Position numbers and translations under genes: made by a program
In this document: in pieces, positions 1-64,000 of the stretch
How positions within the stretch are numbered: the stretch's first letter is position 1
How the letters are laid out: each line of letters opens with the position of its first letter
NCBI GenBank assembly: GCA_016189905.1
Contig: JACPRP010000118.1
Coordinates: 11,478-75,477, forward strand
From: Chloroflexota bacterium
Lineage (GTDB): Bacteria; Chloroflexota; UBA6077; FW602-bin22; JACPRP01
Direction of reading: 5' to 3'
Length of the DNA stretch: 64,000 bases
Notes under the pieces: generated by a model
Told to the model about the DNA's origin: nothing
The model's database searches: none
The model's input: only the letters and a program-made list of their open reading frames with translations

Positions 1-2
1 AT

Positions 3-1658
3 GATAGCCTCATCCTGGACCCTTTTTCGCTGAGGGGTATGGATCGCGCGGTCGAGCGGGTCAGTGAGGCTGTTGCTCGGCAGGAAACTGTCGCCATCTT
101 CGGCGATTTCGACGTCGACGGGGTCACCAGCGCCGCTTTGCTCTGGGAGGTGCTCCGTGCTCTGGGTGTTCGTACCCTGACTCACATTCCCAACCGAGCC
201 GAGGAGGGTTATGGGGTCAACATACCCGCGCTAGTACGTCTGCGCGGCCAGGGTGCGACCCTGCTCATTACTGTGGATTGTGGCATAAGCGCTGTGGATG
301 AGATCGCGGCGGCGCGGAATATGGGCCTCGACGTCATTATCACCGATCATCATCAGGTCCCGCGGCCCGTCCCCGATGCCTCCGTCATCATCAACCCCCG
401 CCAGGCCTGTTGCAGCTATGCGTTCAAAGAGCTGGCCGGAGTGGGGGTCGCCTTCAAGCTGGCACAGGCTTTGCTCTCTCGCCTGCCGCTTCAACATGGA
501 AGATCGCGTGCTGAGATCGAAAAGAGCCTTCTCGATCTCGTTGCCCTGGGCACCGTGGCCGATGTAGCCCCGTTGCTTGGCGAGAACAGGGCTCTCGTCC
601 GTCGCGGCCTCCGTGAGCTGTCTACGACCGCCCGCCCAGGGCTAAGACAACTGATCGCCAGAGCCGGGCTCCGCCCCGGTTGTATCAGCAGCCATAATAT
701 CAGCTACGCGCTCGGTCCTCGTCTTAACGCCGCTGGCCGTCTTCATGACGCGTTTGTGAGCTACCGCCTCTTGACGACCGATTCGGAAGAGGAGGCGCGA
801 ATGCTGGCAGAAGATCTGGAGGCTACCAACCAGGAACGCCAGCGCTTGACGGAAGATGCGCTGAGCCGCGCTCGAGATGAGATTGCTGCCGGCGGTCACG
901 TTCCCAAGCTGCTGGTCGTATCGGGCGCAGAGTATCCTTCAGGGGTGGTCGGCCTGGTGGCCGGCAAGCTGATGGAAGAGTTCTATCGTCCCGTCGTGGT
1001 GGTCGAGCTTAGAGACGAGGAAAGCCGGGGTTCGGCGCGTAGCATCGCCGAGCTTGACATAACAGAGGCGCTATCTTCCTGTAATGATCTGCTATCTCGC
1101 TACGGGGGGCACGCCAGGGCTGCGGGCTTCGCCATTCCCAATCACAACCTCGATGTGTTCAAGGACAGGCTGCTTACCCTGGTGGAGACCAGGTTTGAAG
1201 GTATGGAGTTGCGGCCCAGCCTATATGTCGACCGTGAGGTATCTTTCCGGGAGATCGGCTGGGACCTTCACCGCCTCCTCGGCGACCTTGAGCCCTTTGG
1301 TTTCGGCAATCCGGTCCCCACGTTCTTGACGCGCCGGGTTCGGGCAGTCGAGGCGAGGGTTGTTGGGCATGGGGTTCCATCAAGAGCGGAGAAAGGGGAG
1401 CATCTTCCTGAAAAATCGGGTGCCATGCCTCAAACGCAAAAAGGGGCGTCGATCTCGGAGAGAAAGGCCCGCACCCATCTGCGATTGCGCCTGAGCGATG
1501 GCCACTATTTATGGAACGCCATCGCGTTTGGCCTGGGCGAGCTTGCCGGCATCATAATGCGAAAGGAGATCGACGTCGTCTACAGCCTGGCGGCCAACGA
1601 ATGGAATGGCCAGGTATCCCTCCAGCTTCACGTTAAAGACCTGCGCATCTCTGACTAG
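3..1658 (+). CDS. recJ: Single-stranded-DNA-specific exonuclease RecJ (5' end beyond the window edge)
   Basis: DHH motifs GDFDVDG, ITVDCG, TDHH, GTVADV, PRLNAAGR, GSARS, GGHARAAG, LEPFGFGNP. The frame is open from position 3 (LDPFSLRGMDRA). Confidence 0.96.
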   Translation, partial: DSLILDPFSLRGMDRAVERVSEAVARQETVAIFGDFDVDGVTSAALLWEVLRALGVRTLTHIPNRAEEGYGVNIPALVRLRGQGATLLITVDCGISAVDEIAAARNMGLDVIITDHHQVPRPVPDASVIINPRQACCSYAFKELAGVGVAFKLAQALLSRLPLQHGRSRAEIEKSLLDLVALGTVADVAPLLGENRALVRRGLRELSTTARPGLRQLIARAGLRPGCISSHNISYALGPRLNAAGRLHDAFVSYRLLTTDSEEEARMLAEDLEATNQERQRLTEDALSRARDEIAAGGHVPKLLVVSGAEYPSGVVGLVAGKLMEEFYRPVVVVELRDEESRGSARSIAELDITEALSSCNDLLSRYGGHARAAGFAIPNHNLDVFKDRLLTLVETRFEGMELRPSLYVDREVSFREIGWDLHRLLGDLEPFGFGNPVPTFLTRRVRAVEARVVGHGVPSRAEKGEHLPEKSGAMPQTQKGASISERKARTHLRLRLSDGHYLWNAIAFGLGELAGIIMRKEIDVVYSLAANEWNGQVSLQLHVKDLRISD

Positions 1659-1690
1659 CGGTCGATCTAGCTACCGGATTGTGCACCAGG

Positions 1691-1718
1691 TTGAATTCTT
1701 CTTGACATATGCTATAAT
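1691..1718 (+). promoter_or_regulatory. Sigma70-type promoter
   Basis: TTGAAT-N16-TATAAT with extended -10 (TGcTATAAT), upstream of the 66-aa ORF. Confidence 0.65.
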
Positions 1719-1801
1719 GCTTGCGCGCGGTTACCAGCACGGTCTCAACCTGCGTGTCCTATCGTGGCTTCGTTTCTTAAGAGTTAGCAGGGAGGTGGAC
1801 G

Positions 1802-2002
1802 ATGAGGAAGGGAACATTCGAAGAGGAAGGTGATAGTGCTGGAGGCCAGAAGGTCTACCGCCTGAAGTGGAATAAGAGGCAATACACTCTTACCTCAAAG
1901 GAGATCCTGTCTGGCCTTTTCGTCCGCTATCTAATCAGCCGTGGCAAGCTGAGCGAGTTCTATAGCTCTGGCGACCAGAGTGCCGCGCAGGCCAACGAGT
2001 AG
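1802..2002 (+). CDS. Small hypothetical protein (66 aa)
   Basis: GGAGGTG RBS and its own promoter. Basic, helical C-terminal segment LFVRYLISRGKLSE. Confidence 0.7.
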   Translation: MRKGTFEEEGDSAGGQKVYRLKWNKRQYTLTSKEILSGLFVRYLISRGKLSEFYSSGDQSAAQANE

Positions 2003-2023
2003 GTCCGCTATGTTTAAGACGCT

Positions 2024-2869
2024 CTACGCCTTGCGAATGTAGATCTCGATCTGATTGGGACCTTTCTCGATGGTCTTATGCTTGTATCCAAGCTCGGCTA
2101 GCTTCGGGTACAGATACGCCGGGCGCCGCTGATGATGGACCAGCAAAGTCTCCCCATGCTTCAGGCTGGCCAGCGCGTCCATAATCTTGATCATCGGTTG
2201 TGGTGGCGTGAGTTCGCCAACATCGATCGTGATTGTGGCGGTTGCGGCGGTCGTGTCTATCCCCCCATCCTCTGCAGGCCTCGCTTGATCGATGCTGCCG
2301 GAATCCGTTTTTGCCCCCTGCGTTCTGGCTGTCTTCAAGAAGAATATCTCCCAGTCCTCTGTCCCAAGCTTCCGTGCCCACGCGACGAAACCCTGCTTCC
2401 CAAGTACGTCATAAAGTGGAAGCGGCTCGAAAGTGTTCCTGAGTTGGAAAACCTGCCCCTCTTGAATCTGAGAAGTCGCGGCCATTATACGCTTGAAGGG
2501 ATCGGAGTGATTCCGCTGGTCGTCGCGCACGTCGAGGCTGACGGCGATTTGAGCGCCCTTGACCCAGGCAGGCTCTGGGGTCACCGCCATCGATGGCAGC
2601 GTGAATCGGAATTCCTCGGTCGAGTTCTGGCCGATAGCTGTGTTCAGCGTTCGTACCAGCACGATTGGATCGATCCCGGCCACGGCGGCTGCTTGCGCCA
2701 CGGTTACCAGCCTGCCGTGAATGCGACGCAGAATCGGATTCTTGAGCCGCGAGAAATGCGGGCTCTGGGCAACTAGCACGTCCAAAAGCTCGGGATGCTC
2801 CTTCAAAACTTCGGCGATTTTCATGTTCGGCGTGATCGTTTTTGTCGTGGCTGCTCCGGTGGTGCTCAT
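2024..2869 (-). CDS. DUF1858 plus two DUF2249 (TusA-like fold) domain protein
   Basis: N-terminal ITPNMKIAEVLKEHPELLDVL..LKNP. Two repeats: LDVR..DPF.RIM..FEPLPLY and IDV..PPQPM.KIM..RPAYLY. Start MSTT has a GGAGG RBS and an ATGA overlap with the upstream gene. Confidence 0.8.
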   Translation of the reverse strand: MSTTGAATTKTITPNMKIAEVLKEHPELLDVLVAQSPHFSRLKNPILRRIHGRLVTVAQAAAVAGIDPIVLVRTLNTAIGQNSTEEFRFTLPSMAVTPEPAWVKGAQIAVSLDVRDDQRNHSDPFKRIMAATSQIQEGQVFQLRNTFEPLPLYDVLGKQGFVAWARKLGTEDWEIFFLKTARTQGAKTDSGSIDQARPAEDGGIDTTAATATITIDVGELTPPQPMIKIMDALASLKHGETLLVHHQRRPAYLYPKLAELGYKHKTIEKGPNQIEIYIRKA

Positions 2870-4134
2870 GCTATCCCTCCACAGATCGTTTCGTTGGTTT
2901 TGTGTGCTGACGAGGTGCGCAGGTTCTTTCGGTGGTTGATCACCTTGATCATCGCCCACACAAAGGTTATGGCGGTTACGAAAAGAATCGTGCCACCAAA
3001 CGCTAACACAATGTTTGCGCGCAGCACAAAGCCCACAATCATTGTGAGAAGCCCTGCGTTGAGGCCGTAGAGCTGGAAATGGGCCAGGCGCTCACTGAAG
3101 AGTTGCTTCAAGAGCGGCACTTCTTCGTAGCCGAGCTTGGGCGCATACACCTCCCACCAGACGACAAAAGGAACAACGTGGTACATCGCTCCGACAATCG
3201 TCATAGTCACGAACCCGATCAGGCCCAGGTGTACGTGGATTGGTACCAGATTCCCCAGGCGAAATGCGCCGACGATGGTGCCGAGTATGGCCGTTACGAC
3301 CAGATACGCTATGCCGACGAGGAAGTACTTGACTGATACGTCCAGGTGCGGGAGGCGCGATGGGCCGTAGCGCAAACTGGCGATGATGTTGTACACGAAT
3401 AGCGAGATGCCGACCAGAGTTATCAAGCCAGATACGGCGGTCAGCGTTGCGCTGCGTGTGGCCAGCGAAAGGGCGATGCCCCAGAAGCCAACGTTGATCA
3501 CGTAAAACTGAGCATCGGCCAGCCTTGGGTGGCGGAGCTCTTTCAACTGAAGCATCGGGATCATGCTGTACTCAGCCCCGATGATTGCCATTACCGTCCA
3601 GCCGAAGGCCAGGACGTGGAGCGCGAGCGTCTGCGTCGCCCACGACGGCCCGACCTGCAGAACGTTGGCGAACAAAAGGAAAATCGCTGCCACGAAGTAG
3701 GTTAACGATGCTAAATAGAACCGTAGGGTCAATACTACCTTGGTTAGATCGAGGTTCGCCAGCGCGATGATCGCCGCGAAGAGGAGAGCCCCCCCAGCGT
3801 AGATTATCGCGCTGAGGGTGAGAGCCAAGCCGTTCCCGGTCCAGCCCGCCGCCATCAGGCCAAGCAGGCCCACGTTGACGAGAATGAATTGTGGAATCGT
3901 CAGGTTCTCCCATCGTAGATCCCTTCCCTGAAGTGTGGGGAAGAACTGGTAGTAAGCTCCCATTATTGGGAAGCTCACCCACCCCAACACCGCCGGCGCC
4001 CAGTGGACCAGCGAGCTCGGAATCGGCACGATCGTCCGCAAAACGCCAATGGCCAGAGTGATGAGCAAATATGCGATTGCGGCAATCATATAGTAGCGAG
4101 TGATCCTAACCAGGCTGGTCGGTACGATTTGCAT
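2866..4134 (-). CDS. Polytopic membrane protein, heme-copper oxidase subunit I-like / NnrS-like (~12 TM)
   Basis: Repeated hydrophobic helices with HWAPAVLGW, HVLAFGW and HVHLGLIGF..GA.Y motifs. Confidence 0.7.
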   Translation of the reverse strand: MQIVPTSLVRITRYYMIAAIAYLLITLAIGVLRTIVPIPSSLVHWAPAVLGWVSFPIMGAYYQFFPTLQGRDLRWENLTIPQFILVNVGLLGLMAAGWTGNGLALTLSAIIYAGGALLFAAIIALANLDLTKVVLTLRFYLASLTYFVAAIFLLFANVLQVGPSWATQTLALHVLAFGWTVMAIIGAEYSMIPMLQLKELRHPRLADAQFYVINVGFWGIALSLATRSATLTAVSGLITLVGISLFVYNIIASLRYGPSRLPHLDVSVKYFLVGIAYLVVTAILGTIVGAFRLGNLVPIHVHLGLIGFVTMTIVGAMYHVVPFVVWWEVYAPKLGYEEVPLLKQLFSERLAHFQLYGLNAGLLTMIVGFVLRANIVLAFGGTILFVTAITFVWAMIKVINHRKNLRTSSAHKTNETICGGIA

Positions 4135-4146
4135 GTCATACCCTCC

Positions 4147-4431
4147 TCAAATGCCTGCCAGCATCTTCTCGAGCTCCTCGGCGCGCAGATAGTTGTCGAT
4201 CTTGACGTCGATTTTCTCGACCGGTATCTCTCTCAGCTTACGCTTCAACGCCAGTCCCAGTTGCATTCCGATCGGGCAGAAGTTGCTTGTGAGCGAGAAT
4301 CTCAGGGAAATGCGATCTGCCTCGACCACAAGATCGCTGATAAGTCCCATATCGTAGACGTTGCTTCCCGTGTGCGGATCCATAACCTGACGTAGCTTCT
4401 CGATTACCTGTTCTCTGGTGGCAGCCATCAC
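4147..4431 (-). CDS. DUF59 / SufT-PaaD-like metal-sulfur cluster assembly factor
   Basis: LRQVMDPH..NVYDMGLI and LTSNFCP motifs. Confidence 0.88.
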   Translation of the reverse strand: MMAATREQVIEKLRQVMDPHTGSNVYDMGLISDLVVEADRISLRFSLTSNFCPIGMQLGLALKRKLREIPVEKIDVKIDNYLRAEELEKMLAGI

Positions 4432-4484
4432 GTCCTCCTGAATACCACGTAGCTGTGCTTAGGATATCTTATCCTTTTGAAGTA

Positions 4485-4527
4485 ATTCTAACGGATAGTG
4501 CAGAATCGTGCCGCGACAAAAGTCACA
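4485..4527 (-). promoter_or_regulatory. Class II CRP/FNR-family activated promoter
   Basis: Minus strand TGTGA-N6-TCGCG (4512-4527), centred about 41.5 nt upstream of the start site predicted from the -10 TAGAAT (4485-4490). Confidence 0.65.
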
Positions 4528-4709
4528 ATTGCCGACCCGGGCGCATATTCGTGCTCAGGGCTATGCATTCTACCTGCAATCCCTCTATGTCCACCTTTGG
4601 TGCGTGGACGCATAAACAGGTTTCGTGCTACAATTCGATTCGATCAGCCCCGCGAAAAATTTGACATAAGCGTCAGGTATGATGCTACAATCATCAGGGA
4701 GATGATGAT

Positions 4710-5390
4710 ATGAAAGACAAAGGTCTATCCCAGTGGTTTGTTGTCGTCGCAGCGGTCTTCGTGACTGCCCTGGTAACGGCCAACATCATCGCGGTCAAGA
4801 TCGTCGACATTTTTGGCTGGGCTGCGCCGGCGGGTGTCGTGATCTTCCCTCTGAGCTATGTTTTCGGCGACGTTCTGACTGAGGTCTACGGCTATCGACG
4901 GGCGAGGCAGGTGATCTGGCTGGGATTCCTGTGCAATTTGATCGCGGTCGCCGCTATCTGGCTGGCGCAAGTGATGCCGGGGGCATCGATCTGGGATGGC
5001 CAGGCATCTTTCGAGCGAATACTTGGGTTTGCTCCCCGGCTACTCCTCGCTTCTTTCGCGGCTTACCTGGTCGGCGAATTTGCTAACTCCTTTGTATTGT
5101 CGCGGATGAAGATCCTCACTCGTGGACGCTGGCTGTGGAGCAGAACCATTAGCTCGACGGTAGTTGGTCAGGGACTTGATTCACTGGTATTCATTTCGCT
5201 GGCTTTCAGTGGCGTGATGCCGCTGGCCGTTATACTGACGATGATCGTTACCCAGTGGATTCTGAAGACAGCCTATGAGGTTCTGGTGACACCGTTGACG
5301 TATGCCGTGGTTGGCTTCTTAAAACGCACCGAGGGCCTTGACGCTTATGACTATGAGACCAACTTCAACCCGTTACTCGTCGGACGCTAG
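4710..5390 (+). CDS. Queuosine precursor transporter (YhhQ/VUT, DUF165)
   Basis: ANIIAVK, FPLSYVFGDVLTEVYG, LWSRTISST..GQGLDS motifs; six TM segments. Confidence 0.9.
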   Translation: MKDKGLSQWFVVVAAVFVTALVTANIIAVKIVDIFGWAAPAGVVIFPLSYVFGDVLTEVYGYRRARQVIWLGFLCNLIAVAAIWLAQVMPGASIWDGQASFERILGFAPRLLLASFAAYLVGEFANSFVLSRMKILTRGRWLWSRTISSTVVGQGLDSLVFISLAFSGVMPLAVILTMIVTQWILKTAYEVLVTPLTYAVVGFLKRTEGLDAYDYETNFNPLLVGR

Positions 5391-5436
5391 TTGCCCCTCG
5401 CGCGTTGGCGACCGTAACGCTGCGCGCTCGGAGGGT

Positions 5437-6513
5437 ATGAATTACCTGCGTATTTCGAGACTATTCACGGATTGTGTAATGGACCTTCTGCATCGCTTTC
5501 TGCGTGTCCCAACTTTCCATAAGATACTGCTTGCCAATTCGATTATCGTCAGTGCTAGCGTCGTTTTTGGCTTTCAGATGGGTGTTCACAGTGTCAGCTC
5601 CAATGGCACTTATTGGGGCATCATGTTCTCCATTACATTAGTTGGCATCGCGATCGGTTTTGCCGCTAACTTCCTCGTGTTGAAGGCGGCGCTGTTGCCG
5701 ATATCGCGGCTGCAACAAGCGGCGCGCAACGTGCGTGCGGGGGATTTGAGCGCGCGGGTCGACAAGCTAAGACTCAGCGACACTTATCTCGACAACGTGA
5801 TCGAGGCGTTCAACGCGATGCTTGACAGCGTCGAGCGCAACCAGCGGCAGTTACAGACGCTTTCACGTCAGGTGCTCCACGTGCAGGAGGAAGAGCGCAA
5901 ACGCGTGGCCAGGGAACTGCACGACGAGACCGCTCAGGCGCTCACGGCGTTGCTCGTGCAGCTTCGCCTGCTCTCGAATGCCGCCACGCTGGAGGAGGCG
6001 CAATGCCGGGTGGCAGAGTTGAGGGCATTGACGGCCCGTTCGTTAGAGGAGGTCCGTCACCTGGCGTTAGAGCTGCGCTCCGCCGTCCTCGACGACCTGG
6101 GACTTGTCGCGGGCCTGGAATGGTATGTTGACGAGTACAACGGTCGCTACAGCATCAGGGCGCAGTTAGAATGCGCCGACATCAGCCGGCGGCTTCCGCC
6201 GCAGGTGGAGCTATCTCTTTATCGCGTCGTTCAAGAGGCGCTGACTAATGCGGCGCGACATTCCAGGGCTGCGCTGGTTTGGGTCCGCTTGAAACTACTC
6301 GATAACGGCTGGATCGATCTCTCGATCGAAGATGACGGACAGGGATTCGATGTAGAGAAGGTCTTGAGCCGCCGTAACGGAGGGCTTGGCCTTTTTGGGA
6401 TGCAAGAGCGTATCGCACTGGTGGGAGGGGAGTTCCAGATCGTTTCCGCGCCAGGCCAGCATACAATCGTTCACGCTCGTGTTCCTATAGCGTGGGAGAG
6501 CTTACGTCCGTAG
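5437..6513 (+). CDS. Sensor histidine kinase (2 TM, HAMP, HisKA_3, HATPase); start uncertain (5437 or 5479)
   Basis: EEERKRVARELHDETAQ, QEALTNAARHS, DDGQGF, GLGLFGMQER. Confidence 0.93.
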   Translation: MNYLRISRLFTDCVMDLLHRFLRVPTFHKILLANSIIVSASVVFGFQMGVHSVSSNGTYWGIMFSITLVGIAIGFAANFLVLKAALLPISRLQQAARNVRAGDLSARVDKLRLSDTYLDNVIEAFNAMLDSVERNQRQLQTLSRQVLHVQEEERKRVARELHDETAQALTALLVQLRLLSNAATLEEAQCRVAELRALTARSLEEVRHLALELRSAVLDDLGLVAGLEWYVDEYNGRYSIRAQLECADISRRLPPQVELSLYRVVQEALTNAARHSRAALVWVRLKLLDNGWIDLSIEDDGQGFDVEKVLSRRNGGLGLFGMQERIALVGGEFQIVSAPGQHTIVHARVPIAWESLRP

Positions 6514-6538
6514 CCCCCATCACTCTGGAGGTCTTGAT

Positions 6539-7204
6539 TTGTCTAAGATACGCATATTGCTGGCGGACGACCATCCAGTTTTGCGGATAGGGCTGCGTAC
6601 GCTGATCGAAAACGAGCCGGACATGGAGATAATCGGCGAGGCAGCGGATGGGGAGGAAGCCGTCCAGTTCGCCGAGCGTCTCGGGCCAGACGTCGTCATT
6701 ATGGACATCTCGATGCCTGGGATCAACGGGCTCGAAGCGACCCGTCGCATTAAGAAACTTGACAGGAACCCGCCAATTCAGGTCCTCGTCCTGACCGTGC
6801 ACGCTCAGGAGCGCTACCTGTTTCCGGTTCTCCAGGCCGGAGGCGCGGGGTATGTGCGCAAGTCGAGCGCAGACGCCGAGTTGATCGGCGCCATTCGCGT
6901 GGTAGCCCGGGGAGGAGCATTTCTCTATCCATCCGCGACACGGGCGTTACTGGAGGATTACCTGCGGCGTGCCCGACTGGGCGAAGAGCAGGACAGTTAT
7001 GAACTGCTGAGCGACCGCGAGATCGACGTGCTCCGCCTCACGGCTGAAGGCCACACGGCCGCGGAGATCGCCGAGCAGTTGTCCCTCAGCGTCAAAACCG
7101 TCGAGACCTACCGCGGCCGCATAATGGAGAAGCTCAAGCTCCAATCTCGTTCAGACCTCGTACGTTACGCGCTCCGCAAAGGCCTGCTTTCCGAAAGCGA
7201 GTAG
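6539..7204 (+). CDS. NarL/LuxR-family response regulator
   Basis: LLADDH and MDISMP receiver domain; LSDRE..VL..LSVKTVETYR HTH; GGAGG RBS before TTG. Confidence 0.96.
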   Translation: MSKIRILLADDHPVLRIGLRTLIENEPDMEIIGEAADGEEAVQFAERLGPDVVIMDISMPGINGLEATRRIKKLDRNPPIQVLVLTVHAQERYLFPVLQAGGAGYVRKSSADAELIGAIRVVARGGAFLYPSATRALLEDYLRRARLGEEQDSYELLSDREIDVLRLTAEGHTAAEIAEQLSLSVKTVETYRGRIMEKLKLQSRSDLVRYALRKGLLSESE

Positions 7205-7332
7205 CACGGCTCCTCTACGGCGTTTTACAATACGATTTGCGATCCGTCGTTACAGTAGGGACGACGGGCTCATTGCCCTGTCAGGGGGCCGACCAATAAA
7301 CGCTAACGAAAACTGCTGAAAGCAAAAACATC

Positions 7333-7397
7333 GGGAATTTCCCCCGCAATCTGTCAGATTTTTCCTGACAGTGTGGCATCCGCAATTCGCGTATACT
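7333..7397 (+). promoter_or_regulatory. Inverted-repeat operators plus -10 upstream of the DoxX gene
   Basis: GGGAAtTTCCC (7333-7343), CTGTCAG-N7-CTGACAG (7351-7371), TATACT (7392-7397). Confidence 0.55.
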
Positions 7398-7503
7398 GAG
7401 CATAGATGAAACGCAGGCATTCGGCCCTATGGCAATGCAGTCGGGGCCGCTTCTCGGCAAGTCTTCGACGACGCCTGCGAATACCGTATGGAGGGAAGCA
7501 TCG

Positions 7504-8094
7504 ATGCGTTCACGGAACGAAGCTGTTCGACGGTCTCTGCCGTCTGATCCACCTCTGCTCAGCGCCCTTTTCACCAATCCGGTTTTCTCTGTGATCTGGC
7601 TGGTCGTTCGCGTCTACGTGGGTTGGCAGTGGCTGGGATCTGGTCTAGGCAAGATTCAGAACACGGCCTGGACGGTCACCGGGACGGCCCTGGAGAAATA
7701 CTGGCAAACGGCGGTCGCGATCCCCGCTACGGGCAAGCCGCCGATTACCTACGATTGGTACCGCGCATTTCTCGGCGGCCTTCTCGAAGGTGGCCATTAC
7801 ACCTGGTTTGCTAAGTTGATCGCCTTCGGTGAGCTAGCGATCGGAATCGCGCTCATCATCGGCGCGTTTGTCGGCGTCGCCGCGTTCTTCGGCGCTTTTA
7901 TGAATCTGAACTTTATGCTGGCCGGCTCGGCGAGCACTAACCCAGTCCTGTTCACCCTGGCGATACTCTTGATCCTGGCCTGGAAGATCGCTGGCCACCT
8001 GGGCTTCGACCACTGGCTACTGCCGACGGTGCGAACTCCCTGGGAGTGGGGCATCAAATGGCTTTTCCCAAGGACCTCGCCACAGACCACGTAA
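7504..8094 (+). CDS. DoxX / TQO small subunit DoxD-like membrane protein
   Basis: RVYVGWQWL.SG..K, GELAIG.ALI.G, MNLNFMLAGSASTNP, AG..G.D; RBS GGAGGG before ATG 7504. Confidence 0.88.
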   Translation: MRSRNEAVRRSLPSDPPLLSALFTNPVFSVIWLVVRVYVGWQWLGSGLGKIQNTAWTVTGTALEKYWQTAVAIPATGKPPITYDWYRAFLGGLLEGGHYTWFAKLIAFGELAIGIALIIGAFVGVAAFFGAFMNLNFMLAGSASTNPVLFTLAILLILAWKIAGHLGFDHWLLPTVRTPWEWGIKWLFPRTSPQTT

Positions 8095-8125
8095 TCCTCC
8101 TCGATGCAATGTTTCACAGCCAGGG

Positions 8126-8151
8126 GGGGCGGTTCACGAACCGCCCCTTTT
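8126..8151 (+). repeat. REP-like palindrome, possibly also the DoxX terminator
   Basis: GGGGCGGTTC-ac-GAACCGCCCC followed by TTTT. Confidence 0.65.
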
Positions 8152-8234
8152 ACCATCGTTCCTGCTATGCGGTCCGAAGTGGTCCCTTCAGGGTCAAGAT
8201 GTATGATTCAGCACGTTATGGTGCACACTCGGTA

Positions 8235-8936
8235 TCACTCCATTGCGCGCTTGGCTCGTGGACCGGGCAGATAACCCTCAAACGCCGCGGCATCGCGCAG
8301 CTTGCTCGCATCGTACTTCTCGTGATGCACCATCCTGGCCTGATCGCGACGCTGACCTTCGTGAACCTTCACCGGATAGCCCAGCGGTATGCCCGCGGCA
8401 ACTTCGAGCACCGGCGGAATGTCGAGCAGCTTGCGAATCTCGCGCTCGACGTGCGGGTGAATTGAGAGCCACGTGGTGCCCAGGCCCAGGGCCGCGGCTG
8501 CCAGTTGCATATTCTGAATCACCGCCCCCATTGTGTGATGGAAGATCACGGTCGGGGTCTCGGTGTCGAGCCGAGGGAACACCCTGCGACACCGGGTGTC
8601 GGCCAGGACTAGGATGAGCACCGGAATATTCTTGAGGTACTCCCTGGGGGTCGGCAAGAAGGTCGGATCTTTCTCGAGCGTCTGCTCGTACATCTCCATC
8701 CACAGCTTCGCCAGCTCCAGGATGGTGTCACGATTCCGCACGACGACGAACTCCCATGGCTGGGTGTTCGCCCCCGAAGGCGCCCACCTGGCTACCTCGA
8801 TAACCTTGTCGACCTGCTCGTCCGAAACCGGGTCCGGCAGATACTTTCGAATGGCTCGGCGCCGGTGCGCCACATCCAACAAAACTTCGATGTCCACTTG
8901 ATTCACTCCTTTCACCATCCTTAGACCAATGTTCAC
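8235..8936 (-). CDS. Nitroreductase family protein
   Basis: RRAIRKY, ARWAPSGANTQPWEFVVV, QNMQLAAAALGLGT, IPLGYP. Confidence 0.93.
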   Translation of the reverse strand: MNIGLRMVKGVNQVDIEVLLDVAHRRRAIRKYLPDPVSDEQVDKVIEVARWAPSGANTQPWEFVVVRNRDTILELAKLWMEMYEQTLEKDPTFLPTPREYLKNIPVLILVLADTRCRRVFPRLDTETPTVIFHHTMGAVIQNMQLAAAALGLGTTWLSIHPHVEREIRKLLDIPPVLEVAAGIPLGYPVKVHEGQRRDQARMVHHEKYDASKLRDAAAFEGYLPGPRAKRAME

Positions 8937-10165
8937 GGTGTCGCCGGTCTTACCTCAGAAACGCTCGTCTTCGGCGGGCGAATTGAGAAAATAATGATTG
9001 CGCCGAATGTCGAGATGGCCGCGAGAAATGGAAACACCATCGCCACGCCAAAGTTGTCGGAGACGGCGCCGGCGATCACCGATGCTATCGACGAGGTGAG
9101 CACGGTAAACGTATTCACGTAGCCGATGGAAGCGCTGCGGTAAATCAAGGGCATGACGTCGACCACATAGGTGATGATGATGGGGAAGGCCCCGCCAAGG
9201 AACAGCCCAGACAATGCGATGGCGATGATTAGCTGCTGAGTCGACGTGAAACGGTTCAAAAAGAATAGCGCGACGGCGGAGGTGAAGACTACGCCGATGA
9301 TCACCGGCCTGCGTCCGATCCGGTCCGAAAGATAGCCAAACACCGGCACCATCGGTATTCCCATCCCGTTCAGCAGCGCCACGGCGTAGCCCCCGAAGGT
9401 CACATCCATCCCTAGATTGTTTACCAGATAAAGCGGCAGGAACGCCGCTGTTACGACGCCGCAGGTCGTGATCGTTCCGGCGCACGTCCCGAGCACGATC
9501 AGGAAGCGATTCCGAATCACTTTCCTGAACAGCTCTTTCGCCGGTAGAAGGGTTCCCTTTTGCTCCGACGCTGGGTCCTTGGCCTTTCTCCAGAACAGAA
9601 CGGACGTTACCAGCGCGATCGCCGCAAAGGCGTAAAAGAGGAAAGCCCAGCCTAAGGCCACCAGCGTTAGCCCGGCCAGTGCGGGCGCCAGAAATCTGCC
9701 GGAGCCGGCGCCGAGGCCGGTGTGCAAGCTCACCGCGGTGCCGCGCTCTTCTTTGCTGAAATAAGCGGTGATCAATGCTATGCCAGGGGCAAAGTAGGTC
9801 CCGAAGGCGATGCCCGTCATAAACCTGGCTATTGTGATCTCCACGAAGTTCCTGGCGAACGTCGTCAGAGCGAGAGTGATCGCTAGCCAGAGGAGGCCTC
9901 CCAGAATCAGCGGTTTTCTCTTGAAGAGATCGCTGATGTAGCCCGCGAGGAGCAGCGTGGTGGCATACCCAACGTTATATGCGCCTACCACGACACCCGC
10001 CTCTGTATATGTCAGTTGTAACTCGTCCTTGATGATCGGGAGGGCCGGCAGTAGAATCTGTCGCGCGGCGTGGTAAAGGGAAAAGCACATACAGCACAGG
10101 GCTAGAACGAGATAGCGATCCTCGATGTGGAACGATCGCCGTCTCCTCAGTGCTGTCTCACCCAT
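8933..10165 (-). CDS. MFS transporter
   Basis: Twelve TM segments; GYISDLFKRK and GYLSDRIGRR motif A in both halves. Confidence 0.93.
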   Translation of the reverse strand: MGETALRRRRSFHIEDRYLVLALCCMCFSLYHAARQILLPALPIIKDELQLTYTEAGVVVGAYNVGYATTLLLAGYISDLFKRKPLILGGLLWLAITLALTTFARNFVEITIARFMTGIAFGTYFAPGIALITAYFSKEERGTAVSLHTGLGAGSGRFLAPALAGLTLVALGWAFLFYAFAAIALVTSVLFWRKAKDPASEQKGTLLPAKELFRKVIRNRFLIVLGTCAGTITTCGVVTAAFLPLYLVNNLGMDVTFGGYAVALLNGMGIPMVPVFGYLSDRIGRRPVIIGVVFTSAVALFFLNRFTSTQQLIIAIALSGLFLGGAFPIIITYVVDVMPLIYRSASIGYVNTFTVLTSSIASVIAGAVSDNFGVAMVFPFLAAISTFGAIIIFSIRPPKTSVSEVRPATP

Positions 10166-10247
10166 CCTTGATGCGATGACCTCCTCGCGGAACTACCAAT
10201 GCTGCGCCACGAGCGCAAAGAAACTATGATCCTCTTCGGAGGGGTAG

Positions 10248-10946
10248 CTATTTGCGACGGAACAGACCGAGAAAGCGATCTTCGTATTCGCCAAAAACAC
10301 CCCATCTGTCCAGCTCGGCCTTCAATTCCTGCGCTGGCATGCCGCCGCGCTCGACGGCGGTGAACATCTCGTCGATTCGTATCCGCGCGGCTCGCGGCAA
10401 CCCGCGATCGGCGCTGAGCAGACCTCTCTGGCCAAGCTCCCCAACGTTTTGGCCCAGCGACTGGAGCGTCAGCTCATAGATGAACTTCATCAGTGAGATA
10501 TCCCAGAGGTGGTCCACCCCCTGAATGATCGCCGAGAGGGCTTCCCCATCTTTCTCCAACTGATCGTTCAACCGGCCAGCGACGACCTTGGGAGGCTCGG
10601 AAACTATGCTGGTTTCCTGCAGCTCGTTGTGATACGAATACAGTAGGGCTGGCGAATGAGCACCGTGCATGTTGAGCAGGTACTGGGCATACTCCTGCCC
10701 GTGCTCGAAGCCACGGAAGAGGCTCAGAAGATAATAAGGCGTGACTATCTGCGGTCGTTCCGCGGTCACCTTTCCTTTTCTCACGACCGTCTCGGATGTC
10801 TGTTCTTCAAGTTCAGCGTAAACCGGCTCGGTTAAGAGATAGTAGGTTATTGCCGTTACGCCGAATGTGGCCAGAACCTGTTTGGGCAGCCTCAGCACCT
10901 CGGTGTTCCTGGCAACCTCTAGAATTATTTCGGGATCGATGGACAT
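10248..10946 (-). CDS. Conserved hypothetical protein
   Basis: Long ORF with a protein-like composition, RBS AGGAAG, and a promoter TTGCAA-N17-TAGAAT at 11001-11029. Confidence 0.75.
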   Translation of the reverse strand: MSIDPEIILEVARNTEVLRLPKQVLATFGVTAITYYLLTEPVYAELEEQTSETVVRKGKVTAERPQIVTPYYLLSLFRGFEHGQEYAQYLLNMHGAHSPALLYSYHNELQETSIVSEPPKVVAGRLNDQLEKDGEALSAIIQGVDHLWDISLMKFIYELTLQSLGQNVGELGQRGLLSADRGLPRAARIRIDEMFTAVERGGMPAQELKAELDRWGVFGEYEDRFLGLFRRK

Positions 10947-11000
10947 TGGCCTGCTTCCTGGTTCCAGTTTGCTGATGGCTTACCTCCAGCCACCGGCCCT

Positions 11001-11095
11001 ATTCTAACCTTTACTAACCTGAGTTGCAAGTGGGCTGGCCCGCTTGCGTACTAGGTTTCATTCTTGCTTGACATTGCGTCAAAACCGATTATTAT
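11001..11095. promoter_or_regulatory. Divergent sigma70-type promoters
   Basis: Minus strand TTGCAA-N17-TAGAAT (11029-11001); plus strand TTGACA-N16-TATTAT (11068-11095). Confidence 0.55.
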
Positions 11096-11182
11096 ATAGG
11101 GAAGTATCTTGCAAGAGCCGGCAGAGTCGAGAGCCTTCCTGGAAGCTCGTGAGATTGTATATCGAAATTAGAGAGGTGGAGG

Positions 11183-11818
11183 ATGGTAGTAATCACGATA
11201 TCTCGGCAACTCGGGAGTGGCGGTGGTGACGTTGGCAGAAGACTGGCCGAAAAGCTGGGCATCCCTTTCGTTGACGACGAGATCGTCAGCCGGGCGGCTA
11301 ATCTTGCCGGTGTGTCTCAGGATGCGTTAAGCGATGCGGATGAGCGCAGGCCTACGCTGCTCTCGCACATCGCTGACCTGCTGGCTCGATATCCGACTGC
11401 TGCGGAGCTAGGCGTCCCTGCTGTCGACATTGAGCCGTCGCTGACCCAGGATACCTATCGACATTTGATCGAGGATGTTATCAAGGATATCGCGAGCAAG
11501 GGCAGCGCTGTCATAGTGGGACGTGGCAGTCAGATGATTCTGCGAGGCAAACCCGACGCGCTTCACGTGCACGTGTATGCCCCGTTCGAGACCCGCGTGA
11601 AACGGCTTATGGAGCGAGATGCGATTGGCCGTGCAGAGGCAGAGAAGAAGGCGCGCGAGAGCGATCGCGATCGAAGTGGATACATCAAGGGATTTTACAG
11701 GTCCGATTGGCAGAACCCTGATCTCTACGCGCTGATGATCAACACTGGCAGGCTGGATGTCGAAACCTCGGTGGACCTGATCATCGCCGCGACCAGGGCG
11801 ACTGTCGGGAACATTTAG
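11183..11818 (+). CDS. Cytidylate kinase-like family protein
   Basis: ITISRQLGSGG P-loop, VIVGRG, HVHVYAP, D..R..Y...FY..DW. Confidence 0.88.
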   Translation: MVVITISRQLGSGGGDVGRRLAEKLGIPFVDDEIVSRAANLAGVSQDALSDADERRPTLLSHIADLLARYPTAAELGVPAVDIEPSLTQDTYRHLIEDVIKDIASKGSAVIVGRGSQMILRGKPDALHVHVYAPFETRVKRLMERDAIGRAEAEKKARESDRDRSGYIKGFYRSDWQNPDLYALMINTGRLDVETSVDLIIAATRATVGNI

Positions 11819-12921
11819 TGCTGGATACCGCTAGGTACTGGGTCGGTTTTACTCTCGTTCCCGGTATAGGACCTGTCAGGCTCCGCCGCCTGCTGGATCA
11901 CTTTGGCGATATCGAGCGTGCCTGGCGAGCCGACCCACATCACTATGCCCGGGCCGGGCTGGATGCTAAATTGGCCGAAGCGCTTGTCGCGGCAAGAGGG
12001 CGCGTCGACCTCGACGAGCAGATGCGGCGAATCGCACGGCACGGGGTGGATATCCTCACATGGGATGATTCTCGTTACCCCGAGCGCCTGAAACACATCT
12101 ATGCCTCTCCTTCCGTGCTGTACCTGAAGGGAGAGATTCTTCCCCAGGATGACTGGTCAATCGCTGTCATCGGTACCAGACGAGCGTCGATCTATGGAAA
12201 GCAGGTCACAGAGCAATTAGTCGCTGGTCTGGTGGCCAACCATATCACGATACTGAGTGGACTGGCCCGAGGCATCGATTCTTACGCCCATCAGGCCTGT
12301 TTAGATGCTGGCGGAAGAACTATCGCCGTGCTTGGCAGCGGCCTCGACGTGATATATCCGCCGGAGAACGCCAGGCTTGCTCGCCGAATCATAGACAACG
12401 GCGCCTTATTGTCGGAGTATCCTTTGGGGACCAAGCCCGACGCGAACAACTTTCCGCAGCGCAACCGGATCGTCAGCGGAATGAGCCTGGGCACGCTCGT
12501 GGTCGAAGGTGATACGGGAAGCGGCGCGATGCTCACCGCGGGGTTCGCCCTGGACCAGGGGCGTGAAGTTTTCGCCGTGCCGGGCAGCATCTTCCATCAT
12601 ACGAGCAAGGGTACGAATAAGCTGATCCAGCGCGGAGCGGCGAAGCTGGTGGTTACTGCCCAGGATATCCTGGAAGAGCTGAACCTGACGATGGCTCCGC
12701 AGCAGATGGAGATGCGAGAGTTGCTGCCGGAAAACCCTGCTGAGGCGGCTGTTTTGCGTGCGCTATCTGTCGAGCCAGTTCACATCGACGAGATATGCCG
12801 GGCATCGGGCCTGGCGATCTCGGAGGTCAGCGCTTCCCTTGCAATGATGGAGCTCAAGGGTATGGTGAAACACCTCGGCGGCATGAACTACGTACTGGGT
12901 CAGGCCCGTAGGGCCAAATAG
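11818..12921 (+). CDS. dprA: DNA-processing protein DprA
   Basis: GIGP N-terminus, AVIGTR, SGLARGID, FPQRNRIVSG, GREVFAVPG and C-terminal winged helix MELKG. Confidence 0.96.
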   Translation: MLDTARYWVGFTLVPGIGPVRLRRLLDHFGDIERAWRADPHHYARAGLDAKLAEALVAARGRVDLDEQMRRIARHGVDILTWDDSRYPERLKHIYASPSVLYLKGEILPQDDWSIAVIGTRRASIYGKQVTEQLVAGLVANHITILSGLARGIDSYAHQACLDAGGRTIAVLGSGLDVIYPPENARLARRIIDNGALLSEYPLGTKPDANNFPQRNRIVSGMSLGTLVVEGDTGSGAMLTAGFALDQGREVFAVPGSIFHHTSKGTNKLIQRGAAKLVVTAQDILEELNLTMAPQQMEMRELLPENPAEAAVLRALSVEPVHIDEICRASGLAISEVSASLAMMELKGMVKHLGGMNYVLGQARRAK

Positions 12922-13058
12922 TTCTTGGTGCGATAATGAACCGTGGTGGTCCTTCGGAGAAGGATCTCTGACCGCCTGGGCTATCCATTTACCCATAACT
13001 CCATCTGCCCCACGGACGCACGGAGGGGAATGTAGCCGCAGGTCTTCCTCTCCGAGAT

Positions 13059-13163
13059 GGCCCGCTCCTTTTGCATTGGATTGGAGCGGGCCGAGCCGCG
13101 TTCCGTTTGCTATGGGATGGAACGCGACGATGGCGGCTCCATTTGCAGTATGATTGGGCCGCC
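13059..13163. ncRNA. Candidate structured RNA: three tandem hairpins with a shared loop motif
   Basis: Stems 13059-13092, 13097-13126 and 13132-13163 have different sequences; each encloses 14 nt containing TTTGC...GAT. Confidence 0.45.
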
Positions 13164-13251
13164 CGGGGGGCGATATCTATTTCCGCACTAGAAACAAGAT
13201 AGCGGTGCAAGTCCCAACCGAAGACGGGGGATCGGGGAAGGGTAGCAGTGG

Positions 13252-13359
13252 CTACCCTGTCACCTTCGACCACACCCAGAAGAAAACGTACAGTACAACA
13301 GGTATGCCAACGGCAAATATGGCTGCGTTTTGGAGCGTTAACCTGACGGCCTCGTCCAT
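13252..13359 (-). CDS. Small single-pass membrane protein (35 aa), below the ORF-track cutoff
   Basis: MDEAVRLTLQNAAIFAVGIPVVLYVFFWVWSKVTG*; RBS GAGGAGGTGA at 13371-13380; promoter at 13427-13455. Confidence 0.7.
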   Translation of the reverse strand: MDEAVRLTLQNAAIFAVGIPVVLYVFFWVWSKVTG

Positions 13360-13426
13360 AGCGATCTACATCACCTCCTCGAGTTCACGCCCGTGGCCCA
13401 TATGCTTTTCGATGAGCGCGAGACTT

Positions 13427-13455
13427 AGTATATCACCACAGTCCTTTGCCGGCAA
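13427..13455 (-). promoter_or_regulatory. Sigma70-type promoter for the small membrane protein
   Basis: TTGCCG-N17-TATACT with extended -10 TG. Confidence 0.6.
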
Positions 13456-13458
13456 CAG

Positions 13459-15231
13459 CTAAGCCGCCCGTTTTGGCCCACCAGGTTTCCTTTGTGGGGC
13501 CTCACCCGCTACTAATTGCTGCGCCTCGTACATCTCGATGATCTCTTGTTCGGTCGTGGCGTCCTCGGGTCCTTTGTCCCAGCGAAAACTGATAACCCTG
13601 GGGAATCGCAGCGCGTAGCCAGGCTCTTTGCCCACTTTGCCACACGTGTGGCGTGGGCTTCTGGTTATTTCGTCGGCTCGAACCTCGACCACGTATCTAG
13701 GCTCTGTCCAGACGTCTGGTACGATCGACGAATCGACGCGACCCGGCACGCCCGATGACCGGTTCTCGTCGAGCAGGCGCCTCATCTCTGCCCACTCGAC
13801 CTCGGTCAGGCCGGAGCCAATCTTAGTCACGGTGCGGAACCTATCGTGCTCCGGATCGTAGATAGCCCCGACCAGCGAGCCTATGCCAAACCTGGCCCTC
13901 TTCCCTTTGCCGGTGAGATACCCGACGATCACGACATCCACGGTGTCGCGCAGTTCGGCGTGGTAGCCTCGCTTCAGTTTGACCCAATTGAAGTTGCGCT
14001 GCCCCGCCTGGTAGACCCCCCCCAGCCTCTTGACGACGATACCCTCGAGCCCGCGCGTGACGTTTTCCTCAAAGAAGCGTTCGAGCTCTTCCGTCTTGTC
14101 GGTAACCACCTGTTCCGTGATCTGTATCGGGTCGCCGGCGGTCCACCTCAGGATTTCTTCGAGCCGCTGGCGACGGAGGGAGAGTGGTTTCTGCGTGAGG
14201 TCTTCGTCGTCGAAGTAAAGCAGATCGAAGGCGAAATACCGCAGCGGATAGCGGGCTCCCATCACCTCGATGCCGTACTTGCGTTTTCTGCGTACGGTCA
14301 CTTGAAATGGCAGGAACTCGCCGGTTTCGGGGTTGTATACCACGGCCTCGCCGTCGATAATGGCCCGTTCCGTCGTGATCTGATGTTCGGTCGCTTTGGC
14401 CAGCTCAGGGAACATACCCGTTACGTCCTCGAGTCGTCGCGTGAAGAAACGAATCTGGGCGTCGTCCTTATGAAGCTGCAGCCGCAGGCCATCGTACTTC
14501 GGCTCGGCGGCGACCATGCCCATTTTTCTTACGATTGCGTCGGGTGATGGCAGACGCTCGGCGAGAGCGGCGAGAATAGGCTTGCCAACTTGCGGCCTGA
14601 TCGTGTCCAGGGCTTTTTCTTCTTGAGTGAGCAGCAATCTGCCGACAAGTCCCAGATCGGAGCAGATGCTGTAGACGCGCTCGATTCTCTCTCTGATTCC
14701 GCGCCCACCGACGGCCGCCTCAGAGAGCGCGTCCATAATCGTGGCGTCGCCGACGCCCAGGCGCAGTTTCCCCTGCAATATGCGTAGAATATAGCGCGCC
14801 TCGATCCCGCTCGCCCGTTTGATCAAGTCGGTCAAGACCGCGACCTTGCGCTCGTGTGCGCCAGCACCGGTCGCATTAGCTATGCGGTTGAGCGCATCGA
14901 AGACGGCGCCGAAATCGAGGCGCTCGCCTGAGCCGTGCGCCAGCTCCTCAGCCGTCAACCCCAGGTCGCCCTTCTCCTTGTATAGCCTCTCAACCCTGTC
15001 GTGGGGAACTCCCGAGGCATTCGTCAGCGCGAGTAGGATGAGCCTCTCGTCTACGCCGAAATCAGGGGCCGCGTATGGAGGTCCAAGGCGCCCGTGCAGC
15101 AGGTAGATTAGCTTGTCGATCTGTTCCTTCGGCGTTTCGCGGAAAAGCTTGCCGAGGATGCCGCTCATTCCGTGCCGTCTGGACGTGGCCTCTAATGCCT
15201 GGAAAGCCTCGGCAACTCGCTTCATCTTCAT
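13459..15231 (-). CDS. lig: ATP-dependent DNA ligase (DBD-adenylation-OB, archaeal/LigB-like)
   Basis: EPKYDG motif I, IDGE, FDLL, EGIVVK, WVKLK, LRFPR; N-terminal DBD with LRLGVG. Confidence 0.95.
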   Translation of the reverse strand: MKMKRVAEAFQALEATSRRHGMSGILGKLFRETPKEQIDKLIYLLHGRLGPPYAAPDFGVDERLILLALTNASGVPHDRVERLYKEKGDLGLTAEELAHGSGERLDFGAVFDALNRIANATGAGAHERKVAVLTDLIKRASGIEARYILRILQGKLRLGVGDATIMDALSEAAVGGRGIRERIERVYSICSDLGLVGRLLLTQEEKALDTIRPQVGKPILAALAERLPSPDAIVRKMGMVAAEPKYDGLRLQLHKDDAQIRFFTRRLEDVTGMFPELAKATEHQITTERAIIDGEAVVYNPETGEFLPFQVTVRRKRKYGIEVMGARYPLRYFAFDLLYFDDEDLTQKPLSLRRQRLEEILRWTAGDPIQITEQVVTDKTEELERFFEENVTRGLEGIVVKRLGGVYQAGQRNFNWVKLKRGYHAELRDTVDVVIVGYLTGKGKRARFGIGSLVGAIYDPEHDRFRTVTKIGSGLTEVEWAEMRRLLDENRSSGVPGRVDSSIVPDVWTEPRYVVEVRADEITRSPRHTCGKVGKEPGYALRFPRVISFRWDKGPEDATTEQEIIEMYEAQQLVAGEAPQRKPGGPKRAA

Positions 15232-15261
15232 AAGCGCACCTCCCATCGCCCCGCCTCTTCG

Positions 15262-16992
15262 TCAAGCGGCGGCCCGTCCGGGATGTAGTCGCCGCAACAG
15301 GCGGTCTAGCGATAGGGTGTTGAGGACATCTTTCTTCTCTAGCCACCCACGTCGTGCGGTGCCGACACCGTACTTGACGAAGCGGAGCTGATCCTTGTTA
15401 TGGGCATCGCTATCGATGACCAGAATCGCCCCCATCTCTTTTGCGCGCCGCGCCCAGACATCGTCGATGTCGAGGCGGTCGGGCTGACTGTTGATCTCCA
15501 GAGCGGTGCCTGTTTCCACTGCCACCTTGATTACGGCTTCCAGATCCACGCCATAACCGGGCCGCTTATCCAGCAGCCGCCCGCGCGGGTGGTTCAGCAC
15601 GTCCACGTTGGGATTGCGAATGGCCCTGATTATCCTGTCGGTTATCTTTTCGCGGAATTGGCCGAAGCCGGTGTGAATCGAAGCCGTGACGACGTCGAAA
15701 CTGCGCAAGACGGCATCAGCGTAGTCGAGAGTTCCGTCACCACGAATGTTCACCTCTGTCCCGCGCAATATGCGAAACGGGGCGTACTTCTGGTTGAGCC
15801 GATCGATGAGCCGTCCCTGCTCCACGATGGCCTCCAACGATAGTCCTCGTGCTACGCTAAGGCTAATGGAATGATCGGTGATGGCCATGTATTCGTAGCC
15901 CAGTTCACGCGCGGCTTCGACCATCGTTTTCAGCGAATCGGTGCCATCGCTCCAGTTCGTGTGGACGTGCAGATCGCCACGGAGATCCCCGATCTCGATG
16001 AGTTTGGGAAGACGCCCTTCGGCGGCAGCCTCTATCTCGCCGCGATTCTCTCTCAGCTCCGGTGGTATCCACTGAAGCCCCATAATGCGATAGATTTCTT
16101 CTTCGCTTTCGCCGCCGAGCCGCTTGCCCGTCCTGGTGTCGAAGATGCCGTATTCGCTCAGCTTGAGGCCTTTGCGAATTGCGATCTCGCGCAGCGCGAT
16201 GTTATGCTCTTTTGAGCCGGTGAAATACTGCAAGGCCGAGCCGTATTCGGCAGGCTTGATCACGCGCAAGTCGATCTGGAGATTCGAGCGAGTAAGTATG
16301 CTTGACTTGGTTGGGCCCCTGGCCAGCACTTCTTTGACCATGGGCAGCGAGACGAAGGCGTCCATAACCTCCGTCGGCCTGGTCGAGGCGACGAGGATAT
16401 CGATATCGCCAATCGTCTCTTTCATACGGCGGATGCTGCCCGCCGGGTCGATGCGTTCGACCGCCAGATAACGCTCCAACAGCCCGGCCACTTCCTCCGC
16501 CGCCGGCAACGCCACGCCAAGGAGCAGCCGATGCGTGCGCTCCTGGAGACGCTCGATTTCACGCAGAATCCTGTCCTCTGTCTTTTCCCTGATGCCGGGT
16601 ATTTTGCTTAGCTTGTGCTGCCGTGCGGCTTCGGCCAGTTGCGCCACGCTGGTTATGCCCAGGTTTTCATAGATCGCTTGCGCCCGGCGGGGACCTAGTC
16701 CGGGAACGGTGAGCAGCTCGGCGAGGCCCGGGATGACCTGCGACTTCAGCTCCTCGTAGTAGGCGAGCTGGCCCGTCTTCAGGTATTCCGCTATCTTGGC
16801 CGCGATCGACTCTCCGACCCCTGGAATGTTCTGAAGCCGGCCCCGCTCGGCGATAGCCGTGATGTCTTCTGCCATAGCCTCGATGTGCCGCGCCGCTTCG
16901 CGATACGCGCGAATGCGATAAGGGCTCTCACCCTTTATCTCGAGCAGATCGGCGATCTTATTTAGCAAATCGGCGATTTCTTTGTTGCGAAT
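15262..16992 (-). CDS. polX: DNA polymerase X with PHP 3'-5' exonuclease domain; probable ATT start
   Basis: GSIRRMKETIGDIDIL, IDLR, YFTGSKEHN, DLHVHT, ITDHS, EIN..PDRLD, DSDAH. Confidence 0.95.
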   Translation of the reverse strand: MRNKEIADLLNKIADLLEIKGESPYRIRAYREAARHIEAMAEDITAIAERGRLQNIPGVGESIAAKIAEYLKTGQLAYYEELKSQVIPGLAELLTVPGLGPRRAQAIYENLGITSVAQLAEAARQHKLSKIPGIREKTEDRILREIERLQERTHRLLLGVALPAAEEVAGLLERYLAVERIDPAGSIRRMKETIGDIDILVASTRPTEVMDAFVSLPMVKEVLARGPTKSSILTRSNLQIDLRVIKPAEYGSALQYFTGSKEHNIALREIAIRKGLKLSEYGIFDTRTGKRLGGESEEEIYRIMGLQWIPPELRENRGEIEAAAEGRLPKLIEIGDLRGDLHVHTNWSDGTDSLKTMVEAARELGYEYMAITDHSISLSVARGLSLEAIVEQGRLIDRLNQKYAPFRILRGTEVNIRGDGTLDYADAVLRSFDVVTASIHTGFGQFREKITDRIIRAIRNPNVDVLNHPRGRLLDKRPGYGVDLEAVIKVAVETGTALEINSQPDRLDIDDVWARRAKEMGAILVIDSDAHNKDQLRFVKYGVGTARRGWLEKKDVLNTLSLDRLLRRLHPGRAAA

Positions 16993-17063
16993 GGCCCGTC
17001 CTCCAAAGATGTGCGGTGTCCGGATCACACCATTTTGCGAAAGAATTGGACGGCCGACGTTCT

Positions 17064-17110
17064 GTAGGGGCGCGCTTCATCGCGTCCCGCGCTTCATCGC
17101 GTCGCGCGAT
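17064..17110. repeat. GTAG-type REP element with internal duplication
   Basis: GTAGGGGCGCGCTTCATCGCGTCC followed by a second CGCGCTTCATCGCGTC. Confidence 0.6.
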
Positions 17111-17158
17111 GGCTCGAACGCCCAACCTTCACACAAACCACCTTATTGCCTACCGTCG

Positions 17159-17175
17159 TGCAAGAAGGGTGCCAG
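17159..17175 (-). promoter_or_regulatory. Sigma54 -24/-12 promoter for polX-lig
   Basis: Minus strand CTGGCACCCTTCTTGCA (GG-N10-GC, near consensus). Confidence 0.75.
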
Positions 17176-17181
17176 TTCCCG

Positions 17182-17198
17182 CTGGTACATTTCTTGCG
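17182..17198 (+). promoter_or_regulatory. Sigma54 -24/-12 promoter for gap
   Basis: CTGGTACATTTCTTGCG (GG-N10-GC); predicted start site about 25 nt before the ATG. Confidence 0.7.
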
Positions 17199-17233
17199 CC
17201 TTGCTGCTGAATCAAATAATTTGGAGGTGATAG

Positions 17234-18253
17234 ATGAGTGTGAAAGTAGGAATCAACGGACTGGGAAGGATCGGCTCTCTGGTCTTGCGTTCGATTCTGG
17301 GGGTTCGCGATCTTGAGGTCGTCGCCGTCAACGATTTGACCAAGCCGGATACCCTCGCCTATCTGTTTCAGTTCAACTCTGTTCACGGCACCTATCGAGG
17401 GCACGTCGATTCGACCCAGAGCTCGTTGATAATCAACGGCAAGCAGATACGCGTCTTCGCCGAGCGCGACCCTGCGAAGATCCCCTGGCGCGATTCCGGG
17501 GTAGAGATCGTCGTCGAGTCCACTGGACGTTTCGAGAATCAGCAGGACGCGTCGAAACACCTGGCCGGCGGGGTGCGGAAGGTGATCATCACAGCGCCGG
17601 CCAAAGGAGTCGAGCGCACCCTGGTGCTGGGCGTGAACGAGGACACTTACGATCCGGGCAAGCACGACGTGGTTGCGATGGGCTCTTGTACCACCTATGC
17701 GCTGGCGCCCGTGGCGAAGGTGCTGAACGAGCGCTTTGGCATAGTGTATGGTTTCATCAACACGGCGCATGCGTACACCAATACGCAGGCTCTCCTGGAC
17801 AAGCCAGTCGACGGCAAGCGCCGGAGCCGTGCGGCCGCCGTGAATATCGTGCCAACTACGACGGGGGCAGCGAAGGCCATCGGACTGGTCATTCCGGAGC
17901 TCGAAGGCAGAATGGACGGCTGCGCCATTCGCGTTCCTGTGCCGGATGGCTCCATCGTCGATCTCACCTGCGTGCTGAACAGAGATGTGACCGTCGAGGA
18001 GGTCAATCAGGCTTTCCGCGAAGCCGCGCAAAGCGAGCGGCTTCGCAAGTACCTAACCGCCTCTGACAAAGAGCTTGTGTCGAGCGATATCATCGGGACC
18101 AGCCATTCGTCGATAGTGGATACTACCTTGACGATGGCCAAGGGGAACCTGGTGAAGGTGTTTGCCTGGTATGACAACGAATGGTCGTTTTCGATGCGGG
18201 TGGCCGATCTAACCGCTTACATCGCTAAACGCCTGCCTATACCAGCGAAGTAG
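17234..18253 (+). CDS. gap: Type I glyceraldehyde-3-phosphate dehydrogenase (divergent paralog)
   Basis: GINGLGRIG, VESTG, SCTT, HAYT..Q, PTTTGAAKA, RVP, WYDNE. Confidence 0.93.
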   Translation: MSVKVGINGLGRIGSLVLRSILGVRDLEVVAVNDLTKPDTLAYLFQFNSVHGTYRGHVDSTQSSLIINGKQIRVFAERDPAKIPWRDSGVEIVVESTGRFENQQDASKHLAGGVRKVIITAPAKGVERTLVLGVNEDTYDPGKHDVVAMGSCTTYALAPVAKVLNERFGIVYGFINTAHAYTNTQALLDKPVDGKRRSRAAAVNIVPTTTGAAKAIGLVIPELEGRMDGCAIRVPVPDGSIVDLTCVLNRDVTVEEVNQAFREAAQSERLRKYLTASDKELVSSDIIGTSHSSIVDTTLTMAKGNLVKVFAWYDNEWSFSMRVADLTAYIAKRLPIPAK

Positions 18254-18329
18254 CCGTCACTAGCACGAGCGCGTCGATCGTAGCGCGACACCTGCCCATA
18301 AGTGTTCTGAGAGCAAAGCCCCCAGTCGG

Positions 18330-18620
18330 TAGAGGGCCCACGCCTCAGGAGCACCAGGGAGGCATGGGGGCAGGGAATGTAGCCGCTCCGCCCGGCGGAG
18401 CGCGGGACTGTTAGAGTTCCGAGATGTGGGTAACGCCCGGTCGCTAGAACGGTTTGCGATGACCTTTGTCAGGCAAGGTAGGGGCCGGTTTGAAACCCGC
18501 CCTTGCGGACCATCTCGGTCGCTGGACGAACGATAGCGCAAAACGCCGTAGAGGCAAAGCACTCGCGCCTTCACCGTACGTAAATCCCTCTGAATACGGC
18601 GCGAATGCCTTGCCCTTCCA
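18330..18620. repeat. Cluster of REP-like palindromes between convergent genes
   Basis: GAATGTAGCCGC (also at ~13028), GTAGGGGCCGGTTTGAAACCCGCCC, and a ~70-bp GTAGAGGCAAAGCAC..GAATGCCTTGCCC element also found at 48846. Confidence 0.65.
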
Positions 18621-18630
18621 AGGAGGCCCA

Positions 18631-19803
18631 TCAAGACTTCACCACGAGCTTCTTTATCCCCTGCTCCAGTCCCTGGATGCTGAGCGTGTACATTGGGAAA
18701 ATACGGCGGATCAATTCGACCGTGGGGTGAGCCCAGTTGCCTTCGGCTTCTGGATTCAGCCAGATGCAGTGGGTGAAATGGTCGGCGATCCTCTTGAGCC
18801 AGATGGCGCCGGGCGTATCGTTGGTCTCCCAGTAGTCGATGGCGCCGTTAATCATAGTGAGCTCGGTGGGCGACATCGTCGCGTCTCCTACCAGGATGGT
18901 CTTGTAATCGGCGTCGAACGTCCTCAGAACGTGCTCTGTGCTGACCATTTCGCACCGCTCGATATCAGTGTAGAGGTTGCCGTAAATGCTGTTGTGAAAG
19001 TAGAAGTACTTGAAATCCTTGAAATGTGTTGCCGCGTTCGCCGCCGTGAACAAGATGCTGCACAGGTGCGCGTATGGGTCCATGGATCCACCGGCATCCA
19101 TCAATAAGAGGAGCTTGACGTTGTTCCGACGCTCGGCCGCCCAGATGAACTCCAGCTCCCCCGCGTTCTTGCAGGTCGCGTCGATCGTGGCCGGCAGATC
19201 TAGCTCGTCCTCTGGGCCGACCCGGCTAAGCTGGCGCAGTTGCTTCAGCGCCAGTCCTATTTGCCGCGTGTCGAGGACCAGGTCTGAGCGGTAGTTCTTG
19301 AAGTGCCGTTCAGCGGCGACCTGTACGGCCGAGCGCCCCCACGATGTTCCTCCGATCCGGATGCCGGCCGGATTCTGCCCGGAATGGCCAAATGGAGATG
19401 TCCCTCCCGTGCCGACCCACTTGCTCCCGCCGTCGTGCTTCTCCTTCTGCTCCCGCAGCCGCTCCTCCAGGGTCTTCAACAGATCCTCGAAGTTCATTTT
19501 CTCCAGTTGGGCAAGCTCTTCCGGTGAAAGACGGAGACTATGAATAGGGTCTCGCAGCCAGTTCAGAATCTGCTCGGTTATTTCCTCGGACGTCCCGATC
19601 CCGCTAAAGCATTCCTTGAACGCCACATCGTACTGATCGAAATGCGTCTCGCTCTTCACTAGGATCGCCCGCGCAAGGTAATAGAACGTCGTCAGATCGG
19701 AAAAAGTGAGACCTTTGGAAAGCGCTTCCATCAGCGTCATCCATTCGGTCAAGGATACCGGCACTTTGTGCCGCTTCAACGTAAAGAAGAAACTTGTGAA
19801 CAT
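18631..19803 (-). CDS. VWA domain protein (CoxE-like), MoxR partner
   Basis: MIDAS DAGGSM, YFHNSIY, VGDATM, WLNP; H.GGSKWVGTGGTSPFG motif. Confidence 0.88.
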   Translation of the reverse strand: MFTSFFFTLKRHKVPVSLTEWMTLMEALSKGLTFSDLTTFYYLARAILVKSETHFDQYDVAFKECFSGIGTSEEITEQILNWLRDPIHSLRLSPEELAQLEKMNFEDLLKTLEERLREQKEKHDGGSKWVGTGGTSPFGHSGQNPAGIRIGGTSWGRSAVQVAAERHFKNYRSDLVLDTRQIGLALKQLRQLSRVGPEDELDLPATIDATCKNAGELEFIWAAERRNNVKLLLLMDAGGSMDPYAHLCSILFTAANAATHFKDFKYFYFHNSIYGNLYTDIERCEMVSTEHVLRTFDADYKTILVGDATMSPTELTMINGAIDYWETNDTPGAIWLKRIADHFTHCIWLNPEAEGNWAHPTVELIRRIFPMYTLSIQGLEQGIKKLVVKS

Positions 19804-19821
19804 CTGCCCGTCCGATTTCGA

Positions 19822-20673
19822 CTAATAATAACGGCGATAGATGTTTGGCGTCGACTTGTTGCGTTTCCCCTGCAACACATCCAGGTCCTGTTCTTTCTTG
19901 ATCAGCGCGCCGAGGAACGGCACCTCTTTCTCGATCGCGTTGTGGTCGATCCCCCCAACGATCAAAGCCTGAAGCCAGTCGAGAAGCTCGCTTGTCGAGG
20001 GCTTCTTGCGGAAGTCGTCGATCTTGCGGAGCGCGTAGAACTTGGTGAGGGCTGCTTGTAACAGCTCGCTGCCGATGTTTGGAAAATGGACCTTGACGAT
20101 CCTTTCCATCATCTCCTGGTCGGGAAACTCGATATAATGGAAAACGCACCGCCGCAGGAAGGCGTCAGGCAGTTCCTTTTCAGAGTTGCTCGTGATAATC
20201 ACGATGGGGCGATGCTTGGCGACGACTTTGTCGCCGGTTTCGATGACCGTGAAGGCCATCTCGTCAAGCTCGTTGAGCAGGTCATTGGGAAACTCCAGAT
20301 CGGCTTTGTCGATCTCGTCGATCAGAAGCACGACCTGCTCCGCCGAGGCGAAAGCGCGGCCGAGTGGCCCCAGCTTGATGTACTGGCGGATATTCGACAC
20401 ATCTCTATCGCCGAACCGGCTATCGTTCAGCCGCTGGACGGTGTCGTATACGTACAGCCCGTCCTGCGCCTTGCTCGTGGATTTGACGTTCCAGATTATG
20501 AGCTCTTTGGTCAGACCCAGCGCTATGTTGTGGGCCAGAAGCGTCTTGCCTGTGCCAGGCTCGCCCTTGATGAGGAGTGGACGACCAAGCGCGATGGCCG
20601 CGTTGACCGTGCTGCGTAGAGAATCCGAGACAATATACTTATGTGTTCCTTGAAACTTATCGAAATCATTCAC
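19822..20673 (-). CDS. MoxR-family AAA+ ATPase (CoxD-like)
   Basis: GEPGTGKT, LLIDEIDKAD, ITSNSEKELPDAFLRRC, KKPSTSELLDW. Confidence 0.93.
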   Translation of the reverse strand: MNDFDKFQGTHKYIVSDSLRSTVNAAIALGRPLLIKGEPGTGKTLLAHNIALGLTKELIIWNVKSTSKAQDGLYVYDTVQRLNDSRFGDRDVSNIRQYIKLGPLGRAFASAEQVVLLIDEIDKADLEFPNDLLNELDEMAFTVIETGDKVVAKHRPIVIITSNSEKELPDAFLRRCVFHYIEFPDQEMMERIVKVHFPNIGSELLQAALTKFYALRKIDDFRKKPSTSELLDWLQALIVGGIDHNAIEKEVPFLGALIKKEQDLDVLQGKRNKSTPNIYRRYY

Positions 20674-20676
20674 GTT

Positions 20677-21177
20677 CTATATCTGATCTCCCAGAAGCCT
20701 GTATTTGTTGCGAAGTCTAGCCACAGGCGTCTTGCCCTCGTCTACGTGCAGAGCCAGCACCTCGCCGACGAAAAGCGTACGATCGCCCATTTCGAGGGCG
20801 TTAATGAGCTTGCACTCCATATTGATCGCGCATCCGTCGATCAGCGGGGATTCTACTTTGGTTCCCTGTCTGATCGGGATATCGTTCTCGACGAACTTAT
20901 CGCCGTTCCGACCCGACGTTTTCCCTACCTTGGCTGCCAGCTCTGTCTGGTCAGTGGCGGTCACGTTCAGTACGAACTCTCCTGCCTGCTTGATTAGATC
21001 GTGGCTGAACCTGGAAGACGCGACGGCGACGGCGACGATGGACGGCTTCGCCGAGATGCTCATGAATCTTGTGGCGCTCATCACGTTCCGTTGCCCATTC
21101 GTCGCAACGCTGACCATTACCACGGATGTTGGAAAATAGTCCAGTACTTTGTTGACTTCGATTTCGGTGGTAGCCAT
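20677..21177 (-). CDS. Flavin reductase-like family protein (DIM6/NTAB)
   Basis: GEFVLNV, GKTSGR..DKF, PLI..C..NMEC, GDRTLFVGEV; RBS AGGAG before MATTE. Confidence 0.88.
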   Translation of the reverse strand: MATTEIEVNKVLDYFPTSVVMVSVATNGQRNVMSATRFMSISAKPSIVAVAVASSRFSHDLIKQAGEFVLNVTATDQTELAAKVGKTSGRNGDKFVENDIPIRQGTKVESPLIDGCAINMECKLINALEMGDRTLFVGEVLALHVDEGKTPVARLRNKYRLLGDQI

Positions 21178-21353
21178 TTCCTTTTCTCCTCGCCTATTTT
21201 TTTGGAATGTGTTCCGCCTTGCAAGGCAACGTTTCACCGCTCGTTGGCTGCGGGGTTGTTCTGCGCGCTCTGGCCCGCTATCGTCACCTGCTATTCTAGG
21301 CCTGGCGGTTCCCGCTGTCAATATTTCTTGAGACCGGCTGGGTGCTTTCTCGA

Positions 21354-22610
21354 TCAGTATGGTTGTTCGGAGCTGATGAGGATGTCTCCTGACGCGCTCG
21401 TCAGCACAAGGAGCATCGTGCCCTGGTTGATCACGCCGCGCCAGCGGCCGTCGCTCTTGTTCGCGTCCTCGAACTCGAACGGCGGGTCGATGGTTATCTT
21501 GCCCTTCGTCGAGGCGTCCAGACGCAGAGCGCTTTCTTTGACGATGAACACCGAGATGTTGCCTGAAGATGTCTTGATGGTGTGCTGGCCCTCTGTTGGC
21601 AGGGCGCCGTAGAAGACCACGTTGCCTGTTCCGCCGGCGATGCTCACGCCAACGGCCGCAACCTCGGTGAGATTCACGGCCCCTTTCTGCGTCTTGATGT
21701 TGAAGCTTCCTTGCACCTGATCCAGCGCCACTGTTCCGCTTGAGGTTGTCGCCTCCAGCGTGTCCGCGGCGACGCGGAACAGGTTTATCAAGCCCTGTTG
21801 TGTCTCCAGGATAGCCTGCTTTGCGCTGCTTTCATTGATTCTTATCTGCCCATCGGGGGCTAGCACCGTTAGCGTTTGGGCGCGGAAGCGGGTCAGCGTG
21901 AGGTCGCCGTTTTGAATGCGGAACGTCGCGTCCATCTCAGCGCCGGAATCCTTCACCACCGTGTTGGCGCCGGTGACCACGGACATCGACGCGCCGGTAA
22001 CCCTGTCCAGTTGGACTGCCGCCTTGCCCGACTGGATTGTTGTTTTGCCGATGGCGTCGACGATCTGTACGCTGCCGGCTTCGCTGCGAATGGTGATCGC
22101 TCCGCGGATGTCCCTAAATGCGAGTGTGAGATTCTGGCCGTTGATATCGATGTCGCCTCTAATCCCTCCGATGGTTATGTTGCCACTACCTTTAGCGACC
22201 TTGACCGACGTATCGGGCGGGGCAGTGATCTTGTAATCCGCCTGTCGCCCCGACTTTGCACCGCCGGGAAGCTCAAACGAGATTGCCCGGTCTTTCATCT
22301 GAGGCTCGGCGCTGAACGATTCCAGGTCGCGCTGGGCGGATTCCTTGTCGACGCCAAAGGCTCGTTTCGTGACGACCACACTGACCTGTTTCGTCGGAGC
22401 CGTGAAGATGGTGATGTTGCCGTTCAGTTCGGCGAACTCCAGAATCGCGGAATCGCCCACATCAAGCGTGTATTGTTTTGCCTGGCTTGCGGGCACATCC
22501 CCGATCGGCGCGATACTCTCCTGCTGCGGGCTGGGCGAAGCGAGCAATTGCCACAGCGTAAGCCCCGCGATCACCGCCAGACCGATTAGCAGAGAACGTC
22601 TCCTTACCAC
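21354..22610 (-). CDS. DUF4097 beta-strand-repeat (adhesin-like) membrane-anchored protein; start uncertain (22610-22625)
   Basis: N-terminal TM segment; repeated T.SG.I beta-strand units. Confidence 0.78.
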   Translation of the reverse strand: MVRRRSLLIGLAVIAGLTLWQLLASPSPQQESIAPIGDVPASQAKQYTLDVGDSAILEFAELNGNITIFTAPTKQVSVVVTKRAFGVDKESAQRDLESFSAEPQMKDRAISFELPGGAKSGRQADYKITAPPDTSVKVAKGSGNITIGGIRGDIDINGQNLTLAFRDIRGAITIRSEAGSVQIVDAIGKTTIQSGKAAVQLDRVTGASMSVVTGANTVVKDSGAEMDATFRIQNGDLTLTRFRAQTLTVLAPDGQIRINESSAKQAILETQQGLINLFRVAADTLEATTSSGTVALDQVQGSFNIKTQKGAVNLTEVAAVGVSIAGGTGNVVFYGALPTEGQHTIKTSSGNISVFIVKESALRLDASTKGKITIDPPFEFEDANKSDGRWRGVINQGTMLLVLTSASGDILISSEQPY

Positions 22611-22634
22611 GAATCCCTCCATCACAATTTATGC

Positions 22635-22651
22635 AGCATAAAGGATGCCAA
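22635..22651 (-). promoter_or_regulatory. Sigma54-like promoter for the DUF4097 gene
   Basis: Minus strand TTGGCATCCTTTATGCT (GG-N10-GC). Confidence 0.55.
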
Positions 22652-22762
22652 AAGCCCCCGCCTCCCTCCTCCAGCCTCGCGTCCTTCCACAGAAGGAGAA
22701 GCGTGGACGATCTATCTAGCACCCTTTCCCTCACAGGATTTCGCACGGCTTAAATGCCAGTC

Positions 22763-22805
22763 GGGTGAGACCGACGCGGTTTTCGAAACCGCGTCGGTCT
22801 CACCC
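22763..22805. repeat. Perfect 20-bp inverted repeat (AGACCGACGCGG family)
   Basis: GGGTGAGACCGACGCGGTTT-tcg-AAACCGCGTCGGTCTCACCC; relatives at 29667, 42433 and 49016. Confidence 0.85.
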
Positions 22806-22883
22806 ACACCGTTTGCGAATAGATCCACGGGAGAGACTATAAGACCGCCCGAGCGAAACCGCTTTCCTGATCCATGACGGGAA

Positions 22884-22900
22884 GGGGCACGAGATTTGCT
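22884..22900 (+). promoter_or_regulatory. Sigma54-like promoter for NDH-2
   Basis: GGGGCACGAGATTTGCT (GG-N10-GC); predicted start site about 33 nt before the ATG. Confidence 0.6.
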
Positions 22901-22943
22901 ATATAGATTCCGAGTCGAGCACATTCTGGAGGAAGGATCAACG

Positions 22944-24341
22944 ATGGCAGGACGTTTGATTAGAGGATTGCTGTTGGCGCTCGGCATTGCCTGGCTATAC
23001 TTCTTGACAAGCCGAACACAGCGGTTCAACAGGGCGAAGGTGGCCCGTTGGTATCGTACGCGACCCGAGGTGCCAAAGCGTCGCATCGTCGTTCTTGGGG
23101 CAGGATTCGGAGGCCTCTATACGACGATGCATCTGGCTGACGCGCTGCGCGCCGATCCACGGGTGGAGATAACGCTAGTGGATCGGAACAATTTCCACCT
23201 CTTCACGCCGCTCCTGACTACAGTGGCCGGCGGACTGGTGGATTCACAGCACGTTGCCTACCCCGTGCGGCGATTGGAACGGACTAACACGTTTCTTTTC
23301 CGCGAGAGCAACGTGATCGGAATCGACCTGGACAAGAAAATGGTGCGACTGGAAGATGGCCATCTGACTTACGATTATCTCGTGTTCGCTCTTGGTAGCG
23401 TCACCAACTTCTTCGGCATGAAGAACGTGGAGCGGCTGGCGTTTCCGTTCAAGAACTTGCGGGACGCGGTGCGAGTGCGGAATGAGGTTATCTCCAGATT
23501 CGAAGAAGCGATATGGGAAAGCGATCCTGCTCGCAGGCGACAGCTTCTGACCTTCGTTTTTTGCGGCGGCGGTGCGACAGGTGTGGAGTTGGCAGCTGCC
23601 GTCCACGATTTTATCTTTGAGAGCTTGATCGAGGAGCATCCCGGAGTTGAAAGGAATGAGGTGCGCCTGGTCCTGGTGGAAGCTCACCGACGCCTTCTTC
23701 CTACTCACGATCCCTACCTTTCGATTGTGACTCACAACAAGCTGTTATCGAAAGGCGTTGACGTTCGTCTGGGGACCAGGATAGCGAGCCCCATAGAGGA
23801 CGATTCTGGAAGGCTGACGGCGGTTGAAACCCATACGGGAGAGATCATTCCGACCCGCACCCTCATCTGGACGGCGGGCATCGAAGTTAGTGACGTAATT
23901 TCGACCCTGCCGGTGCAAAAAGGTAGAGGGGGCGCGATCATGGTCGATGAATATCTGGGCGTGCCGGGATATCAAGGCGTGTACGCCCTGGGGGATAATG
24001 CCGCGGCTCGCGATCCCAGAACAGGGGTCGCACTATCGCCAGACGCAAAAGTGGCCGTGCAGTTGGCGCGATGGGTAGCTAAGAACATCGTGAACGAAAT
24101 GAACGGCAGGCCCAGGGTCCAGTTCAAGTACGAGCATATGGGCGACCTGGTTCTGTTGGGGACGAACGCGGCGGTCGCGGACATCAAAGGGGTTAAGCTG
24201 TCGGGGCTCCCGGCGTTTCTGCTCTGGCGGTCCTTCTACTTCTGGCGCCTTCTTGGCTTCGAGAGCAAGGCCAGGATTGCCTGGGATTATCTCTACGGCC
24301 TCCTGGCCGAGCGCGACACCGCCAAAACGGAAGTCGCCTGA
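22944..24341 (+). CDS. ndh: Type II NADH:quinone oxidoreductase-like flavoprotein with an N-terminal TM anchor
   Basis: VVLGAGFGG, FTPLL, YDYLVFALGS, GGGATGVELA, WTAG, YALGD. Confidence 0.85.
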   Translation: MAGRLIRGLLLALGIAWLYFLTSRTQRFNRAKVARWYRTRPEVPKRRIVVLGAGFGGLYTTMHLADALRADPRVEITLVDRNNFHLFTPLLTTVAGGLVDSQHVAYPVRRLERTNTFLFRESNVIGIDLDKKMVRLEDGHLTYDYLVFALGSVTNFFGMKNVERLAFPFKNLRDAVRVRNEVISRFEEAIWESDPARRRQLLTFVFCGGGATGVELAAAVHDFIFESLIEEHPGVERNEVRLVLVEAHRRLLPTHDPYLSIVTHNKLLSKGVDVRLGTRIASPIEDDSGRLTAVETHTGEIIPTRTLIWTAGIEVSDVISTLPVQKGRGGAIMVDEYLGVPGYQGVYALGDNAAARDPRTGVALSPDAKVAVQLARWVAKNIVNEMNGRPRVQFKYEHMGDLVLLGTNAAVADIKGVKLSGLPAFLLWRSFYFWRLLGFESKARIAWDYLYGLLAERDTAKTEVA

Positions 24342-24472
24342 GTACTTCGCAACAGGCTCACCCGCCTTCCGCGGAAGGACAGACAACCCCAATAGATTCT
24401 TTGCGCCCTTTGCGGTGAAATCATCTGCCGCAATTATTACAACGTACTTTGCTCGCTCGACTGGCGCGTGGC

Positions 24473-25219
24473 TTATTGACCCCCGGGCTGCTCTGCGGAT
24501 TTGAGAACCTTTATCTCGGCCTCGACCCTGGCTAGTTCCGAATACTCTTCGTTGCTGAGCCGATAACAGCGGTCGATGTACAGGGCGGCGAGCCTCGTGC
24601 CTTTTTCCCCCGGGATTTGAGCCGCCTCGATCAGCTCGTCGATCTTGTACTTCTCGGGAAGCAATTGCCCGAGCGCCCGCATTTCGCGAACGGTTTCCCG
24701 AATCAGGCCAGTATCGTTGCCCCCCATTGCGTATCGTAGCTTGCCGGTTAGTTTGGCGATCTCACCCAGTCTGTCAGGTTCGCTCATCAAGCTAAAAAGC
24801 ACATCCTGAACGGAAAGCTCATCCTGCGCTTTGGTAGGTTGAGAACGCTGGGTATATAACTGGCCGTACTCACGAGCGGCTTGGTTGACCGCCAGCATAA
24901 CGGTGTCGGGGCGTGAAGTATCCGCGGTGCCAGCGAAGACAAGATCGTCATCTCTCATCTCGGTCAGATCTCTCAGCCACTCGTAGCTGTCAACGGGCTC
25001 GGGGATGGGCGGGATGGCGACAAATGGCAGGTTGGCCGTATCGGGGTCCGTCGCCTTCGCGGCGAACATCGGCGGGATGTACTTGGACAAATCCAGCCGA
25101 ATAGGTGGCACCACGACATACGTCGCCAGTATGGTCGTGTAGGCGCTGGCGCTCCTGAAGTATACCAGCGCATGTCCCTTGGGCAACGTCTGGCTGCCGA
25201 TCTCAAACACCAATCCCAT
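24473..25219 (-). CDS. Conserved hypothetical protein, probably leaderless
   Basis: PKGHALVYFR..ATYVVV.PI..D.SKYIPP..; TATAAT lies 7 nt before the ATG. Confidence 0.75.
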   Translation of the reverse strand: MGLVFEIGSQTLPKGHALVYFRSASAYTTILATYVVVPPIRLDLSKYIPPMFAAKATDPDTANLPFVAIPPIPEPVDSYEWLRDLTEMRDDDLVFAGTADTSRPDTVMLAVNQAAREYGQLYTQRSQPTKAQDELSVQDVLFSLMSEPDRLGEIAKLTGKLRYAMGGNDTGLIRETVREMRALGQLLPEKYKIDELIEAAQIPGEKGTRLAALYIDRCYRLSNEEYSELARVEAEIKVLKSAEQPGGQ

Positions 25220-25226
25220 AGCGTCA

Positions 25227-25254
25227 ATTATACAAGACACACAGCCGAATTCAA
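25227..25254 (-). promoter_or_regulatory. Sigma70 promoter predicting a leaderless transcript
   Basis: TTGAAT-N16-TATAAT-N7-ATG with no SD sequence. Confidence 0.65.
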
Positions 25255-25273
25255 AACGATAATATTCAAACGT

Positions 25274-26422
25274 TTACCAGCTTGGCTCTATGCAGATAGT
25301 ACCGAACTTCTTGCACCCGTCGATAGCGCCGCGGATGAAGGCCCAGTTCGTTAGGTACCGAATCTTGCACCACGTCGGGAAGCGACTCGCCGGCCTCAGC
25401 TTGAGACAGGGAGCAAAATACAGGCCCGCCGAAGCAGCCGCCGTGACTGCGCTGGCGAGGGATAACGGCAGCAGCGCGGGAAAGATAGGTGCCAGGGTAC
25501 CACTGGTAATAGCGATTGCCAACGATAAGTGCATCAGATGGAACGCTCCAATGTGTACGATTCCTTTAACTGGAGACGGAAGCTTCAGGGAAACGGGCTT
25601 CTCGAATTGCAGCAGAATCTCGAGTTGGTCGGCGGCATGTTTGTCGATCAGCAGGGGATGCCCGAATCCGTAGCCGTACCACTGCTTGAGATAGTTCTCC
25701 AGCGAAACCCGATGCATGTGCCTGACCACAGCCGACTTGGCGAAGTAGAGCCGGTAGCCTCTCTGGAGGATGCGGAGCGAGAAATCGACGTCTTCGCCGG
25801 TCGGCTCGGCCCAGAACTCGCCGCCGATCTCGTCGATGATCGACTTGCGGAAGGCGACGTTGGCCGTGGCGAAGAAAGGCGAGTAGTTTCCGCCATTAAC
25901 TTCGTGGGGGGCCCTGTCGGTCAGGCCAGGGAAGTAGCCGTTTTCGGCAATGCCGCATCGCCCGCTGACGCTTAAGAATCCGGTTTGTTCGCAGTAAGCC
26001 TCGGTGATGTTGGTGGCCTCCGTGCGAAGTGTCAACACCTCGCCGCCGACGCCGCCGATCAAGGGATCAGCCTCGAACGGCCTGATGATCTCGTCGATCC
26101 AGGCTGGGTTTGGTGCGCAATCGCCGTCGGTGAACAGGACAAATTCGCCGGTGGCAACCTTCAGCGCCGCGTTGCGAGCGTGGCCCGGTGAGCTACAGTT
26201 AGGCACCTCGACGAGCTTGATGAAGTCAAGCTTTCCAATCCATTGCTCGACGATCTGCAGTGTCCTGTCGGTGCTGCCGCCGTCGGCGATGATGATCTCC
26301 TGGCATTCTTTTGGATAGTCGATGCCTTTGAGATACTCGATGGTCGTATCGATCGTCCGCTCGGCGTTGCGCACCGGGATGATGATTGAGACCCTCGGCT
26401 TGTTGTTTCTTAAGCTTTCCAT
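25274..26422 (-). CDS. Glycosyltransferase family 2
   Basis: SIIIPVRN, DGGSTD, ARN, FTDGDC, GEDVDF, QW.GYG; C-terminal TM segments. Confidence 0.9.
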   Translation of the reverse strand: MESLRNNKPRVSIIIPVRNAERTIDTTIEYLKGIDYPKECQEIIIADGGSTDRTLQIVEQWIGKLDFIKLVEVPNCSSPGHARNAALKVATGEFVLFTDGDCAPNPAWIDEIIRPFEADPLIGGVGGEVLTLRTEATNITEAYCEQTGFLSVSGRCGIAENGYFPGLTDRAPHEVNGGNYSPFFATANVAFRKSIIDEIGGEFWAEPTGEDVDFSLRILQRGYRLYFAKSAVVRHMHRVSLENYLKQWYGYGFGHPLLIDKHAADQLEILLQFEKPVSLKLPSPVKGIVHIGAFHLMHLSLAIAITSGTLAPIFPALLPLSLASAVTAAASAGLYFAPCLKLRPASRFPTWCKIRYLTNWAFIRGAIDGCKKFGTICIEPSW

Positions 26423-26469
26423 CGTGCGTCCATTCCCCCCAAGTTGTCTCCATAAAGTACTTAACATAA

Positions 26470-26547
26470 ATAGTAAGAAGTGGGAAAGTTTTTGTCAAAT
26501 CAAGCTATTGATTTGGCCATTCTCTCGTGTTATGCTTGCAGATGCAA
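26470..26547. promoter_or_regulatory. Divergent sigma70 promoters plus a palindromic operator
   Basis: Minus strand TTGACA-N17-TACTAT (26498-26470); plus strand TTGATT-N17-TATGCT (26508-26536) overlapping TTGCAGATGCAA (26536-26547). Confidence 0.55.
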
Positions 26548-26566
26548 ATTATCAAGGAGGTCGGCA

Positions 26567-27604
26567 ATGGGTAACTGGATAACGCGGCTCGCATTGCTAG
26601 CTGGTGTCACGATCCTTGGTCTGGGCACAGCCGTAGGTTGCACCCAGGCCCCCGCAGCGGCGAATACTCCGGAGCAGTTCTACAAAGGAAAAACCCTCAC
26701 TTTCGTCGTGTCTAGTGGCACCGGTGGCGAAAATGATCCGATGGCCCGAATCGTTGCTTCCTACCTTAGCAAGGAGATTGGTGCTACCGTGAGGGTGGAA
26801 AACATGGGCACGGACGAGGGCATCAACTACACGTATAACGAGGCCCCGCAAGACGGTCTCACGATGGTTACCAAGAGCACGGACGCGGTGATATCGAACG
26901 ACATCCTGAAGGCGCCGGGCACGAACTATGAGACCGAGAAGTTCAATTTCGTGGCTGTCCTGGCGCTCTCCGGTAGGGTATTCGAGACAGCGCCCAAGCT
27001 TCCTTACAAAACACTCGATGAGCTGCGAAAGGCTAAGGGATTGAAGGCTGGCGGCACCACCGCTAAGGGGAGCCTGGCCACCAGCGCTGCCTTGATGTTT
27101 GAGATTATGGGCTTGGATGGCAAGGTGATCGCCGGTTACAAAGCGAAGAAAGACCTGACACTCGCCATCGGCCGAAACGAAGTTGATTTTATGGTTACCT
27201 CGGATAATGGCGCGAACAAGGACGAGGCAGACGGCTACGTTGTGAACGTGGCTGTGGTCGGTACCGAGCGAAGTCGGGTGATACCCAACGTGCCGACTCT
27301 GGAGGAGTTCGGGGTAAAGGTTCCCAAGGAGTTGGAGGCTGCCCGCGAATACATGAGCAGTGGCGGGTATTTGGTGGCTCTCACCCCGAACGTGCCCCAG
27401 GATAGGGTCGACTATTTGAGGAAAGCGTTCCAGAAGCTCAACGACGACAAAGACCTCCAGAACGAGGTGGAAAAGCTGACGGGAACGTGGATTCCCTTTG
27501 TACACGGCGCGCAGTTGCAGCAAAAGATGAGCACGATCAAGGCTAACAAAGGCCTGGCCGAGCAGATCGATGCGATATTCAAGAAGTACGCGGCGGCTCA
27601 GTAA
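26567..27604 (+). CDS. Bug/TctC tripartite tricarboxylate transporter substrate-binding lipoprotein (copy 1)
   Basis: Lipobox AVGC; FYKGKT..VV...GG..D..AR, VEN, DGLT, GY......LA..R.EVD, P.VPTL.E. Confidence 0.85.
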   Translation: MGNWITRLALLAGVTILGLGTAVGCTQAPAAANTPEQFYKGKTLTFVVSSGTGGENDPMARIVASYLSKEIGATVRVENMGTDEGINYTYNEAPQDGLTMVTKSTDAVISNDILKAPGTNYETEKFNFVAVLALSGRVFETAPKLPYKTLDELRKAKGLKAGGTTAKGSLATSAALMFEIMGLDGKVIAGYKAKKDLTLAIGRNEVDFMVTSDNGANKDEADGYVVNVAVVGTERSRVIPNVPTLEEFGVKVPKELEAAREYMSSGGYLVALTPNVPQDRVDYLRKAFQKLNDDKDLQNEVEKLTGTWIPFVHGAQLQQKMSTIKANKGLAEQIDAIFKKYAAAQ

Positions 27605-27628
27605 TTACCCTGCGAGCGGAGGAACTGT

Positions 27629-28150
27629 ATGGTAGAGAAAACGAAGACGATGTCACCCGAGCCGGGGCCAAGCGCTACTATTTACGAGCGACACGCCAGG
27701 ATTCGTAAGGAGTTCATCGAGCGGCAGAACACGGGCAAACTGCTGGTCAAATCCAGTGAGCGAGAGTTCCAAACCACGCGCCAGGGGAGAAGCAAATACT
27801 ACCTGTGCCCGACGATCTGGCCTGAGAACGCCCTGCAGGACTGGGCGGTTCTGATGCAGGACCTGGTACTGCACACCGGGAAACACCGCCATCAGGGAGG
27901 CCTCATTATCTTCATCCTTGAAGGTCGCGGCTACACCGTGGTCGAAGGGCAGCGCATGGACTGGAAGAAGGGAGACCTTGTGGCCTTGCCGTTGTTGCCA
28001 GGCGGCGTCGAGCACCAGCATTACAACCTTGAGCCCGGTAAGCCGTGTCGCTGGATAGCCTTCATCTACACGACGATCTACGATCAGACCGGCAGTTTCA
28101 CTGAACAGATAGAGCTATCTCCGCTCTATTCCGGCCCAAAAACGTCTTGA
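27629..28150 (+). CDS. Cupin domain protein (copy 1), gentisate-dioxygenase-like three-His site
   Basis: GKHRHQG..IFILEGRGYT...W.KGD....P...EHQH.N. Confidence 0.85.
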   Translation: MVEKTKTMSPEPGPSATIYERHARIRKEFIERQNTGKLLVKSSEREFQTTRQGRSKYYLCPTIWPENALQDWAVLMQDLVLHTGKHRHQGGLIIFILEGRGYTVVEGQRMDWKKGDLVALPLLPGGVEHQHYNLEPGKPCRWIAFIYTTIYDQTGSFTEQIELSPLYSGPKTS

Positions 28151-28173
28151 TCGAGTCCCCGAAGGAGGATAAG

Positions 28174-29664
28174 ATGAAACTGATGGAAACGGAATTGGAT
28201 GCCGACAAGAAGGCCGCCTTTTATCGGGACCTTGTGGCGGCGGCCGGGGCAGAAAACGTGACCGACAACGAGGTGGTGCGGGCGACGTACGCCTTTGATA
28301 TAAGTCCTAACCTGCCCTGTCTCCCTGAGTTCGTTGTGAAGCCGAAAAGCGTCGCCCAGGTGCAGGAGATACTGAAGACCTGCGACAGATACGTGGTGCC
28401 CGTGACCCCTATCGCCGCCGGGCTGAACGCCGCGGGCACCTGTATCCCCTCGCCGGGCGGCATCGCCCTCGATCTCAGGTGGATGGACAATATCCTGGAG
28501 ATCAACACCGAGGCGGCATACGCTCTGGTGGAGCCGGGCGTTACCTTCGATAAGTTGTCGAGCGCACTGAACAAGGTCGGTTTCCGCACGCACGTCCCCA
28601 CGGCGCCAGGAGGGGCAAGCGTCATGGGTAACTCTTTGAACGGGGCGGGGGAGTTGCCCGGCAGGCACGCCGACCCGATTCTGGCGCTCGAAGCCGTGCT
28701 GCCATCGGGGGAGATCGTTCGGACGGGCTCGGCCGCCGTGCCAGGCGGTAGCTGGCAATCGCCCTCCGGCCCTTACGCCGGTCTTACTCATCTCTTCTGC
28801 TGTTTTGGCACTATGGGTGTGGTCACCAAGATGGCGATTCGTATCTATCCGATCCTCGAGGATCGCAGGGTCCTTATGGTCGGGTTCGACGCGTTTAGTG
28901 CGGCGATGCCTTTTGCAAATGAGGTGCTGCGCTCCGGAATCGCCGAGGCGAGCATCGTCTGGAACCATCATTTCTATAAGAGCTATGATATTGCCGTGAA
29001 AAGGGAAGGGCCACCGGATATGCCTACCGAGCTGTCAGGTGACGCGCGAAAACCGCCCGATTACCTGCCGTACAACATCGTCACCGTCCATATGTCCGGC
29101 TATCGTGACGACATGGACGGTCATCAAAAGACGTGCGACGTTCTGGCAGCCAGGTTTGGGGGCAAGCTTCTGGATCGCCAGGAATGGGAGGACAGAATCC
29201 CCGGCCTCTTTCGCGCGACGGCCCAGTTCTTCACCGAGTACCACGCGCCGAAGATGGAGCACAACAAGAAGTACGGCATGGGCAAATACATCCCGTGGAT
29301 CATACCATCGCCGGCGGCCCGGCTCGTGGGGATCGAGGCGATGGCCTTGGACAAGATGTGTGATGACCTGGGCGCTCAGCCTGTCTTCTACTACGTAAAA
29401 GCCAACGATCGTGGTCGGTCCTGGGTGTTCCGCATCTTCTCCTATTTCGATCCAGACGATCGACAGCTTCACCAGCGGGTGCGCGAAACCTACAACGACA
29501 TGTTCAAGTGGGCGTTGGAGAAGTATAACATCGCCCCCACTCGCCACCGACGAGCCCGAGGCTCAGTGTTAGACCAGTTGGGGGGCTACGGCCATCTACT
29601 GAAGAGCATCAAACAGGTCGTCGATCCCAACAACATCATGAATCCCGGCGTTGGCATCTTTTGA
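28174..29664 (+). CDS. FAD-binding oxidoreductase (VAO/PCMH, GlcD-like)
   Basis: PEFVVKP, GGIALDL..M..I, VEPGVT, LEAVLPSGEI, GTMGVVT, DPNNIMNPG. Confidence 0.9.
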   Translation: MKLMETELDADKKAAFYRDLVAAAGAENVTDNEVVRATYAFDISPNLPCLPEFVVKPKSVAQVQEILKTCDRYVVPVTPIAAGLNAAGTCIPSPGGIALDLRWMDNILEINTEAAYALVEPGVTFDKLSSALNKVGFRTHVPTAPGGASVMGNSLNGAGELPGRHADPILALEAVLPSGEIVRTGSAAVPGGSWQSPSGPYAGLTHLFCCFGTMGVVTKMAIRIYPILEDRRVLMVGFDAFSAAMPFANEVLRSGIAEASIVWNHHFYKSYDIAVKREGPPDMPTELSGDARKPPDYLPYNIVTVHMSGYRDDMDGHQKTCDVLAARFGGKLLDRQEWEDRIPGLFRATAQFFTEYHAPKMEHNKKYGMGKYIPWIIPSPAARLVGIEAMALDKMCDDLGAQPVFYYVKANDRGRSWVFRIFSYFDPDDRQLHQRVRETYNDMFKWALEKYNIAPTRHRRARGSVLDQLGGYGHLLKSIKQVVDPNNIMNPGVGIF

Positions 29665-29666
29665 GT

Positions 29667-29706
29667 CAGACCGGCGCGTCCTTCCGCCGAAGGCCGCGTC
29701 GGTCTG
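29667..29706. repeat. Palindromic repeat (AGACCG family) between convergent genes
   Basis: CAGACCGGCGCG-tccttccgccgaagg-CCGCGTCGGTCTG. Confidence 0.7.
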
Positions 29707-29733
29707 GTCGTTAGGACTGGTCATTAGGACTGC

Positions 29734-31179
29734 TTAAACCCACCTCACCGTGACGACCTTCTTCTCGGTGAAAAACTCTATCGCGTCGCGCCCGTGGGCG
29801 TGCAGGTCTCCAAAGAAAGATCCCTTCCAGCCCGTAAATGTGAAGAACGACATCGGGGCTGGCACGCCGACGTTGATGCCCACCATGCCGCAGCGCACGC
29901 GGTACTTGAACTCCCGCGCCCACTTGCCGCTTCCGGTAAAGATCGCCGTGGCGTTACCATAAGGATTCGCGTCGATTATCCTCAGCGCCTCGTCCAGGTC
30001 TCTCACCTTGATGATGCCGAGCACCGGGCCGAAGATATCTTCGTTAGCGATGACCATTTCTGGCCTCACCTCGTCGAAAATGGTTGGCCCGACGAACCAT
30101 CCATTGCGCAGGCCGTCGCCGTCTAGCTTCCGCCCGTCCAGGAGCAGCCTGGCCCCTTCCTCCACTCCATTTTCGATGTAGCCCAGAACGCGGTCCCGGT
30201 GGCGTCGTGAGATAACGGGCCCCATGTCGACCCGTTCGTCGAGGCCATTGCCCACCTTGATTTGAGAACTGGCCTGCACCAGCTTCGCCTTGAGGGCCTC
30301 GTACACATCGCCGACGGGCAGGACGATGCTGCCTGCCAGACATCGCTCTCCAGCGCAGCCGAAAGCCGAGCCAATGATACCATCCACAGCCGTGTCCAGG
30401 TCGGCGTCCGGCATCACCACGAGGAAGTTCTTCGCCCCGCCCAGACACTGCGCCCGCTTGCCATGCACGGCAGCCTTCTGGTAGACATAACGCGCTACCG
30501 CGCTCGAGCCGACGAAGGATGCTCCGTTTACTTCGTCGCTCTCCAATAGCGCGTCCACCGCTTCTTTGGCTCCGTTAACCAGATTGACGACACCCCGGGG
30601 GAAGCCAGCTTCGTGCATTGTCTGAAACAGGATGTTCTGACTCAGCGGTACCTGCTCCGACGGCTTGACGATGCAGGTGTTGCCACACGCGATGGCGTAC
30701 GGCACGAACCAGAGGGGGACCATAAACGGGAAGTTGAATGGCGGGATCACGCAGAAAACGCCTATCGGCTGACGAATGGACTCGCAATCGATGCCTTTGG
30801 CGATGTCCTCCATATTCGATCCCATCATTAACGATGGAATGCCAGAGGCCACCTCGACGTTCTCGATGCCGCGTCGCACCTCGCCCCTCGCCTCAGCCAG
30901 GGTTTTGCCGTGCTCTTGCACCAGGAGCCTGGATATCTCCTCGAGTCTTTCCTCCAGCAGGTCCTTCAGCCGGAAAAGATACCTTGCCCTGGTCAACGGG
31001 GGAGTTTGTCGCCACTGCTCGAAGCCGTCTCGCGCCGCCTTTATCGCCTCGCCAACCTCGTCTATGGTCGAAAGCGGTACCTCGGCCAGGACCTCATCCG
31101 TCGCTGGATTCCGGACATCTAGAACCTGGCTGGATCGGGATTCCACCCATTGCCCATTGATATAGTTCTTCAGCCTCAT
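29734..31179 (-). CDS. mmsA: CoA-acylating (methyl)malonate-semialdehyde dehydrogenase
   Basis: PFNFP, KPSE, FVGS, GGAKNF, SAFGCAGERCLA, YGNATAIFT, GMVGINVGVPAP, SFFGDLH. Confidence 0.9.
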   Translation of the reverse strand: MRLKNYINGQWVESRSSQVLDVRNPATDEVLAEVPLSTIDEVGEAIKAARDGFEQWRQTPPLTRARYLFRLKDLLEERLEEISRLLVQEHGKTLAEARGEVRRGIENVEVASGIPSLMMGSNMEDIAKGIDCESIRQPIGVFCVIPPFNFPFMVPLWFVPYAIACGNTCIVKPSEQVPLSQNILFQTMHEAGFPRGVVNLVNGAKEAVDALLESDEVNGASFVGSSAVARYVYQKAAVHGKRAQCLGGAKNFLVVMPDADLDTAVDGIIGSAFGCAGERCLAGSIVLPVGDVYEALKAKLVQASSQIKVGNGLDERVDMGPVISRRHRDRVLGYIENGVEEGARLLLDGRKLDGDGLRNGWFVGPTIFDEVRPEMVIANEDIFGPVLGIIKVRDLDEALRIIDANPYGNATAIFTGSGKWAREFKYRVRCGMVGINVGVPAPMSFFTFTGWKGSFFGDLHAHGRDAIEFFTEKKVVTVRWV

Positions 31180-31190
31180 CGCCGTTCCTT

Positions 31191-31745
31191 TCAAGCCAAT
31201 GCCACGGTTATGGCCTTTTGCGGACAATACTGCGAGCACTGTCCACAATCGGGACCGCAACAGCTATCGATATCGTCAGGCACCGCCTTACGCTTGTACA
31301 GTTTCCAGACCTTCGTCGGACAGACGGCCACACAATCACCGCAGCCATCGCACGCATCTTCGTCCACCGTGATCGCCACTTTTTGGCGAGCCACGAGCGC
31401 CGGATCCCGATGCCGCACGATATTGCGGAAATCCACCGTAAGGTCCTTGATCACGGTATATTTCCAGTGCGGCTCGATGACCATCGAAGCCTCGGCCCTT
31501 CTCTGGCAGCTCAGCGCGGGCTGGCCGTTGACGACTACCGCGCAGGCCCCGCACTTGCAATGCTGTGGCCCTTCGCAGCCGTAGCGGAACGAAAGGCCGC
31601 CATCGAAATGCTCCTGGATATATTGCAGCGTCGTGAGAACGCTCAAGTCGTCCGTAAGAGGAACCTGATAGGTGTTGTAGCTCGGCCCTTGATCCGCCTT
31701 AGGATCGTAGCGGTACACCTTAACCGTCGCCGTTTGTTTCCTCAT
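31191..31745 (-). CDS. SdhB/FrdB N-terminal 2Fe-2S domain fused to a 4Fe-4S dicluster ferredoxin
   Basis: VYRYDP, FRYGC..CKCGAC..VNG.P.LSC, VIKDL.VD; CDGCGDC...CP and CCGPDCGQC...CP. Confidence 0.85.
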   Translation of the reverse strand: MRKQTATVKVYRYDPKADQGPSYNTYQVPLTDDLSVLTTLQYIQEHFDGGLSFRYGCEGPQHCKCGACAVVVNGQPALSCQRRAEASMVIEPHWKYTVIKDLTVDFRNIVRHRDPALVARQKVAITVDEDACDGCGDCVAVCPTKVWKLYKRKAVPDDIDSCCGPDCGQCSQYCPQKAITVALA

Positions 31746-31773
31746 AGCCTATCTCTCCACACGGTATGACATC

Positions 31774-33519
31774 TTAACCAAGTACAGCATCCATCTCCGA
31801 CGGTTGGAGGTAAGGGAACTCCTCTAGTGGCTCGGCGCGAATCTTCAAGTCCCCGTCCGTCTGGCTCATAATAATATGCTTTAGCCACGCGGGGTCTGTC
31901 TGAGGGTAGTCGTCTCGCTCGTGAAGTCCCCGGCTCTCTCTTCTGAGGAGAGCGGACTCGAGTACCATCCGCGCGACGTCCGCCATATTCCTGGCTTCCA
32001 ACGCCCCCACCCATTCGCCATTCAGAATTCTCCCTTTGGCGGAGCTATACACCTCCGGTAGGGCATCTTTTCGCACGACGTCCAGGCGGCTCAGGCCCGC
32101 CTTCAGACCATCCTCGGTACGGCCGTAGAACGCGCTAGTAGACAAGATGTTCCTGATCTCCGCCTTGATTTCATATGGCTTTACGCCCCCATTCATTACA
32201 AGCGGCTCCGAGGCGATTTCTGCCAGCCTTTTAACCTGCTTCGGGTCCACCTCGGGGAGAGCTTCATTCGCCACACTGGCCGCCGCGTCCCGGCCGGCCA
32301 CGATTCCCATAGTCATAGCGTATATCAAGCCGTGGCCGGACATCCTGTCGGCGCCATCCTTGCCACCGCTTGCCGACTCGCCAACGGCGTACAGGCCCTC
32401 AAGCTGGGTCCGGCATTTCTCATCGATCCACAGCCCCCCGCACGTGTAATGGCAGGCAGGATAGACCTCCATCCCGTCATAGTGCACGTCTATCCCGTAC
32501 TCTTCCCTCAGCTTGTCCCAGATTCGGCCTCGCTCAGTCCGCTTGATGAAAAGGTCGATCAGGTTTCGCGGCATAACATTGATGGTGAGCCATACGCCGC
32601 CGTGCGGCGACCCTCTACCCTCTTTCACCTCGCGGAAGATGGCTCGTGACTGCGCTTCTCGCAGTACGAACTCCTTCTGGTCGGGGTAATAGCGCTCCAT
32701 AAACCGTTCGCCCTTGCTGTTATACATATGGCCTCGAATGTTGTCGGCCATGCTGTACAGAACGAAGCCCTTGAACACCGGCGGCCAGACCATTGCCAGA
32801 GGCATAAACTGAACGAATTCCATGTCCATCACTTCGGCACCGGCCCGTAGCCCGAGGGCGTGTCCATCACCCACGAGCGAGCTATTCCCCGTACGATGCT
32901 CGTAGCAACCCAGATATCCTCCAGTCGAGATCATCGTGGCCTTGGCATTTATGACCGTGAACTCGCCACTCCTGAGGTCGATCCCTAGCGCCCCGACGAC
33001 CCTCGTGCCGTTAGTCAACAGATCGGTTACGTAGAAGTCTTCCAGGATTTTGGCCCCGCGCTTCCGAACCTGGGCGGGCAGCACACGACGCAGTTCCGTG
33101 CCCAGGAAGCCGCCACGGACGTGGCTTGCTCCCCTGTTGAATGAGTTGCCAAGGCGCACGCCGACGGATGGCTTTCCATCGTTCAAGCGAAGTCGAGATC
33201 CCCATTCCAGTAGCTCGTGTACAACCTCAGCGCCATGGCTGAGTATCGAATGGAGTAGCTTCTGATTGTTCAGGTACTTGCCAGCGACCACGACATCCCG
33301 TACGTGCGCCTCCGGGCTATCAGGGGAATTGATCGCGGCGTTGAAGAACGAGCCGGCCATCCAGGATGCCGCACCATCTTTGCCAAAGGCTCCCTTCGTC
33401 GTGATGACGACGTCCGCCCCGAGGTCACGGGCGTGGATGGCCGCCATCGCGCCGCCGACGCCAGCCCCAATTATCAGCACGTCAGTCTTGATCTGCTGGG
33501 GTTGCTGTATTTCAGTCAC
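31774..33519 (-). CDS. SdhA/FrdA/NadB-family flavoprotein
   Basis: DVLIIGAGVGG, STGG, GDG, DMEFVQF, GERFM, CHYTCGG, GLYAVGE, RESRGLH.R.DYP; GTG start with GGAGG RBS. Confidence 0.9.
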   Translation of the reverse strand: MTEIQQPQQIKTDVLIIGAGVGGAMAAIHARDLGADVVITTKGAFGKDGAASWMAGSFFNAAINSPDSPEAHVRDVVVAGKYLNNQKLLHSILSHGAEVVHELLEWGSRLRLNDGKPSVGVRLGNSFNRGASHVRGGFLGTELRRVLPAQVRKRGAKILEDFYVTDLLTNGTRVVGALGIDLRSGEFTVINAKATMISTGGYLGCYEHRTGNSSLVGDGHALGLRAGAEVMDMEFVQFMPLAMVWPPVFKGFVLYSMADNIRGHMYNSKGERFMERYYPDQKEFVLREAQSRAIFREVKEGRGSPHGGVWLTINVMPRNLIDLFIKRTERGRIWDKLREEYGIDVHYDGMEVYPACHYTCGGLWIDEKCRTQLEGLYAVGESASGGKDGADRMSGHGLIYAMTMGIVAGRDAAASVANEALPEVDPKQVKRLAEIASEPLVMNGGVKPYEIKAEIRNILSTSAFYGRTEDGLKAGLSRLDVVRKDALPEVYSSAKGRILNGEWVGALEARNMADVARMVLESALLRRESRGLHERDDYPQTDPAWLKHIIMSQTDGDLKIRAEPLEEFPYLQPSEMDAVLG

Positions 33520-33557
33520 CTGTTGGCCTCCCTTGAGGTTACCACGATTATGATTGC

Positions 33558-34454
33558 TTACGGAACTGGCGCTACCGGTGGCTTGGCATCCCTTCTTGCC
33601 ACGGGGCAGACCATAATGCACTGCCCACAGCGGTCGCCTCGGCCGATCGGAGCGGCCTCGGCAGCATCCCAGGGGTTCTGATACTTCTGGTATTCTCTCC
33701 ATACCTGGGGGGTTATCTCTTTGGGCAGTGGAGGAGGGTCGCCGACCGGTGGCCGCCACGGACCCTTGACTCCCAGGCGCGACCGGCAGCGCCATTTGTC
33801 GATCAATCCGTGCCGATGCACGCGGCCGCCGATGGTCAGCTCGACGGGCTTGGTGGTGCTGATGGCCCCGACCGGACAGGCCTTGGCGCAGAGATAACCG
33901 CACTTCTCTGCGTCGCAGATCCTTTCCCCTTCGTAAAGTGGATCTGGCTCCAGTTCGGCGTCTGTGATCACTGACACCAGCCTCAATCTCCCTGCCGTCT
34001 GAGGAGTGATCAGCAGCGAGTTCCAGCCGATGTCCCCCAAACCGGCGGCAACGGCGGCGTGGCGATTGGACATCATGCCCACGTTGTTCTCCGAATCGTT
34101 CGGCGGGCTGGTGGGAATCGGCATCGCGATAAAGCCGTTTTTCTCGAGAAGACGGCTGATAGAGAAAGCTGCCTGGGCCAACATCCAGTTCATATTGGCA
34201 TATCCATAGAGCATATACGAGAAAATGGCGTGGCGGTTGCCTGCCCAGGCGAGATCGTTAGCCCGGATCACCCCGTTCAGTTGCCTGGTACCTATGGAGA
34301 TGACGCGACGCCCCTCGCTCAGCAGATCGTTAGGATGCTTCGTCGGCGGTGCCCCTAAGAATCGCTCCACCGGCGCGATGCCGACAAAATCGATGTCCTT
34401 GTTCTCGATGAGGAACTCTTTGATATCCTGGCTGGTGATCGACCTTGGTTTCAT
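33558..34454 (-). CDS. QueG / reductive-dehalogenase-like Fe-S protein (predicted cobalamin binding)
   Basis: VGIAPVERF, HAAVAAGLG.IG.N.LLITP..G.R.RL.SVITDA.LEPD, C...CGYLC..ACP, CGQC..VCP. Confidence 0.8.
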   Translation of the reverse strand: MKPRSITSQDIKEFLIENKDIDFVGIAPVERFLGAPPTKHPNDLLSEGRRVISIGTRQLNGVIRANDLAWAGNRHAIFSYMLYGYANMNWMLAQAAFSISRLLEKNGFIAMPIPTSPPNDSENNVGMMSNRHAAVAAGLGDIGWNSLLITPQTAGRLRLVSVITDAELEPDPLYEGERICDAEKCGYLCAKACPVGAISTTKPVELTIGGRVHRHGLIDKWRCRSRLGVKGPWRPPVGDPPPLPKEITPQVWREYQKYQNPWDAAEAAPIGRGDRCGQCIMVCPVARRDAKPPVAPVP

Positions 34455-34741
34455 TCTTCCTCCTCCTCGGCGATTTTGTGCACGGGGTACGGCAACGGTA
34501 AGAACTACGGTATCAGCGATACCACAGAAACCACTACTACGCCCTCCAGAGCCTGGCTCGGATATCTGGCGCCTGAAGATTTCCTCTTTGGCGAATGGCG
34601 GCCTTAGAACCAGGAGCAGAATACATCGCGGCTGATAGACATTCTTGCGGTGGCTACGATATCATAGGAACTGCCCCTTGTCAACACATTGTGCTGGAAC
34701 ACCATACCTCCGTGGCAAGCGGACATGTGGCAAGCGGACGA

Positions 34742-34770
34742 TTGACACGTGAGCGTCGGAATGCTATATT
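34742..34770 (+). promoter_or_regulatory. Sigma70 promoter with flanking repeats
   Basis: TTGACA-N17-TATATT with extended -10; GTGGCAAGCGGAC twice upstream (34712-34739); CGAA-N5-TTCG at the predicted start site. Confidence 0.65.
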
Positions 34771-34990
34771 GCGAGCGAACTTTATTCGTAACGTCACCTC
34801 TGTCCGAGTCAGTGGCTCTTACCTCGCTGTTGAGGAAGGACGACACCAGGTTTGTGTAATCGGTGCCCTTTAGTACGGCCATCCACATCGTCGTGTTAGA
34901 TTCACCCAACGTTGCACACGCACCGTTGGTATCCCTTGCTTTCATCGTAACCGGTATCAATCCGTCGTCAAGAAAAGATTCTTGGGGGTA

Positions 34991-35722
34991 ATGAAAATGT
35001 ACGGTTGGCGCGGCATACTCGGTCAAATCGGTCCGTCAAGAGGGGACGAGCTTGTTTTCGAGTTCTACCAGATGGCCCCAGAGGGAGTGCTTATTCGGTA
35101 CAGCCACGGCGCGATTCGCCAGCTAGACCGTGAGAACATCGAACGACAGATAGCCAGAATCGAAGAGGTCGCCATCGATCTGGACGAGAGCGGAGTCGAC
35201 CTGATTATGATCGGAGGATCCCCTCTATTCACCACGCAAGGAGTGGGCAGCGATATCACGACTTGCGCGAGGATCCAGCAAAAGGTGAAAGTGCCGGTCA
35301 CGGCCACAGTTACGGCTGAGATTGAGGCGCTTCGGACTATGGGGGCCAAGAAGGTAGTGTTGGCCACGCCTTTCGAAGAATGGCTCAATCAAACCATGAA
35401 GGGCTTTCTGGAAGGATCCGGTTTCGAGGTGGTGAATATGGGGGGCCTGGGAATCAAACGAAACGTCGACCTTGCTCGTGTTCCAGATTACTCCGCCTAC
35501 CGGCTGGCCAAGAAGCTCTACCTGGAAGCCGACACTAAGGCGGATGCGGTCTTTATTCACTGCCCCCGGTGGCCTACTATCAACCATATCGAGCTTCTGG
35601 AGATGGAGCTTGGATGTCCTGTCGTCACCACTAGCCAGTGTGTCACCTGGCACGCTCTCAAGCTGATGGGCATCAGGGATGATATCCAGGGCTACGGCGC
35701 TCTGATGCGCACGCTGGCTTAG
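34991..35722 (+). CDS. Maleate isomerase / arylmalonate decarboxylase family (Asp/Glu racemase superfamily)
   Basis: MYGWRG..G...PS, AL..MGAKKV.LATP, FLE.SGFEV, DAVFIHC, LE.ELG.PVVT. Confidence 0.85.
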   Translation: MKMYGWRGILGQIGPSRGDELVFEFYQMAPEGVLIRYSHGAIRQLDRENIERQIARIEEVAIDLDESGVDLIMIGGSPLFTTQGVGSDITTCARIQQKVKVPVTATVTAEIEALRTMGAKKVVLATPFEEWLNQTMKGFLEGSGFEVVNMGGLGIKRNVDLARVPDYSAYRLAKKLYLEADTKADAVFIHCPRWPTINHIELLEMELGCPVVTTSQCVTWHALKLMGIRDDIQGYGALMRTLA

Positions 35723-35967
35723 CCAGTGCCCTGTCAGGGCGGGGACTTGGGAGTGTCCCCCATCCTTCCTAAGAAGGCCCCTTGTCCGGGGCGGCTGGGT
35801 GGCATCGAAATCCAGAACGGTGTCCTGATTGGGCACAAGGAACGGGAGAGATACCCGGACCACGCCAGGCTGGAAGCGCTCTGGTCCAGCGAACGCCGCG
35901 TGGCAGAGCATTTGAACCGCTATGCAGCAGTCGGAGATGGGAGCGAATCAGAAAAGGGGGTTAGTTT

Positions 35968-37131
35968 ATGACGAACTGTTTCATCCCGTGGCGGAGCAAG
36001 GCATTAGTGTCTTTTATCTTGGTCCTTTCGATCGTGTCGGTTATCGGGTGCGCCCAGGCGACGCCTACCGCCACGCCCACTCAGGCGGCAAAGGCCACGC
36101 CGGCCAAAGAGGCGAAGCCGGAGGCGGTGGCGACGAAGCCCGCAGCTCAGGCGCCTACCCCACAGGCCAAGGAGGCCAAGCCTCAGAAAGAGGCCGCGAA
36201 AGACGCGAAGAAGGCCGCCAAGATCAGGGTGGCTTACGCTGCTGTCGCGGGAACCCAGACGCCAATCTGGCTGGCCAAGGAAAAAGGTCTCTACGAGAAG
36301 TACGGCTTGGACGCTGAAGTCGTCTACATCGCGTCGGGGGCTCCAACGGCCCAGGCTATGATCGCGGGAGAGATTCAGGTGGGTAGCACGGGTGGCGAGA
36401 GCGTTGTCACCTCGAACCTGGCGGGCAGCGATATCGTGATGATCGCGGCGACGAGCAACTACCTGGCCTTCTCCCTTTTCGGGCAACCTAACATCCAACG
36501 CGTCGAGGAGCTGAAAGGTAAGACGTTGGGTATATCGCGGTTTGGGTCCGGCCCCGACACTGCCGCCCGTATGACGCTGAAGCGGCTTGGACTGGAGCCA
36601 GGCAAGGACGTGGCCATCATAGAGTCTGGTGGCTCGCCTGAGACGTTCGGGGCTATGAAGGCCGGGGGAATTCATGCAACTGTGACCGGCCCCCCCAATT
36701 CGGTCGCCCTGAAGAAACTCGGAATGCGCGAGTTGGTGAACATCTCCGAACTCGAGATTCCCTACGTGCAGACCGGCATCGCCGTGAGCAAACAGTTTAT
36801 GGCGAACAATCGAGAGACGGTGATGAGCTTCCTTAAGGCGTATGTCGAAGCCATCTCTGTGGCTAAGAAGGACAAAGACTATACGATGAAGATCATCGGC
36901 CAGTACTCCAAGACAGATGACAAGGAAGTCTTAGACGATACGTACGAGTTCTATATGGCCAAGCTGGCGCCGAAAGTCCCGTACGTCGGTGTTGCCTCGG
37001 TGCAAACCCTCCTTGATGAGGCAGCAAAAAGTGTTCCGAAAGCAAAGGATGCCAAACCTGAGTCTTTCTTCGACAATCAGCTAATGAAGGAGCTGGACGA
37101 CAGCGGCTTCATCAAGAAGCTGTACGAGTAA
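35968..37131 (+). CDS. NitT/TauT (SsuA/NMT1) ABC substrate-binding lipoprotein
   Basis: Lipobox VIGC, Pro/Ala/Lys linker, WLAKEKGLYEKYGLD, LKGKTLGISRFGS, ELDDSGFI. Confidence 0.9.
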   Translation: MTNCFIPWRSKALVSFILVLSIVSVIGCAQATPTATPTQAAKATPAKEAKPEAVATKPAAQAPTPQAKEAKPQKEAAKDAKKAAKIRVAYAAVAGTQTPIWLAKEKGLYEKYGLDAEVVYIASGAPTAQAMIAGEIQVGSTGGESVVTSNLAGSDIVMIAATSNYLAFSLFGQPNIQRVEELKGKTLGISRFGSGPDTAARMTLKRLGLEPGKDVAIIESGGSPETFGAMKAGGIHATVTGPPNSVALKKLGMRELVNISELEIPYVQTGIAVSKQFMANNRETVMSFLKAYVEAISVAKKDKDYTMKIIGQYSKTDDKEVLDDTYEFYMAKLAPKVPYVGVASVQTLLDEAAKSVPKAKDAKPESFFDNQLMKELDDSGFIKKLYE

Positions 37132-37179
37132 GACGTATCCAGACAATTACCTGCTGCTGACATCACACGCACACCGCCG

Positions 37180-37208
37180 TTGACAAGCGAGGGACCTTGT
37201 GTTATCGT
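37180..37208 (+). promoter_or_regulatory. Sigma70 promoter followed by a long leader
   Basis: TTGACA-N17-TATCGT with extended -10 TG. Confidence 0.55.
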
Positions 37209-37502
37209 TGCGAAAGTCGTTGCTGCCGATCAGATAGAACGGTGTGCGATGCCTTGTGCCCCCCCAGGGCGGGGCTTGGAGCGTTACGGTTTAGTTAGCT
37301 TTGGCGCCTGGTCTTTAGTGTCAGACCCCCACACCAAGACTGTGGCGCGGTCCGAGGCATCGGACCGCTGGGGAGGGGGCGGGAGCTAGCTGGCCTTAAC
37401 TGAACTGTATTGGAGCTTGGGTCCTTTCCCCAGACAGGCCGGTGGGGCATTGAATCAAAACAGGTGTCTAGATCACGCATTAGGAAGGCGCAGGAGGAGT
37501 AA

Positions 37503-38660
37503 ATGTTAGACACGAAACTGGAGGACCTGAGTCGAGAGTTGGCCTTATGCTTGAAGTGCAAGATGTGCACATATGGCGACTGGCCCGAGAATTATCCCCT
37601 GTGTCCACCGTATTTCAAGAACGAGTTCTTCACCTACAGCGGCGGTGGTATGGTTTACATTGCCAGGTCTCTGCTGATGGGGCTGATCGATTATTCGCCG
37701 GCTATGGCCGAGATTCTCTATCAATGTACTACCTGTGGCAACTGCGATCGGATTTGTGAGGTTCTACCGGTCAGTCCACCGCACAAGTCGGTCACGGACA
37801 TCATCCGCCTGGTGCGGTCCCAGCTCGTGGCGAAGGGACAAACTGGACTGCCTGCGCTCGCGGAGCTGGGCGCCCGTCTCGTCGAGGAACACAGCCTTGT
37901 CGGGAAGAGAAGCTCGGAGCACCTGGCCGACCTCACGGCGAGAGGGACCAGAGGTCCCGTCCTGTTTGCCGGATGTCTGACGGCCCAGAAGCGTCCCACG
38001 GTCTTGAGAGACGTGGATCGCATCCTGGCCTCGGCGGACGTTGAGTATCAGCTAATGAGTGATGAGTGGTGCTGCGGGGCGCAGGCCTATGACCTGGGAC
38101 TCTGGGAATCCCTGCCGTCTTTGGCTGCTCATAACGTCGACGCTCTGCGAGCGCTTGGGGCCGAGCAGGTGATTTTTCTGTGTCCTCATTGCTATCGGTT
38201 CTTCGATAAGGTTTACCCGAGTATTCTGAACAAAGATTTGAATGAGCTGCGTTTGATGCACGTCGGCGAGTTTCTGGGCGAGCTTGCCCGCGAGGGGCGG
38301 CTTAACCTGCGCCGGGAGGTTCCGCTGAAGGTTACCTATCACGACCCCTGTAGTTTGGGAAGGATAGCCGGCCAGTTCGAGCCATCGCGTGATCTGCTGC
38401 GCCAGATTCGCGGACTCGAGCTGGTGGAGATGGCTCGAAACAAGATGAACTCCTACTGTTGTGGCGCTGGCGGTGGGGTGAAATGGGCTTTCCCAGACTT
38501 CTCGCGAGAGACCGCCGCCCAGCGCCTGGACGATGCCGTTGCCACAGGAGCTGATACTGTGGCCAGCGCATGCCCTCTTTGCGAGTGGTCGCTTGCCGAT
38601 GCCGGCGGCGCCCTGAAAGTTGCCAATGTCACCGAGCTGATCGCCTATGCTATCGACTGA
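37503..38660 (+). CDS. Fe-S oxidoreductase with 4Fe-4S and two CCG domains (GlcF/HdrD-like)
   Basis: CLKCKMC..CP, CTTCGNC...C, FAGC, EWCCG, CPHC, YHDPC.LGR, CCGAGGG, ACPLC. Confidence 0.92.
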   Translation: MLDTKLEDLSRELALCLKCKMCTYGDWPENYPLCPPYFKNEFFTYSGGGMVYIARSLLMGLIDYSPAMAEILYQCTTCGNCDRICEVLPVSPPHKSVTDIIRLVRSQLVAKGQTGLPALAELGARLVEEHSLVGKRSSEHLADLTARGTRGPVLFAGCLTAQKRPTVLRDVDRILASADVEYQLMSDEWCCGAQAYDLGLWESLPSLAAHNVDALRALGAEQVIFLCPHCYRFFDKVYPSILNKDLNELRLMHVGEFLGELAREGRLNLRREVPLKVTYHDPCSLGRIAGQFEPSRDLLRQIRGLELVEMARNKMNSYCCGAGGGVKWAFPDFSRETAAQRLDDAVATGADTVASACPLCEWSLADAGGALKVANVTELIAYAID

Positions 38661-38766
38661 GGCTGCTAATACTAATAGCCTTTCGATACGCTCTTTATTC
38701 CCTGGGGTGTGGCCTGTAGCCGCACGGCTTATGGGGGTTAACACCATCGTTCGGTGTAGCATTTTT

Positions 38767-38798
38767 TTGTGGAGCCTTGACTAATCAAGGCTCCACAA
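38767..38798. repeat. Perfect 14-bp inverted repeat
   Basis: TTGTGGAGCCTTGA-ctaa-TCAAGGCTCCACAA. Confidence 0.75.
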
Positions 38799-38942
38799 GG
38801 ACTACGCCTACCGTAAGGACCGAAACAAATAGTTAAAGCTCATTAGCTTGCGTAGGGCGGGGACATATAGGACTCGTCTATGACCAATTGGCATAAGATG
38901 CTTGATGGTGAAGAATACTCAGTAAAAAAACGGAGGGTGGCA

Positions 38943-39980
38943 GTGCGAAGCAGAGTCGTGCAAACCATGGCGACCATGGTGCTCCTGGTCATAACGCTGG
39001 TATCGGTTCTCGCGTGTACCCGCACGGAACAGGCCGCGACGCCGGAACAGTTCTATCGTGGGAGCACGCTCACGTGGGTGGTCTCGAGCGATGCTGGCAG
39101 CGGCTCAGATTTGAACAGCCGTGTTCTTGCCCAATTCTTAGCTAAAGAGCTTGGTGCTACGGTGAAGGTCGAGAACCAGGGACCTGACGAAGGGCTCAAC
39201 TACGTGTACACCGAGGCCAAGAAGGATGGGCTCACTGTGGTTATGAAGAACACCGACGCCATAATCGGGAACGATATCCTGAAGGCGCCCGGGGTGCTCT
39301 ACGAGACCGATAAGTTCAACTTCGTCGCGGGAACCAGCCCTAGCACCAAGGTCTTCCAGGCGTCGCCTAAGCTCGGCATCCGGACGCTGGATGAGTTGCG
39401 AAAGGTCAAAAAGGAATTCAAGGGGGGCGCCAGCACCGCTAAGGGGGCGTTCACGGTGAACGGGGCAGTTACGCTTGAAATACTGGGCCTGAATGGCAAG
39501 ATGATCACCGGCTACGAGGGTAGAAAAGGCGTCGTGATGGCGGTCAGTCGCGGCGAAGTGGATTTCCTGGTGGCTTCGGACGAAGGGGCGATGAGGGACG
39601 AGAGAGACGGATTCGTAGTGAGTACCTTTATCATAAACAAAGATAGAAGCCGGATATTGCCTGATCTACCGACCATATTCGAGCTGGGAGTGACGGTTCC
39701 CAAAGAGATGGAGGCAGCGCACGAATACATACTCGCGAGCGGATATGGCATTGCCCTGCCGCCAGAGGCTCCGCAGGATAGGGTTGATTATCTCCGGCAA
39801 GCGTTTGTGAAGTTCAGCGATGACAAGGACTTCCAAGCCGAGATGGAAAAGCTGAACGGGTACTGGAGCCCAATTGTGACAGGTAAGCAATTGCAGGACA
39901 AAATGGCTGCTATGAAGGCCAACAAAGAGCTGCGCAGTCAGTTGGACACCATATCTGCCAAGTATAGCGCTGTGCGATGA
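38943..39980 (+). CDS. Bug/TctC substrate-binding lipoprotein (copy 2)
   Basis: Lipobox VLAC; colinear paralog of 26567-27604 (TPEQFY.G, NDILKAPG..YET.KFNFVA). Confidence 0.85.
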   Translation: MRSRVVQTMATMVLLVITLVSVLACTRTEQAATPEQFYRGSTLTWVVSSDAGSGSDLNSRVLAQFLAKELGATVKVENQGPDEGLNYVYTEAKKDGLTVVMKNTDAIIGNDILKAPGVLYETDKFNFVAGTSPSTKVFQASPKLGIRTLDELRKVKKEFKGGASTAKGAFTVNGAVTLEILGLNGKMITGYEGRKGVVMAVSRGEVDFLVASDEGAMRDERDGFVVSTFIINKDRSRILPDLPTIFELGVTVPKEMEAAHEYILASGYGIALPPEAPQDRVDYLRQAFVKFSDDKDFQAEMEKLNGYWSPIVTGKQLQDKMAAMKANKELRSQLDTISAKYSAVR

Positions 39981-40065
39981 CCTGTTGAAGGCAAGGACAT
40001 AATCCGGAATGGGACTGGCGGATCGAATCGATGCGATGATTGCCAGGTACAAGGCTGCTCAATAA
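39981..40065 (+). pseudogene. 3' remnant of a third Bug/TctC paralog
   Basis: 40012-40065 encodes GLADRIDAMIARYKAAQ*, matching GLAEQIDAIFKKYAAAQ* at the end of copy 1. Confidence 0.7.
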
Positions 40066-40127
40066 GGATTCATTTTCGGTAGAAAGGGTGATTCGGCAGG
40101 ATCCCCTTGCTCACGTGGAGGAAGTAG

Positions 40128-40646
40128 ATGGTAGACAAAACGAAGACGATGGAGCGCGAGCCAGGCGCCGCCCCAAGTATGTATGAGATCCACGTTAAGG
40201 CTCGCCGTGATTTCATCGAGCGCCAGAACACCGGCAAGCTATTGATCAAATCGAACGAGCGCGAGTTTCGCATCGGCCGCCAGGGCAAAACAAAGAAATT
40301 CCTGTACCCGAATATGTGGCCGGAGAATGCTCTGCAAGACTGGTCGGTGTTTATGCAGGACGTGGTGTCTCACTCGGGAAAGCATCGCCACCAGGGAAGC
40401 CTGGTCATCTTCGTCCTTGAGGGGCGAGGGTACACGGTGGTCGAAGGGGTGCGGATGGGCTGGAAGAAAGGCGACCTCATCCTCTTGCCCTTGAAGCCAG
40501 GGGGTATCGAGCACCAGCACTTTAACCTTGAGCCCGGCCAGTCGTGCAAATGGATTGCGTTCATCTATTTTCCGATGTACAATCAAGTAGCTAGCTTCAC
40601 AGAGCAGATCGAGATCTGCCCTCTATGCACCAGTCAATCTGCGTGA
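40128..40646 (+). CDS. Cupin domain protein (copy 2)
   Basis: Colinear paralog of 27629-28150; GKHRHQG and EHQH. Confidence 0.85.
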   Translation: MVDKTKTMEREPGAAPSMYEIHVKARRDFIERQNTGKLLIKSNEREFRIGRQGKTKKFLYPNMWPENALQDWSVFMQDVVSHSGKHRHQGSLVIFVLEGRGYTVVEGVRMGWKKGDLILLPLKPGGIEHQHFNLEPGQSCKWIAFIYFPMYNQVASFTEQIEICPLCTSQSA

Positions 40647-40700
40647 CGCTGGTCACATGGCGGGCGCCACGGTGACCGGTGAAGGCTCGGAGGAACACGC

Positions 40701-41891
40701 TTGGTGACGAGATGGCACATCATTCCCACGTTTCTTCTAGTGGCCGTAGCGCTCGCAACCGGCTGCGTGAGTGAGCCGTCGCCCTCAGTTCCGGAGCCGA
40801 CCATACTATCTATCACTCCTCAACCCTCGGTGACCGAGGTGGGGCAGAGTGTGGAAACAAAAGCCAGGCCTGTGGCTGTGGTGGAGAGGCAGCCGAAGCA
40901 TGTGGAACGCCGACTTGCGGCGCTCGACGGCCTTGCGCCTGATGCTCGGCAGGAGAACTTGCTCGTCGAGGCCAGGAAGGAAGCCAGGGTCGTCTTTTAC
41001 GTGACCTCCGAAATCGATAAGATACGGGCGGAGGAAAAGGCCTTTAGAAAAAAGTACCCGTTCGTGGCCTCCGAGTTCGTTCGCGCCAATGCCACGGAGG
41101 CGATTCAGAAAATCCTTGCCGAATCGAGAACAGGCAGACAGATTGCCGATGTGATCCAGTTGCCGTCGGTCCAGTTCCAGGAGTTGATGAAAGAAGGAGT
41201 GTTTGGCAGATATCTGTCGCCGGAACGCGGGTCTTTCGACGAAGCGTTCCTTGACGAGCGGGGGTTTTGGACGGCGATCGATGCCAACGCGACAGTGCTG
41301 GCCTATAACAAGAATCTCGTGCAGGCGACGGCTTTGCCGAAGACGCTGCACGATCTATTGGATTCGCAATGGAAGAATAAGCTCGGACGGACACGATACG
41401 GCGGCCGCTGGCTGGCGGCGACGCTGAAATTGATGGGAAATGACCGTGGACTGGAGTTCGCGCAGAAGCTGGCGCAGCAGAACGTCACTATCGCCGAAAA
41501 TAGCACCGAGTTGACCCATCTCGTCGAGTCTGGTGAGGTTCTGGTTGGCTTCGGTGTTCTTACGCCGGGCTTGATGGCCCGGATCAAAAAGGGAGCGCCC
41601 CTGGGCATCCAATTCATCGATCCCACGTATTTCTCCGTGAGCGTAGCAGGTATCGCCCGGTCCGCTCCGCATCCCTATTCCGCCGCGTTGCTGCTCGACT
41701 TCCTCATGTCCAGAGAAGTTCAGGAATCGCTCGCGAGCAAGAACTCGATGGGCGGACGGACGGATGTGAGCTATCCGTGGAGCGACGAGATGAAAGCGGT
41801 GAAGACCATCATCTCCTACAGCCCTGACATTGTCGGCGATGAATACCGCGAATATCAGTCGAAGTTCGAATCACTATTCGTGAACAGGTAG
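40701..41891 (+). CDS. ABC substrate-binding lipoprotein (AfuA/Fe3+-type fold)
   Basis: Lipobox ATGC; ARKE..V.FY, F.KKYP, AYN.NLV, DLLD..WK, APHP.SA.LL.DFL.S.E.Q. Confidence 0.85.
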   Translation: MVTRWHIIPTFLLVAVALATGCVSEPSPSVPEPTILSITPQPSVTEVGQSVETKARPVAVVERQPKHVERRLAALDGLAPDARQENLLVEARKEARVVFYVTSEIDKIRAEEKAFRKKYPFVASEFVRANATEAIQKILAESRTGRQIADVIQLPSVQFQELMKEGVFGRYLSPERGSFDEAFLDERGFWTAIDANATVLAYNKNLVQATALPKTLHDLLDSQWKNKLGRTRYGGRWLAATLKLMGNDRGLEFAQKLAQQNVTIAENSTELTHLVESGEVLVGFGVLTPGLMARIKKGAPLGIQFIDPTYFSVSVAGIARSAPHPYSAALLLDFLMSREVQESLASKNSMGGRTDVSYPWSDEMKAVKTIISYSPDIVGDEYREYQSKFESLFVNR

Positions 41892-41897
41892 CAAGGA

Positions 41898-42422
41898 GTG
41901 ATAACGGTGGAGAAGACGAGGACGATGGCGCAAGAGCCAGATGCGAGCACGAGCGACTATGAAGCGCACCTTAAGGCCCGACGAGAGTTTATCGAGCAAC
42001 AGAACACGGGCAAGCTGCTCATCAAGGGCAACGAGCGCGAGTTCCGCATTACTCGTCAGGGCCGAAGCAAGTACTTTATGTATCCGAACGTCTGGCCTGA
42101 GCATGCACTCCAGGAGTGGATGGTATTCCAGCAGGATGTCGTACATCATACTGGCAAACACCGCCACCAGGGAAGCCTGGTCATCTTCGTGCTGGACGGA
42201 CGCGGCTACACAGTGGTTGAAGGCGTGCGGATGGATTGGAAGAAAGGTGACCTCATCCTCCTGCCGCTGAAGGCAGGGGGCGTCGAACATCAGCACTTCA
42301 ATATCGAGCCCGGGCAGTCGTGCAAGTGGATGGCCTTCGTCTACATTCCGATGTACGACCAGATAGCCAGCTTCACAGAGCAGATAGAGCTGAACCCACT
42401 ATACAGGGCTGAAACCAGCTAG
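41898..42422 (+). CDS. Cupin domain protein (copy 3)
   Basis: Colinear paralog of the other two cupins. Confidence 0.85.
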   Translation: MITVEKTRTMAQEPDASTSDYEAHLKARREFIEQQNTGKLLIKGNEREFRITRQGRSKYFMYPNVWPEHALQEWMVFQQDVVHHTGKHRHQGSLVIFVLDGRGYTVVEGVRMDWKKGDLILLPLKAGGVEHQHFNIEPGQSCKWMAFVYIPMYDQIASFTEQIELNPLYRAETS

Positions 42423-42432
42423 CTGGCATTGC

Positions 42433-42467
42433 TAGACCGACGCGGTTTCGAAAACCACGTCGATCTA
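42433..42467. repeat. Palindromic repeat (AGACCGACGCGG family)
   Basis: TAGACCGACGCGGTTT-cga-AAACCACGTCGATCTA. Confidence 0.75.
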
Positions 42468-42473
42468 CTCATC

Positions 42474-44624
42474 TCACAGGCTGGTTTCCGCCGCGTAGAG
42501 CAGGCGTGAGGCGGTGATGCCGTGCAGCGCCTGTTCGAAATGGCTCATGCTCAAGGGCGCGGTTCTGGCGAAATCGGCCTCGCGAAGCGCACACATCTTC
42601 GCTTCCTGGCAGAGCGCGTCGATTTCGGCCCCCGAGAAACCTTCGGTGCACCGAGCCATATCCTCGGCGATCTCGTCGGCGATCGCGGCTCGATCCAACG
42701 GCATGTTCCTCAATTGAATCCTGAATATCGCCTCTCTCTCTTCGCATGTCGGCAGCGGAACGAGCACGTGCATCCCAAAGCGGCCCGGTCGCAGCATCGC
42801 TGTGTCCAGAGCCTCCAGACGGTTGGTGGCGCCGATCACCACGACTTTGCTCAGCGCTTCGACGCCGTCCATTTCGGCCAGAAGCTGGCTCACGACGCGC
42901 TCGGTCGTCTTGGTCCCTTCATCCGTGCCTCGCACCGGCGCGATGGCGTCAAGCTGGTCGAAGAAGAGAACTGACGGCGCGACCTGGCGCGCTACACTGA
43001 AGACGTGGCGTATGCCCTGCTCGGATTCGCCCAGCCACTTGCTGAATATTTCGGGCCCTTTGACGGCGATGAAGTTGGCCTGGCACTCGCTGGCGATGGC
43101 CTTTGCCAGTAGGGTCTTTCCCGTGCCGGGAGGTCCGTAGAGCAAGATCCCGCTTGCTGGCCTGAGGTTTATTGCCGCGAAGACCTCCGGATGAAGCAAC
43201 GGCATCTCGACGAGTTCCTTGAGCTGCCTCTTGACCGGTTCCAGGCCGCCGACATCGTCCCAGGAGACGTCAGGGATGGAGACCACTGCCTCGCGCATCG
43301 CCGATGGCTTGGCCTTCGGAAGGGCCAGGTCGAAGTCCTCTTTCTCGACGACGAGCTGTTGCGGCGCCAGTTCGACGCTGCGGAGTTCGTGTGTCCGGCC
43401 CTTCAAGCTGCGACGCAGCGTGTTCAGTCCAGCCTCTCGGCACAACTCCATCAGATCGGCGCCGACGCATCCGTGCGTCGCGGCGGCAACAGCATCCAGA
43501 TGATCCATTGCCGCGTGCGATAGCGGCATCTCGCGTGTGTGAACCTGTAGAATCTGGAGACGGCCTGCCTTGTCTGGCGGGCCAATGAACAGCTCGCGGT
43601 CGAAGCGACCGGGCCGACGGAACGCCACGTCGATCGTGTCGATGCGGTTGGTCGTGCCGATGATGAGCACCCCGTCGACTCGCTTCAAGCCGTCCATCAG
43701 CGCCAGGAACTGGGTCGTCAGCCGAGTATCCGATTGAGAGCCGCTTTCCCCTCGCTTCGGGGCGATCGCGTCCAGCTCATCGACGAAGATGATCGACGGC
43801 GCGTGGTGAATGGCTTCGCCGAAGATGCGACGAAGGTTTGATTCCGACTCGCCGTAGATGGTTCCGATAATGTCGGGGCCATTAATATAGTAGAAGCGAG
43901 CGTCGATCTCGTTGGCCACGGCCCGCGCCAGGTGGGTCTTGCCCGAGCCAGGAGGGCCGTAGAAGAGCAGGCCACGCGGCGGCCTGATGCCCAGTTGGCG
44001 ATAGGCGTGTGGGAACTGCAGCGGCACCTCGATCAATTCCCGCAGCAGGTGGATCTCCCGGTCCAGCCCGCCGACGTCCTCGAACGTAACCTCCTGTGGC
44101 GGCTCGGCATGCGGGGTGGCCGACAGGTCCACCTCTATTTCGGTTTCCTCGGTGACCATGCCAGGGCCATCCTCCAGCTCTACCACCGTGTAGACCGTTC
44201 CAGCAGATGAGTGGGGGAAATTGGCGTAGAGCACCGAGCCCACGCTGATGAGGGCGCGGTTATCGATGAACTGGTCCTTTATGTGGTGCTCGAGGTCGTG
44301 GGCTAGGGTTACGTCCACCGCCGGCAGGAGCTTCGCGTTGCGCACTGCTTCCACCTGTGGCACCTTCTCGATCCATAGCTCTTGGCCCACGCGGACCTTG
44401 AGACCTTGCCTCAAGTACTGGTCGATCCGGACCAGACCTTTACCTCGATCATCCGCGAGCGGCTGCCCGACCCGCGCGAGAACGCGCCGTCCGAAGATGT
44501 TTCTGAGCTCGATGACATCCTCCGTCTGGATACCAGTCGTCTCCATAACGGATGGATCTAGAAACGCCAGGAAATGCCCGGCATAATCGATCGCCGATCT
44601 CTCTGCACGTAAAGATAGACTCAT
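42474..44624 (-). CDS. CDC48/VCP-family double AAA+ ATPase
   Basis: N-domain (RID...R.GL...VG); D1 GPPGSGKT/DELD/RRPGRFDRE; D2 VSWDDVGGL, GPPGTGKT, KWLGESE, LRPGRF. Confidence 0.92.
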   Translation of the reverse strand: MSLSLRAERSAIDYAGHFLAFLDPSVMETTGIQTEDVIELRNIFGRRVLARVGQPLADDRGKGLVRIDQYLRQGLKVRVGQELWIEKVPQVEAVRNAKLLPAVDVTLAHDLEHHIKDQFIDNRALISVGSVLYANFPHSSAGTVYTVVELEDGPGMVTEETEIEVDLSATPHAEPPQEVTFEDVGGLDREIHLLRELIEVPLQFPHAYRQLGIRPPRGLLFYGPPGSGKTHLARAVANEIDARFYYINGPDIIGTIYGESESNLRRIFGEAIHHAPSIIFVDELDAIAPKRGESGSQSDTRLTTQFLALMDGLKRVDGVLIIGTTNRIDTIDVAFRRPGRFDRELFIGPPDKAGRLQILQVHTREMPLSHAAMDHLDAVAAATHGCVGADLMELCREAGLNTLRRSLKGRTHELRSVELAPQQLVVEKEDFDLALPKAKPSAMREAVVSIPDVSWDDVGGLEPVKRQLKELVEMPLLHPEVFAAINLRPASGILLYGPPGTGKTLLAKAIASECQANFIAVKGPEIFSKWLGESEQGIRHVFSVARQVAPSVLFFDQLDAIAPVRGTDEGTKTTERVVSQLLAEMDGVEALSKVVVIGATNRLEALDTAMLRPGRFGMHVLVPLPTCEEREAIFRIQLRNMPLDRAAIADEIAEDMARCTEGFSGAEIDALCQEAKMCALREADFARTAPLSMSHFEQALHGITASRLLYAAETSL

Positions 44625-44752
44625 TTCTGCCTTCCCTTCCCACGAATTCGCACCCAGGCAGCGCATCGATAGCGAAGCTGCTGTTCGCAAAGATACACTC
44701 TGGGTACCTGGCTGTATATCTGACTTCGGTACGGTTTTGATTACCTCACGCC

Positions 44753-47683
44753 TCAAGACGCCTGGAATTCGGTAAACTGGCCGATGATGCCTTCTCCGAG
44801 CGCCCATTGGTAGACCGAAATGCCCCCTTTGCGCCCGAAGAGCTTCAGCTTGCGGCGGATACTGCTCACGTGATACCGTAGCGTGTTATCGGTGATGCAC
44901 ATGCTCCGCGCAAGATTCGCCCGGTGTGATTCGCTCCAGCTCCCAGACTTTTCTTCCGTGTTGCGCAGGGGGAGATAATATCGGGCAAAGATGTCGATCT
45001 CCCTCCAGGTAAGTCCGTAAGCGTGGCGGAGCCGCAGGATGCCCGCCACAGTGAGCCGCTGGTCGGCAAGCGCACTGACGATCCGGGCACGCAAATCGTC
45101 GTCCTTGCAGGTTGATAACAGCGGATCGGCGGCGCCAGGATGCTGCGCGTTGGACCCCGCGAGGTCCAGTATGAGCCGCGTCGCCAACTCTCGCAACCCC
45201 GCGTCGCTTTCGGACAGGAGCGGCAGGAAAAAACGAAGCTGAGCGAGGGTGAGGCGCCTCACACAAAGCTTCAGCACGTAGTTACGCGCCAGGTTCTCTC
45301 TCAATGCTTCTGCCGCAAGCAAGGCCACAGCGTCAGGCTGCCAGAGAAAGAAATTGAAGCACTGCTCACGCTCGGCGAAGTGCAGGGCTTCGAGCAGGTG
45401 CCGCCGTCCACGGACGAACTCGCTTTGATCGTAGCATAGCCTGGCCAGGTGCAAACGCACTCCCGCCAGCCGGTACTCTAACCGCAGCCGGTCGAACAGT
45501 CCCACCGCGTTCGAGAGATACTGCTCGGCCTCGTCCACATTCCCTGATTCCAGCGCCACCACGCCGAGGACAGCTCGGGCGCACGCCAGATCGATCGGTG
45601 CCCCTCGCTGTTCGGCATCCTCCATCTCTCTGAAGCAAAGCTGCCGCGCTTCGCTGAGTCGCCCCTGACGCAGCCACACGTATCCCAGACCACCGGTATC
45701 GGCTGAATCGTCGTCGGCAAAAGCAGAAACAGCCCTCGCCGCCGCGAAGTCGTTGCTGGCGAACGTGATGCTCGACTTCGCCCAGGTCAGCTTGTTGAGC
45801 AGCTTGATTAGCCCGCGGCGCGCGGCTATCTCCATCGCGCGGTCCAACAGCGGCAGCGCCTCTTCGAAGTCGCCCTTCGTCGCGTGAATAAGCGCCATCA
45901 GGTCGAGACAGTGTACTGTGGTGCGCTCGCCCAGGCTCTCGGTCTGGCACAGTTGGTAGGCCTGTTCAGCCATCTGTAGAGCGGAGCGAATCCTTCCCTG
46001 CTGCAGTTGGACCCATGCCAGGCGACGCGTCGCGCGGGCGCGCAGGACCAGTGAGGCGCGATGATTGTCCGCCCGCTCTAGCAGCGACATTGCCTTATCG
46101 AAAGAATCGGCTGCCTCGACAAAACGTCCGCAGGTAGCGTAGCCCAGGATCAGGTGCGTGTGAATCTCGGCGCGTAGATTGTGGCCCCCCTTGGGCACGA
46201 CGCTGAGCGCTTCCTCCAGCAGGCGCAGCGCCTCGGCAGGCTTGCGCGATTCGAAGGCAATCGTCGTTCTTTCCAGCATAGTGCGCGCAATGCCGTCTGA
46301 CTCCTTCTGCTGTCGGAACAACCGCTCCGCGCGCTCGAGGATCACCGACGCCGGCTGCAGCTTATCCTCGAGACGCAGGACCCCGCTCCTGTGGACGAGT
46401 AACCAGGGATCTTTTTCCAGGACGGTCTCGGGAATCCGGCTCAGCCAGTCACGAATCGTGGCTACCTCTCCCGCGCCGATCAGCCGGGTGGCCTGAAGTC
46501 GGATGATCCTTGAGGCCGATCGCCAGTGCTGCCCCTGGCAATAATGATGGAAGGCGGCCTCCCAGTTCTCTTCGTTTTCGAATATCTGCCCGCAGTCCTT
46601 GTGTAACGCCCGAATGGCGTTCTTGCCTTCCCGACGCCGCAGCCTCGCCTGCAGGAAATCCTGAAAAAGCGGGTGATAGCGATAAACAGGCTCATCGCCC
46701 TGCAGACCCTGATAGAAAAGCTGGCTGTGACCACGGCTTAGCCTATCGAGCATCGTTCCAGCGTCGGCACTTTCGAGAAGATTGTCGGCCGCGCCCGGTG
46801 TTAGCTGAAAGAGATGCGCGGTCATCTCCATGAAACGCTGAGTGGCTGGCGGCTGTGTCTCCAGGAAGTGAAAAGCCAGGTAATCTGAGATTGGTGGCTC
46901 GACACCGCGCATCTCGAGTAGCTCGCCGTCGAAATCGTCGCCGCGTCCGACCAATCGCTGGCAAAGCATCTGCAATGCCGCCGCCCATCCCTGAGCTCGT
47001 TCCGCGATCTGAGCCAGGCTGTCACCGGATAGACCGTGAAGGCCGCGCTCCCGCAGTAGATCTCTCGTTTCTTCGTCCGTGAACGCCATGTCCGCTTCAG
47101 TGAGGTCGAGCACCTGGCCGTACTGGCGCAGGCGGGCGAGCTGGGCCGTAGCGATGTCGCGTCGCGACGACACGAACAGATGGCACTCGGCCGGAAGATA
47201 TGCCAAAAGATAGTCCAGAATCTCCGCGATCTCTGGCGAATGGCTGACCGCCTCGAAGCCATCCAGCACCAGTGCGGACTGACAATATCCCGGACCCGCC
47301 AGCGCGGCGATCAACGCGGCGAGCGAGGCCTGGTGAGTCCCAGCGGATTGATCTATCAGCTCCACGCCGTGCTCGATGCGGGTCAGGTGAGGGAGACTCT
47401 GTCTGAAGCCCTCGGCAAGGTAGAACAGAAACCGCGCAGGGTCCACATCGTCCTGATCCAACCGATACCAGATCGTTGGCCAGCCGATTGAAGAGACGTA
47501 TGAGGACAGAAGACCGGTCTTGCCGTAGCCCGCCGCCGCTGTGAGAATCGTGGCCCGTCGCCGCGTGCCGATCTCAAGCCTCTCATACAGCCTGACCCGA
47601 GGGATCAAACTGCCTGGTTGAGGCTCTGGCGATAGTTTGGCTAGAAGCGTGGCGTGCGCGATGGGGTCAGAAACGGTTATCAT
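44753..47683 (-). CDS. MalT-like STAND ATPase-TPR-LuxR transcriptional regulator
   Basis: KLSP..IPR.RL, AAAGYGKT, W.RLD..D.DP.RF, GWAAAL, YRYHPLF..FL, TPR repeats, C-terminal LT.RE...T.R.HV.SI.RKL. Confidence 0.88.
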   Translation of the reverse strand: MITVSDPIAHATLLAKLSPEPQPGSLIPRVRLYERLEIGTRRRATILTAAAGYGKTGLLSSYVSSIGWPTIWYRLDQDDVDPARFLFYLAEGFRQSLPHLTRIEHGVELIDQSAGTHQASLAALIAALAGPGYCQSALVLDGFEAVSHSPEIAEILDYLLAYLPAECHLFVSSRRDIATAQLARLRQYGQVLDLTEADMAFTDEETRDLLRERGLHGLSGDSLAQIAERAQGWAAALQMLCQRLVGRGDDFDGELLEMRGVEPPISDYLAFHFLETQPPATQRFMEMTAHLFQLTPGAADNLLESADAGTMLDRLSRGHSQLFYQGLQGDEPVYRYHPLFQDFLQARLRRREGKNAIRALHKDCGQIFENEENWEAAFHHYCQGQHWRSASRIIRLQATRLIGAGEVATIRDWLSRIPETVLEKDPWLLVHRSGVLRLEDKLQPASVILERAERLFRQQKESDGIARTMLERTTIAFESRKPAEALRLLEEALSVVPKGGHNLRAEIHTHLILGYATCGRFVEAADSFDKAMSLLERADNHRASLVLRARATRRLAWVQLQQGRIRSALQMAEQAYQLCQTESLGERTTVHCLDLMALIHATKGDFEEALPLLDRAMEIAARRGLIKLLNKLTWAKSSITFASNDFAAARAVSAFADDDSADTGGLGYVWLRQGRLSEARQLCFREMEDAEQRGAPIDLACARAVLGVVALESGNVDEAEQYLSNAVGLFDRLRLEYRLAGVRLHLARLCYDQSEFVRGRRHLLEALHFAEREQCFNFFLWQPDAVALLAAEALRENLARNYVLKLCVRRLTLAQLRFFLPLLSESDAGLRELATRLILDLAGSNAQHPGAADPLLSTCKDDDLRARIVSALADQRLTVAGILRLRHAYGLTWREIDIFARYYLPLRNTEEKSGSWSESHRANLARSMCITDNTLRYHVSSIRRKLKLFGRKGGISVYQWALGEGIIGQFTEFQAS

Positions 47684-47833
47684 CTTTCCTTAGCTTGAAG
47701 GCCCGTCCCGACTGGGCCGCAATCCTATCCGAATCTCATCACAGTGGCTTAATGAAGAGGACTACCTTACGGACGTTCATCTGGGCAAATACTCTGGAGA
47801 AGCGATTCCACCTATCCACTCCCAGCAAACGCG

Positions 47834-47861
47834 ATTATATCACAGTGGACTGGCCAGTCAA
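47834..47861 (-). promoter_or_regulatory. Sigma70 promoter for the MalT-like gene
   Basis: TTGACT-N16-TATAAT with extended -10 TG. Confidence 0.65.
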
Positions 47862-47965
47862 GGTTTAGCCGCGCCATAATCCACAGCCATAATCCATAAT
47901 ATTGACGCCGCTGCCACCGTGTGGTATTGTGGCCACGACGGACGGGAAACCGACCTCTTCTACAC

Positions 47966-48110
47966 TGTTTACTGTGCAAAATGCATCTTGCAGTTGCGGC
48001 CCTCTGTGGCTGCATGGGATGGGGCGATGGCAGCGCCTGTTTTCTGGTGCAAGCGCATCTCGTAGTGGTGGCCCTGTGTGGCCGCATGGAGTGGGGTTGG
48101 AGGCAACGCC
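47966..48110. repeat. Diverged ~72-bp tandem duplication
   Basis: Units 47966-48037 and 48038-48110 share TGTTT..GTGCAA..GCATCT.G.AGT.G.GGCCCT.TGTGGC.GCATGG..TGGGG..GGCA.CGCC. Confidence 0.75.
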
Positions 48111-48152
48111 CATTTCCGCACCAAAACTATACTAGACAATGGGGTTTGAAAG

Positions 48153-48785
48153 TTGGGTAAGAAGCCGATTATCAAGGTCCTCCACGTGGGGATGTTTGAG
48201 ACGAACTGTATTCTTGTGGTGTGTCCAGAAACACGCGAAGCGATCGTGGTCGATCCCGGCTTCGACGGGGACGCCATCATGCGGGCGGTCGACGAGCTGC
48301 AAGCAAAGGTGAAGTACATTGTCATCACGCACGCGCATCCCGATCACATCCTCGCCTGCGACCAGGTAAAGGCGGCGACCGGGGCGCCGGTCCTCGTCCA
48401 TCCGCTCGACGCGCCCGCGATGACCAGGATGCCGAGCGAGCTGACCTTCTGGCTGAAAGAGAAGCCGATCATGGCGCCGGCGGACGAGTTCATCAACGAG
48501 GGGGACGAGCTGACCATCGGGCAGGTGGTTCTGAAGGTGCTGCACACGCCAGGACATTCCAGGGGCCATATCTCGCTGGTCACGGATGGGATCGCGATTG
48601 TGGGTGACGTGCTCTTTTTCCAGGGAATCGGCAGAACGGATTTCCCCGGCGGCAGCTTCCCTGAGCTGATCGACTCCATCAAGACCAAGCTCTTCCCGCT
48701 CGGCGACGACACGGTCGTCTATCCCGGCCACGGCCCCGCGACGACCATCGGTGACGAGCGCACAACCAACCCATTCTTAGTGTAG
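48153..48785 (+). CDS. MBL-fold metallo-hydrolase (glyoxalase II / YcbL-like)
   Basis: THAHPDH, HTPGHS, GDVLF..GIGRTDFPGG, VYPGHG. Confidence 0.93.
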   Translation: MGKKPIIKVLHVGMFETNCILVVCPETREAIVVDPGFDGDAIMRAVDELQAKVKYIVITHAHPDHILACDQVKAATGAPVLVHPLDAPAMTRMPSELTFWLKEKPIMAPADEFINEGDELTIGQVVLKVLHTPGHSRGHISLVTDGIAIVGDVLFFQGIGRTDFPGGSFPELIDSIKTKLFPLGDDTVVYPGHGPATTIGDERTTNPFLV

Positions 48786-48845
48786 TTTCCAGTGCGCTGA
48801 TTCGCAGGCTGGATAGGGCAAAACCGCTATAAGACCGCAAGGCTG

Positions 48846-48916
48846 GTAGGGGCAAAGCATTCGCGCCTTCTCCTTACGTATTGCCCCGATGGTATGGCGC
48901 GAATGCTTTGCCCCAC
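48846..48916. repeat. GTAG REP-like element (~70 bp)
   Basis: GTAGGGGCAAAGCATTCGCG..CGCGAATGCTTTGCCCC; paralog at 18548-18616. Confidence 0.75.
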
Positions 48917-49015
48917 GGTCTTGCCCAACCACCTGCCTTCACCTTTCCGCAGAAGGGCCGACGATTCTTACTTTTTCGTTGCCAGATTTGCGCGTGGGTC
49001 ACATAACGATCGGGG

Positions 49016-49142
49016 TCAGACCGACGCGGTTTCCCGATTCAGACCGACGCAGTTCTCCAATTCAGACCGACGCAGTTCTCCAATTCAGACCGACGCGGTT
49101 TCCCAATTCAGACCGACGCGGTTTTCAAAACCGCGTCGGTCT
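49016..49142. repeat. Four 23-bp tandem repeats ending in a full palindrome
   Basis: TCAGACCGACGC(A/G)GTT(C/T)(T/C)CC(A/G)AT four times, then TCAGACCGACGCGGTTTTCAAAACCGCGTCGGTCT. Confidence 0.9.
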
Positions 49143-49270
49143 CGGCCGTCGGAATCAAAAGCCGCCCACTACTGAACGACAATCTCCGGCTCGAAATCCT
49201 GCCGTTCGGCCATCTCGACCGTCACGGGCAACCTTGCCCAGGCTTTTACTCCGACATACCAGATCTAACC

Positions 49271-50962
49271 TTAGCACTCTGTCCCTGTGTAAACAGTGTA
49301 ATTCTTGTACACCCGAGGGAAGTACAGCCTGGTAGATCCACCGCTTGGCGAGATGCCGAAAAGCTGGAAGCCTGTGCTCGTAGCCGTCGGCTCCACCTCT
49401 GCGCTGCCATACTGCGCGCTCGCGGTATACTGCTCGACCAGAATGTACGGGCTGCCGCCGATGATGTAGTCGTTTGATGTTAATCCGTTATTATCGGTGG
49501 CGCCTGGCAGCCATTTTGTGTAAGATCTCGCGAGATTGAGGTTCGTCGCATATCCAGCTTTGTCGACCCAATAAGCCCGCACGGCTCTCGGCGACGCCGT
49601 TATGGAATAGCTACGTCCGCTTGGAGAATTGTTCCACGCGACGGTTACTTTCCTGGACGAAGGCTCGCAAAATGTAACTATGTCCACACCGCGGTCGGTC
49701 GTCTTCTGAACGGAGGAGTAATTCGAGAAATACTGCGACGCGACCTGATACGCGGTGAAGGATGGACGCTGCGTGTTATCGTTGCGCAGGAGGCCGAAAG
49801 CCTCGGCGTTGCCATCGTCGTATTGCTGGAAAGCGAAAATCTGCTGCACATTGGCAGCCAGTCCGTAAGCGATCGCCTGGATGACGTATGAGGCAGCTTC
49901 ATCCATCGTCGCGCTGCCAAAGTACGCCTTGTTCTCGCCGCCGAATGGCGGCCTGGTCGGATCGTTCCATATCGGCACGCCGGTCTCGTTGACCCAGACC
50001 GGCTTGGCTCCCAACCCGTAGCTCTGCAGGGTGCTCCGTGCCTGGTTGACCATATCGTACATCTGCGAGGATCGGTTGTACCAGTGCTGCGCCATCGCGT
50101 CAAAATAATGGTTGTTCGCCGCCGCTGCATTATCAGCCTTGATAGCGGCTAGGATCTGGCTCAAGAAGTTCTGGTTCGGCCACGTCCAGTGGGCTAATCC
50201 CCCCATCAATACCGTCGCTTCCGGGTCTGCGAACTTGGCCGCAATATAGCCAACCTTTAGCAACCTGAAGTACTGCTCCACGGACCCGCTCCAGAAGGAC
50301 GGATTATCCGGCTCGTTCCACATCTCCCAGACCCTAATTCCAGGCTTATAACGATATACCGTATTATAGACGAAGCGTGCCCAGTAGTTTCTTGGGTTAA
50401 TGGTCTTATAAGGCCCAGGCGTATCTGAGCCATCGGTGAATATCTTTTCATTAAGGCCTGCTGGTGGTGCGGCAGCGGGGCTAAACGAATTAGGCAGGGA
50501 ACCCGGCGGAACCGGCGCGAAATATCGTGGGCCTTCGCCAACGCGGGGTGGCGGAGCATCTTCTAGCAACCCGGGCATTGGGCTCGCTGCCCACGACGGC
50601 GTGCCGACCAGAATGGCATTCACTTGGAGAGCATTGGCAATGTCTGATCTGACGACCGCGTCTTGAGCAGTGTAATCGGGGCTCCCATTTGAACCTTCGA
50701 TCATATCCCAGTACATCGGCCAGCGGTCCCAGCCAGCGCCGAGACTCGTCGCCCGGCTGAAGCGATACGCCGGGAGCGACGGAATCTCTGCGCTGCCGAT
50801 GAACACTATCCCCAGGCGGCTATTGGCTGCGAGTGGCTGCGCTGCTGGTTCGGGCGCGACCTCGGCAACTGCCGGCCTCTGAAGTTGCGACGACATCGTG
50901 ACGATCAGCGCCAGAAAGATCAAGCTCGTCAACGGGCGCACAGATTTAGTCCACCTACTCAC
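49271..50962 (-). CDS. Secreted clan GH-A glycoside hydrolase (GH5/GH39-like)
   Basis: Signal peptide; WEMWNEPD acid/base; VWVNETG nucleophile; FGLLRND; C-terminal LYFPRV motif. Confidence 0.82.
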   Translation of the reverse strand: MSRWTKSVRPLTSLIFLALIVTMSSQLQRPAVAEVAPEPAAQPLAANSRLGIVFIGSAEIPSLPAYRFSRATSLGAGWDRWPMYWDMIEGSNGSPDYTAQDAVVRSDIANALQVNAILVGTPSWAASPMPGLLEDAPPPRVGEGPRYFAPVPPGSLPNSFSPAAAPPAGLNEKIFTDGSDTPGPYKTINPRNYWARFVYNTVYRYKPGIRVWEMWNEPDNPSFWSGSVEQYFRLLKVGYIAAKFADPEATVLMGGLAHWTWPNQNFLSQILAAIKADNAAAANNHYFDAMAQHWYNRSSQMYDMVNQARSTLQSYGLGAKPVWVNETGVPIWNDPTRPPFGGENKAYFGSATMDEAASYVIQAIAYGLAANVQQIFAFQQYDDGNAEAFGLLRNDNTQRPSFTAYQVASQYFSNYSSVQKTTDRGVDIVTFCEPSSRKVTVAWNNSPSGRSYSITASPRAVRAYWVDKAGYATNLNLARSYTKWLPGATDNNGLTSNDYIIGGSPYILVEQYTASAQYGSAEVEPTATSTGFQLFGISPSGGSTRLYFPRVYKNYTVYTGTEC

Positions 50963-51403
50963 ACCACCGCCTCTACCAACATCCACGACACGACGGGCCC
51001 ATTGTCGCGCCCTGTGAATCCCTGAATTCCACTTTCCATTAAGTATCTTGACAAGGTCACCTTACCAAATCAAGCGGCGCCTCACCGAACGCACCCGTAG
51101 CGCGGGCGGCTTGTCCCCCGCGGGGCGAGGTGAGCGGGGCGTCCGGCAGGTAAATGTGGCATTGTCAACGTATCTAACAATAGTTTTACCACAACGACGC
51201 CCTGAGTTCTCTTTGCGCCCTCTTTCCTTTCGCAGATGGACGCTTTGTCCTTCCGCAGAAGGACGGTGAAACTTTATGCCCTACATATTGCGAGGTACTT
51301 CATACTGCGTCGCCTATCTTACATTAGCGACGAGCCGAGCGTCAAGGCCAATAAGTACCAATAGAGGGCCGGCCAACAACTAATACCTCTCCATCTTGCT
51401 TTT

Positions 51404-51420
51404 TGGGCACCAATCTTGCA
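51404..51420 (+). promoter_or_regulatory. Sigma54-like promoter for the GH2-like gene
   Basis: TGGGCACCAATCTTGCA (GG-N10-GC); predicted start site about 37 nt before the ATG. Confidence 0.6.
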
Positions 51421-51467
51421 TCTATCCACAAGACTTATCCTTGATCGCTGTGGAGAGGAGGGGAGCG

Positions 51468-52688
51468 ATGTTGCGAGTTGCGATCATCAGGCTGGGCCAG
51501 AACCTGGCCCGAGAACTTAGTATATCGGGGAAGCACCGCCGGCGCCGTGTTTTCACCAAATGTCTGTCCAGTGTAGTGCTGGTTATGGCAACGCTGCTTT
51601 ACCTGACGCTCGGAGTCTTCGCCTTCCCAACTGGCGGCAGCGCCGCCGATTTCGGCGATGGCGATGGCGTCTCTGGGAGCGTCGTCACCATCGCAGGCGA
51701 GGATTTCGACTATGTCTACACTGTCAACGGAGTGCCAGAGACGATTCGTGGCGTGGGCTACAACGTGATCTATCGCGGCTACAGCGACGAGGAACGTGCC
51801 CGTCTGTACGACCGCGATTTCTGGTTGATGTGGCAATCGGGTTTCAACACGATCGCCGGCTGGGACCAGGACAAAGGATACGAGCAGGATAAGTTCGACG
51901 AGCTGCTGCTCACTAAGGCAGATCAGTATGGCCTTGGGGTGATCATGCCCTACTACCTTCCGCCGGAGGGTGATTACACGAGCGAGGACTACCGGCAGCA
52001 GGTCTCGGAAGACGTCGCTGCCTTTGTGTTGCGATTCAAAGACTATCCCGCCATACGAATGTGGGGATTGGGCAATGAGGTGCTGCTAGCCATCACAGAT
52101 CCGCAACAAGCGGTGGCGTTTGCGTCGTTCCTCGTCGAGTTGGCGGATATGGTTCACGAGATCGACCCCAATCACCCCGTGATCTATCGCGAAAGCGAGG
52201 ACGTTTTCGTTCCCATTCTGCGCGATGCGATACTCAGAGACGGGATTCGCCGTCCCTGGCTGGTCTACGGGCTGAACGTGTACACGTTTCGGATCAACCA
52301 GATCCTCGCCAACTGGCCGCAGCTTGGCCTCGACATCCCTATCGTCGTTTCCGAGTTCGCGCCCATCGGCTTGCACGGTGAAGAGCGGGCCAGAGGCTAC
52401 ACACAGATGTGGCAAGCCCTTCGCAGCTATCCATCTATGGTGTTCGGTGGCCTGGCGTACGTCTGGACGACCGAAGGACCCGAGCCGGTCGATCGATTAT
52501 TCGGCCTTCTGGATAGCAGAGCCGTCGCCGTGGACGAGTCGTTCAATCAGCTCTCGGCCGAGTATTTGGATGATGCGTCGTTCAGCAGCATACTAAGTGT
52601 GTCACAATTACTGACCCCTGCACGGGTGTCTAACCCAGGTAGGGGCGGGTTTGAAATCCGCCGTCATTATCGCCCTGACCAGGTTTAG
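51468..52688 (+). CDS. Membrane-anchored GH2-like TIM-barrel glycoside hydrolase
   Basis: VNG....IRGVGY, GFNTI, MWGLGNE, HEIDPNHPV, VSEFAP. Confidence 0.8.
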   Translation: MLRVAIIRLGQNLARELSISGKHRRRRVFTKCLSSVVLVMATLLYLTLGVFAFPTGGSAADFGDGDGVSGSVVTIAGEDFDYVYTVNGVPETIRGVGYNVIYRGYSDEERARLYDRDFWLMWQSGFNTIAGWDQDKGYEQDKFDELLLTKADQYGLGVIMPYYLPPEGDYTSEDYRQQVSEDVAAFVLRFKDYPAIRMWGLGNEVLLAITDPQQAVAFASFLVELADMVHEIDPNHPVIYRESEDVFVPILRDAILRDGIRRPWLVYGLNVYTFRINQILANWPQLGLDIPIVVSEFAPIGLHGEERARGYTQMWQALRSYPSMVFGGLAYVWTTEGPEPVDRLFGLLDSRAVAVDESFNQLSAEYLDDASFSSILSVSQLLTPARVSNPGRGGFEIRRHYRPDQV

Positions 52689-52710
52689 CGCACCATACAA
52701 ATATCAGTAG

Positions 52711-52820
52711 TTTCACCGCTAGGAGCGCAAGGACGCCCAATAATCTCTTTGCGCTCTTAGCGATCTTTGCGGTGAGACTACGAGCCATACATTCTCGTGT
52801 CTCCGTAACTCCGTGGTGAA
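52711..52820. repeat. CACCGC.AAG.GCGC.AAG / CTCCGTGGTGAA-type palindromic repeats
   Basis: TTCACCGCTAGGAGCGCAAGG..CTTTGCGCTCTTAGCGATCTTTGCGGTGA; half copy at 24399-24420. Confidence 0.65.
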
Positions 52821-52956
52821 ACCGTCCCCTTGTGGTAGAGCGACAGGAGACCGTCTTCCGCGGAACTTTTATGCCCCCTTGTTCGTTTAAGTAATTGAAT
52901 CCGCGCCGTCTATAGCTGTGATATAATGCTTGCAGCACGAGCTTGGGGGTGTCTGA

Positions 52957-54330
52957 ATGCGTGCATTTCTTTCGACGATGGCTGTCTTATCGGTTCTGTG
53001 GGGCGGGGCCAGTGGTTGTATCCTGGCTCCGTCGCCGCGCAAGCCGGCGACCGTGAACGTGGCTGCTTTTGTCTCTCCGGGCGGGGGAGCGCCGCCCGCG
53101 GTGCTCTCACTCTACAAGGCCGCCCTCGAGGTGAGCAAGAACGCGGTCGACTTCGACCTTCGCATTTCAAATATCAGCCCCGCGATGCCTGACCCGAGCA
53201 TGTTTATGGAAAAGCAACAGGTTCCCCCGAGCGCCACCGCGCTGGAGCAGGCGATGGGCCAGGACCCTCCGCCCGACATCGTCCTCTTTTGGAGCGTGTA
53301 CGATTACAGCGCGGCGCTGGATAAAGACCTGTTGCAGCCTCTCGATACCTACTTTCGCGGCGACCGCGACGCGAAGCCAGATGATTATTATCCGGGCGCC
53401 ATCGAGGCGGTGAGCGACGCCGGACGCCTTTATGCGCTGCCGGTCGCCGTCGCGCCCACTGTGCTGATGTACGACAAGCGGGTTTTCGACGAAGTCGGGT
53501 TGGGGGCTCCGGAGCCGAGCTGGAACTGGGCGACGTTCCTGGGCTATGCCAAACAGCTTACGAGGGTGACCGGCGATCCCCAGAAAGATAGCTATGCCAT
53601 CAACCTGTCGGGACCGCTGATCCTCCCCGCTTTCATCTGGCAGAACGGTGGCGACGTCATCAGCAAGGATGGCAGGCGGTCCCTGATTGCCGAGCCATCC
53701 GCGGCTGAGGCGATCCAGTTCTATGCAGACCTGATTAACACGTATAAGATCGTTCCCCCGGAGCCGAGAAGACAGGCGGGGGGACCGCCGATTATGATGG
53801 AGAAACCTGCGATCAGAATCGGACCAGGCGAGGTTCCGCCGCTGATGGGTCCCACGGGGCGAGTGGCGATGATGTTCGTTTCGGGCGCCGGCAGCCAGAT
53901 GTCATACTCGCCGTTTATGCGAGGTGGACAGGATCGGCCGATGCGCTTGACAGAGCTGCCGCGAGGCAAGATGCCGGGGACTGTTCTGGATCTTAGCACC
54001 GCCCTGGGCCTGACCGCGAGAGCGACAAACAGCCAGCTCGCATACAAGGCCATGGTTGCCCTGGCCAGTGAGATGCAGAAGGAGCTCGGGGTTCCGGCCA
54101 GACGCTCGTTGGCGAAGAACCTGCGCCAGATGAATCCAGGCCTGGCTGAAGACGATGCGCAAGTCATCGTCAACTCCCTGGAATACGCGCGACCGCTTCG
54201 CTTGCGCACAGGAGAGGAGATGCAGGTGCTTTATCAGAAGTTGCTCTCGCCAATCCAGCAGAATTCGAAGCCCGTGGCCGAGGTGCTCAAGGAAGCATCT
54301 GATGCTCTGGATGAGTTGTTGAACAAATGA
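52957..54330 (+). CDS. Extracellular solute-binding lipoprotein (sugar-type SBP_bac_1)
   Basis: Lipobox ASGC; PPDI, LQPLD.Y, G.LYALP, YDK.VFD..GL..P..W.W..F; extended -10 TGTGATATAAT at 52917-52927. Confidence 0.85.
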   Translation: MRAFLSTMAVLSVLWGGASGCILAPSPRKPATVNVAAFVSPGGGAPPAVLSLYKAALEVSKNAVDFDLRISNISPAMPDPSMFMEKQQVPPSATALEQAMGQDPPPDIVLFWSVYDYSAALDKDLLQPLDTYFRGDRDAKPDDYYPGAIEAVSDAGRLYALPVAVAPTVLMYDKRVFDEVGLGAPEPSWNWATFLGYAKQLTRVTGDPQKDSYAINLSGPLILPAFIWQNGGDVISKDGRRSLIAEPSAAEAIQFYADLINTYKIVPPEPRRQAGGPPIMMEKPAIRIGPGEVPPLMGPTGRVAMMFVSGAGSQMSYSPFMRGGQDRPMRLTELPRGKMPGTVLDLSTALGLTARATNSQLAYKAMVALASEMQKELGVPARRSLAKNLRQMNPGLAEDDAQVIVNSLEYARPLRLRTGEEMQVLYQKLLSPIQQNSKPVAEVLKEASDALDELLNK

Positions 54331-55940
54331 TTCTCGACAGTAGCCGATCACCAATTGCCAGGGCGTCCACGGTGCTGCTGCTCGCCGGATTGCTGCTCGC
54401 CGGGTCGGGCTGCGCCCAAATCCCTGGATTCGAGGCGCCGACGCCGACCCCGGTAGTACGGGCGGCTAAGCCGCCTGCCCGGCCGACGGCGGTCGTAAAA
54501 CGGGCGGCCATCCTGGAAACCATCAAGCTACTTGGCCGAGTGACGGCCGTGCAAGAAGCTGAGCTGTATTTCAACAATGCCGGGCGCCTGAAGAGCATAT
54601 CGGCCAGATCTGGACAGGATGTCGCGGCGGGCCAATTGCTGGCCGAGTTGGATACCGGCGATCTCGAAGCGCGCGTCGCCACGGCTCAGGTCAACTACGA
54701 GACGACAGTGTTGAAATTGGACCAGTTGAAGGCGAAACAGGGCGACGCGGAGCTAAGGCGCAGGCTTGACCTGGCTACGGCTGCTCTGGCCGTGCAGCAG
54801 GCGGAGGGGGCCCTTTCTAAGGCCGAGTCCGATCTCGTCGCCGTGAAGGCCGGCCTCACGCCGGTGGAGACGGCCGAAGCGGCGGTCAGGGACGCTCAGT
54901 TGGCTCTGGACAATGCCAAACGCAACTTCATCGCGGTGCAGAAAAGCCCGGTCGTTGCCCGAGACCCCCTCGACCGCGAAAACGAGCACAACTGGTACGA
55001 GGCGAACTACGGCCAGTACCTGGCCAAATACGAGCGCGGCGAGATCGGCAAGGATGAGCTGAATAGACACTGGGACACCCTGATGGCCGCTAAGGAAAGG
55101 CTCGACGCCGCGAGGGTGAACGCGGCTTCAGCAATTGCCGGGGCTGAAGCGCAGGTGTCGCAGGCCGAGGATAAGCTGAAAAGAACACGGGCGGATTTCG
55201 ATGCCAAGAAGGCTTTGCCCCCCGACTCGCACATCAAAGATGCGGAGCGAGTGGTGGCGAGCGCGAGGTTGGCGTTGGATAAGGTCCAGGCCGAATACAC
55301 CCTGAAGGAGGCTGGCGGGGGTGAAGACTACGAGATGGCGCTGCAAGCGAAAGCGGTCGACCAGGCGCGGACGTCGTTGGACGAGTTGCAGGCCCAGTTG
55401 CACGATTCTCGCTTGGTCGCGCCCTTCGCCGGCAAGGTGATGGTTGTCAGGGGCAGGATTGGCGAACAAATACCTGCCCTCCAGCCGATCTTCAGCATTG
55501 CCGATCCAGAGACGCTCCAGGTCCGCGGCGACCTCATCGAGACGGACCTGCCCAAGGTTGCCCTGGGTCAGGAAGCCTCCGTTCTTGTGGACGCTATGCA
55601 GGGGGCCACGCTCAGAGGGACCGTCGTCGGACTCCCAGGCAATTTCACCAGCCAGGGAAGCACGGTGCAAGACCGCTCGGTTCAGATCAAAGTAGATTGG
55701 CCGCCGCAGGGCGCGCAACTGGGAATGCTGGCTCGCGTTACCATCACCGTGCAGAAGAAAAACGACGTTCTCGTCGTGCCCGCCCGAGCCGTCAAGACCG
55801 TGGGCAAGCGTCGATTCGTCGAATATATGGAGGGCTCGACCCGTCGTTCATCAAACGTCGAGGTCGGCGTTGTCACCGAGACCGAGGCCGAGATCGTGAG
55901 CGGACTGACCGAAGGCCAGGTCATCCTGTCCGGGCAGTAG
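54327..55940 (+). CDS. Membrane fusion protein (HlyD/MacA-like) lipoprotein with a long coiled coil
   Basis: G.DVAAGQLLAELD, LVAPFAGKV, LGM..RVTI, VLVVP..AV, VEVG......EI.SGLTEG. Confidence 0.9.
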   Translation: MILDSSRSPIARASTVLLLAGLLLAGSGCAQIPGFEAPTPTPVVRAAKPPARPTAVVKRAAILETIKLLGRVTAVQEAELYFNNAGRLKSISARSGQDVAAGQLLAELDTGDLEARVATAQVNYETTVLKLDQLKAKQGDAELRRRLDLATAALAVQQAEGALSKAESDLVAVKAGLTPVETAEAAVRDAQLALDNAKRNFIAVQKSPVVARDPLDRENEHNWYEANYGQYLAKYERGEIGKDELNRHWDTLMAAKERLDAARVNAASAIAGAEAQVSQAEDKLKRTRADFDAKKALPPDSHIKDAERVVASARLALDKVQAEYTLKEAGGGEDYEMALQAKAVDQARTSLDELQAQLHDSRLVAPFAGKVMVVRGRIGEQIPALQPIFSIADPETLQVRGDLIETDLPKVALGQEASVLVDAMQGATLRGTVVGLPGNFTSQGSTVQDRSVQIKVDWPPQGAQLGMLARVTITVQKKNDVLVVPARAVKTVGKRRFVEYMEGSTRRSSNVEVGVVTETEAEIVSGLTEGQVILSGQ

Positions 55941-56107
55941 ACAACCCTGCCTGCAGCGACGGTACCCCTGATCCGGATGCGCAGTCGCGCAATTGCGGTG
56001 GCCACGTTCCACGAGCATCGCTCGTATGAGCTCAATTCGCCCCGGTTCTCTGCGAAGGCACGGACAGGGGCGATTGATTGGTGCGGACCTATGCGACTGA
56101 TCCGTGT

Positions 56108-56134
56108 GTAGGGGCGCGATGAATCGCGCCCGAC
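56108..56134. repeat. GTAG REP-like palindrome
   Basis: GTAGGGGCGCGATGAATCGCGCCC. Confidence 0.7.
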
Positions 56135-56339
56135 GGGCCAGTCCTTGTGCAAGCTGTGCAAGTCCATTGGCAAGAGCACTCTGGGTCAGAGGAGGAAGAA
56201 TCCCAGATGAGGCACGACACCATAGCCCACAATCGCCGCTGCATCCTGACAGCAATCGGCCACGCCAGCCTCGGGCCAGCTCGTGGGTAACCTTTTGGCT
56301 ACGCTGGCCACAACCAGGAGCAGTGGCCGTGAGCTCGTT

Positions 56340-59096
56340 ATGCCGGTGCTCGCCATCGTGGCAAAGAGATTTGCCAGCAATCGGCTTCTTACCCTGGTCG
56401 GGGCGATCGGCCTGATCATCGCCGTGACGCTCGTGACCGCCATCCCTCTGTACGCCAACGCAATAGCCACCCAGGCGCTGCGTCGTGACTTGTCCTCCGC
56501 TGAGAAAGATCTTTCCCGGCCGAAGGCGGCGATTCTGTTCAGCTACATCACCGGCCGGGCTACTACCACGCCGACCCGCGAGCAGTTTTTGAGCGCCGAT
56601 ACCTACCTGAGAGCCGTGGCGCCTGCGCTACCCGGCCTGTTGCCAGAAACCTTCGCGAAATACGTTCAGACCGACGCTTTTCCCCTGATCGTCGAGCGGA
56701 AACAGGGCGTTCGCGAGACCAGAGGCGATGTATTCTTCGCTTCGCTAGAGGATTTCCTGGCGCACGTGGACGTCGTCGAGGGCACGGCGCCAGATGATAA
56801 AGGTGAGCTTCAGGCGCTTATCAGCACCGAAGGCCTCGACGAGCTTGGGCTTGCAGTTGGCATGAACGTCGACGTCGTCCTCCCTCAAACCCGGGGTGCG
56901 CTGGCGCTACCAGTGCGGATCGTCGGGCGCTGGCAGCCGAAAGACGAAGCGGAGCGGTACTGGTTCAACCGCCCAGACTACTACAAGAACGCACTCTTTT
57001 TGAGAGAGGATGCCCTCTTTAGGGCCGTGCTGACTTCCTCGCCACGCGCCTTGAGAGAATACACCTGGTATTCTGCCTACGATCCATCCCACGCCACCGT
57101 CAGTGACGTCGAGCGCCTGCTGGGAGAGATGTCGCAGTTGCGCGTCGGCGCCCAACAGGCGCTGAGAGGGCTGAAAGTCGATTCCTCGCTGGACGACCTG
57201 CTTGACATCTATCGCCGCAAGGCGTTTTTCCTGCAAATACTGCTCTTCGTCACCGGAGCGCCGATCCTAGCGATCATACTACAGTTTGTGGCCTCTGCGG
57301 CAAGTATGCTGGTCGAGGGCCAGAAGGATGAGATCGCCACCCTCAAGAGCAGGGGGGCGACCACCAGGCACATCGTCGGCGTCTACCTGGCCGAATGGAC
57401 GCTGCTGGGAGGAATCGCCGTCGTCGTAGGCTTGCTGCTGGGGAGCGCGACGGCCCAGTTCATCGGCTTCAACACCGGGTTCCTGAGCTTCGGGGTACAG
57501 GGCCTTCTACCGGTGCAGGTAGGACCTGAAATTATCGCCTACGCCATCGCCGCGGCCGGGCTAGGAATGCTCGCCGCGTTCGTTCCTGCTCTGGAGACGG
57601 CGTGTCACTCGATCGTCACTTACAAGCAGGAGGTCGCGCGAAGCCTGCGCCCTGGAACCCTTCGCCGCTACTTCGTCGATCTGATCCCCGCTCCGCTTGC
57701 GGCTTACTCCTACTACATTCTGCTGCAGCGGCGATCTGTCCTGCCTGTTGGAGAAGCGGGCGACACTTTCTCAGACCCTCTGTTGCTGCTGGCGCCGGTG
57801 CTCTTCATCTTCGCGGCTGCCATGCTTTTTTTGCGGCTTTTCCCTCTCCTGGTCACCATGGCCGAGCGCCTGCTTAGCGCCTTCGTCGGCATCACTATTC
57901 TTATGGCGCTCCGGCAGATCTCTCGGCAGCCACAGCAATATCGTGGTCTGCTGTTGCTGTTGACCCTGACCGTCGCTCTCGGTGGATTCAGCGCGTCGAT
58001 GGCGGGAACTCTCGATCGCAACTATGCCGACACAGCGGCTTATCGTGTGGGAGCCGACTTGCGGCTAGGCGAAACGGGAGCTTATGACGACGACAGTCAG
58101 GAATGGACGCTTGTCCCCGTCGGTGAGCACCTCAACGTCCCGGAGATAGAGGCGCCCGCTAGGGTTCTTCGCGCCACCGCGACGGAGAAGATCGGTCCCC
58201 GGGGAGGCGAGGTGACGGTCTTGGGCCTCGATCCAGGCGAATTCGGCGCCGTCGTCTACTGGCGGCCAGACTACGCGAGCCTCTCGCTCGGCGAGCTACT
58301 TGGCCAACTCGCGAACGATGAGACCGCGGCCCTCGTGGATCGTCGTCTGGCCGAGGCCTATCGTCTGCAGATAGGCGATCAAATCGGCGTCGGCTTCAAG
58401 GATCAGACCGTCGAATTCACCGTCGCCGGCGTTTTGGATTACTTCCCGACGCTCTATCCGAGGGCTGGCAGGTTCCTGGTCGCCAACGTCGATTACCTTT
58501 TCACGCAGATCGGCTCGCAGCCGTATGACGTCTGGGTGAAGCTGCGTCCAGGCACGAGCGGCGTCTCCGTGGTCAACAAGTTGATAGAGCGCGACGTGCC
58601 AGTCGTACGCTTCGAAGAGCTGCGACATGTCCTGGCCGATAGGCGATTGGATAGCACTCGCCTCGCTGTGTTCGGCATCCTCTCTGTCGGCTTCCTCATC
58701 GCGGCCTTGCTAACCGTGCTGGGTGTGCTGCTCTACTCGTATCTTTCTTTTCGGCGGCAACTGCAACAGATGGGGATTCTGCGTGCGATTGGGCTGTCGC
58801 TACGCCAGCTCACGGCGATGTATCTCATAGAACAGAGCCTGCTGCTGGCGGTTGGCGTTGGCGCAGGGACGCTCGTTGGCTATGTGACCTCGCTGACCTT
58901 CATTCCGTTCCTCCAGGTTAACGCTGAGCAAAACGCCGACGTGCCGCCCTTCCTGGTGGCGGTTGCGTGGCAGGACCTGGCCAGGCTCTATGTCGTTCTG
59001 ATCGTGTTTCTTGCCCTGGCCTTGCCTTTCAGCCTCACCCTCTTGAGGCGCATGCGCATCTACGATGCCATCAAGCTTGGCGAGGAGCGTGGGTGA
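56340..59096 (+). CDS. Double FtsX-like (MacB-type) ABC permease
   Basis: EIATLKSRGA and GILRAIGLS FtsX motifs; two large extracytoplasmic domains; VGADLRL. Confidence 0.9.
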   Translation: MPVLAIVAKRFASNRLLTLVGAIGLIIAVTLVTAIPLYANAIATQALRRDLSSAEKDLSRPKAAILFSYITGRATTTPTREQFLSADTYLRAVAPALPGLLPETFAKYVQTDAFPLIVERKQGVRETRGDVFFASLEDFLAHVDVVEGTAPDDKGELQALISTEGLDELGLAVGMNVDVVLPQTRGALALPVRIVGRWQPKDEAERYWFNRPDYYKNALFLREDALFRAVLTSSPRALREYTWYSAYDPSHATVSDVERLLGEMSQLRVGAQQALRGLKVDSSLDDLLDIYRRKAFFLQILLFVTGAPILAIILQFVASAASMLVEGQKDEIATLKSRGATTRHIVGVYLAEWTLLGGIAVVVGLLLGSATAQFIGFNTGFLSFGVQGLLPVQVGPEIIAYAIAAAGLGMLAAFVPALETACHSIVTYKQEVARSLRPGTLRRYFVDLIPAPLAAYSYYILLQRRSVLPVGEAGDTFSDPLLLLAPVLFIFAAAMLFLRLFPLLVTMAERLLSAFVGITILMALRQISRQPQQYRGLLLLLTLTVALGGFSASMAGTLDRNYADTAAYRVGADLRLGETGAYDDDSQEWTLVPVGEHLNVPEIEAPARVLRATATEKIGPRGGEVTVLGLDPGEFGAVVYWRPDYASLSLGELLGQLANDETAALVDRRLAEAYRLQIGDQIGVGFKDQTVEFTVAGVLDYFPTLYPRAGRFLVANVDYLFTQIGSQPYDVWVKLRPGTSGVSVVNKLIERDVPVVRFEELRHVLADRRLDSTRLAVFGILSVGFLIAALLTVLGVLLYSYLSFRRQLQQMGILRAIGLSLRQLTAMYLIEQSLLLAVGVGAGTLVGYVTSLTFIPFLQVNAEQNADVPPFLVAVAWQDLARLYVVLIVFLALALPFSLTLLRRMRIYDAIKLGEERG

Positions 59097-60097
59097 TGTT
59101 CAGACGATGGAAGTGGCCGTTAGCAATACAGCGGGTCAAGTCCATATCCGGCAGGGCAGATCGGCAACAGGTGCGAGATGATTGGGAGGGGACGGACCAG
59201 ACTGGCGCCGGTGCGTTCGCCGTCTGCCAGGGGCTCGTCAAGATCTACAAAGTGGCTGATCTGGAAACGGTTGCGCTGCAAGGTCTCGACCTGGAGGTGC
59301 GAAGGGGTGAGATACTGGGGGTGATCGGGAACAGTGGCAGCGGCAAGTCGACGCTGTTGAACATCCTCGGCGGGCTCGATCTCCCATCGGCGGGACGGGT
59401 CTTCGTGGGGGGCCAGGACCTGCTCGAGTTGTCCGACGCCGGCCTGTCGCGCTACCGGCGTGAGAAAGTCGGGTTCGTCTGGCAGCAGAGCAGCCGAAAC
59501 CTTATTCCATATCTGACGGCGCTCGAAAACGTGCAGTTGCCGATGATGCTTATGGGGAAGCCTCTAGGCTCGCGAACAGCCCGGGCCAGAGAGCTTCTGG
59601 CCTCAGTTGGCCTGGAATGGCGAATGAGTCACCGCCAATCCCAGCTTTCTGGCGGCGAGCAGCAGCGAGTAGCGATTGCCGTGGCTATGGCCAATGCGCC
59701 CGAGATATTGCTTGCCGACGAGCCAACCGGCGAGGTCGATACGGATGCCGCCATCGCCATCTACGGTGTGTTCCATAAGATCAGCCGTGCCTACGGGACG
59801 ACGGTGATCATCGTGAGCCACGATAGGACGATCGGCAGTTTCGTCGACCGGGTAGTTGCGGTTCGCGATGGGAAAGTGAGCACGGAGGCGACTCGTCGCG
59901 AGCGCGAGTCCGACGATGAGCTAGCCACAGGCGAAATGGAGGAGTTGGTCGTATTGGACTCGGCAGGGCGGCTGCAAATCCCCCGTGAATTGATCGAGCG
60001 CTTCGGGCTGAAAGGTAGGGTAAGGGTGGAAGCCGGCGATGGGCACATTGCCATAGTCCCCGTCGAGGCTGCCGACAGGAAGGGGCAACCGAAATGA
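59096..60097 (+). CDS. LolD-like ABC ATPase with a C-terminal AbrB/MraZ-like domain
   Basis: [23 protein letters not shown]; tail [29 protein letters not shown]. Confidence 0.9.
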
Positions 60098-60792
60098 TCG
60101 GGACGGTGCTGGAAGCGCGCGGTGTCGAGCGCATCTATGGCAGCGGGTCGACCGCGGTGCGTGCGTTGCGGGGAGTTGACCTTGTCGTTGAGGCGGGCAA
60201 GCTCGTGGTGCTGCGCGGCCGCTCTGGCTCGGGGAAGACGACGCTGCTTAACATAATTGGCGGACTCGACCAGCCGGACCGCGGAGAGGTGATCTTCGAG
60301 GGCCGGAACATCACAACTTTGTCTGACCGTGAGCTGACGGCAATCCGTCGCCGCCGTCTAGGATTCGTATTTCAGGCGTTCTCCTTGCTGCCGACGTTCT
60401 CGGCAACAGAAAACGTCGACCTGGCGCTGCGCCTCGGTGGAATGGGGCCGCGCAACCGCGCGCGCAAGACGCGTGATCTGCTCGATCTGGTTGGCCTCGC
60501 GGATAAGGCCAGGCATCGACCTTTCGAGTTGTCGGGGGGCGAGCAGCAACGCGTCAGCATTGCCCGTGCCCTGGCCAATTCTCCGGCCGTGATCCTGGCT
60601 GACGAGCCAACCGGCGATCTCGACAGTGGCACCGGCCGGGGAATCGTTCGCCTCTTCAAGAGGCTTGTCGTCGTGCACGGGGTAACGATCGTAGTCTCCA
60701 CTCACGATCCGATGATCTCTGACTTCGCGGATGTCACCTACCACATCGTCGACGGCAAGCTGGTGGAAGCCACTACCGCCGGCCCGCTTTAA
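60094..60792 (+). CDS. LolD-like ABC ATPase
   Basis: [30 protein letters not shown]. Confidence 0.94.
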
Positions 60793-60805
60793 TCGGCGCC
60801 AAATC

Positions 60806-60848
60806 TTCACATGCTGTTCACAAGTTATTCACATCTGTCCCATATAAT
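60806..60848 (+). promoter_or_regulatory. OmpR-family-type direct-repeat operator plus -10
   Basis: TTCACA three times at an exact 11-bp period (60806, 60817, 60828), then TATAAT at 60843. Confidence 0.7.
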
Positions 60849-60886
60849 CTGACCATCAGCCAATAAATGAAAGGGGGATTCACACG

Positions 60887-61510
60887 GTGAGAAGAAAGCT
60901 GATGCTGCTTGCCAGCGCGGTCACGGTCGCCGTAATTCTGTCTGTTGGCCTGGTCGGCACGGTTGGTGCAGAGGAGCAACCCTCGTGGTGGGATGACATG
61001 TGGAATTGGTGCCACGGTGGTGGCTCGGGAGCCGGAGCAGGGGTAACGCTCGATCGAGGCACGCTCAACGGCGTGGCCAAAGTTCTCGGGATGGACGCGC
61101 AGGAGATCGCCAGCCAGTTGGGCTCAGGGAAGAGTGTCTTTGACATCGCGGCCGCAAAGGGCGCAAAGGAAAAGATTGTCGATGGCGTACTGGCCCCATA
61201 CAAAGATACGCTGGCCATCCAGGTCAAGTATGGCTACATCACACAGGGAGACGCCGACAATCTGTTGACGCAGCGACAGGAATGGCTCAACAAAGTGTTT
61301 GCGCAAACGGGCAGTGCTCAAACGAACGGCGGCGCTTCGCGCGGCTTCGGTAGCATGATGGATAGCTTCGGCGGCATAATGGGTGGCTTCGGCGGCATGA
61401 TGGGCGGTTTTGGTGGTATGATGGGTGGCTCCGGCGGTATGATGGGCGGCTCCGCCGGCACAAACGGTGGCCCAGGTGGTATGATGGGCGGCTGGGGCAG
61501 GACCTACTAA
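60887..61510 (+). CDS. Secreted protein with a Gly/Met-rich tail
   Basis: Signal peptide; VAK.LGM..E...L..GKS..DIA..KG helical domain; GGMMGG repeats with a 21-bp period. Confidence 0.8.
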   Translation: MRRKLMLLASAVTVAVILSVGLVGTVGAEEQPSWWDDMWNWCHGGGSGAGAGVTLDRGTLNGVAKVLGMDAQEIASQLGSGKSVFDIAAAKGAKEKIVDGVLAPYKDTLAIQVKYGYITQGDADNLLTQRQEWLNKVFAQTGSAQTNGGASRGFGSMMDSFGGIMGGFGGMMGGFGGMMGGSGGMMGGSAGTNGGPGGMMGGWGRTY

Positions 61511-61545
61511 CAGCGTCGTCCATCACTCCAGTTACAGATCAAGCC

Positions 61546-61587
61546 AGGGTTGGGTGAATCGATGATGCATTCACCCAACCCTTTTTT
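61546..61587 (+). terminator. Rho-independent terminator
   Basis: AGGGTTGGGTGAAT-loop-ATTCACCCAACCCT followed by a T run. Confidence 0.85.
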
Positions 61588-61597
61588 GCTCTGATAT

Positions 61598-63055
61598 TCA
61601 CTCTGCCGACCCTTCCTGTGTATCTTCCTCTGTATCTTCCACGTCAAACGAACAGACGAAAGCTCCCTGGTCGCCACTGCTCGTGTCCGGTTGAACTGGT
61701 CCTGAAGGCGGCATCACCTGTATGGTAGCCGTGGCCTCACCTTTGCTCTTGTCTCCGACCAGCCCGAAGCTCAATTTACCGGACTGTGCGTTCGCCGGTA
61801 TCGTATAGGTAACACTGCCCCCGGCCAGCGCTCCCTTGTCGTCCGTCTTGGCACAAGCTACCTGCTTTCCGGGATTATCGCGCGTCCTTCCGATGTACAC
61901 CCTAACTATCTCATTGCGCGCGAAGCCGGCCCCATAGAATGTCAGCGAAGTGCCCGGTTGTCCCCCATAGGTGCTGGGCTCGGCGAATGGCGTGTACGGC
62001 AGGACGTCGAAGCTCGTGGTTACTGCCGACTGTGTCTCCTCGCCGATGAAGATCAGTAAATTCTTACCCGTCAGCTCAAACGGAATAACGAATCCGCCCG
62101 TGCTCGTAAACGACCCCTGATCGTCAGTCTGGATGACTGCTATCGGCGTTGAGCTCGGACTGTTCAGGTAAACCAGGACCCTTTCGCCAGGGCCAAAGTC
62201 ATTTCCCGAGAAGCTGATCAGGGTGTCAGCTTTGGCCGCGTATTCACTGATACCTGCCGTGGGATAGAAAGTTAACATAAAGAACTGCACCGTGACCGGC
62301 GACTGGCTATCCTCACCGACGAAGATGAACGAGTTGTCGCCGGAGGGGCCGAATGGGACCTTGATCGACATGCGGCCAAGTCCTCCCGAGCCGTCTGCCT
62401 TCAAGGTCGCGATTGGATCTGCCGCCAGGCTATTGAAATACACGAACACATTCTCGTTGGGGGCAAACCCTTTGCCCGACACCGTCGTGGTATCTCCTGC
62501 CTTGCCGACTTGTGTGCCAAGCTTCACCGAGACACTGCTGCCGGTGATTCGGCCCTTCGCCGAGGCCTTGAATTTACCGTCGTGCTGTTGCGCCACGATG
62601 GTGAACGTGTCGCTGGTGAGGTCTTCAGGAATCCTGAAGCTGAATCCGCCAAAGCCTCCACCCTTGTCAACCTGGGCGAACCCCAAAGATTCGAGCTGGG
62701 CGCCCTCTCTTACCTGAAGATAGATATCGACGGTTGCCCCTGCGTCGAATCCGACGCCGCTAACGCCAATATTCGAGCCCCGTGTACCTGTGGCCGGGTT
62801 CAGCAATATAATGGCTCCAGGGCTGGCCAACTGATCGGGCGTCAAGGGCTCCGCTATCTCGGTCGGACTCTTATTCGGGGTTGGCTTCGCCGATGGCTTT
62901 GTGGTGGCATCTGGTGTTTGAGCCGGTAACGTCGTAATCTCTACCGGACCGGCGGGTTGCTCAGCACCGGAACTGTTGAACACGCTGTTCATCAGGAACA
63001 GCCCGCCGATCACGAGTACAGCGGCAATGACAATGTTCCTTCTACTTATGATCAT
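61598..63055 (-). CDS. Membrane-anchored surface protein with four Ig-like repeats
   Basis: N-terminal TM segment, Pro/Thr linker, four units G.GF...E.V.VY...D..G...IP....G. Confidence 0.75.
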   Translation of the reverse strand: MIISRRNIVIAAVLVIGGLFLMNSVFNSSGAEQPAGPVEITTLPAQTPDATTKPSAKPTPNKSPTEIAEPLTPDQLASPGAIILLNPATGTRGSNIGVSGVGFDAGATVDIYLQVREGAQLESLGFAQVDKGGGFGGFSFRIPEDLTSDTFTIVAQQHDGKFKASAKGRITGSSVSVKLGTQVGKAGDTTTVSGKGFAPNENVFVYFNSLAADPIATLKADGSGGLGRMSIKVPFGPSGDNSFIFVGEDSQSPVTVQFFMLTFYPTAGISEYAAKADTLISFSGNDFGPGERVLVYLNSPSSTPIAVIQTDDQGSFTSTGGFVIPFELTGKNLLIFIGEETQSAVTTSFDVLPYTPFAEPSTYGGQPGTSLTFYGAGFARNEIVRVYIGRTRDNPGKQVACAKTDDKGALAGGSVTYTIPANAQSGKLSFGLVGDKSKGEATATIQVMPPSGPVQPDTSSGDQGAFVCSFDVEDTEEDTQEGSAE

Positions 63056-63077
63056 AATGAGATCCCCTCCACATCCA

Positions 63078-63998
63078 CTATTTGTTCACCTGCATAATCT
63101 GCAGCAACACATCACCTTTCTGGAACTGTGCTATTAGCCGCGAATTCCTGATCGCCGTAAGGATGAAATCCTGTGTATTCTCTCGCTGCAGAGTTTCGAC
63201 AAGGTCGTCGGATAGCACCATGTAGTCCAGCCTGCGCCAATCGTTTCCGAGCAGCCTGTTCCTGATGTCCGGGTCTCCTTGTATCTTCCAGTGTGAGTGG
63301 GCATTCGGAAACACCGGCGTCGTCCGGTTCACGGGCTCGTGCAAGTCAACCCAAAGGTCGTCGTCAATGGACAATACAGCCGAAGGTGGTACGTTCTCGC
63401 GAATCCATTGCAATTGTGCGACCTGCACCTGAGTGATGTTTAAGGTGTAGTGGTCGCGTGCCGTGTATATGAAAACGCCAGAGAGCGCGATCACCACGAT
63501 GACGAACAGTGGCGTTGTCACCGTCTTGGGCATTCCATCGATGATGCGGCCAGCCAGTAACCCGATGTTCAGTGCGAAGAAGGGCAGCATAGGCGTCAGG
63601 TAAAACTCGAGCATTACACTGCCACGAATTATGTAAAAGCCGTAGCTCAGCGCCAGGAGCGCCGCGTATAGCGCGCCCTGATGGCGCTGCCTGGCAGACA
63701 GGCCAGCGCGCAGATTGACGAAAATTGCAAGAAGGCCGGCCCCGATAATGAAGGCATCGCGAGGCCACCAGCGCAAATTGAAGAATACCCAGAACTGGCT
63801 GTCGAGATCCAGTATGCTCGAGTTGCGGCGCGTCAGTTGCCATAGCCACGTTTGAATCAGAGAGACGTGCTCTCCAGGAGTGCCAGTGAGGATAAACGAT
63901 GTTCCGGCTGGCAATAGCTCCTGCTTCAACAATGCATAGAGCGGGTACATCGAGAGCAGCGCGCTCCACGTGAACAACCAGCTCGTCAGCGCGAAGCG
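63078..63998 (-). CDS. GT-C (ArnT/PMT, family 39-like) glycosyltransferase, 3' part only
   Basis: Multiple TM segments, FYL.P.LPF.AL, QWIRENVP..A; frame is open to the window edge. Confidence 0.65.
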   Translation of the reverse strand, partial: RFALTSWLFTWSALLSMYPLYALLKQELLPAGTSFILTGTPGEHVSLIQTWLWQLTRRNSSILDLDSQFWVFFNLRWWPRDAFIIGAGLLAIFVNLRAGLSARQRHQGALYAALLALSYGFYIIRGSVMLEFYLTPMLPFFALNIGLLAGRIIDGMPKTVTTPLFVIVVIALSGVFIYTARDHYTLNITQVQVAQLQWIRENVPPSAVLSIDDDLWVDLHEPVNRTTPVFPNAHSHWKIQGDPDIRNRLLGNDWRRLDYMVLSDDLVETLQRENTQDFILTAIRNSRLIAQFQKGDVLLQIMQVNK

Positions 63999-64000
63999 AA

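Follow-up and report, generated by a model that had tools for sequence, protein, structure and literature searches.

The question raised by this locus is whether five GG-N10-GC motifs, dispersed over the 64,000 nucleotides of DNA analysed here (the window), are sigma-54 promoters and, if they are, what regulon they belong to and what activates it. The usual picture of sigma-54 is a collection of small modules, with a separate activator and a separate enhancer for each. Our preferred reading, to which we assign a probability of roughly 0.6, is that these are genuine sigma-54 promoters within a regulon of about 200-250 promoters that is served by a single RpoN and a single enhancer-binding protein (bEBP) and forms a unitary stress programme.

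Promoters and genes of the window

Reading of the window sequence recovered all five sites within 1-2 nt of the coordinates given in an earlier note on this DNA, and each is, as claimed there, intergenic and directed toward a gene. Beyond GG-N10-GC, the sites fit the full sigma-54 consensus TGGCAC-N5-TTGC. The predicted promoters are as follows, with bit scores and ranks among non-coding matches taken from a weight matrix trained on the genome:

17157..17176 (core 17160-17174), minus strand: polX-facing promoter, TGGCAC-N5-TTGC, TGGCACCCTTCTTGC; 20.6 bits, rank 38
17181..17200 (core 17183-17197), plus strand: gap-facing promoter, TGGTAC-N5-TTGC, TGGTACATTTCTTGC; 18.1 bits, rank 106
22633..22652 (core 22636-22650), minus strand: DUF4097-facing promoter, TGGCAT-N5-TATGC, TGGCATCCTTTATGC; 14.3 bits, rank 207
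22883..22902 (core 22886-22899), plus strand: NDH-2-facing promoter, GGCAC-N5-TTGC, GGCACGAGATTTGC; 13.6 bits, rank 224
51403..51422 (core 51406-51419), plus strand: GH2-like-facing promoter, GGCAC-N5-TTGCA, GGCACCAATCTTGC; 17.5 bits, rank 127

In the NDH-2-facing promoter the GG is preceded by G instead of T. The genes behind these promoters were assigned by Pfam matches and, where indicated, by the layout of open reading frames (ORFs):

15262..17028, minus strand: PolX-family DNA polymerase (HHH, pol-beta thumb, PHP), first gene behind its promoter
13459..15246, minus strand: ATP-dependent DNA ligase, starting 15 nt downstream of polX (ORF layout)
17234..18253, plus strand: GAPDH paralog (gap)
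18631..22610, minus strand: DUF4097 operon of four co-directional genes (Pfam and ORF layout)
21354-22610, minus strand: DUF4097 toastrack protein
20677-21321, minus strand: flavin reductase
19822-20673, minus strand: AAA protein, MoxR/CoxD-like
18631-19803, minus strand: VWA CoxE-like protein
22944..24341, plus strand: type II NADH dehydrogenase, NDH-2 (Pyr_redox_2 and NDH2_C)
51468..52688, plus strand: GH2-like TIM-barrel protein (weak Glyco_hydro_2_C match)

The DNA ligase and polX genes probably form one operon. The AAA protein of the DUF4097 operon has no more than a weak and partial PF00158 match (31.9 bits, profile positions 89-162); it looks MoxR/CoxD-like because a VWA/CoxE gene adjoins it.

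Sigma-54 promoters start transcription 11-12 nt past the GC. Counted from the C of the -12 GC, the start codon lies 37 nt away for gap (ATG 17234), 26 nt for DUF4097 (GTG 22610), 45 nt for NDH-2 (ATG 22944), 49 nt for the GH2-like gene (ATG 51468) and 132 nt for polX (GTG 17028). With that spacing, four leaders would be about 14-37 nt long and that of polX about 120 nt, in agreement with the earlier statement that four sites predict a transcription start within about 40 nt of the start codon. The two divergent pairs described there are likewise borne out, as the polX and gap 20-mers are separated by 4 bp and the sites at 22636 (minus) and 22886 (plus) by about 235 bp. The loose pattern TGG-N10-GC is near chance in the window and uninformative (234 matches versus 186 +/- 13.5 in shuffles), and GGCAC-N5-TTGC with one mismatch occurs 23 times versus 18.3 +/- 4.5, a count that 14 of 100 shuffles reach. 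By weight matrix, the 12.7 kb of non-coding DNA in the window holds five sites of at least 13.5 bits, versus 0.23 expected from the match density of coding DNA.

Genome-wide excess of the motif and content of the predicted regulon

The assembly analysed is a metagenome-assembled genome (MAG) of an uncultured groundwater bacterium, 86.4% complete with about 4% contamination. GGCAC-N5-TTGC occurs in it 146 times, versus 24-37 times for spacers of 2-4 and 6-8, and the excess lies entirely outside ORF bodies. At a threshold of at least 14 bits the weight matrix finds 214 non-coding versus 38 coding sites, coding DNA making up 77% of bases and being 3.4-fold larger. Around the 125 exact cores that lie outside ORF bodies, the base preferences are those of the canonical sigma-54 logo: 66% have a T ahead of GG, 83% a G or A following GGCAC, 57% a T two positions ahead of TTGC and 50% an A directly behind TTGC. 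Of the 200 sites with a downstream gene, 89 place the -12 GC 20-80 nt ahead of the start codon. By orientation, 90 sites are correct only versus 19 wrong only; among the 214 non-coding sites, 37 lack a gene start on both strands within 300 nt and 19 face the wrong direction, all of these assignments resting on gene calls from a crude home-made ORF caller. Judged by their sequence, the five window motifs are real sigma-54-type promoters and part of a genome-wide set of about 200 or more. The earlier proposal of a dispersed regulon therefore holds in that the sites belong to one motif set; its size is a different matter, being roughly 200 or more promoters and not a handful. The predicted regulon of about 200-250 promoters would, by a crude count, comprise about 12-15% of transcription units.

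To describe its content, Pfam was searched with the products of the genes lying first behind the 100 best sites (98 target proteins). Stress genes include those for BON, PRC-barrel, DUF892, ferritin, rubrerythrin, SOD and trehalose synthase (OtsA) proteins; DNA repair is represented by polX-ligase, Fpg and a nuclease, and alternative energy enzymes by the gap paralog, NDH-2 and qNOR, with proteases also present. Cell-envelope and glycan genes are a further large component, which adds to the picture given by the earlier note; they encode glycosyltransferases (GT1/GT4, GT2, GT9), GtrA, PBP1, MurT and a Mur ligase, together with M23/LysM proteins, an S41 protease, a rhomboid protein and GH5. A site precedes 8/10 BON genes (non-independent counts, as one cluster holds four of them), 5/7 PRC-barrel genes and the single DUF892 gene (1/1), from a baseline of 361/2729 genes (13.2%). 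Of only two sigma-70 genes with region 3, one, which is group-2-like, is preceded by an 18.9-bit site. Pfam leaves 27 of the 98 scanned proteins unmatched, and the set includes ordinary metabolic genes and a transposase, so that the label "stress" is a reading of gene names and not a statistic of the whole set. The single glnA has no upstream site of at least 8 bits and no amtB was found in the 86%-complete assembly. The earlier suggestion of a stress or dormancy programme rather than nitrogen control thus fits the genome-wide inventory.

RpoN and its candidate activator in this genome and its relatives

One complete rpoN is present outside the window (G000:C114:911-2329), with activator-interacting (AID), core-binding (CBD) and DNA-binding (DBD) domains. 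Of the conditions that the earlier note named as refuting its reading, two were checked, a motif frequency equal to background and the absence of rpoN, and neither holds. The only strong PF00158 match in the genome is a single bEBP gene on another contig (G000:C6:11009-12415), consistent with the earlier observation that the window encodes no such protein, and tblastn with its AAA+ domain found no second bEBP-type AAA+ domain in the genome (E <= 0.01). The protein is an NtrC-class response regulator (Pfam Response_reg, Sigma54_activat, AAA_lid_14 and HTH_8) in which alignment reveals the REC acidic pocket, the AAA+ Walker A/B motifs and a Fis-type HTH, and its best solved-structure matches are the NtrC-family regulators 4l4u, 3dzd and 1ny5 (E 1e-92 to 1e-98). 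Its presumed sigma-54 contact loop reads GSFTSA in place of GAFTGA; among 7 aligned orthologs the loop is GSFTSA in six and GSFTGA in one, with F and T kept. The two top-scoring sites of the genome (23.1 and 23.5 bits) stand in front of genes for a GAF histidine kinase and a lone REC protein, which lie about 9 kb and 4 kb, respectively, from the bEBP gene.

Of 21 genomes belonging to the order, 12 contain rpoN and 11 a bEBP. The excess of the N5 over the N6 motif is 12-109 in the 12 rpoN genomes versus -17 to +14 in the nine that lack rpoN, so that motif excess broadly follows rpoN. One bEBP match occurs in 7 of the 11 bEBP-holding genomes, including G005, G013 and G016 (95-99% completeness); G012 has two full-length genes, and G002 and G004 have two fragments each, mostly at contig ends. 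The bEBP orthologs in relatives show 63-83% identity, compared with 53-64% for gap (full-length matches) and 37-49% for homologs of NDH-2, and their HTH is conserved. The window promoters themselves are weakly conserved, with a suitably placed site at 2/10 homolog loci in relatives. A same-strand site lies upstream of 9/19 assessable BON loci in relatives (4/4 in G001, 2/2 in G002, 2/4 in G016, 1/5 in G013 and 0/4 in G005).

A shared upstream activator site, which for a bEBP would be expected some 80-150 bp upstream, was sought with k-mer, palindromic dyad, general dyad and Gibbs motif methods, and none rose above controls, degenerate sites being of a kind that could escape all four. About ten strong promoters have a common fixed upstream element, CTGAACCAT(C/G)CCC. 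Back-to-back divergent promoter pairs are common, and some are 1-36 bp apart with no room between them for an activator site. The absence of a shared enhancer despite a conserved bEBP HTH could mean that sites were missed or that just a subset of the promoters is activated.

Alternative readings and comparison with known systems

In the preferred reading, RNA polymerase carrying the single RpoN would rest on the promoters as a closed complex until opened by the one bEBP, itself presumably activated when a sensor kinase phosphorylates it. The output would be one programme of stress protection, DNA repair, alternative energy enzymes, proteases and cell-wall and glycan remodelling, with the group-2-like sigma-70 factor as a downstream cascade. 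We infer that the bEBP would drive all of the promoters without a specific enhancer, and that stress or growth arrest would be the trigger. A stronger version, which we put forward tentatively and with the odds against it, is that in this Chloroflexi-like lineage sigma-54 and one phospho-activated bEBP act as a general stress and dormancy master switch that fires 200 or more promoters directly and enhancer-free. The bEBP would then act from solution or by contacting promoter-bound holoenzyme, and sigma-54 would fill the role that sigma-S, sigma-B or EcfG fills elsewhere. Enhancer-free firing, if true, would account for the many back-to-back pairs and for the unusually strong conservation of the activator.

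We consider it unlikely that the promoters are real and the regulon modular, with several bEBPs absent from the MAG, each controlling its own subset, and no single programme. Further bEBPs could be missing because of the 86.4% completeness and the contamination, and the two full-length genes of G012 and the hint of sub-regulation in the upstream element of some ten strong promoters point in the same direction. However, the tblastn search gave no second bEBP-type domain, relatives of 95-99% completeness have one bEBP, and apart from that element no subset-specific enhancers were found. Many E. coli sigma-54 sites are reported to be poised, silent or roadblock-like, and it is quite unlikely, in our view, that RpoN here binds most sites with a minority productive and the others held as poised or silent closed complexes or roadblocks. 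Intragenic binding in E. coli is the subject of one paper (PMC4591121). The 38 coding-region matches, two of them inside the window (458-477 and 37021-37040), and the 56 of 214 non-coding sites that are mis-oriented or far from a start speak for such binding, whereas the strong orientation bias, the 20-80 nt peak and the family-level enrichment are what selection for promoter function predicts.

It is distinctly improbable that the regulon is mainly a cell-exterior programme of envelope and polysaccharide genes with stress genes as a side component rather than a general stress or dormancy response. A passage of Francke et al. 2011 (PMC3162934) proposes such a role for sigma-54 in general, and many first genes are envelope-related (glycosyltransferases, GtrA, PBP1, MurT, M23/LysM and others). 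Cytoplasmic protection and repair genes are, however, at least equally prominent, the BON and PRC-barrel families show specific enrichment, and the cell-exterior and stress readings are compatible with each other. It is scarcely credible that the motif is unrelated to sigma-54 and either serves another DNA-binding protein or belongs to a mobile repeat: nothing specific favours it, the logo agrees with the sigma-54 consensus at every position, and motif excess is largest in the rpoN-holding genomes among the 21. The motif is also not a repeat copy, since no more than 3 nt from the core its flanks are already at background.

The unitary stress programme that we prefer resembles several known systems in part. 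The sigma-S (E. coli), sigma-B (Bacillus) and EcfG (Alphaproteobacteria) regulons include OsmY-type BON, YciE/F-type DUF892, Dps/ferritin, trehalose synthase, SOD and PRC-barrel proteins, and here the BON, DUF892, ferritin, trehalose synthase, SOD and PRC-barrel families are all behind sigma-54 sites. Those factors are of the sigma-70 family and are controlled by proteolysis or partner switching, whereas here an ATP-driven bEBP would be the switch, with sigma-54 as its target. The activator has the same architecture as in the classical NtrC/sigma-54 nitrogen regulon, but glnA is without a site, amtB was not found and there are no common upstream activator sites. In Chlamydia trachomatis sigma-54 is also paired with a single bEBP, CtcC (AtoC), and its regulon is linked to the change to a non-growing form. 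C. trachomatis is an obligate intracellular parasite whose sigma-54 regulon comprises tens of genes, and CtcC is not known to have a DNA-binding domain; in contrast, the bEBP described here keeps a conserved HTH and the gene set is several-fold larger. The Chlamydia regulon is the subject of a preprint (bioRxiv 10.1101/2023.04.27.538638). The Rrp2-RpoN-RpoS system of Borrelia burgdorferi similarly has one REC-AAA+-HTH bEBP, one sigma-54 and a sigma-54 promoter driving a second sigma-70-family factor. Sigma-54 there is not known to drive directly much more than rpoS, the large regulon being indirect, whereas here more than 200 promoters themselves bear the -24/-12 motif. The Borrelia activation is described as enhancer-independent (for example PMC2940757 and PMC3037356).

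No sigma-54 regulon in Chloroflexi was described in the literature searched; the relevant passage of Francke 2011 (PMC3162934) notes that some members possess sigma-54 genes, and extends only that far. If true, one activator for about 1/8 of transcription units with no detectable enhancer and a general-stress gene content would be an unusual architecture, and would offer a concrete, testable way into the question of how this uncultured lineage from groundwater passes into and out of a non-growing state. The regulon also predicts "resting-state" paralogs, namely gap, NDH-2 and the GH2-like protein. The second GAPDH copy (contig C50, 51% identical) is without a sigma-54 site by tblastn and site map, the other GH2-like paralogs (four tblastn matches at three places elsewhere in the genome) are without strong sites, and the second NDH-2 copy (contig C58) has just a weak 12.7-bit match that lacks the -12 GC. 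The SBP gene at 52957, next after the GH2-like gene, has its own TTGAAT/TATAAT-type box.

Sigma-54-type promoters in the window and across the genome

The earlier note read five GG-N10-GC sites as a sigma-54-like stress or dormancy regulon. All five are present in the sequence, displaced by 1-2 nt or less from where they had been placed, and Pfam, whose names serve as functional labels throughout, agrees with the identities proposed for the genes behind them.

17160-17174, minus strand: TGGCACCCTTCTTGC, facing polX (PolX polymerase, then an ATP-dependent ligase)
17183-17197, plus strand: TGGTACATTTCTTGC, facing gap (GAPDH)
22636-22650, minus strand: TGGCATCCTTTATGC, facing the DUF4097 operon (DUF4097 'toastrack', then flavin reductase, MoxR/CoxD-like AAA and VWA/CoxE)
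22886-22899, plus strand: GGCACGAGATTTGC, facing NDH-2 (type II NADH dehydrogenase)
51406-51419, plus strand: GGCACCAATCTTGC, facing the GH2-like gene (a TIM-barrel protein, weakly GH2-like)

Sigma-54 transcripts start 11-12 nt past the GC, and with this start assumed the leaders measure ~14-37 nt at four sites and ~120 nt at polX, in keeping with the short leaders predicted for four of them. The loose pattern originally quoted is near chance level within the window and is no evidence by itself; both GG-N10-GC and TGG-N10-GC were rejected as stand-alone evidence because their window counts are close to chance. The five sites are instead distinguished by the full consensus, scoring 13.6-20.6 bits with a weight matrix trained on the genome, and five such matches are seen vs 0.23 expected, from the density in coding DNA, in the 12.7 kb of non-coding DNA in the window.

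Motif frequency also upholds the proposal across the source genome, G000 (3.53 Mb in 125 contigs, 58.8% G+C, 86.4% completeness, ~4% contamination), where the full motif is well above spacer controls. The window is C106:11478-75477 of this MAG. The sequencing runs listed for it are four DNA runs from a single groundwater study, one of them possibly from the source sample, with no RNA run among them. GGCAC-N5-TTGC occurs 146 times, while spacers of 2, 3, 4, 6, 7 and 8 give 24-37 occurrences each. Matches within ORF bodies are equal across all spacers (22-29), and thus the entire N5 excess lies outside coding DNA. Of the N5 matches, 82 lie ahead of a gene and point towards it, and a further 36 are at other intergenic positions. 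Around the 125 exact-core sites that fall outside ORF bodies, the flanking bases form a canonical sigma-54 logo whose signal is gone to background within 3 nt, so the sites are not repeat copies. At thresholds of at least 14 and at least 12 bits, the iterated weight matrix returns 214 non-coding vs 38 coding and 273 non-coding vs 108 coding matches, respectively, in a genome whose bases are 77% coding, which implies roughly 200-250 real sites. A gene follows on the same contig for 200 of the sites, and at 89 of these the -12 GC falls 20-80 nt ahead of the start codon. As to orientation, 90 of the 214 sites are only correct, 19 only wrong and 68 in divergent regions, with 37 having no start within 300 nt. 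Given ~1750 transcription-unit starts, sites occur at about an eighth of units, a crude count since gene positions and unit number come from a home-made, crude ORF caller.

Strong sites are missing at the second copies of gap and NDH-2 in this genome and at its remaining GH2-like paralogs, which makes the window copies of these three look like condition-specific paralogs. The window's own promoters are weakly conserved: of 10 loci in relatives that are homologous to their genes, 2 have a suitably placed site (gap copy 2 of G005 and NDH-2 of G001), the orthology of these homologs being uncertain because paralogs exist.

Several further elements were observed in the window. Matches at 458-477 (plus strand, 14.0 bits) and 37021-37040 (minus strand, 15.6 bits) lie within ORFs; they could represent intragenic sigma-54 sites or have arisen by chance. 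GGCACGGTTGGTGC (60953-60972, plus strand, 13.2 bits) is a marginal sixth candidate, which sits in the first 90 nt of a called ORF (60887-61510) and is outside the counted set. Positions 1697-1727 and 52900-52936, the latter preceding a solute-binding-protein gene (52957), share a TTGAAT ... TATAATGCTTGC box with a sigma-70-type -35/-10 arrangement, and both boxes yield false low-score matches to the sigma-54 matrix.

One sigma factor and one activator

An inventory of the genome found a single, complete rpoN gene (C114:911-2329, 472 aa), located outside the window and encoding activator-interacting, core-binding and DNA-binding domains. Its best match (55% identity) is labelled Proteobacteria and its second-best named match (48% identity) belongs to a 'Chloroflexia' MAG; the tentative 'Chloroflexi' label of the host rests in part on this second match. 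Directly after region I, RpoN (L001:517-1935) has a CxxC-N10-CxxC insert. L006 and L007, the closest named homologs, share the insert, whereas four RpoN sequences aligned from further away lack it; it may form a region II zinc ribbon.

The sole strong PF00158 match is an enhancer-binding protein (bEBP) of 468 aa (C6:11009-12415) with REC, AAA+, AAA lid and Fis-type HTH domains by Pfam. The window thus encodes none, as had been observed, and tblastn with the bEBP AAA+ domain found no second gene of this type across the 86.4%-complete assembly. The best solved-structure relatives of the protein are NtrC-family regulators. Its sigma-54 contact loop reads GSFTSA, not GAFTGA, as it does in 6/7 aligned bEBP sequences. 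Identity with relatives is 63-83%, as compared with 53-64% for full-length gap and 37-49% for NDH-2 homologs. The two highest scores in the genome belong to the sites in front of the genes for a GAF histidine kinase and a lone REC protein, which lie ~9 kb and ~4 kb, respectively, from the bEBP gene. The interval between the kinase and REC genes (C6:2649-6479) encodes a protein with two BON domains, a glycosyltransferase of family GT4 and protein-L-isoaspartate O-methyltransferase, which repairs aged proteins.

Gene content of the proposed regulon

Targets were defined as the first gene behind the 100 best-scoring sites, 100 of 149, with a start -30 to 250 nt downstream. Two are window genes and the other 98 were newly scanned with Pfam, 27 of these 98 having no match at E <= 1e-5.

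Targets behind the 100 best-scoring sites
Protection: four BON, two PRC-barrel, DUF892, ferritin-like, rubrerythrin, hemerythrin, Fe/Mn SOD, DUF2171, thioredoxin-reductase-like enzyme, trehalose-6-phosphate synthase (GT20)
DNA and nucleoid: polX, Fpg, bifunctional nuclease, HU
Proteolysis: LonC-like protease, S41 protease, two M50 proteases, rhomboid, M23/LysM
Ions: Nramp, P-type ATPase
Energy and carbon: gap paralog, second GAPDH-like gene, dehydrogenase E1 subunit, glucose/sorbosone dehydrogenase, GH57, PfkB, DeoC, lactate permease, qNOR
Envelope and glycans: six glycosyltransferases, GtrA, PBP1, MurT, Mur ligase, two GH5 enzymes
Spore-associated domains: SpoVAE, Gmad2
Signalling: three histidine kinases, two lone REC proteins, sigma-70 with regions 1.2-4
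Transposase: one, IS630-type

The proposed stress theme is supported by family-level counts. Directly or by operon walk, a site of at least 12 bits precedes 8/10 BON genes (~5-6 of 7 loci as an independent count, because four BON genes share one cluster), 5/7 PRC-barrel genes and the sole DUF892 gene, vs a baseline of 361/2729 for all genes. For a ninth BON gene, located on C6, a site of 13.8 bits falls within the ORF, which was called too long. Among 16 sigma-70 region-2 matches in the genome only two have region 3, and one of these two genes is sigma-54-driven, with a PRC-barrel gene following it. A nitrogen regulon was considered and rejected: the single glnA copy is without a sigma-54 site and amtB was not found in the 86.4%-complete assembly, both of which agree with the earlier suggestion that the theme is other than nitrogen control.

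The component parts of this system are textbook sigma-54. What is unusual is their scale, at 200 or more promoters, together with a single, distant and highly conserved activator, no detectable enhancer and many back-to-back pairs. Also unusual are the host lineage and, judged against the hallmark gene lists for stress regulons of other organisms, a sigma-S/sigma-B-like gene content combined with a sigma-54-to-sigma-70 cascade. The literature that we searched describes no such sigma-54 regulon for Chloroflexi. A passage in Francke 2011 (PMC3162934) places sigma-54 and activators in 'some Chloroflexi', and the main text of PMC12316311 does not mention Chloroflex*.

Proposed mode of activation and distribution among relatives

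The analysis shows the promoter motifs, one rpoN, one bEBP and the kinds of gene that lie behind the sites. Sigma-54 holoenzyme is unable to open promoters without a bEBP-type ATPase, and as there is one bEBP, by sequence what would be an ordinary phospho-activated NtrC-class ATPase, this protein should gate the whole set of promoters.

Among ~160-210 upstream regions, k-mers, palindromic dyads, general 4+4 dyads and Gibbs sampling against control sets uncovered no enhancer shared by most promoters and no upstream sequence common to more than ~6% of them; Gibbs sampling recovered only the divergent sigma-54 motif. Additionally, the genome has 24 back-to-back divergent site pairs and no convergent ones. 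In 16 of the 24, polX/gap included, only 1-36 bp separate the sites, leaving no enhancer room between the promoters. Distances between the paired 20-mers form two clusters, of 1-5 and 13-19 bp. Activation that needs no specific enhancer, as is reported for Borrelia Rrp2, would be the most economical reading, although it would not account for the conserved HTH. The HTH could bind degenerate sites, a few autoregulatory sites or a subset element, CTGAACCAT(C/G)CCC.

The latter element occupies a constant position in ~10 strong promoters, its first base lying 19-23 nt (about 22) ahead of GG (C12:12967, C13:2026, C37:11438, C66:8146, C70:15156, C75:24980, C83:12386, C95:42663, C116:25893 and C23:9366; none in the window). 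Among the genes behind these promoters are qNOR and a GH5 cellulase, although at several of the promoters the next called gene is very far away. The element may be a co-regulator site or mark a promoter sub-class. A REP-like perfect hairpin (core GACGCGGTTTTCGAAACCGCGTC, flanks AGACC/GGTCT) occurs at 22773-22795, 42439-42461 and 49115-49137. The copy that separates the 22636 and 22886 promoters was considered as an enhancer and rejected, as only ~7 of ~35 intergenic copies genome-wide are near sigma-54 sites; a terminator or an element of REP type is the probable identity of the hairpin.

A comparison of 21 genomes from this order found rpoN in 12 of them and a bEBP in 11, with a single bEBP match in seven of the 11. 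G012 has two full-length bEBP genes. G002 and G004 have two fragments each, mostly at contig ends, which fit one gene broken up during assembly. In G007, rpoN was found and the assembly shows no bEBP. N5 matches exceed N6 matches by 109 in G000, by 70 in G001 of the same family, by 78 in G002 and by 12-42 in the other rpoN-positive genomes; for the nine genomes in which rpoN was not found, the difference is -17 to +14. This is a pattern rather than a statistical test because the 21 genomes are kin. The rpoN and bEBP genes are ~4 kb apart on one contig in G012, G016 and G019, the last being an unpublished genome that forms one row of the 21-genome tallies. Phylum-wide, rpoN was found in 107/301 sampled genomes of at least 85% completeness, one unpublished row (G056) included. 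BON genes also lie near rpoN or bEBP in G001, G002, G005, G013 and G016, where a same-strand site is upstream of 9/19 assessable BON loci, from none in G005 to all four in G001. In G001, two BON genes flank a divergent pair at C36:14246/14284.
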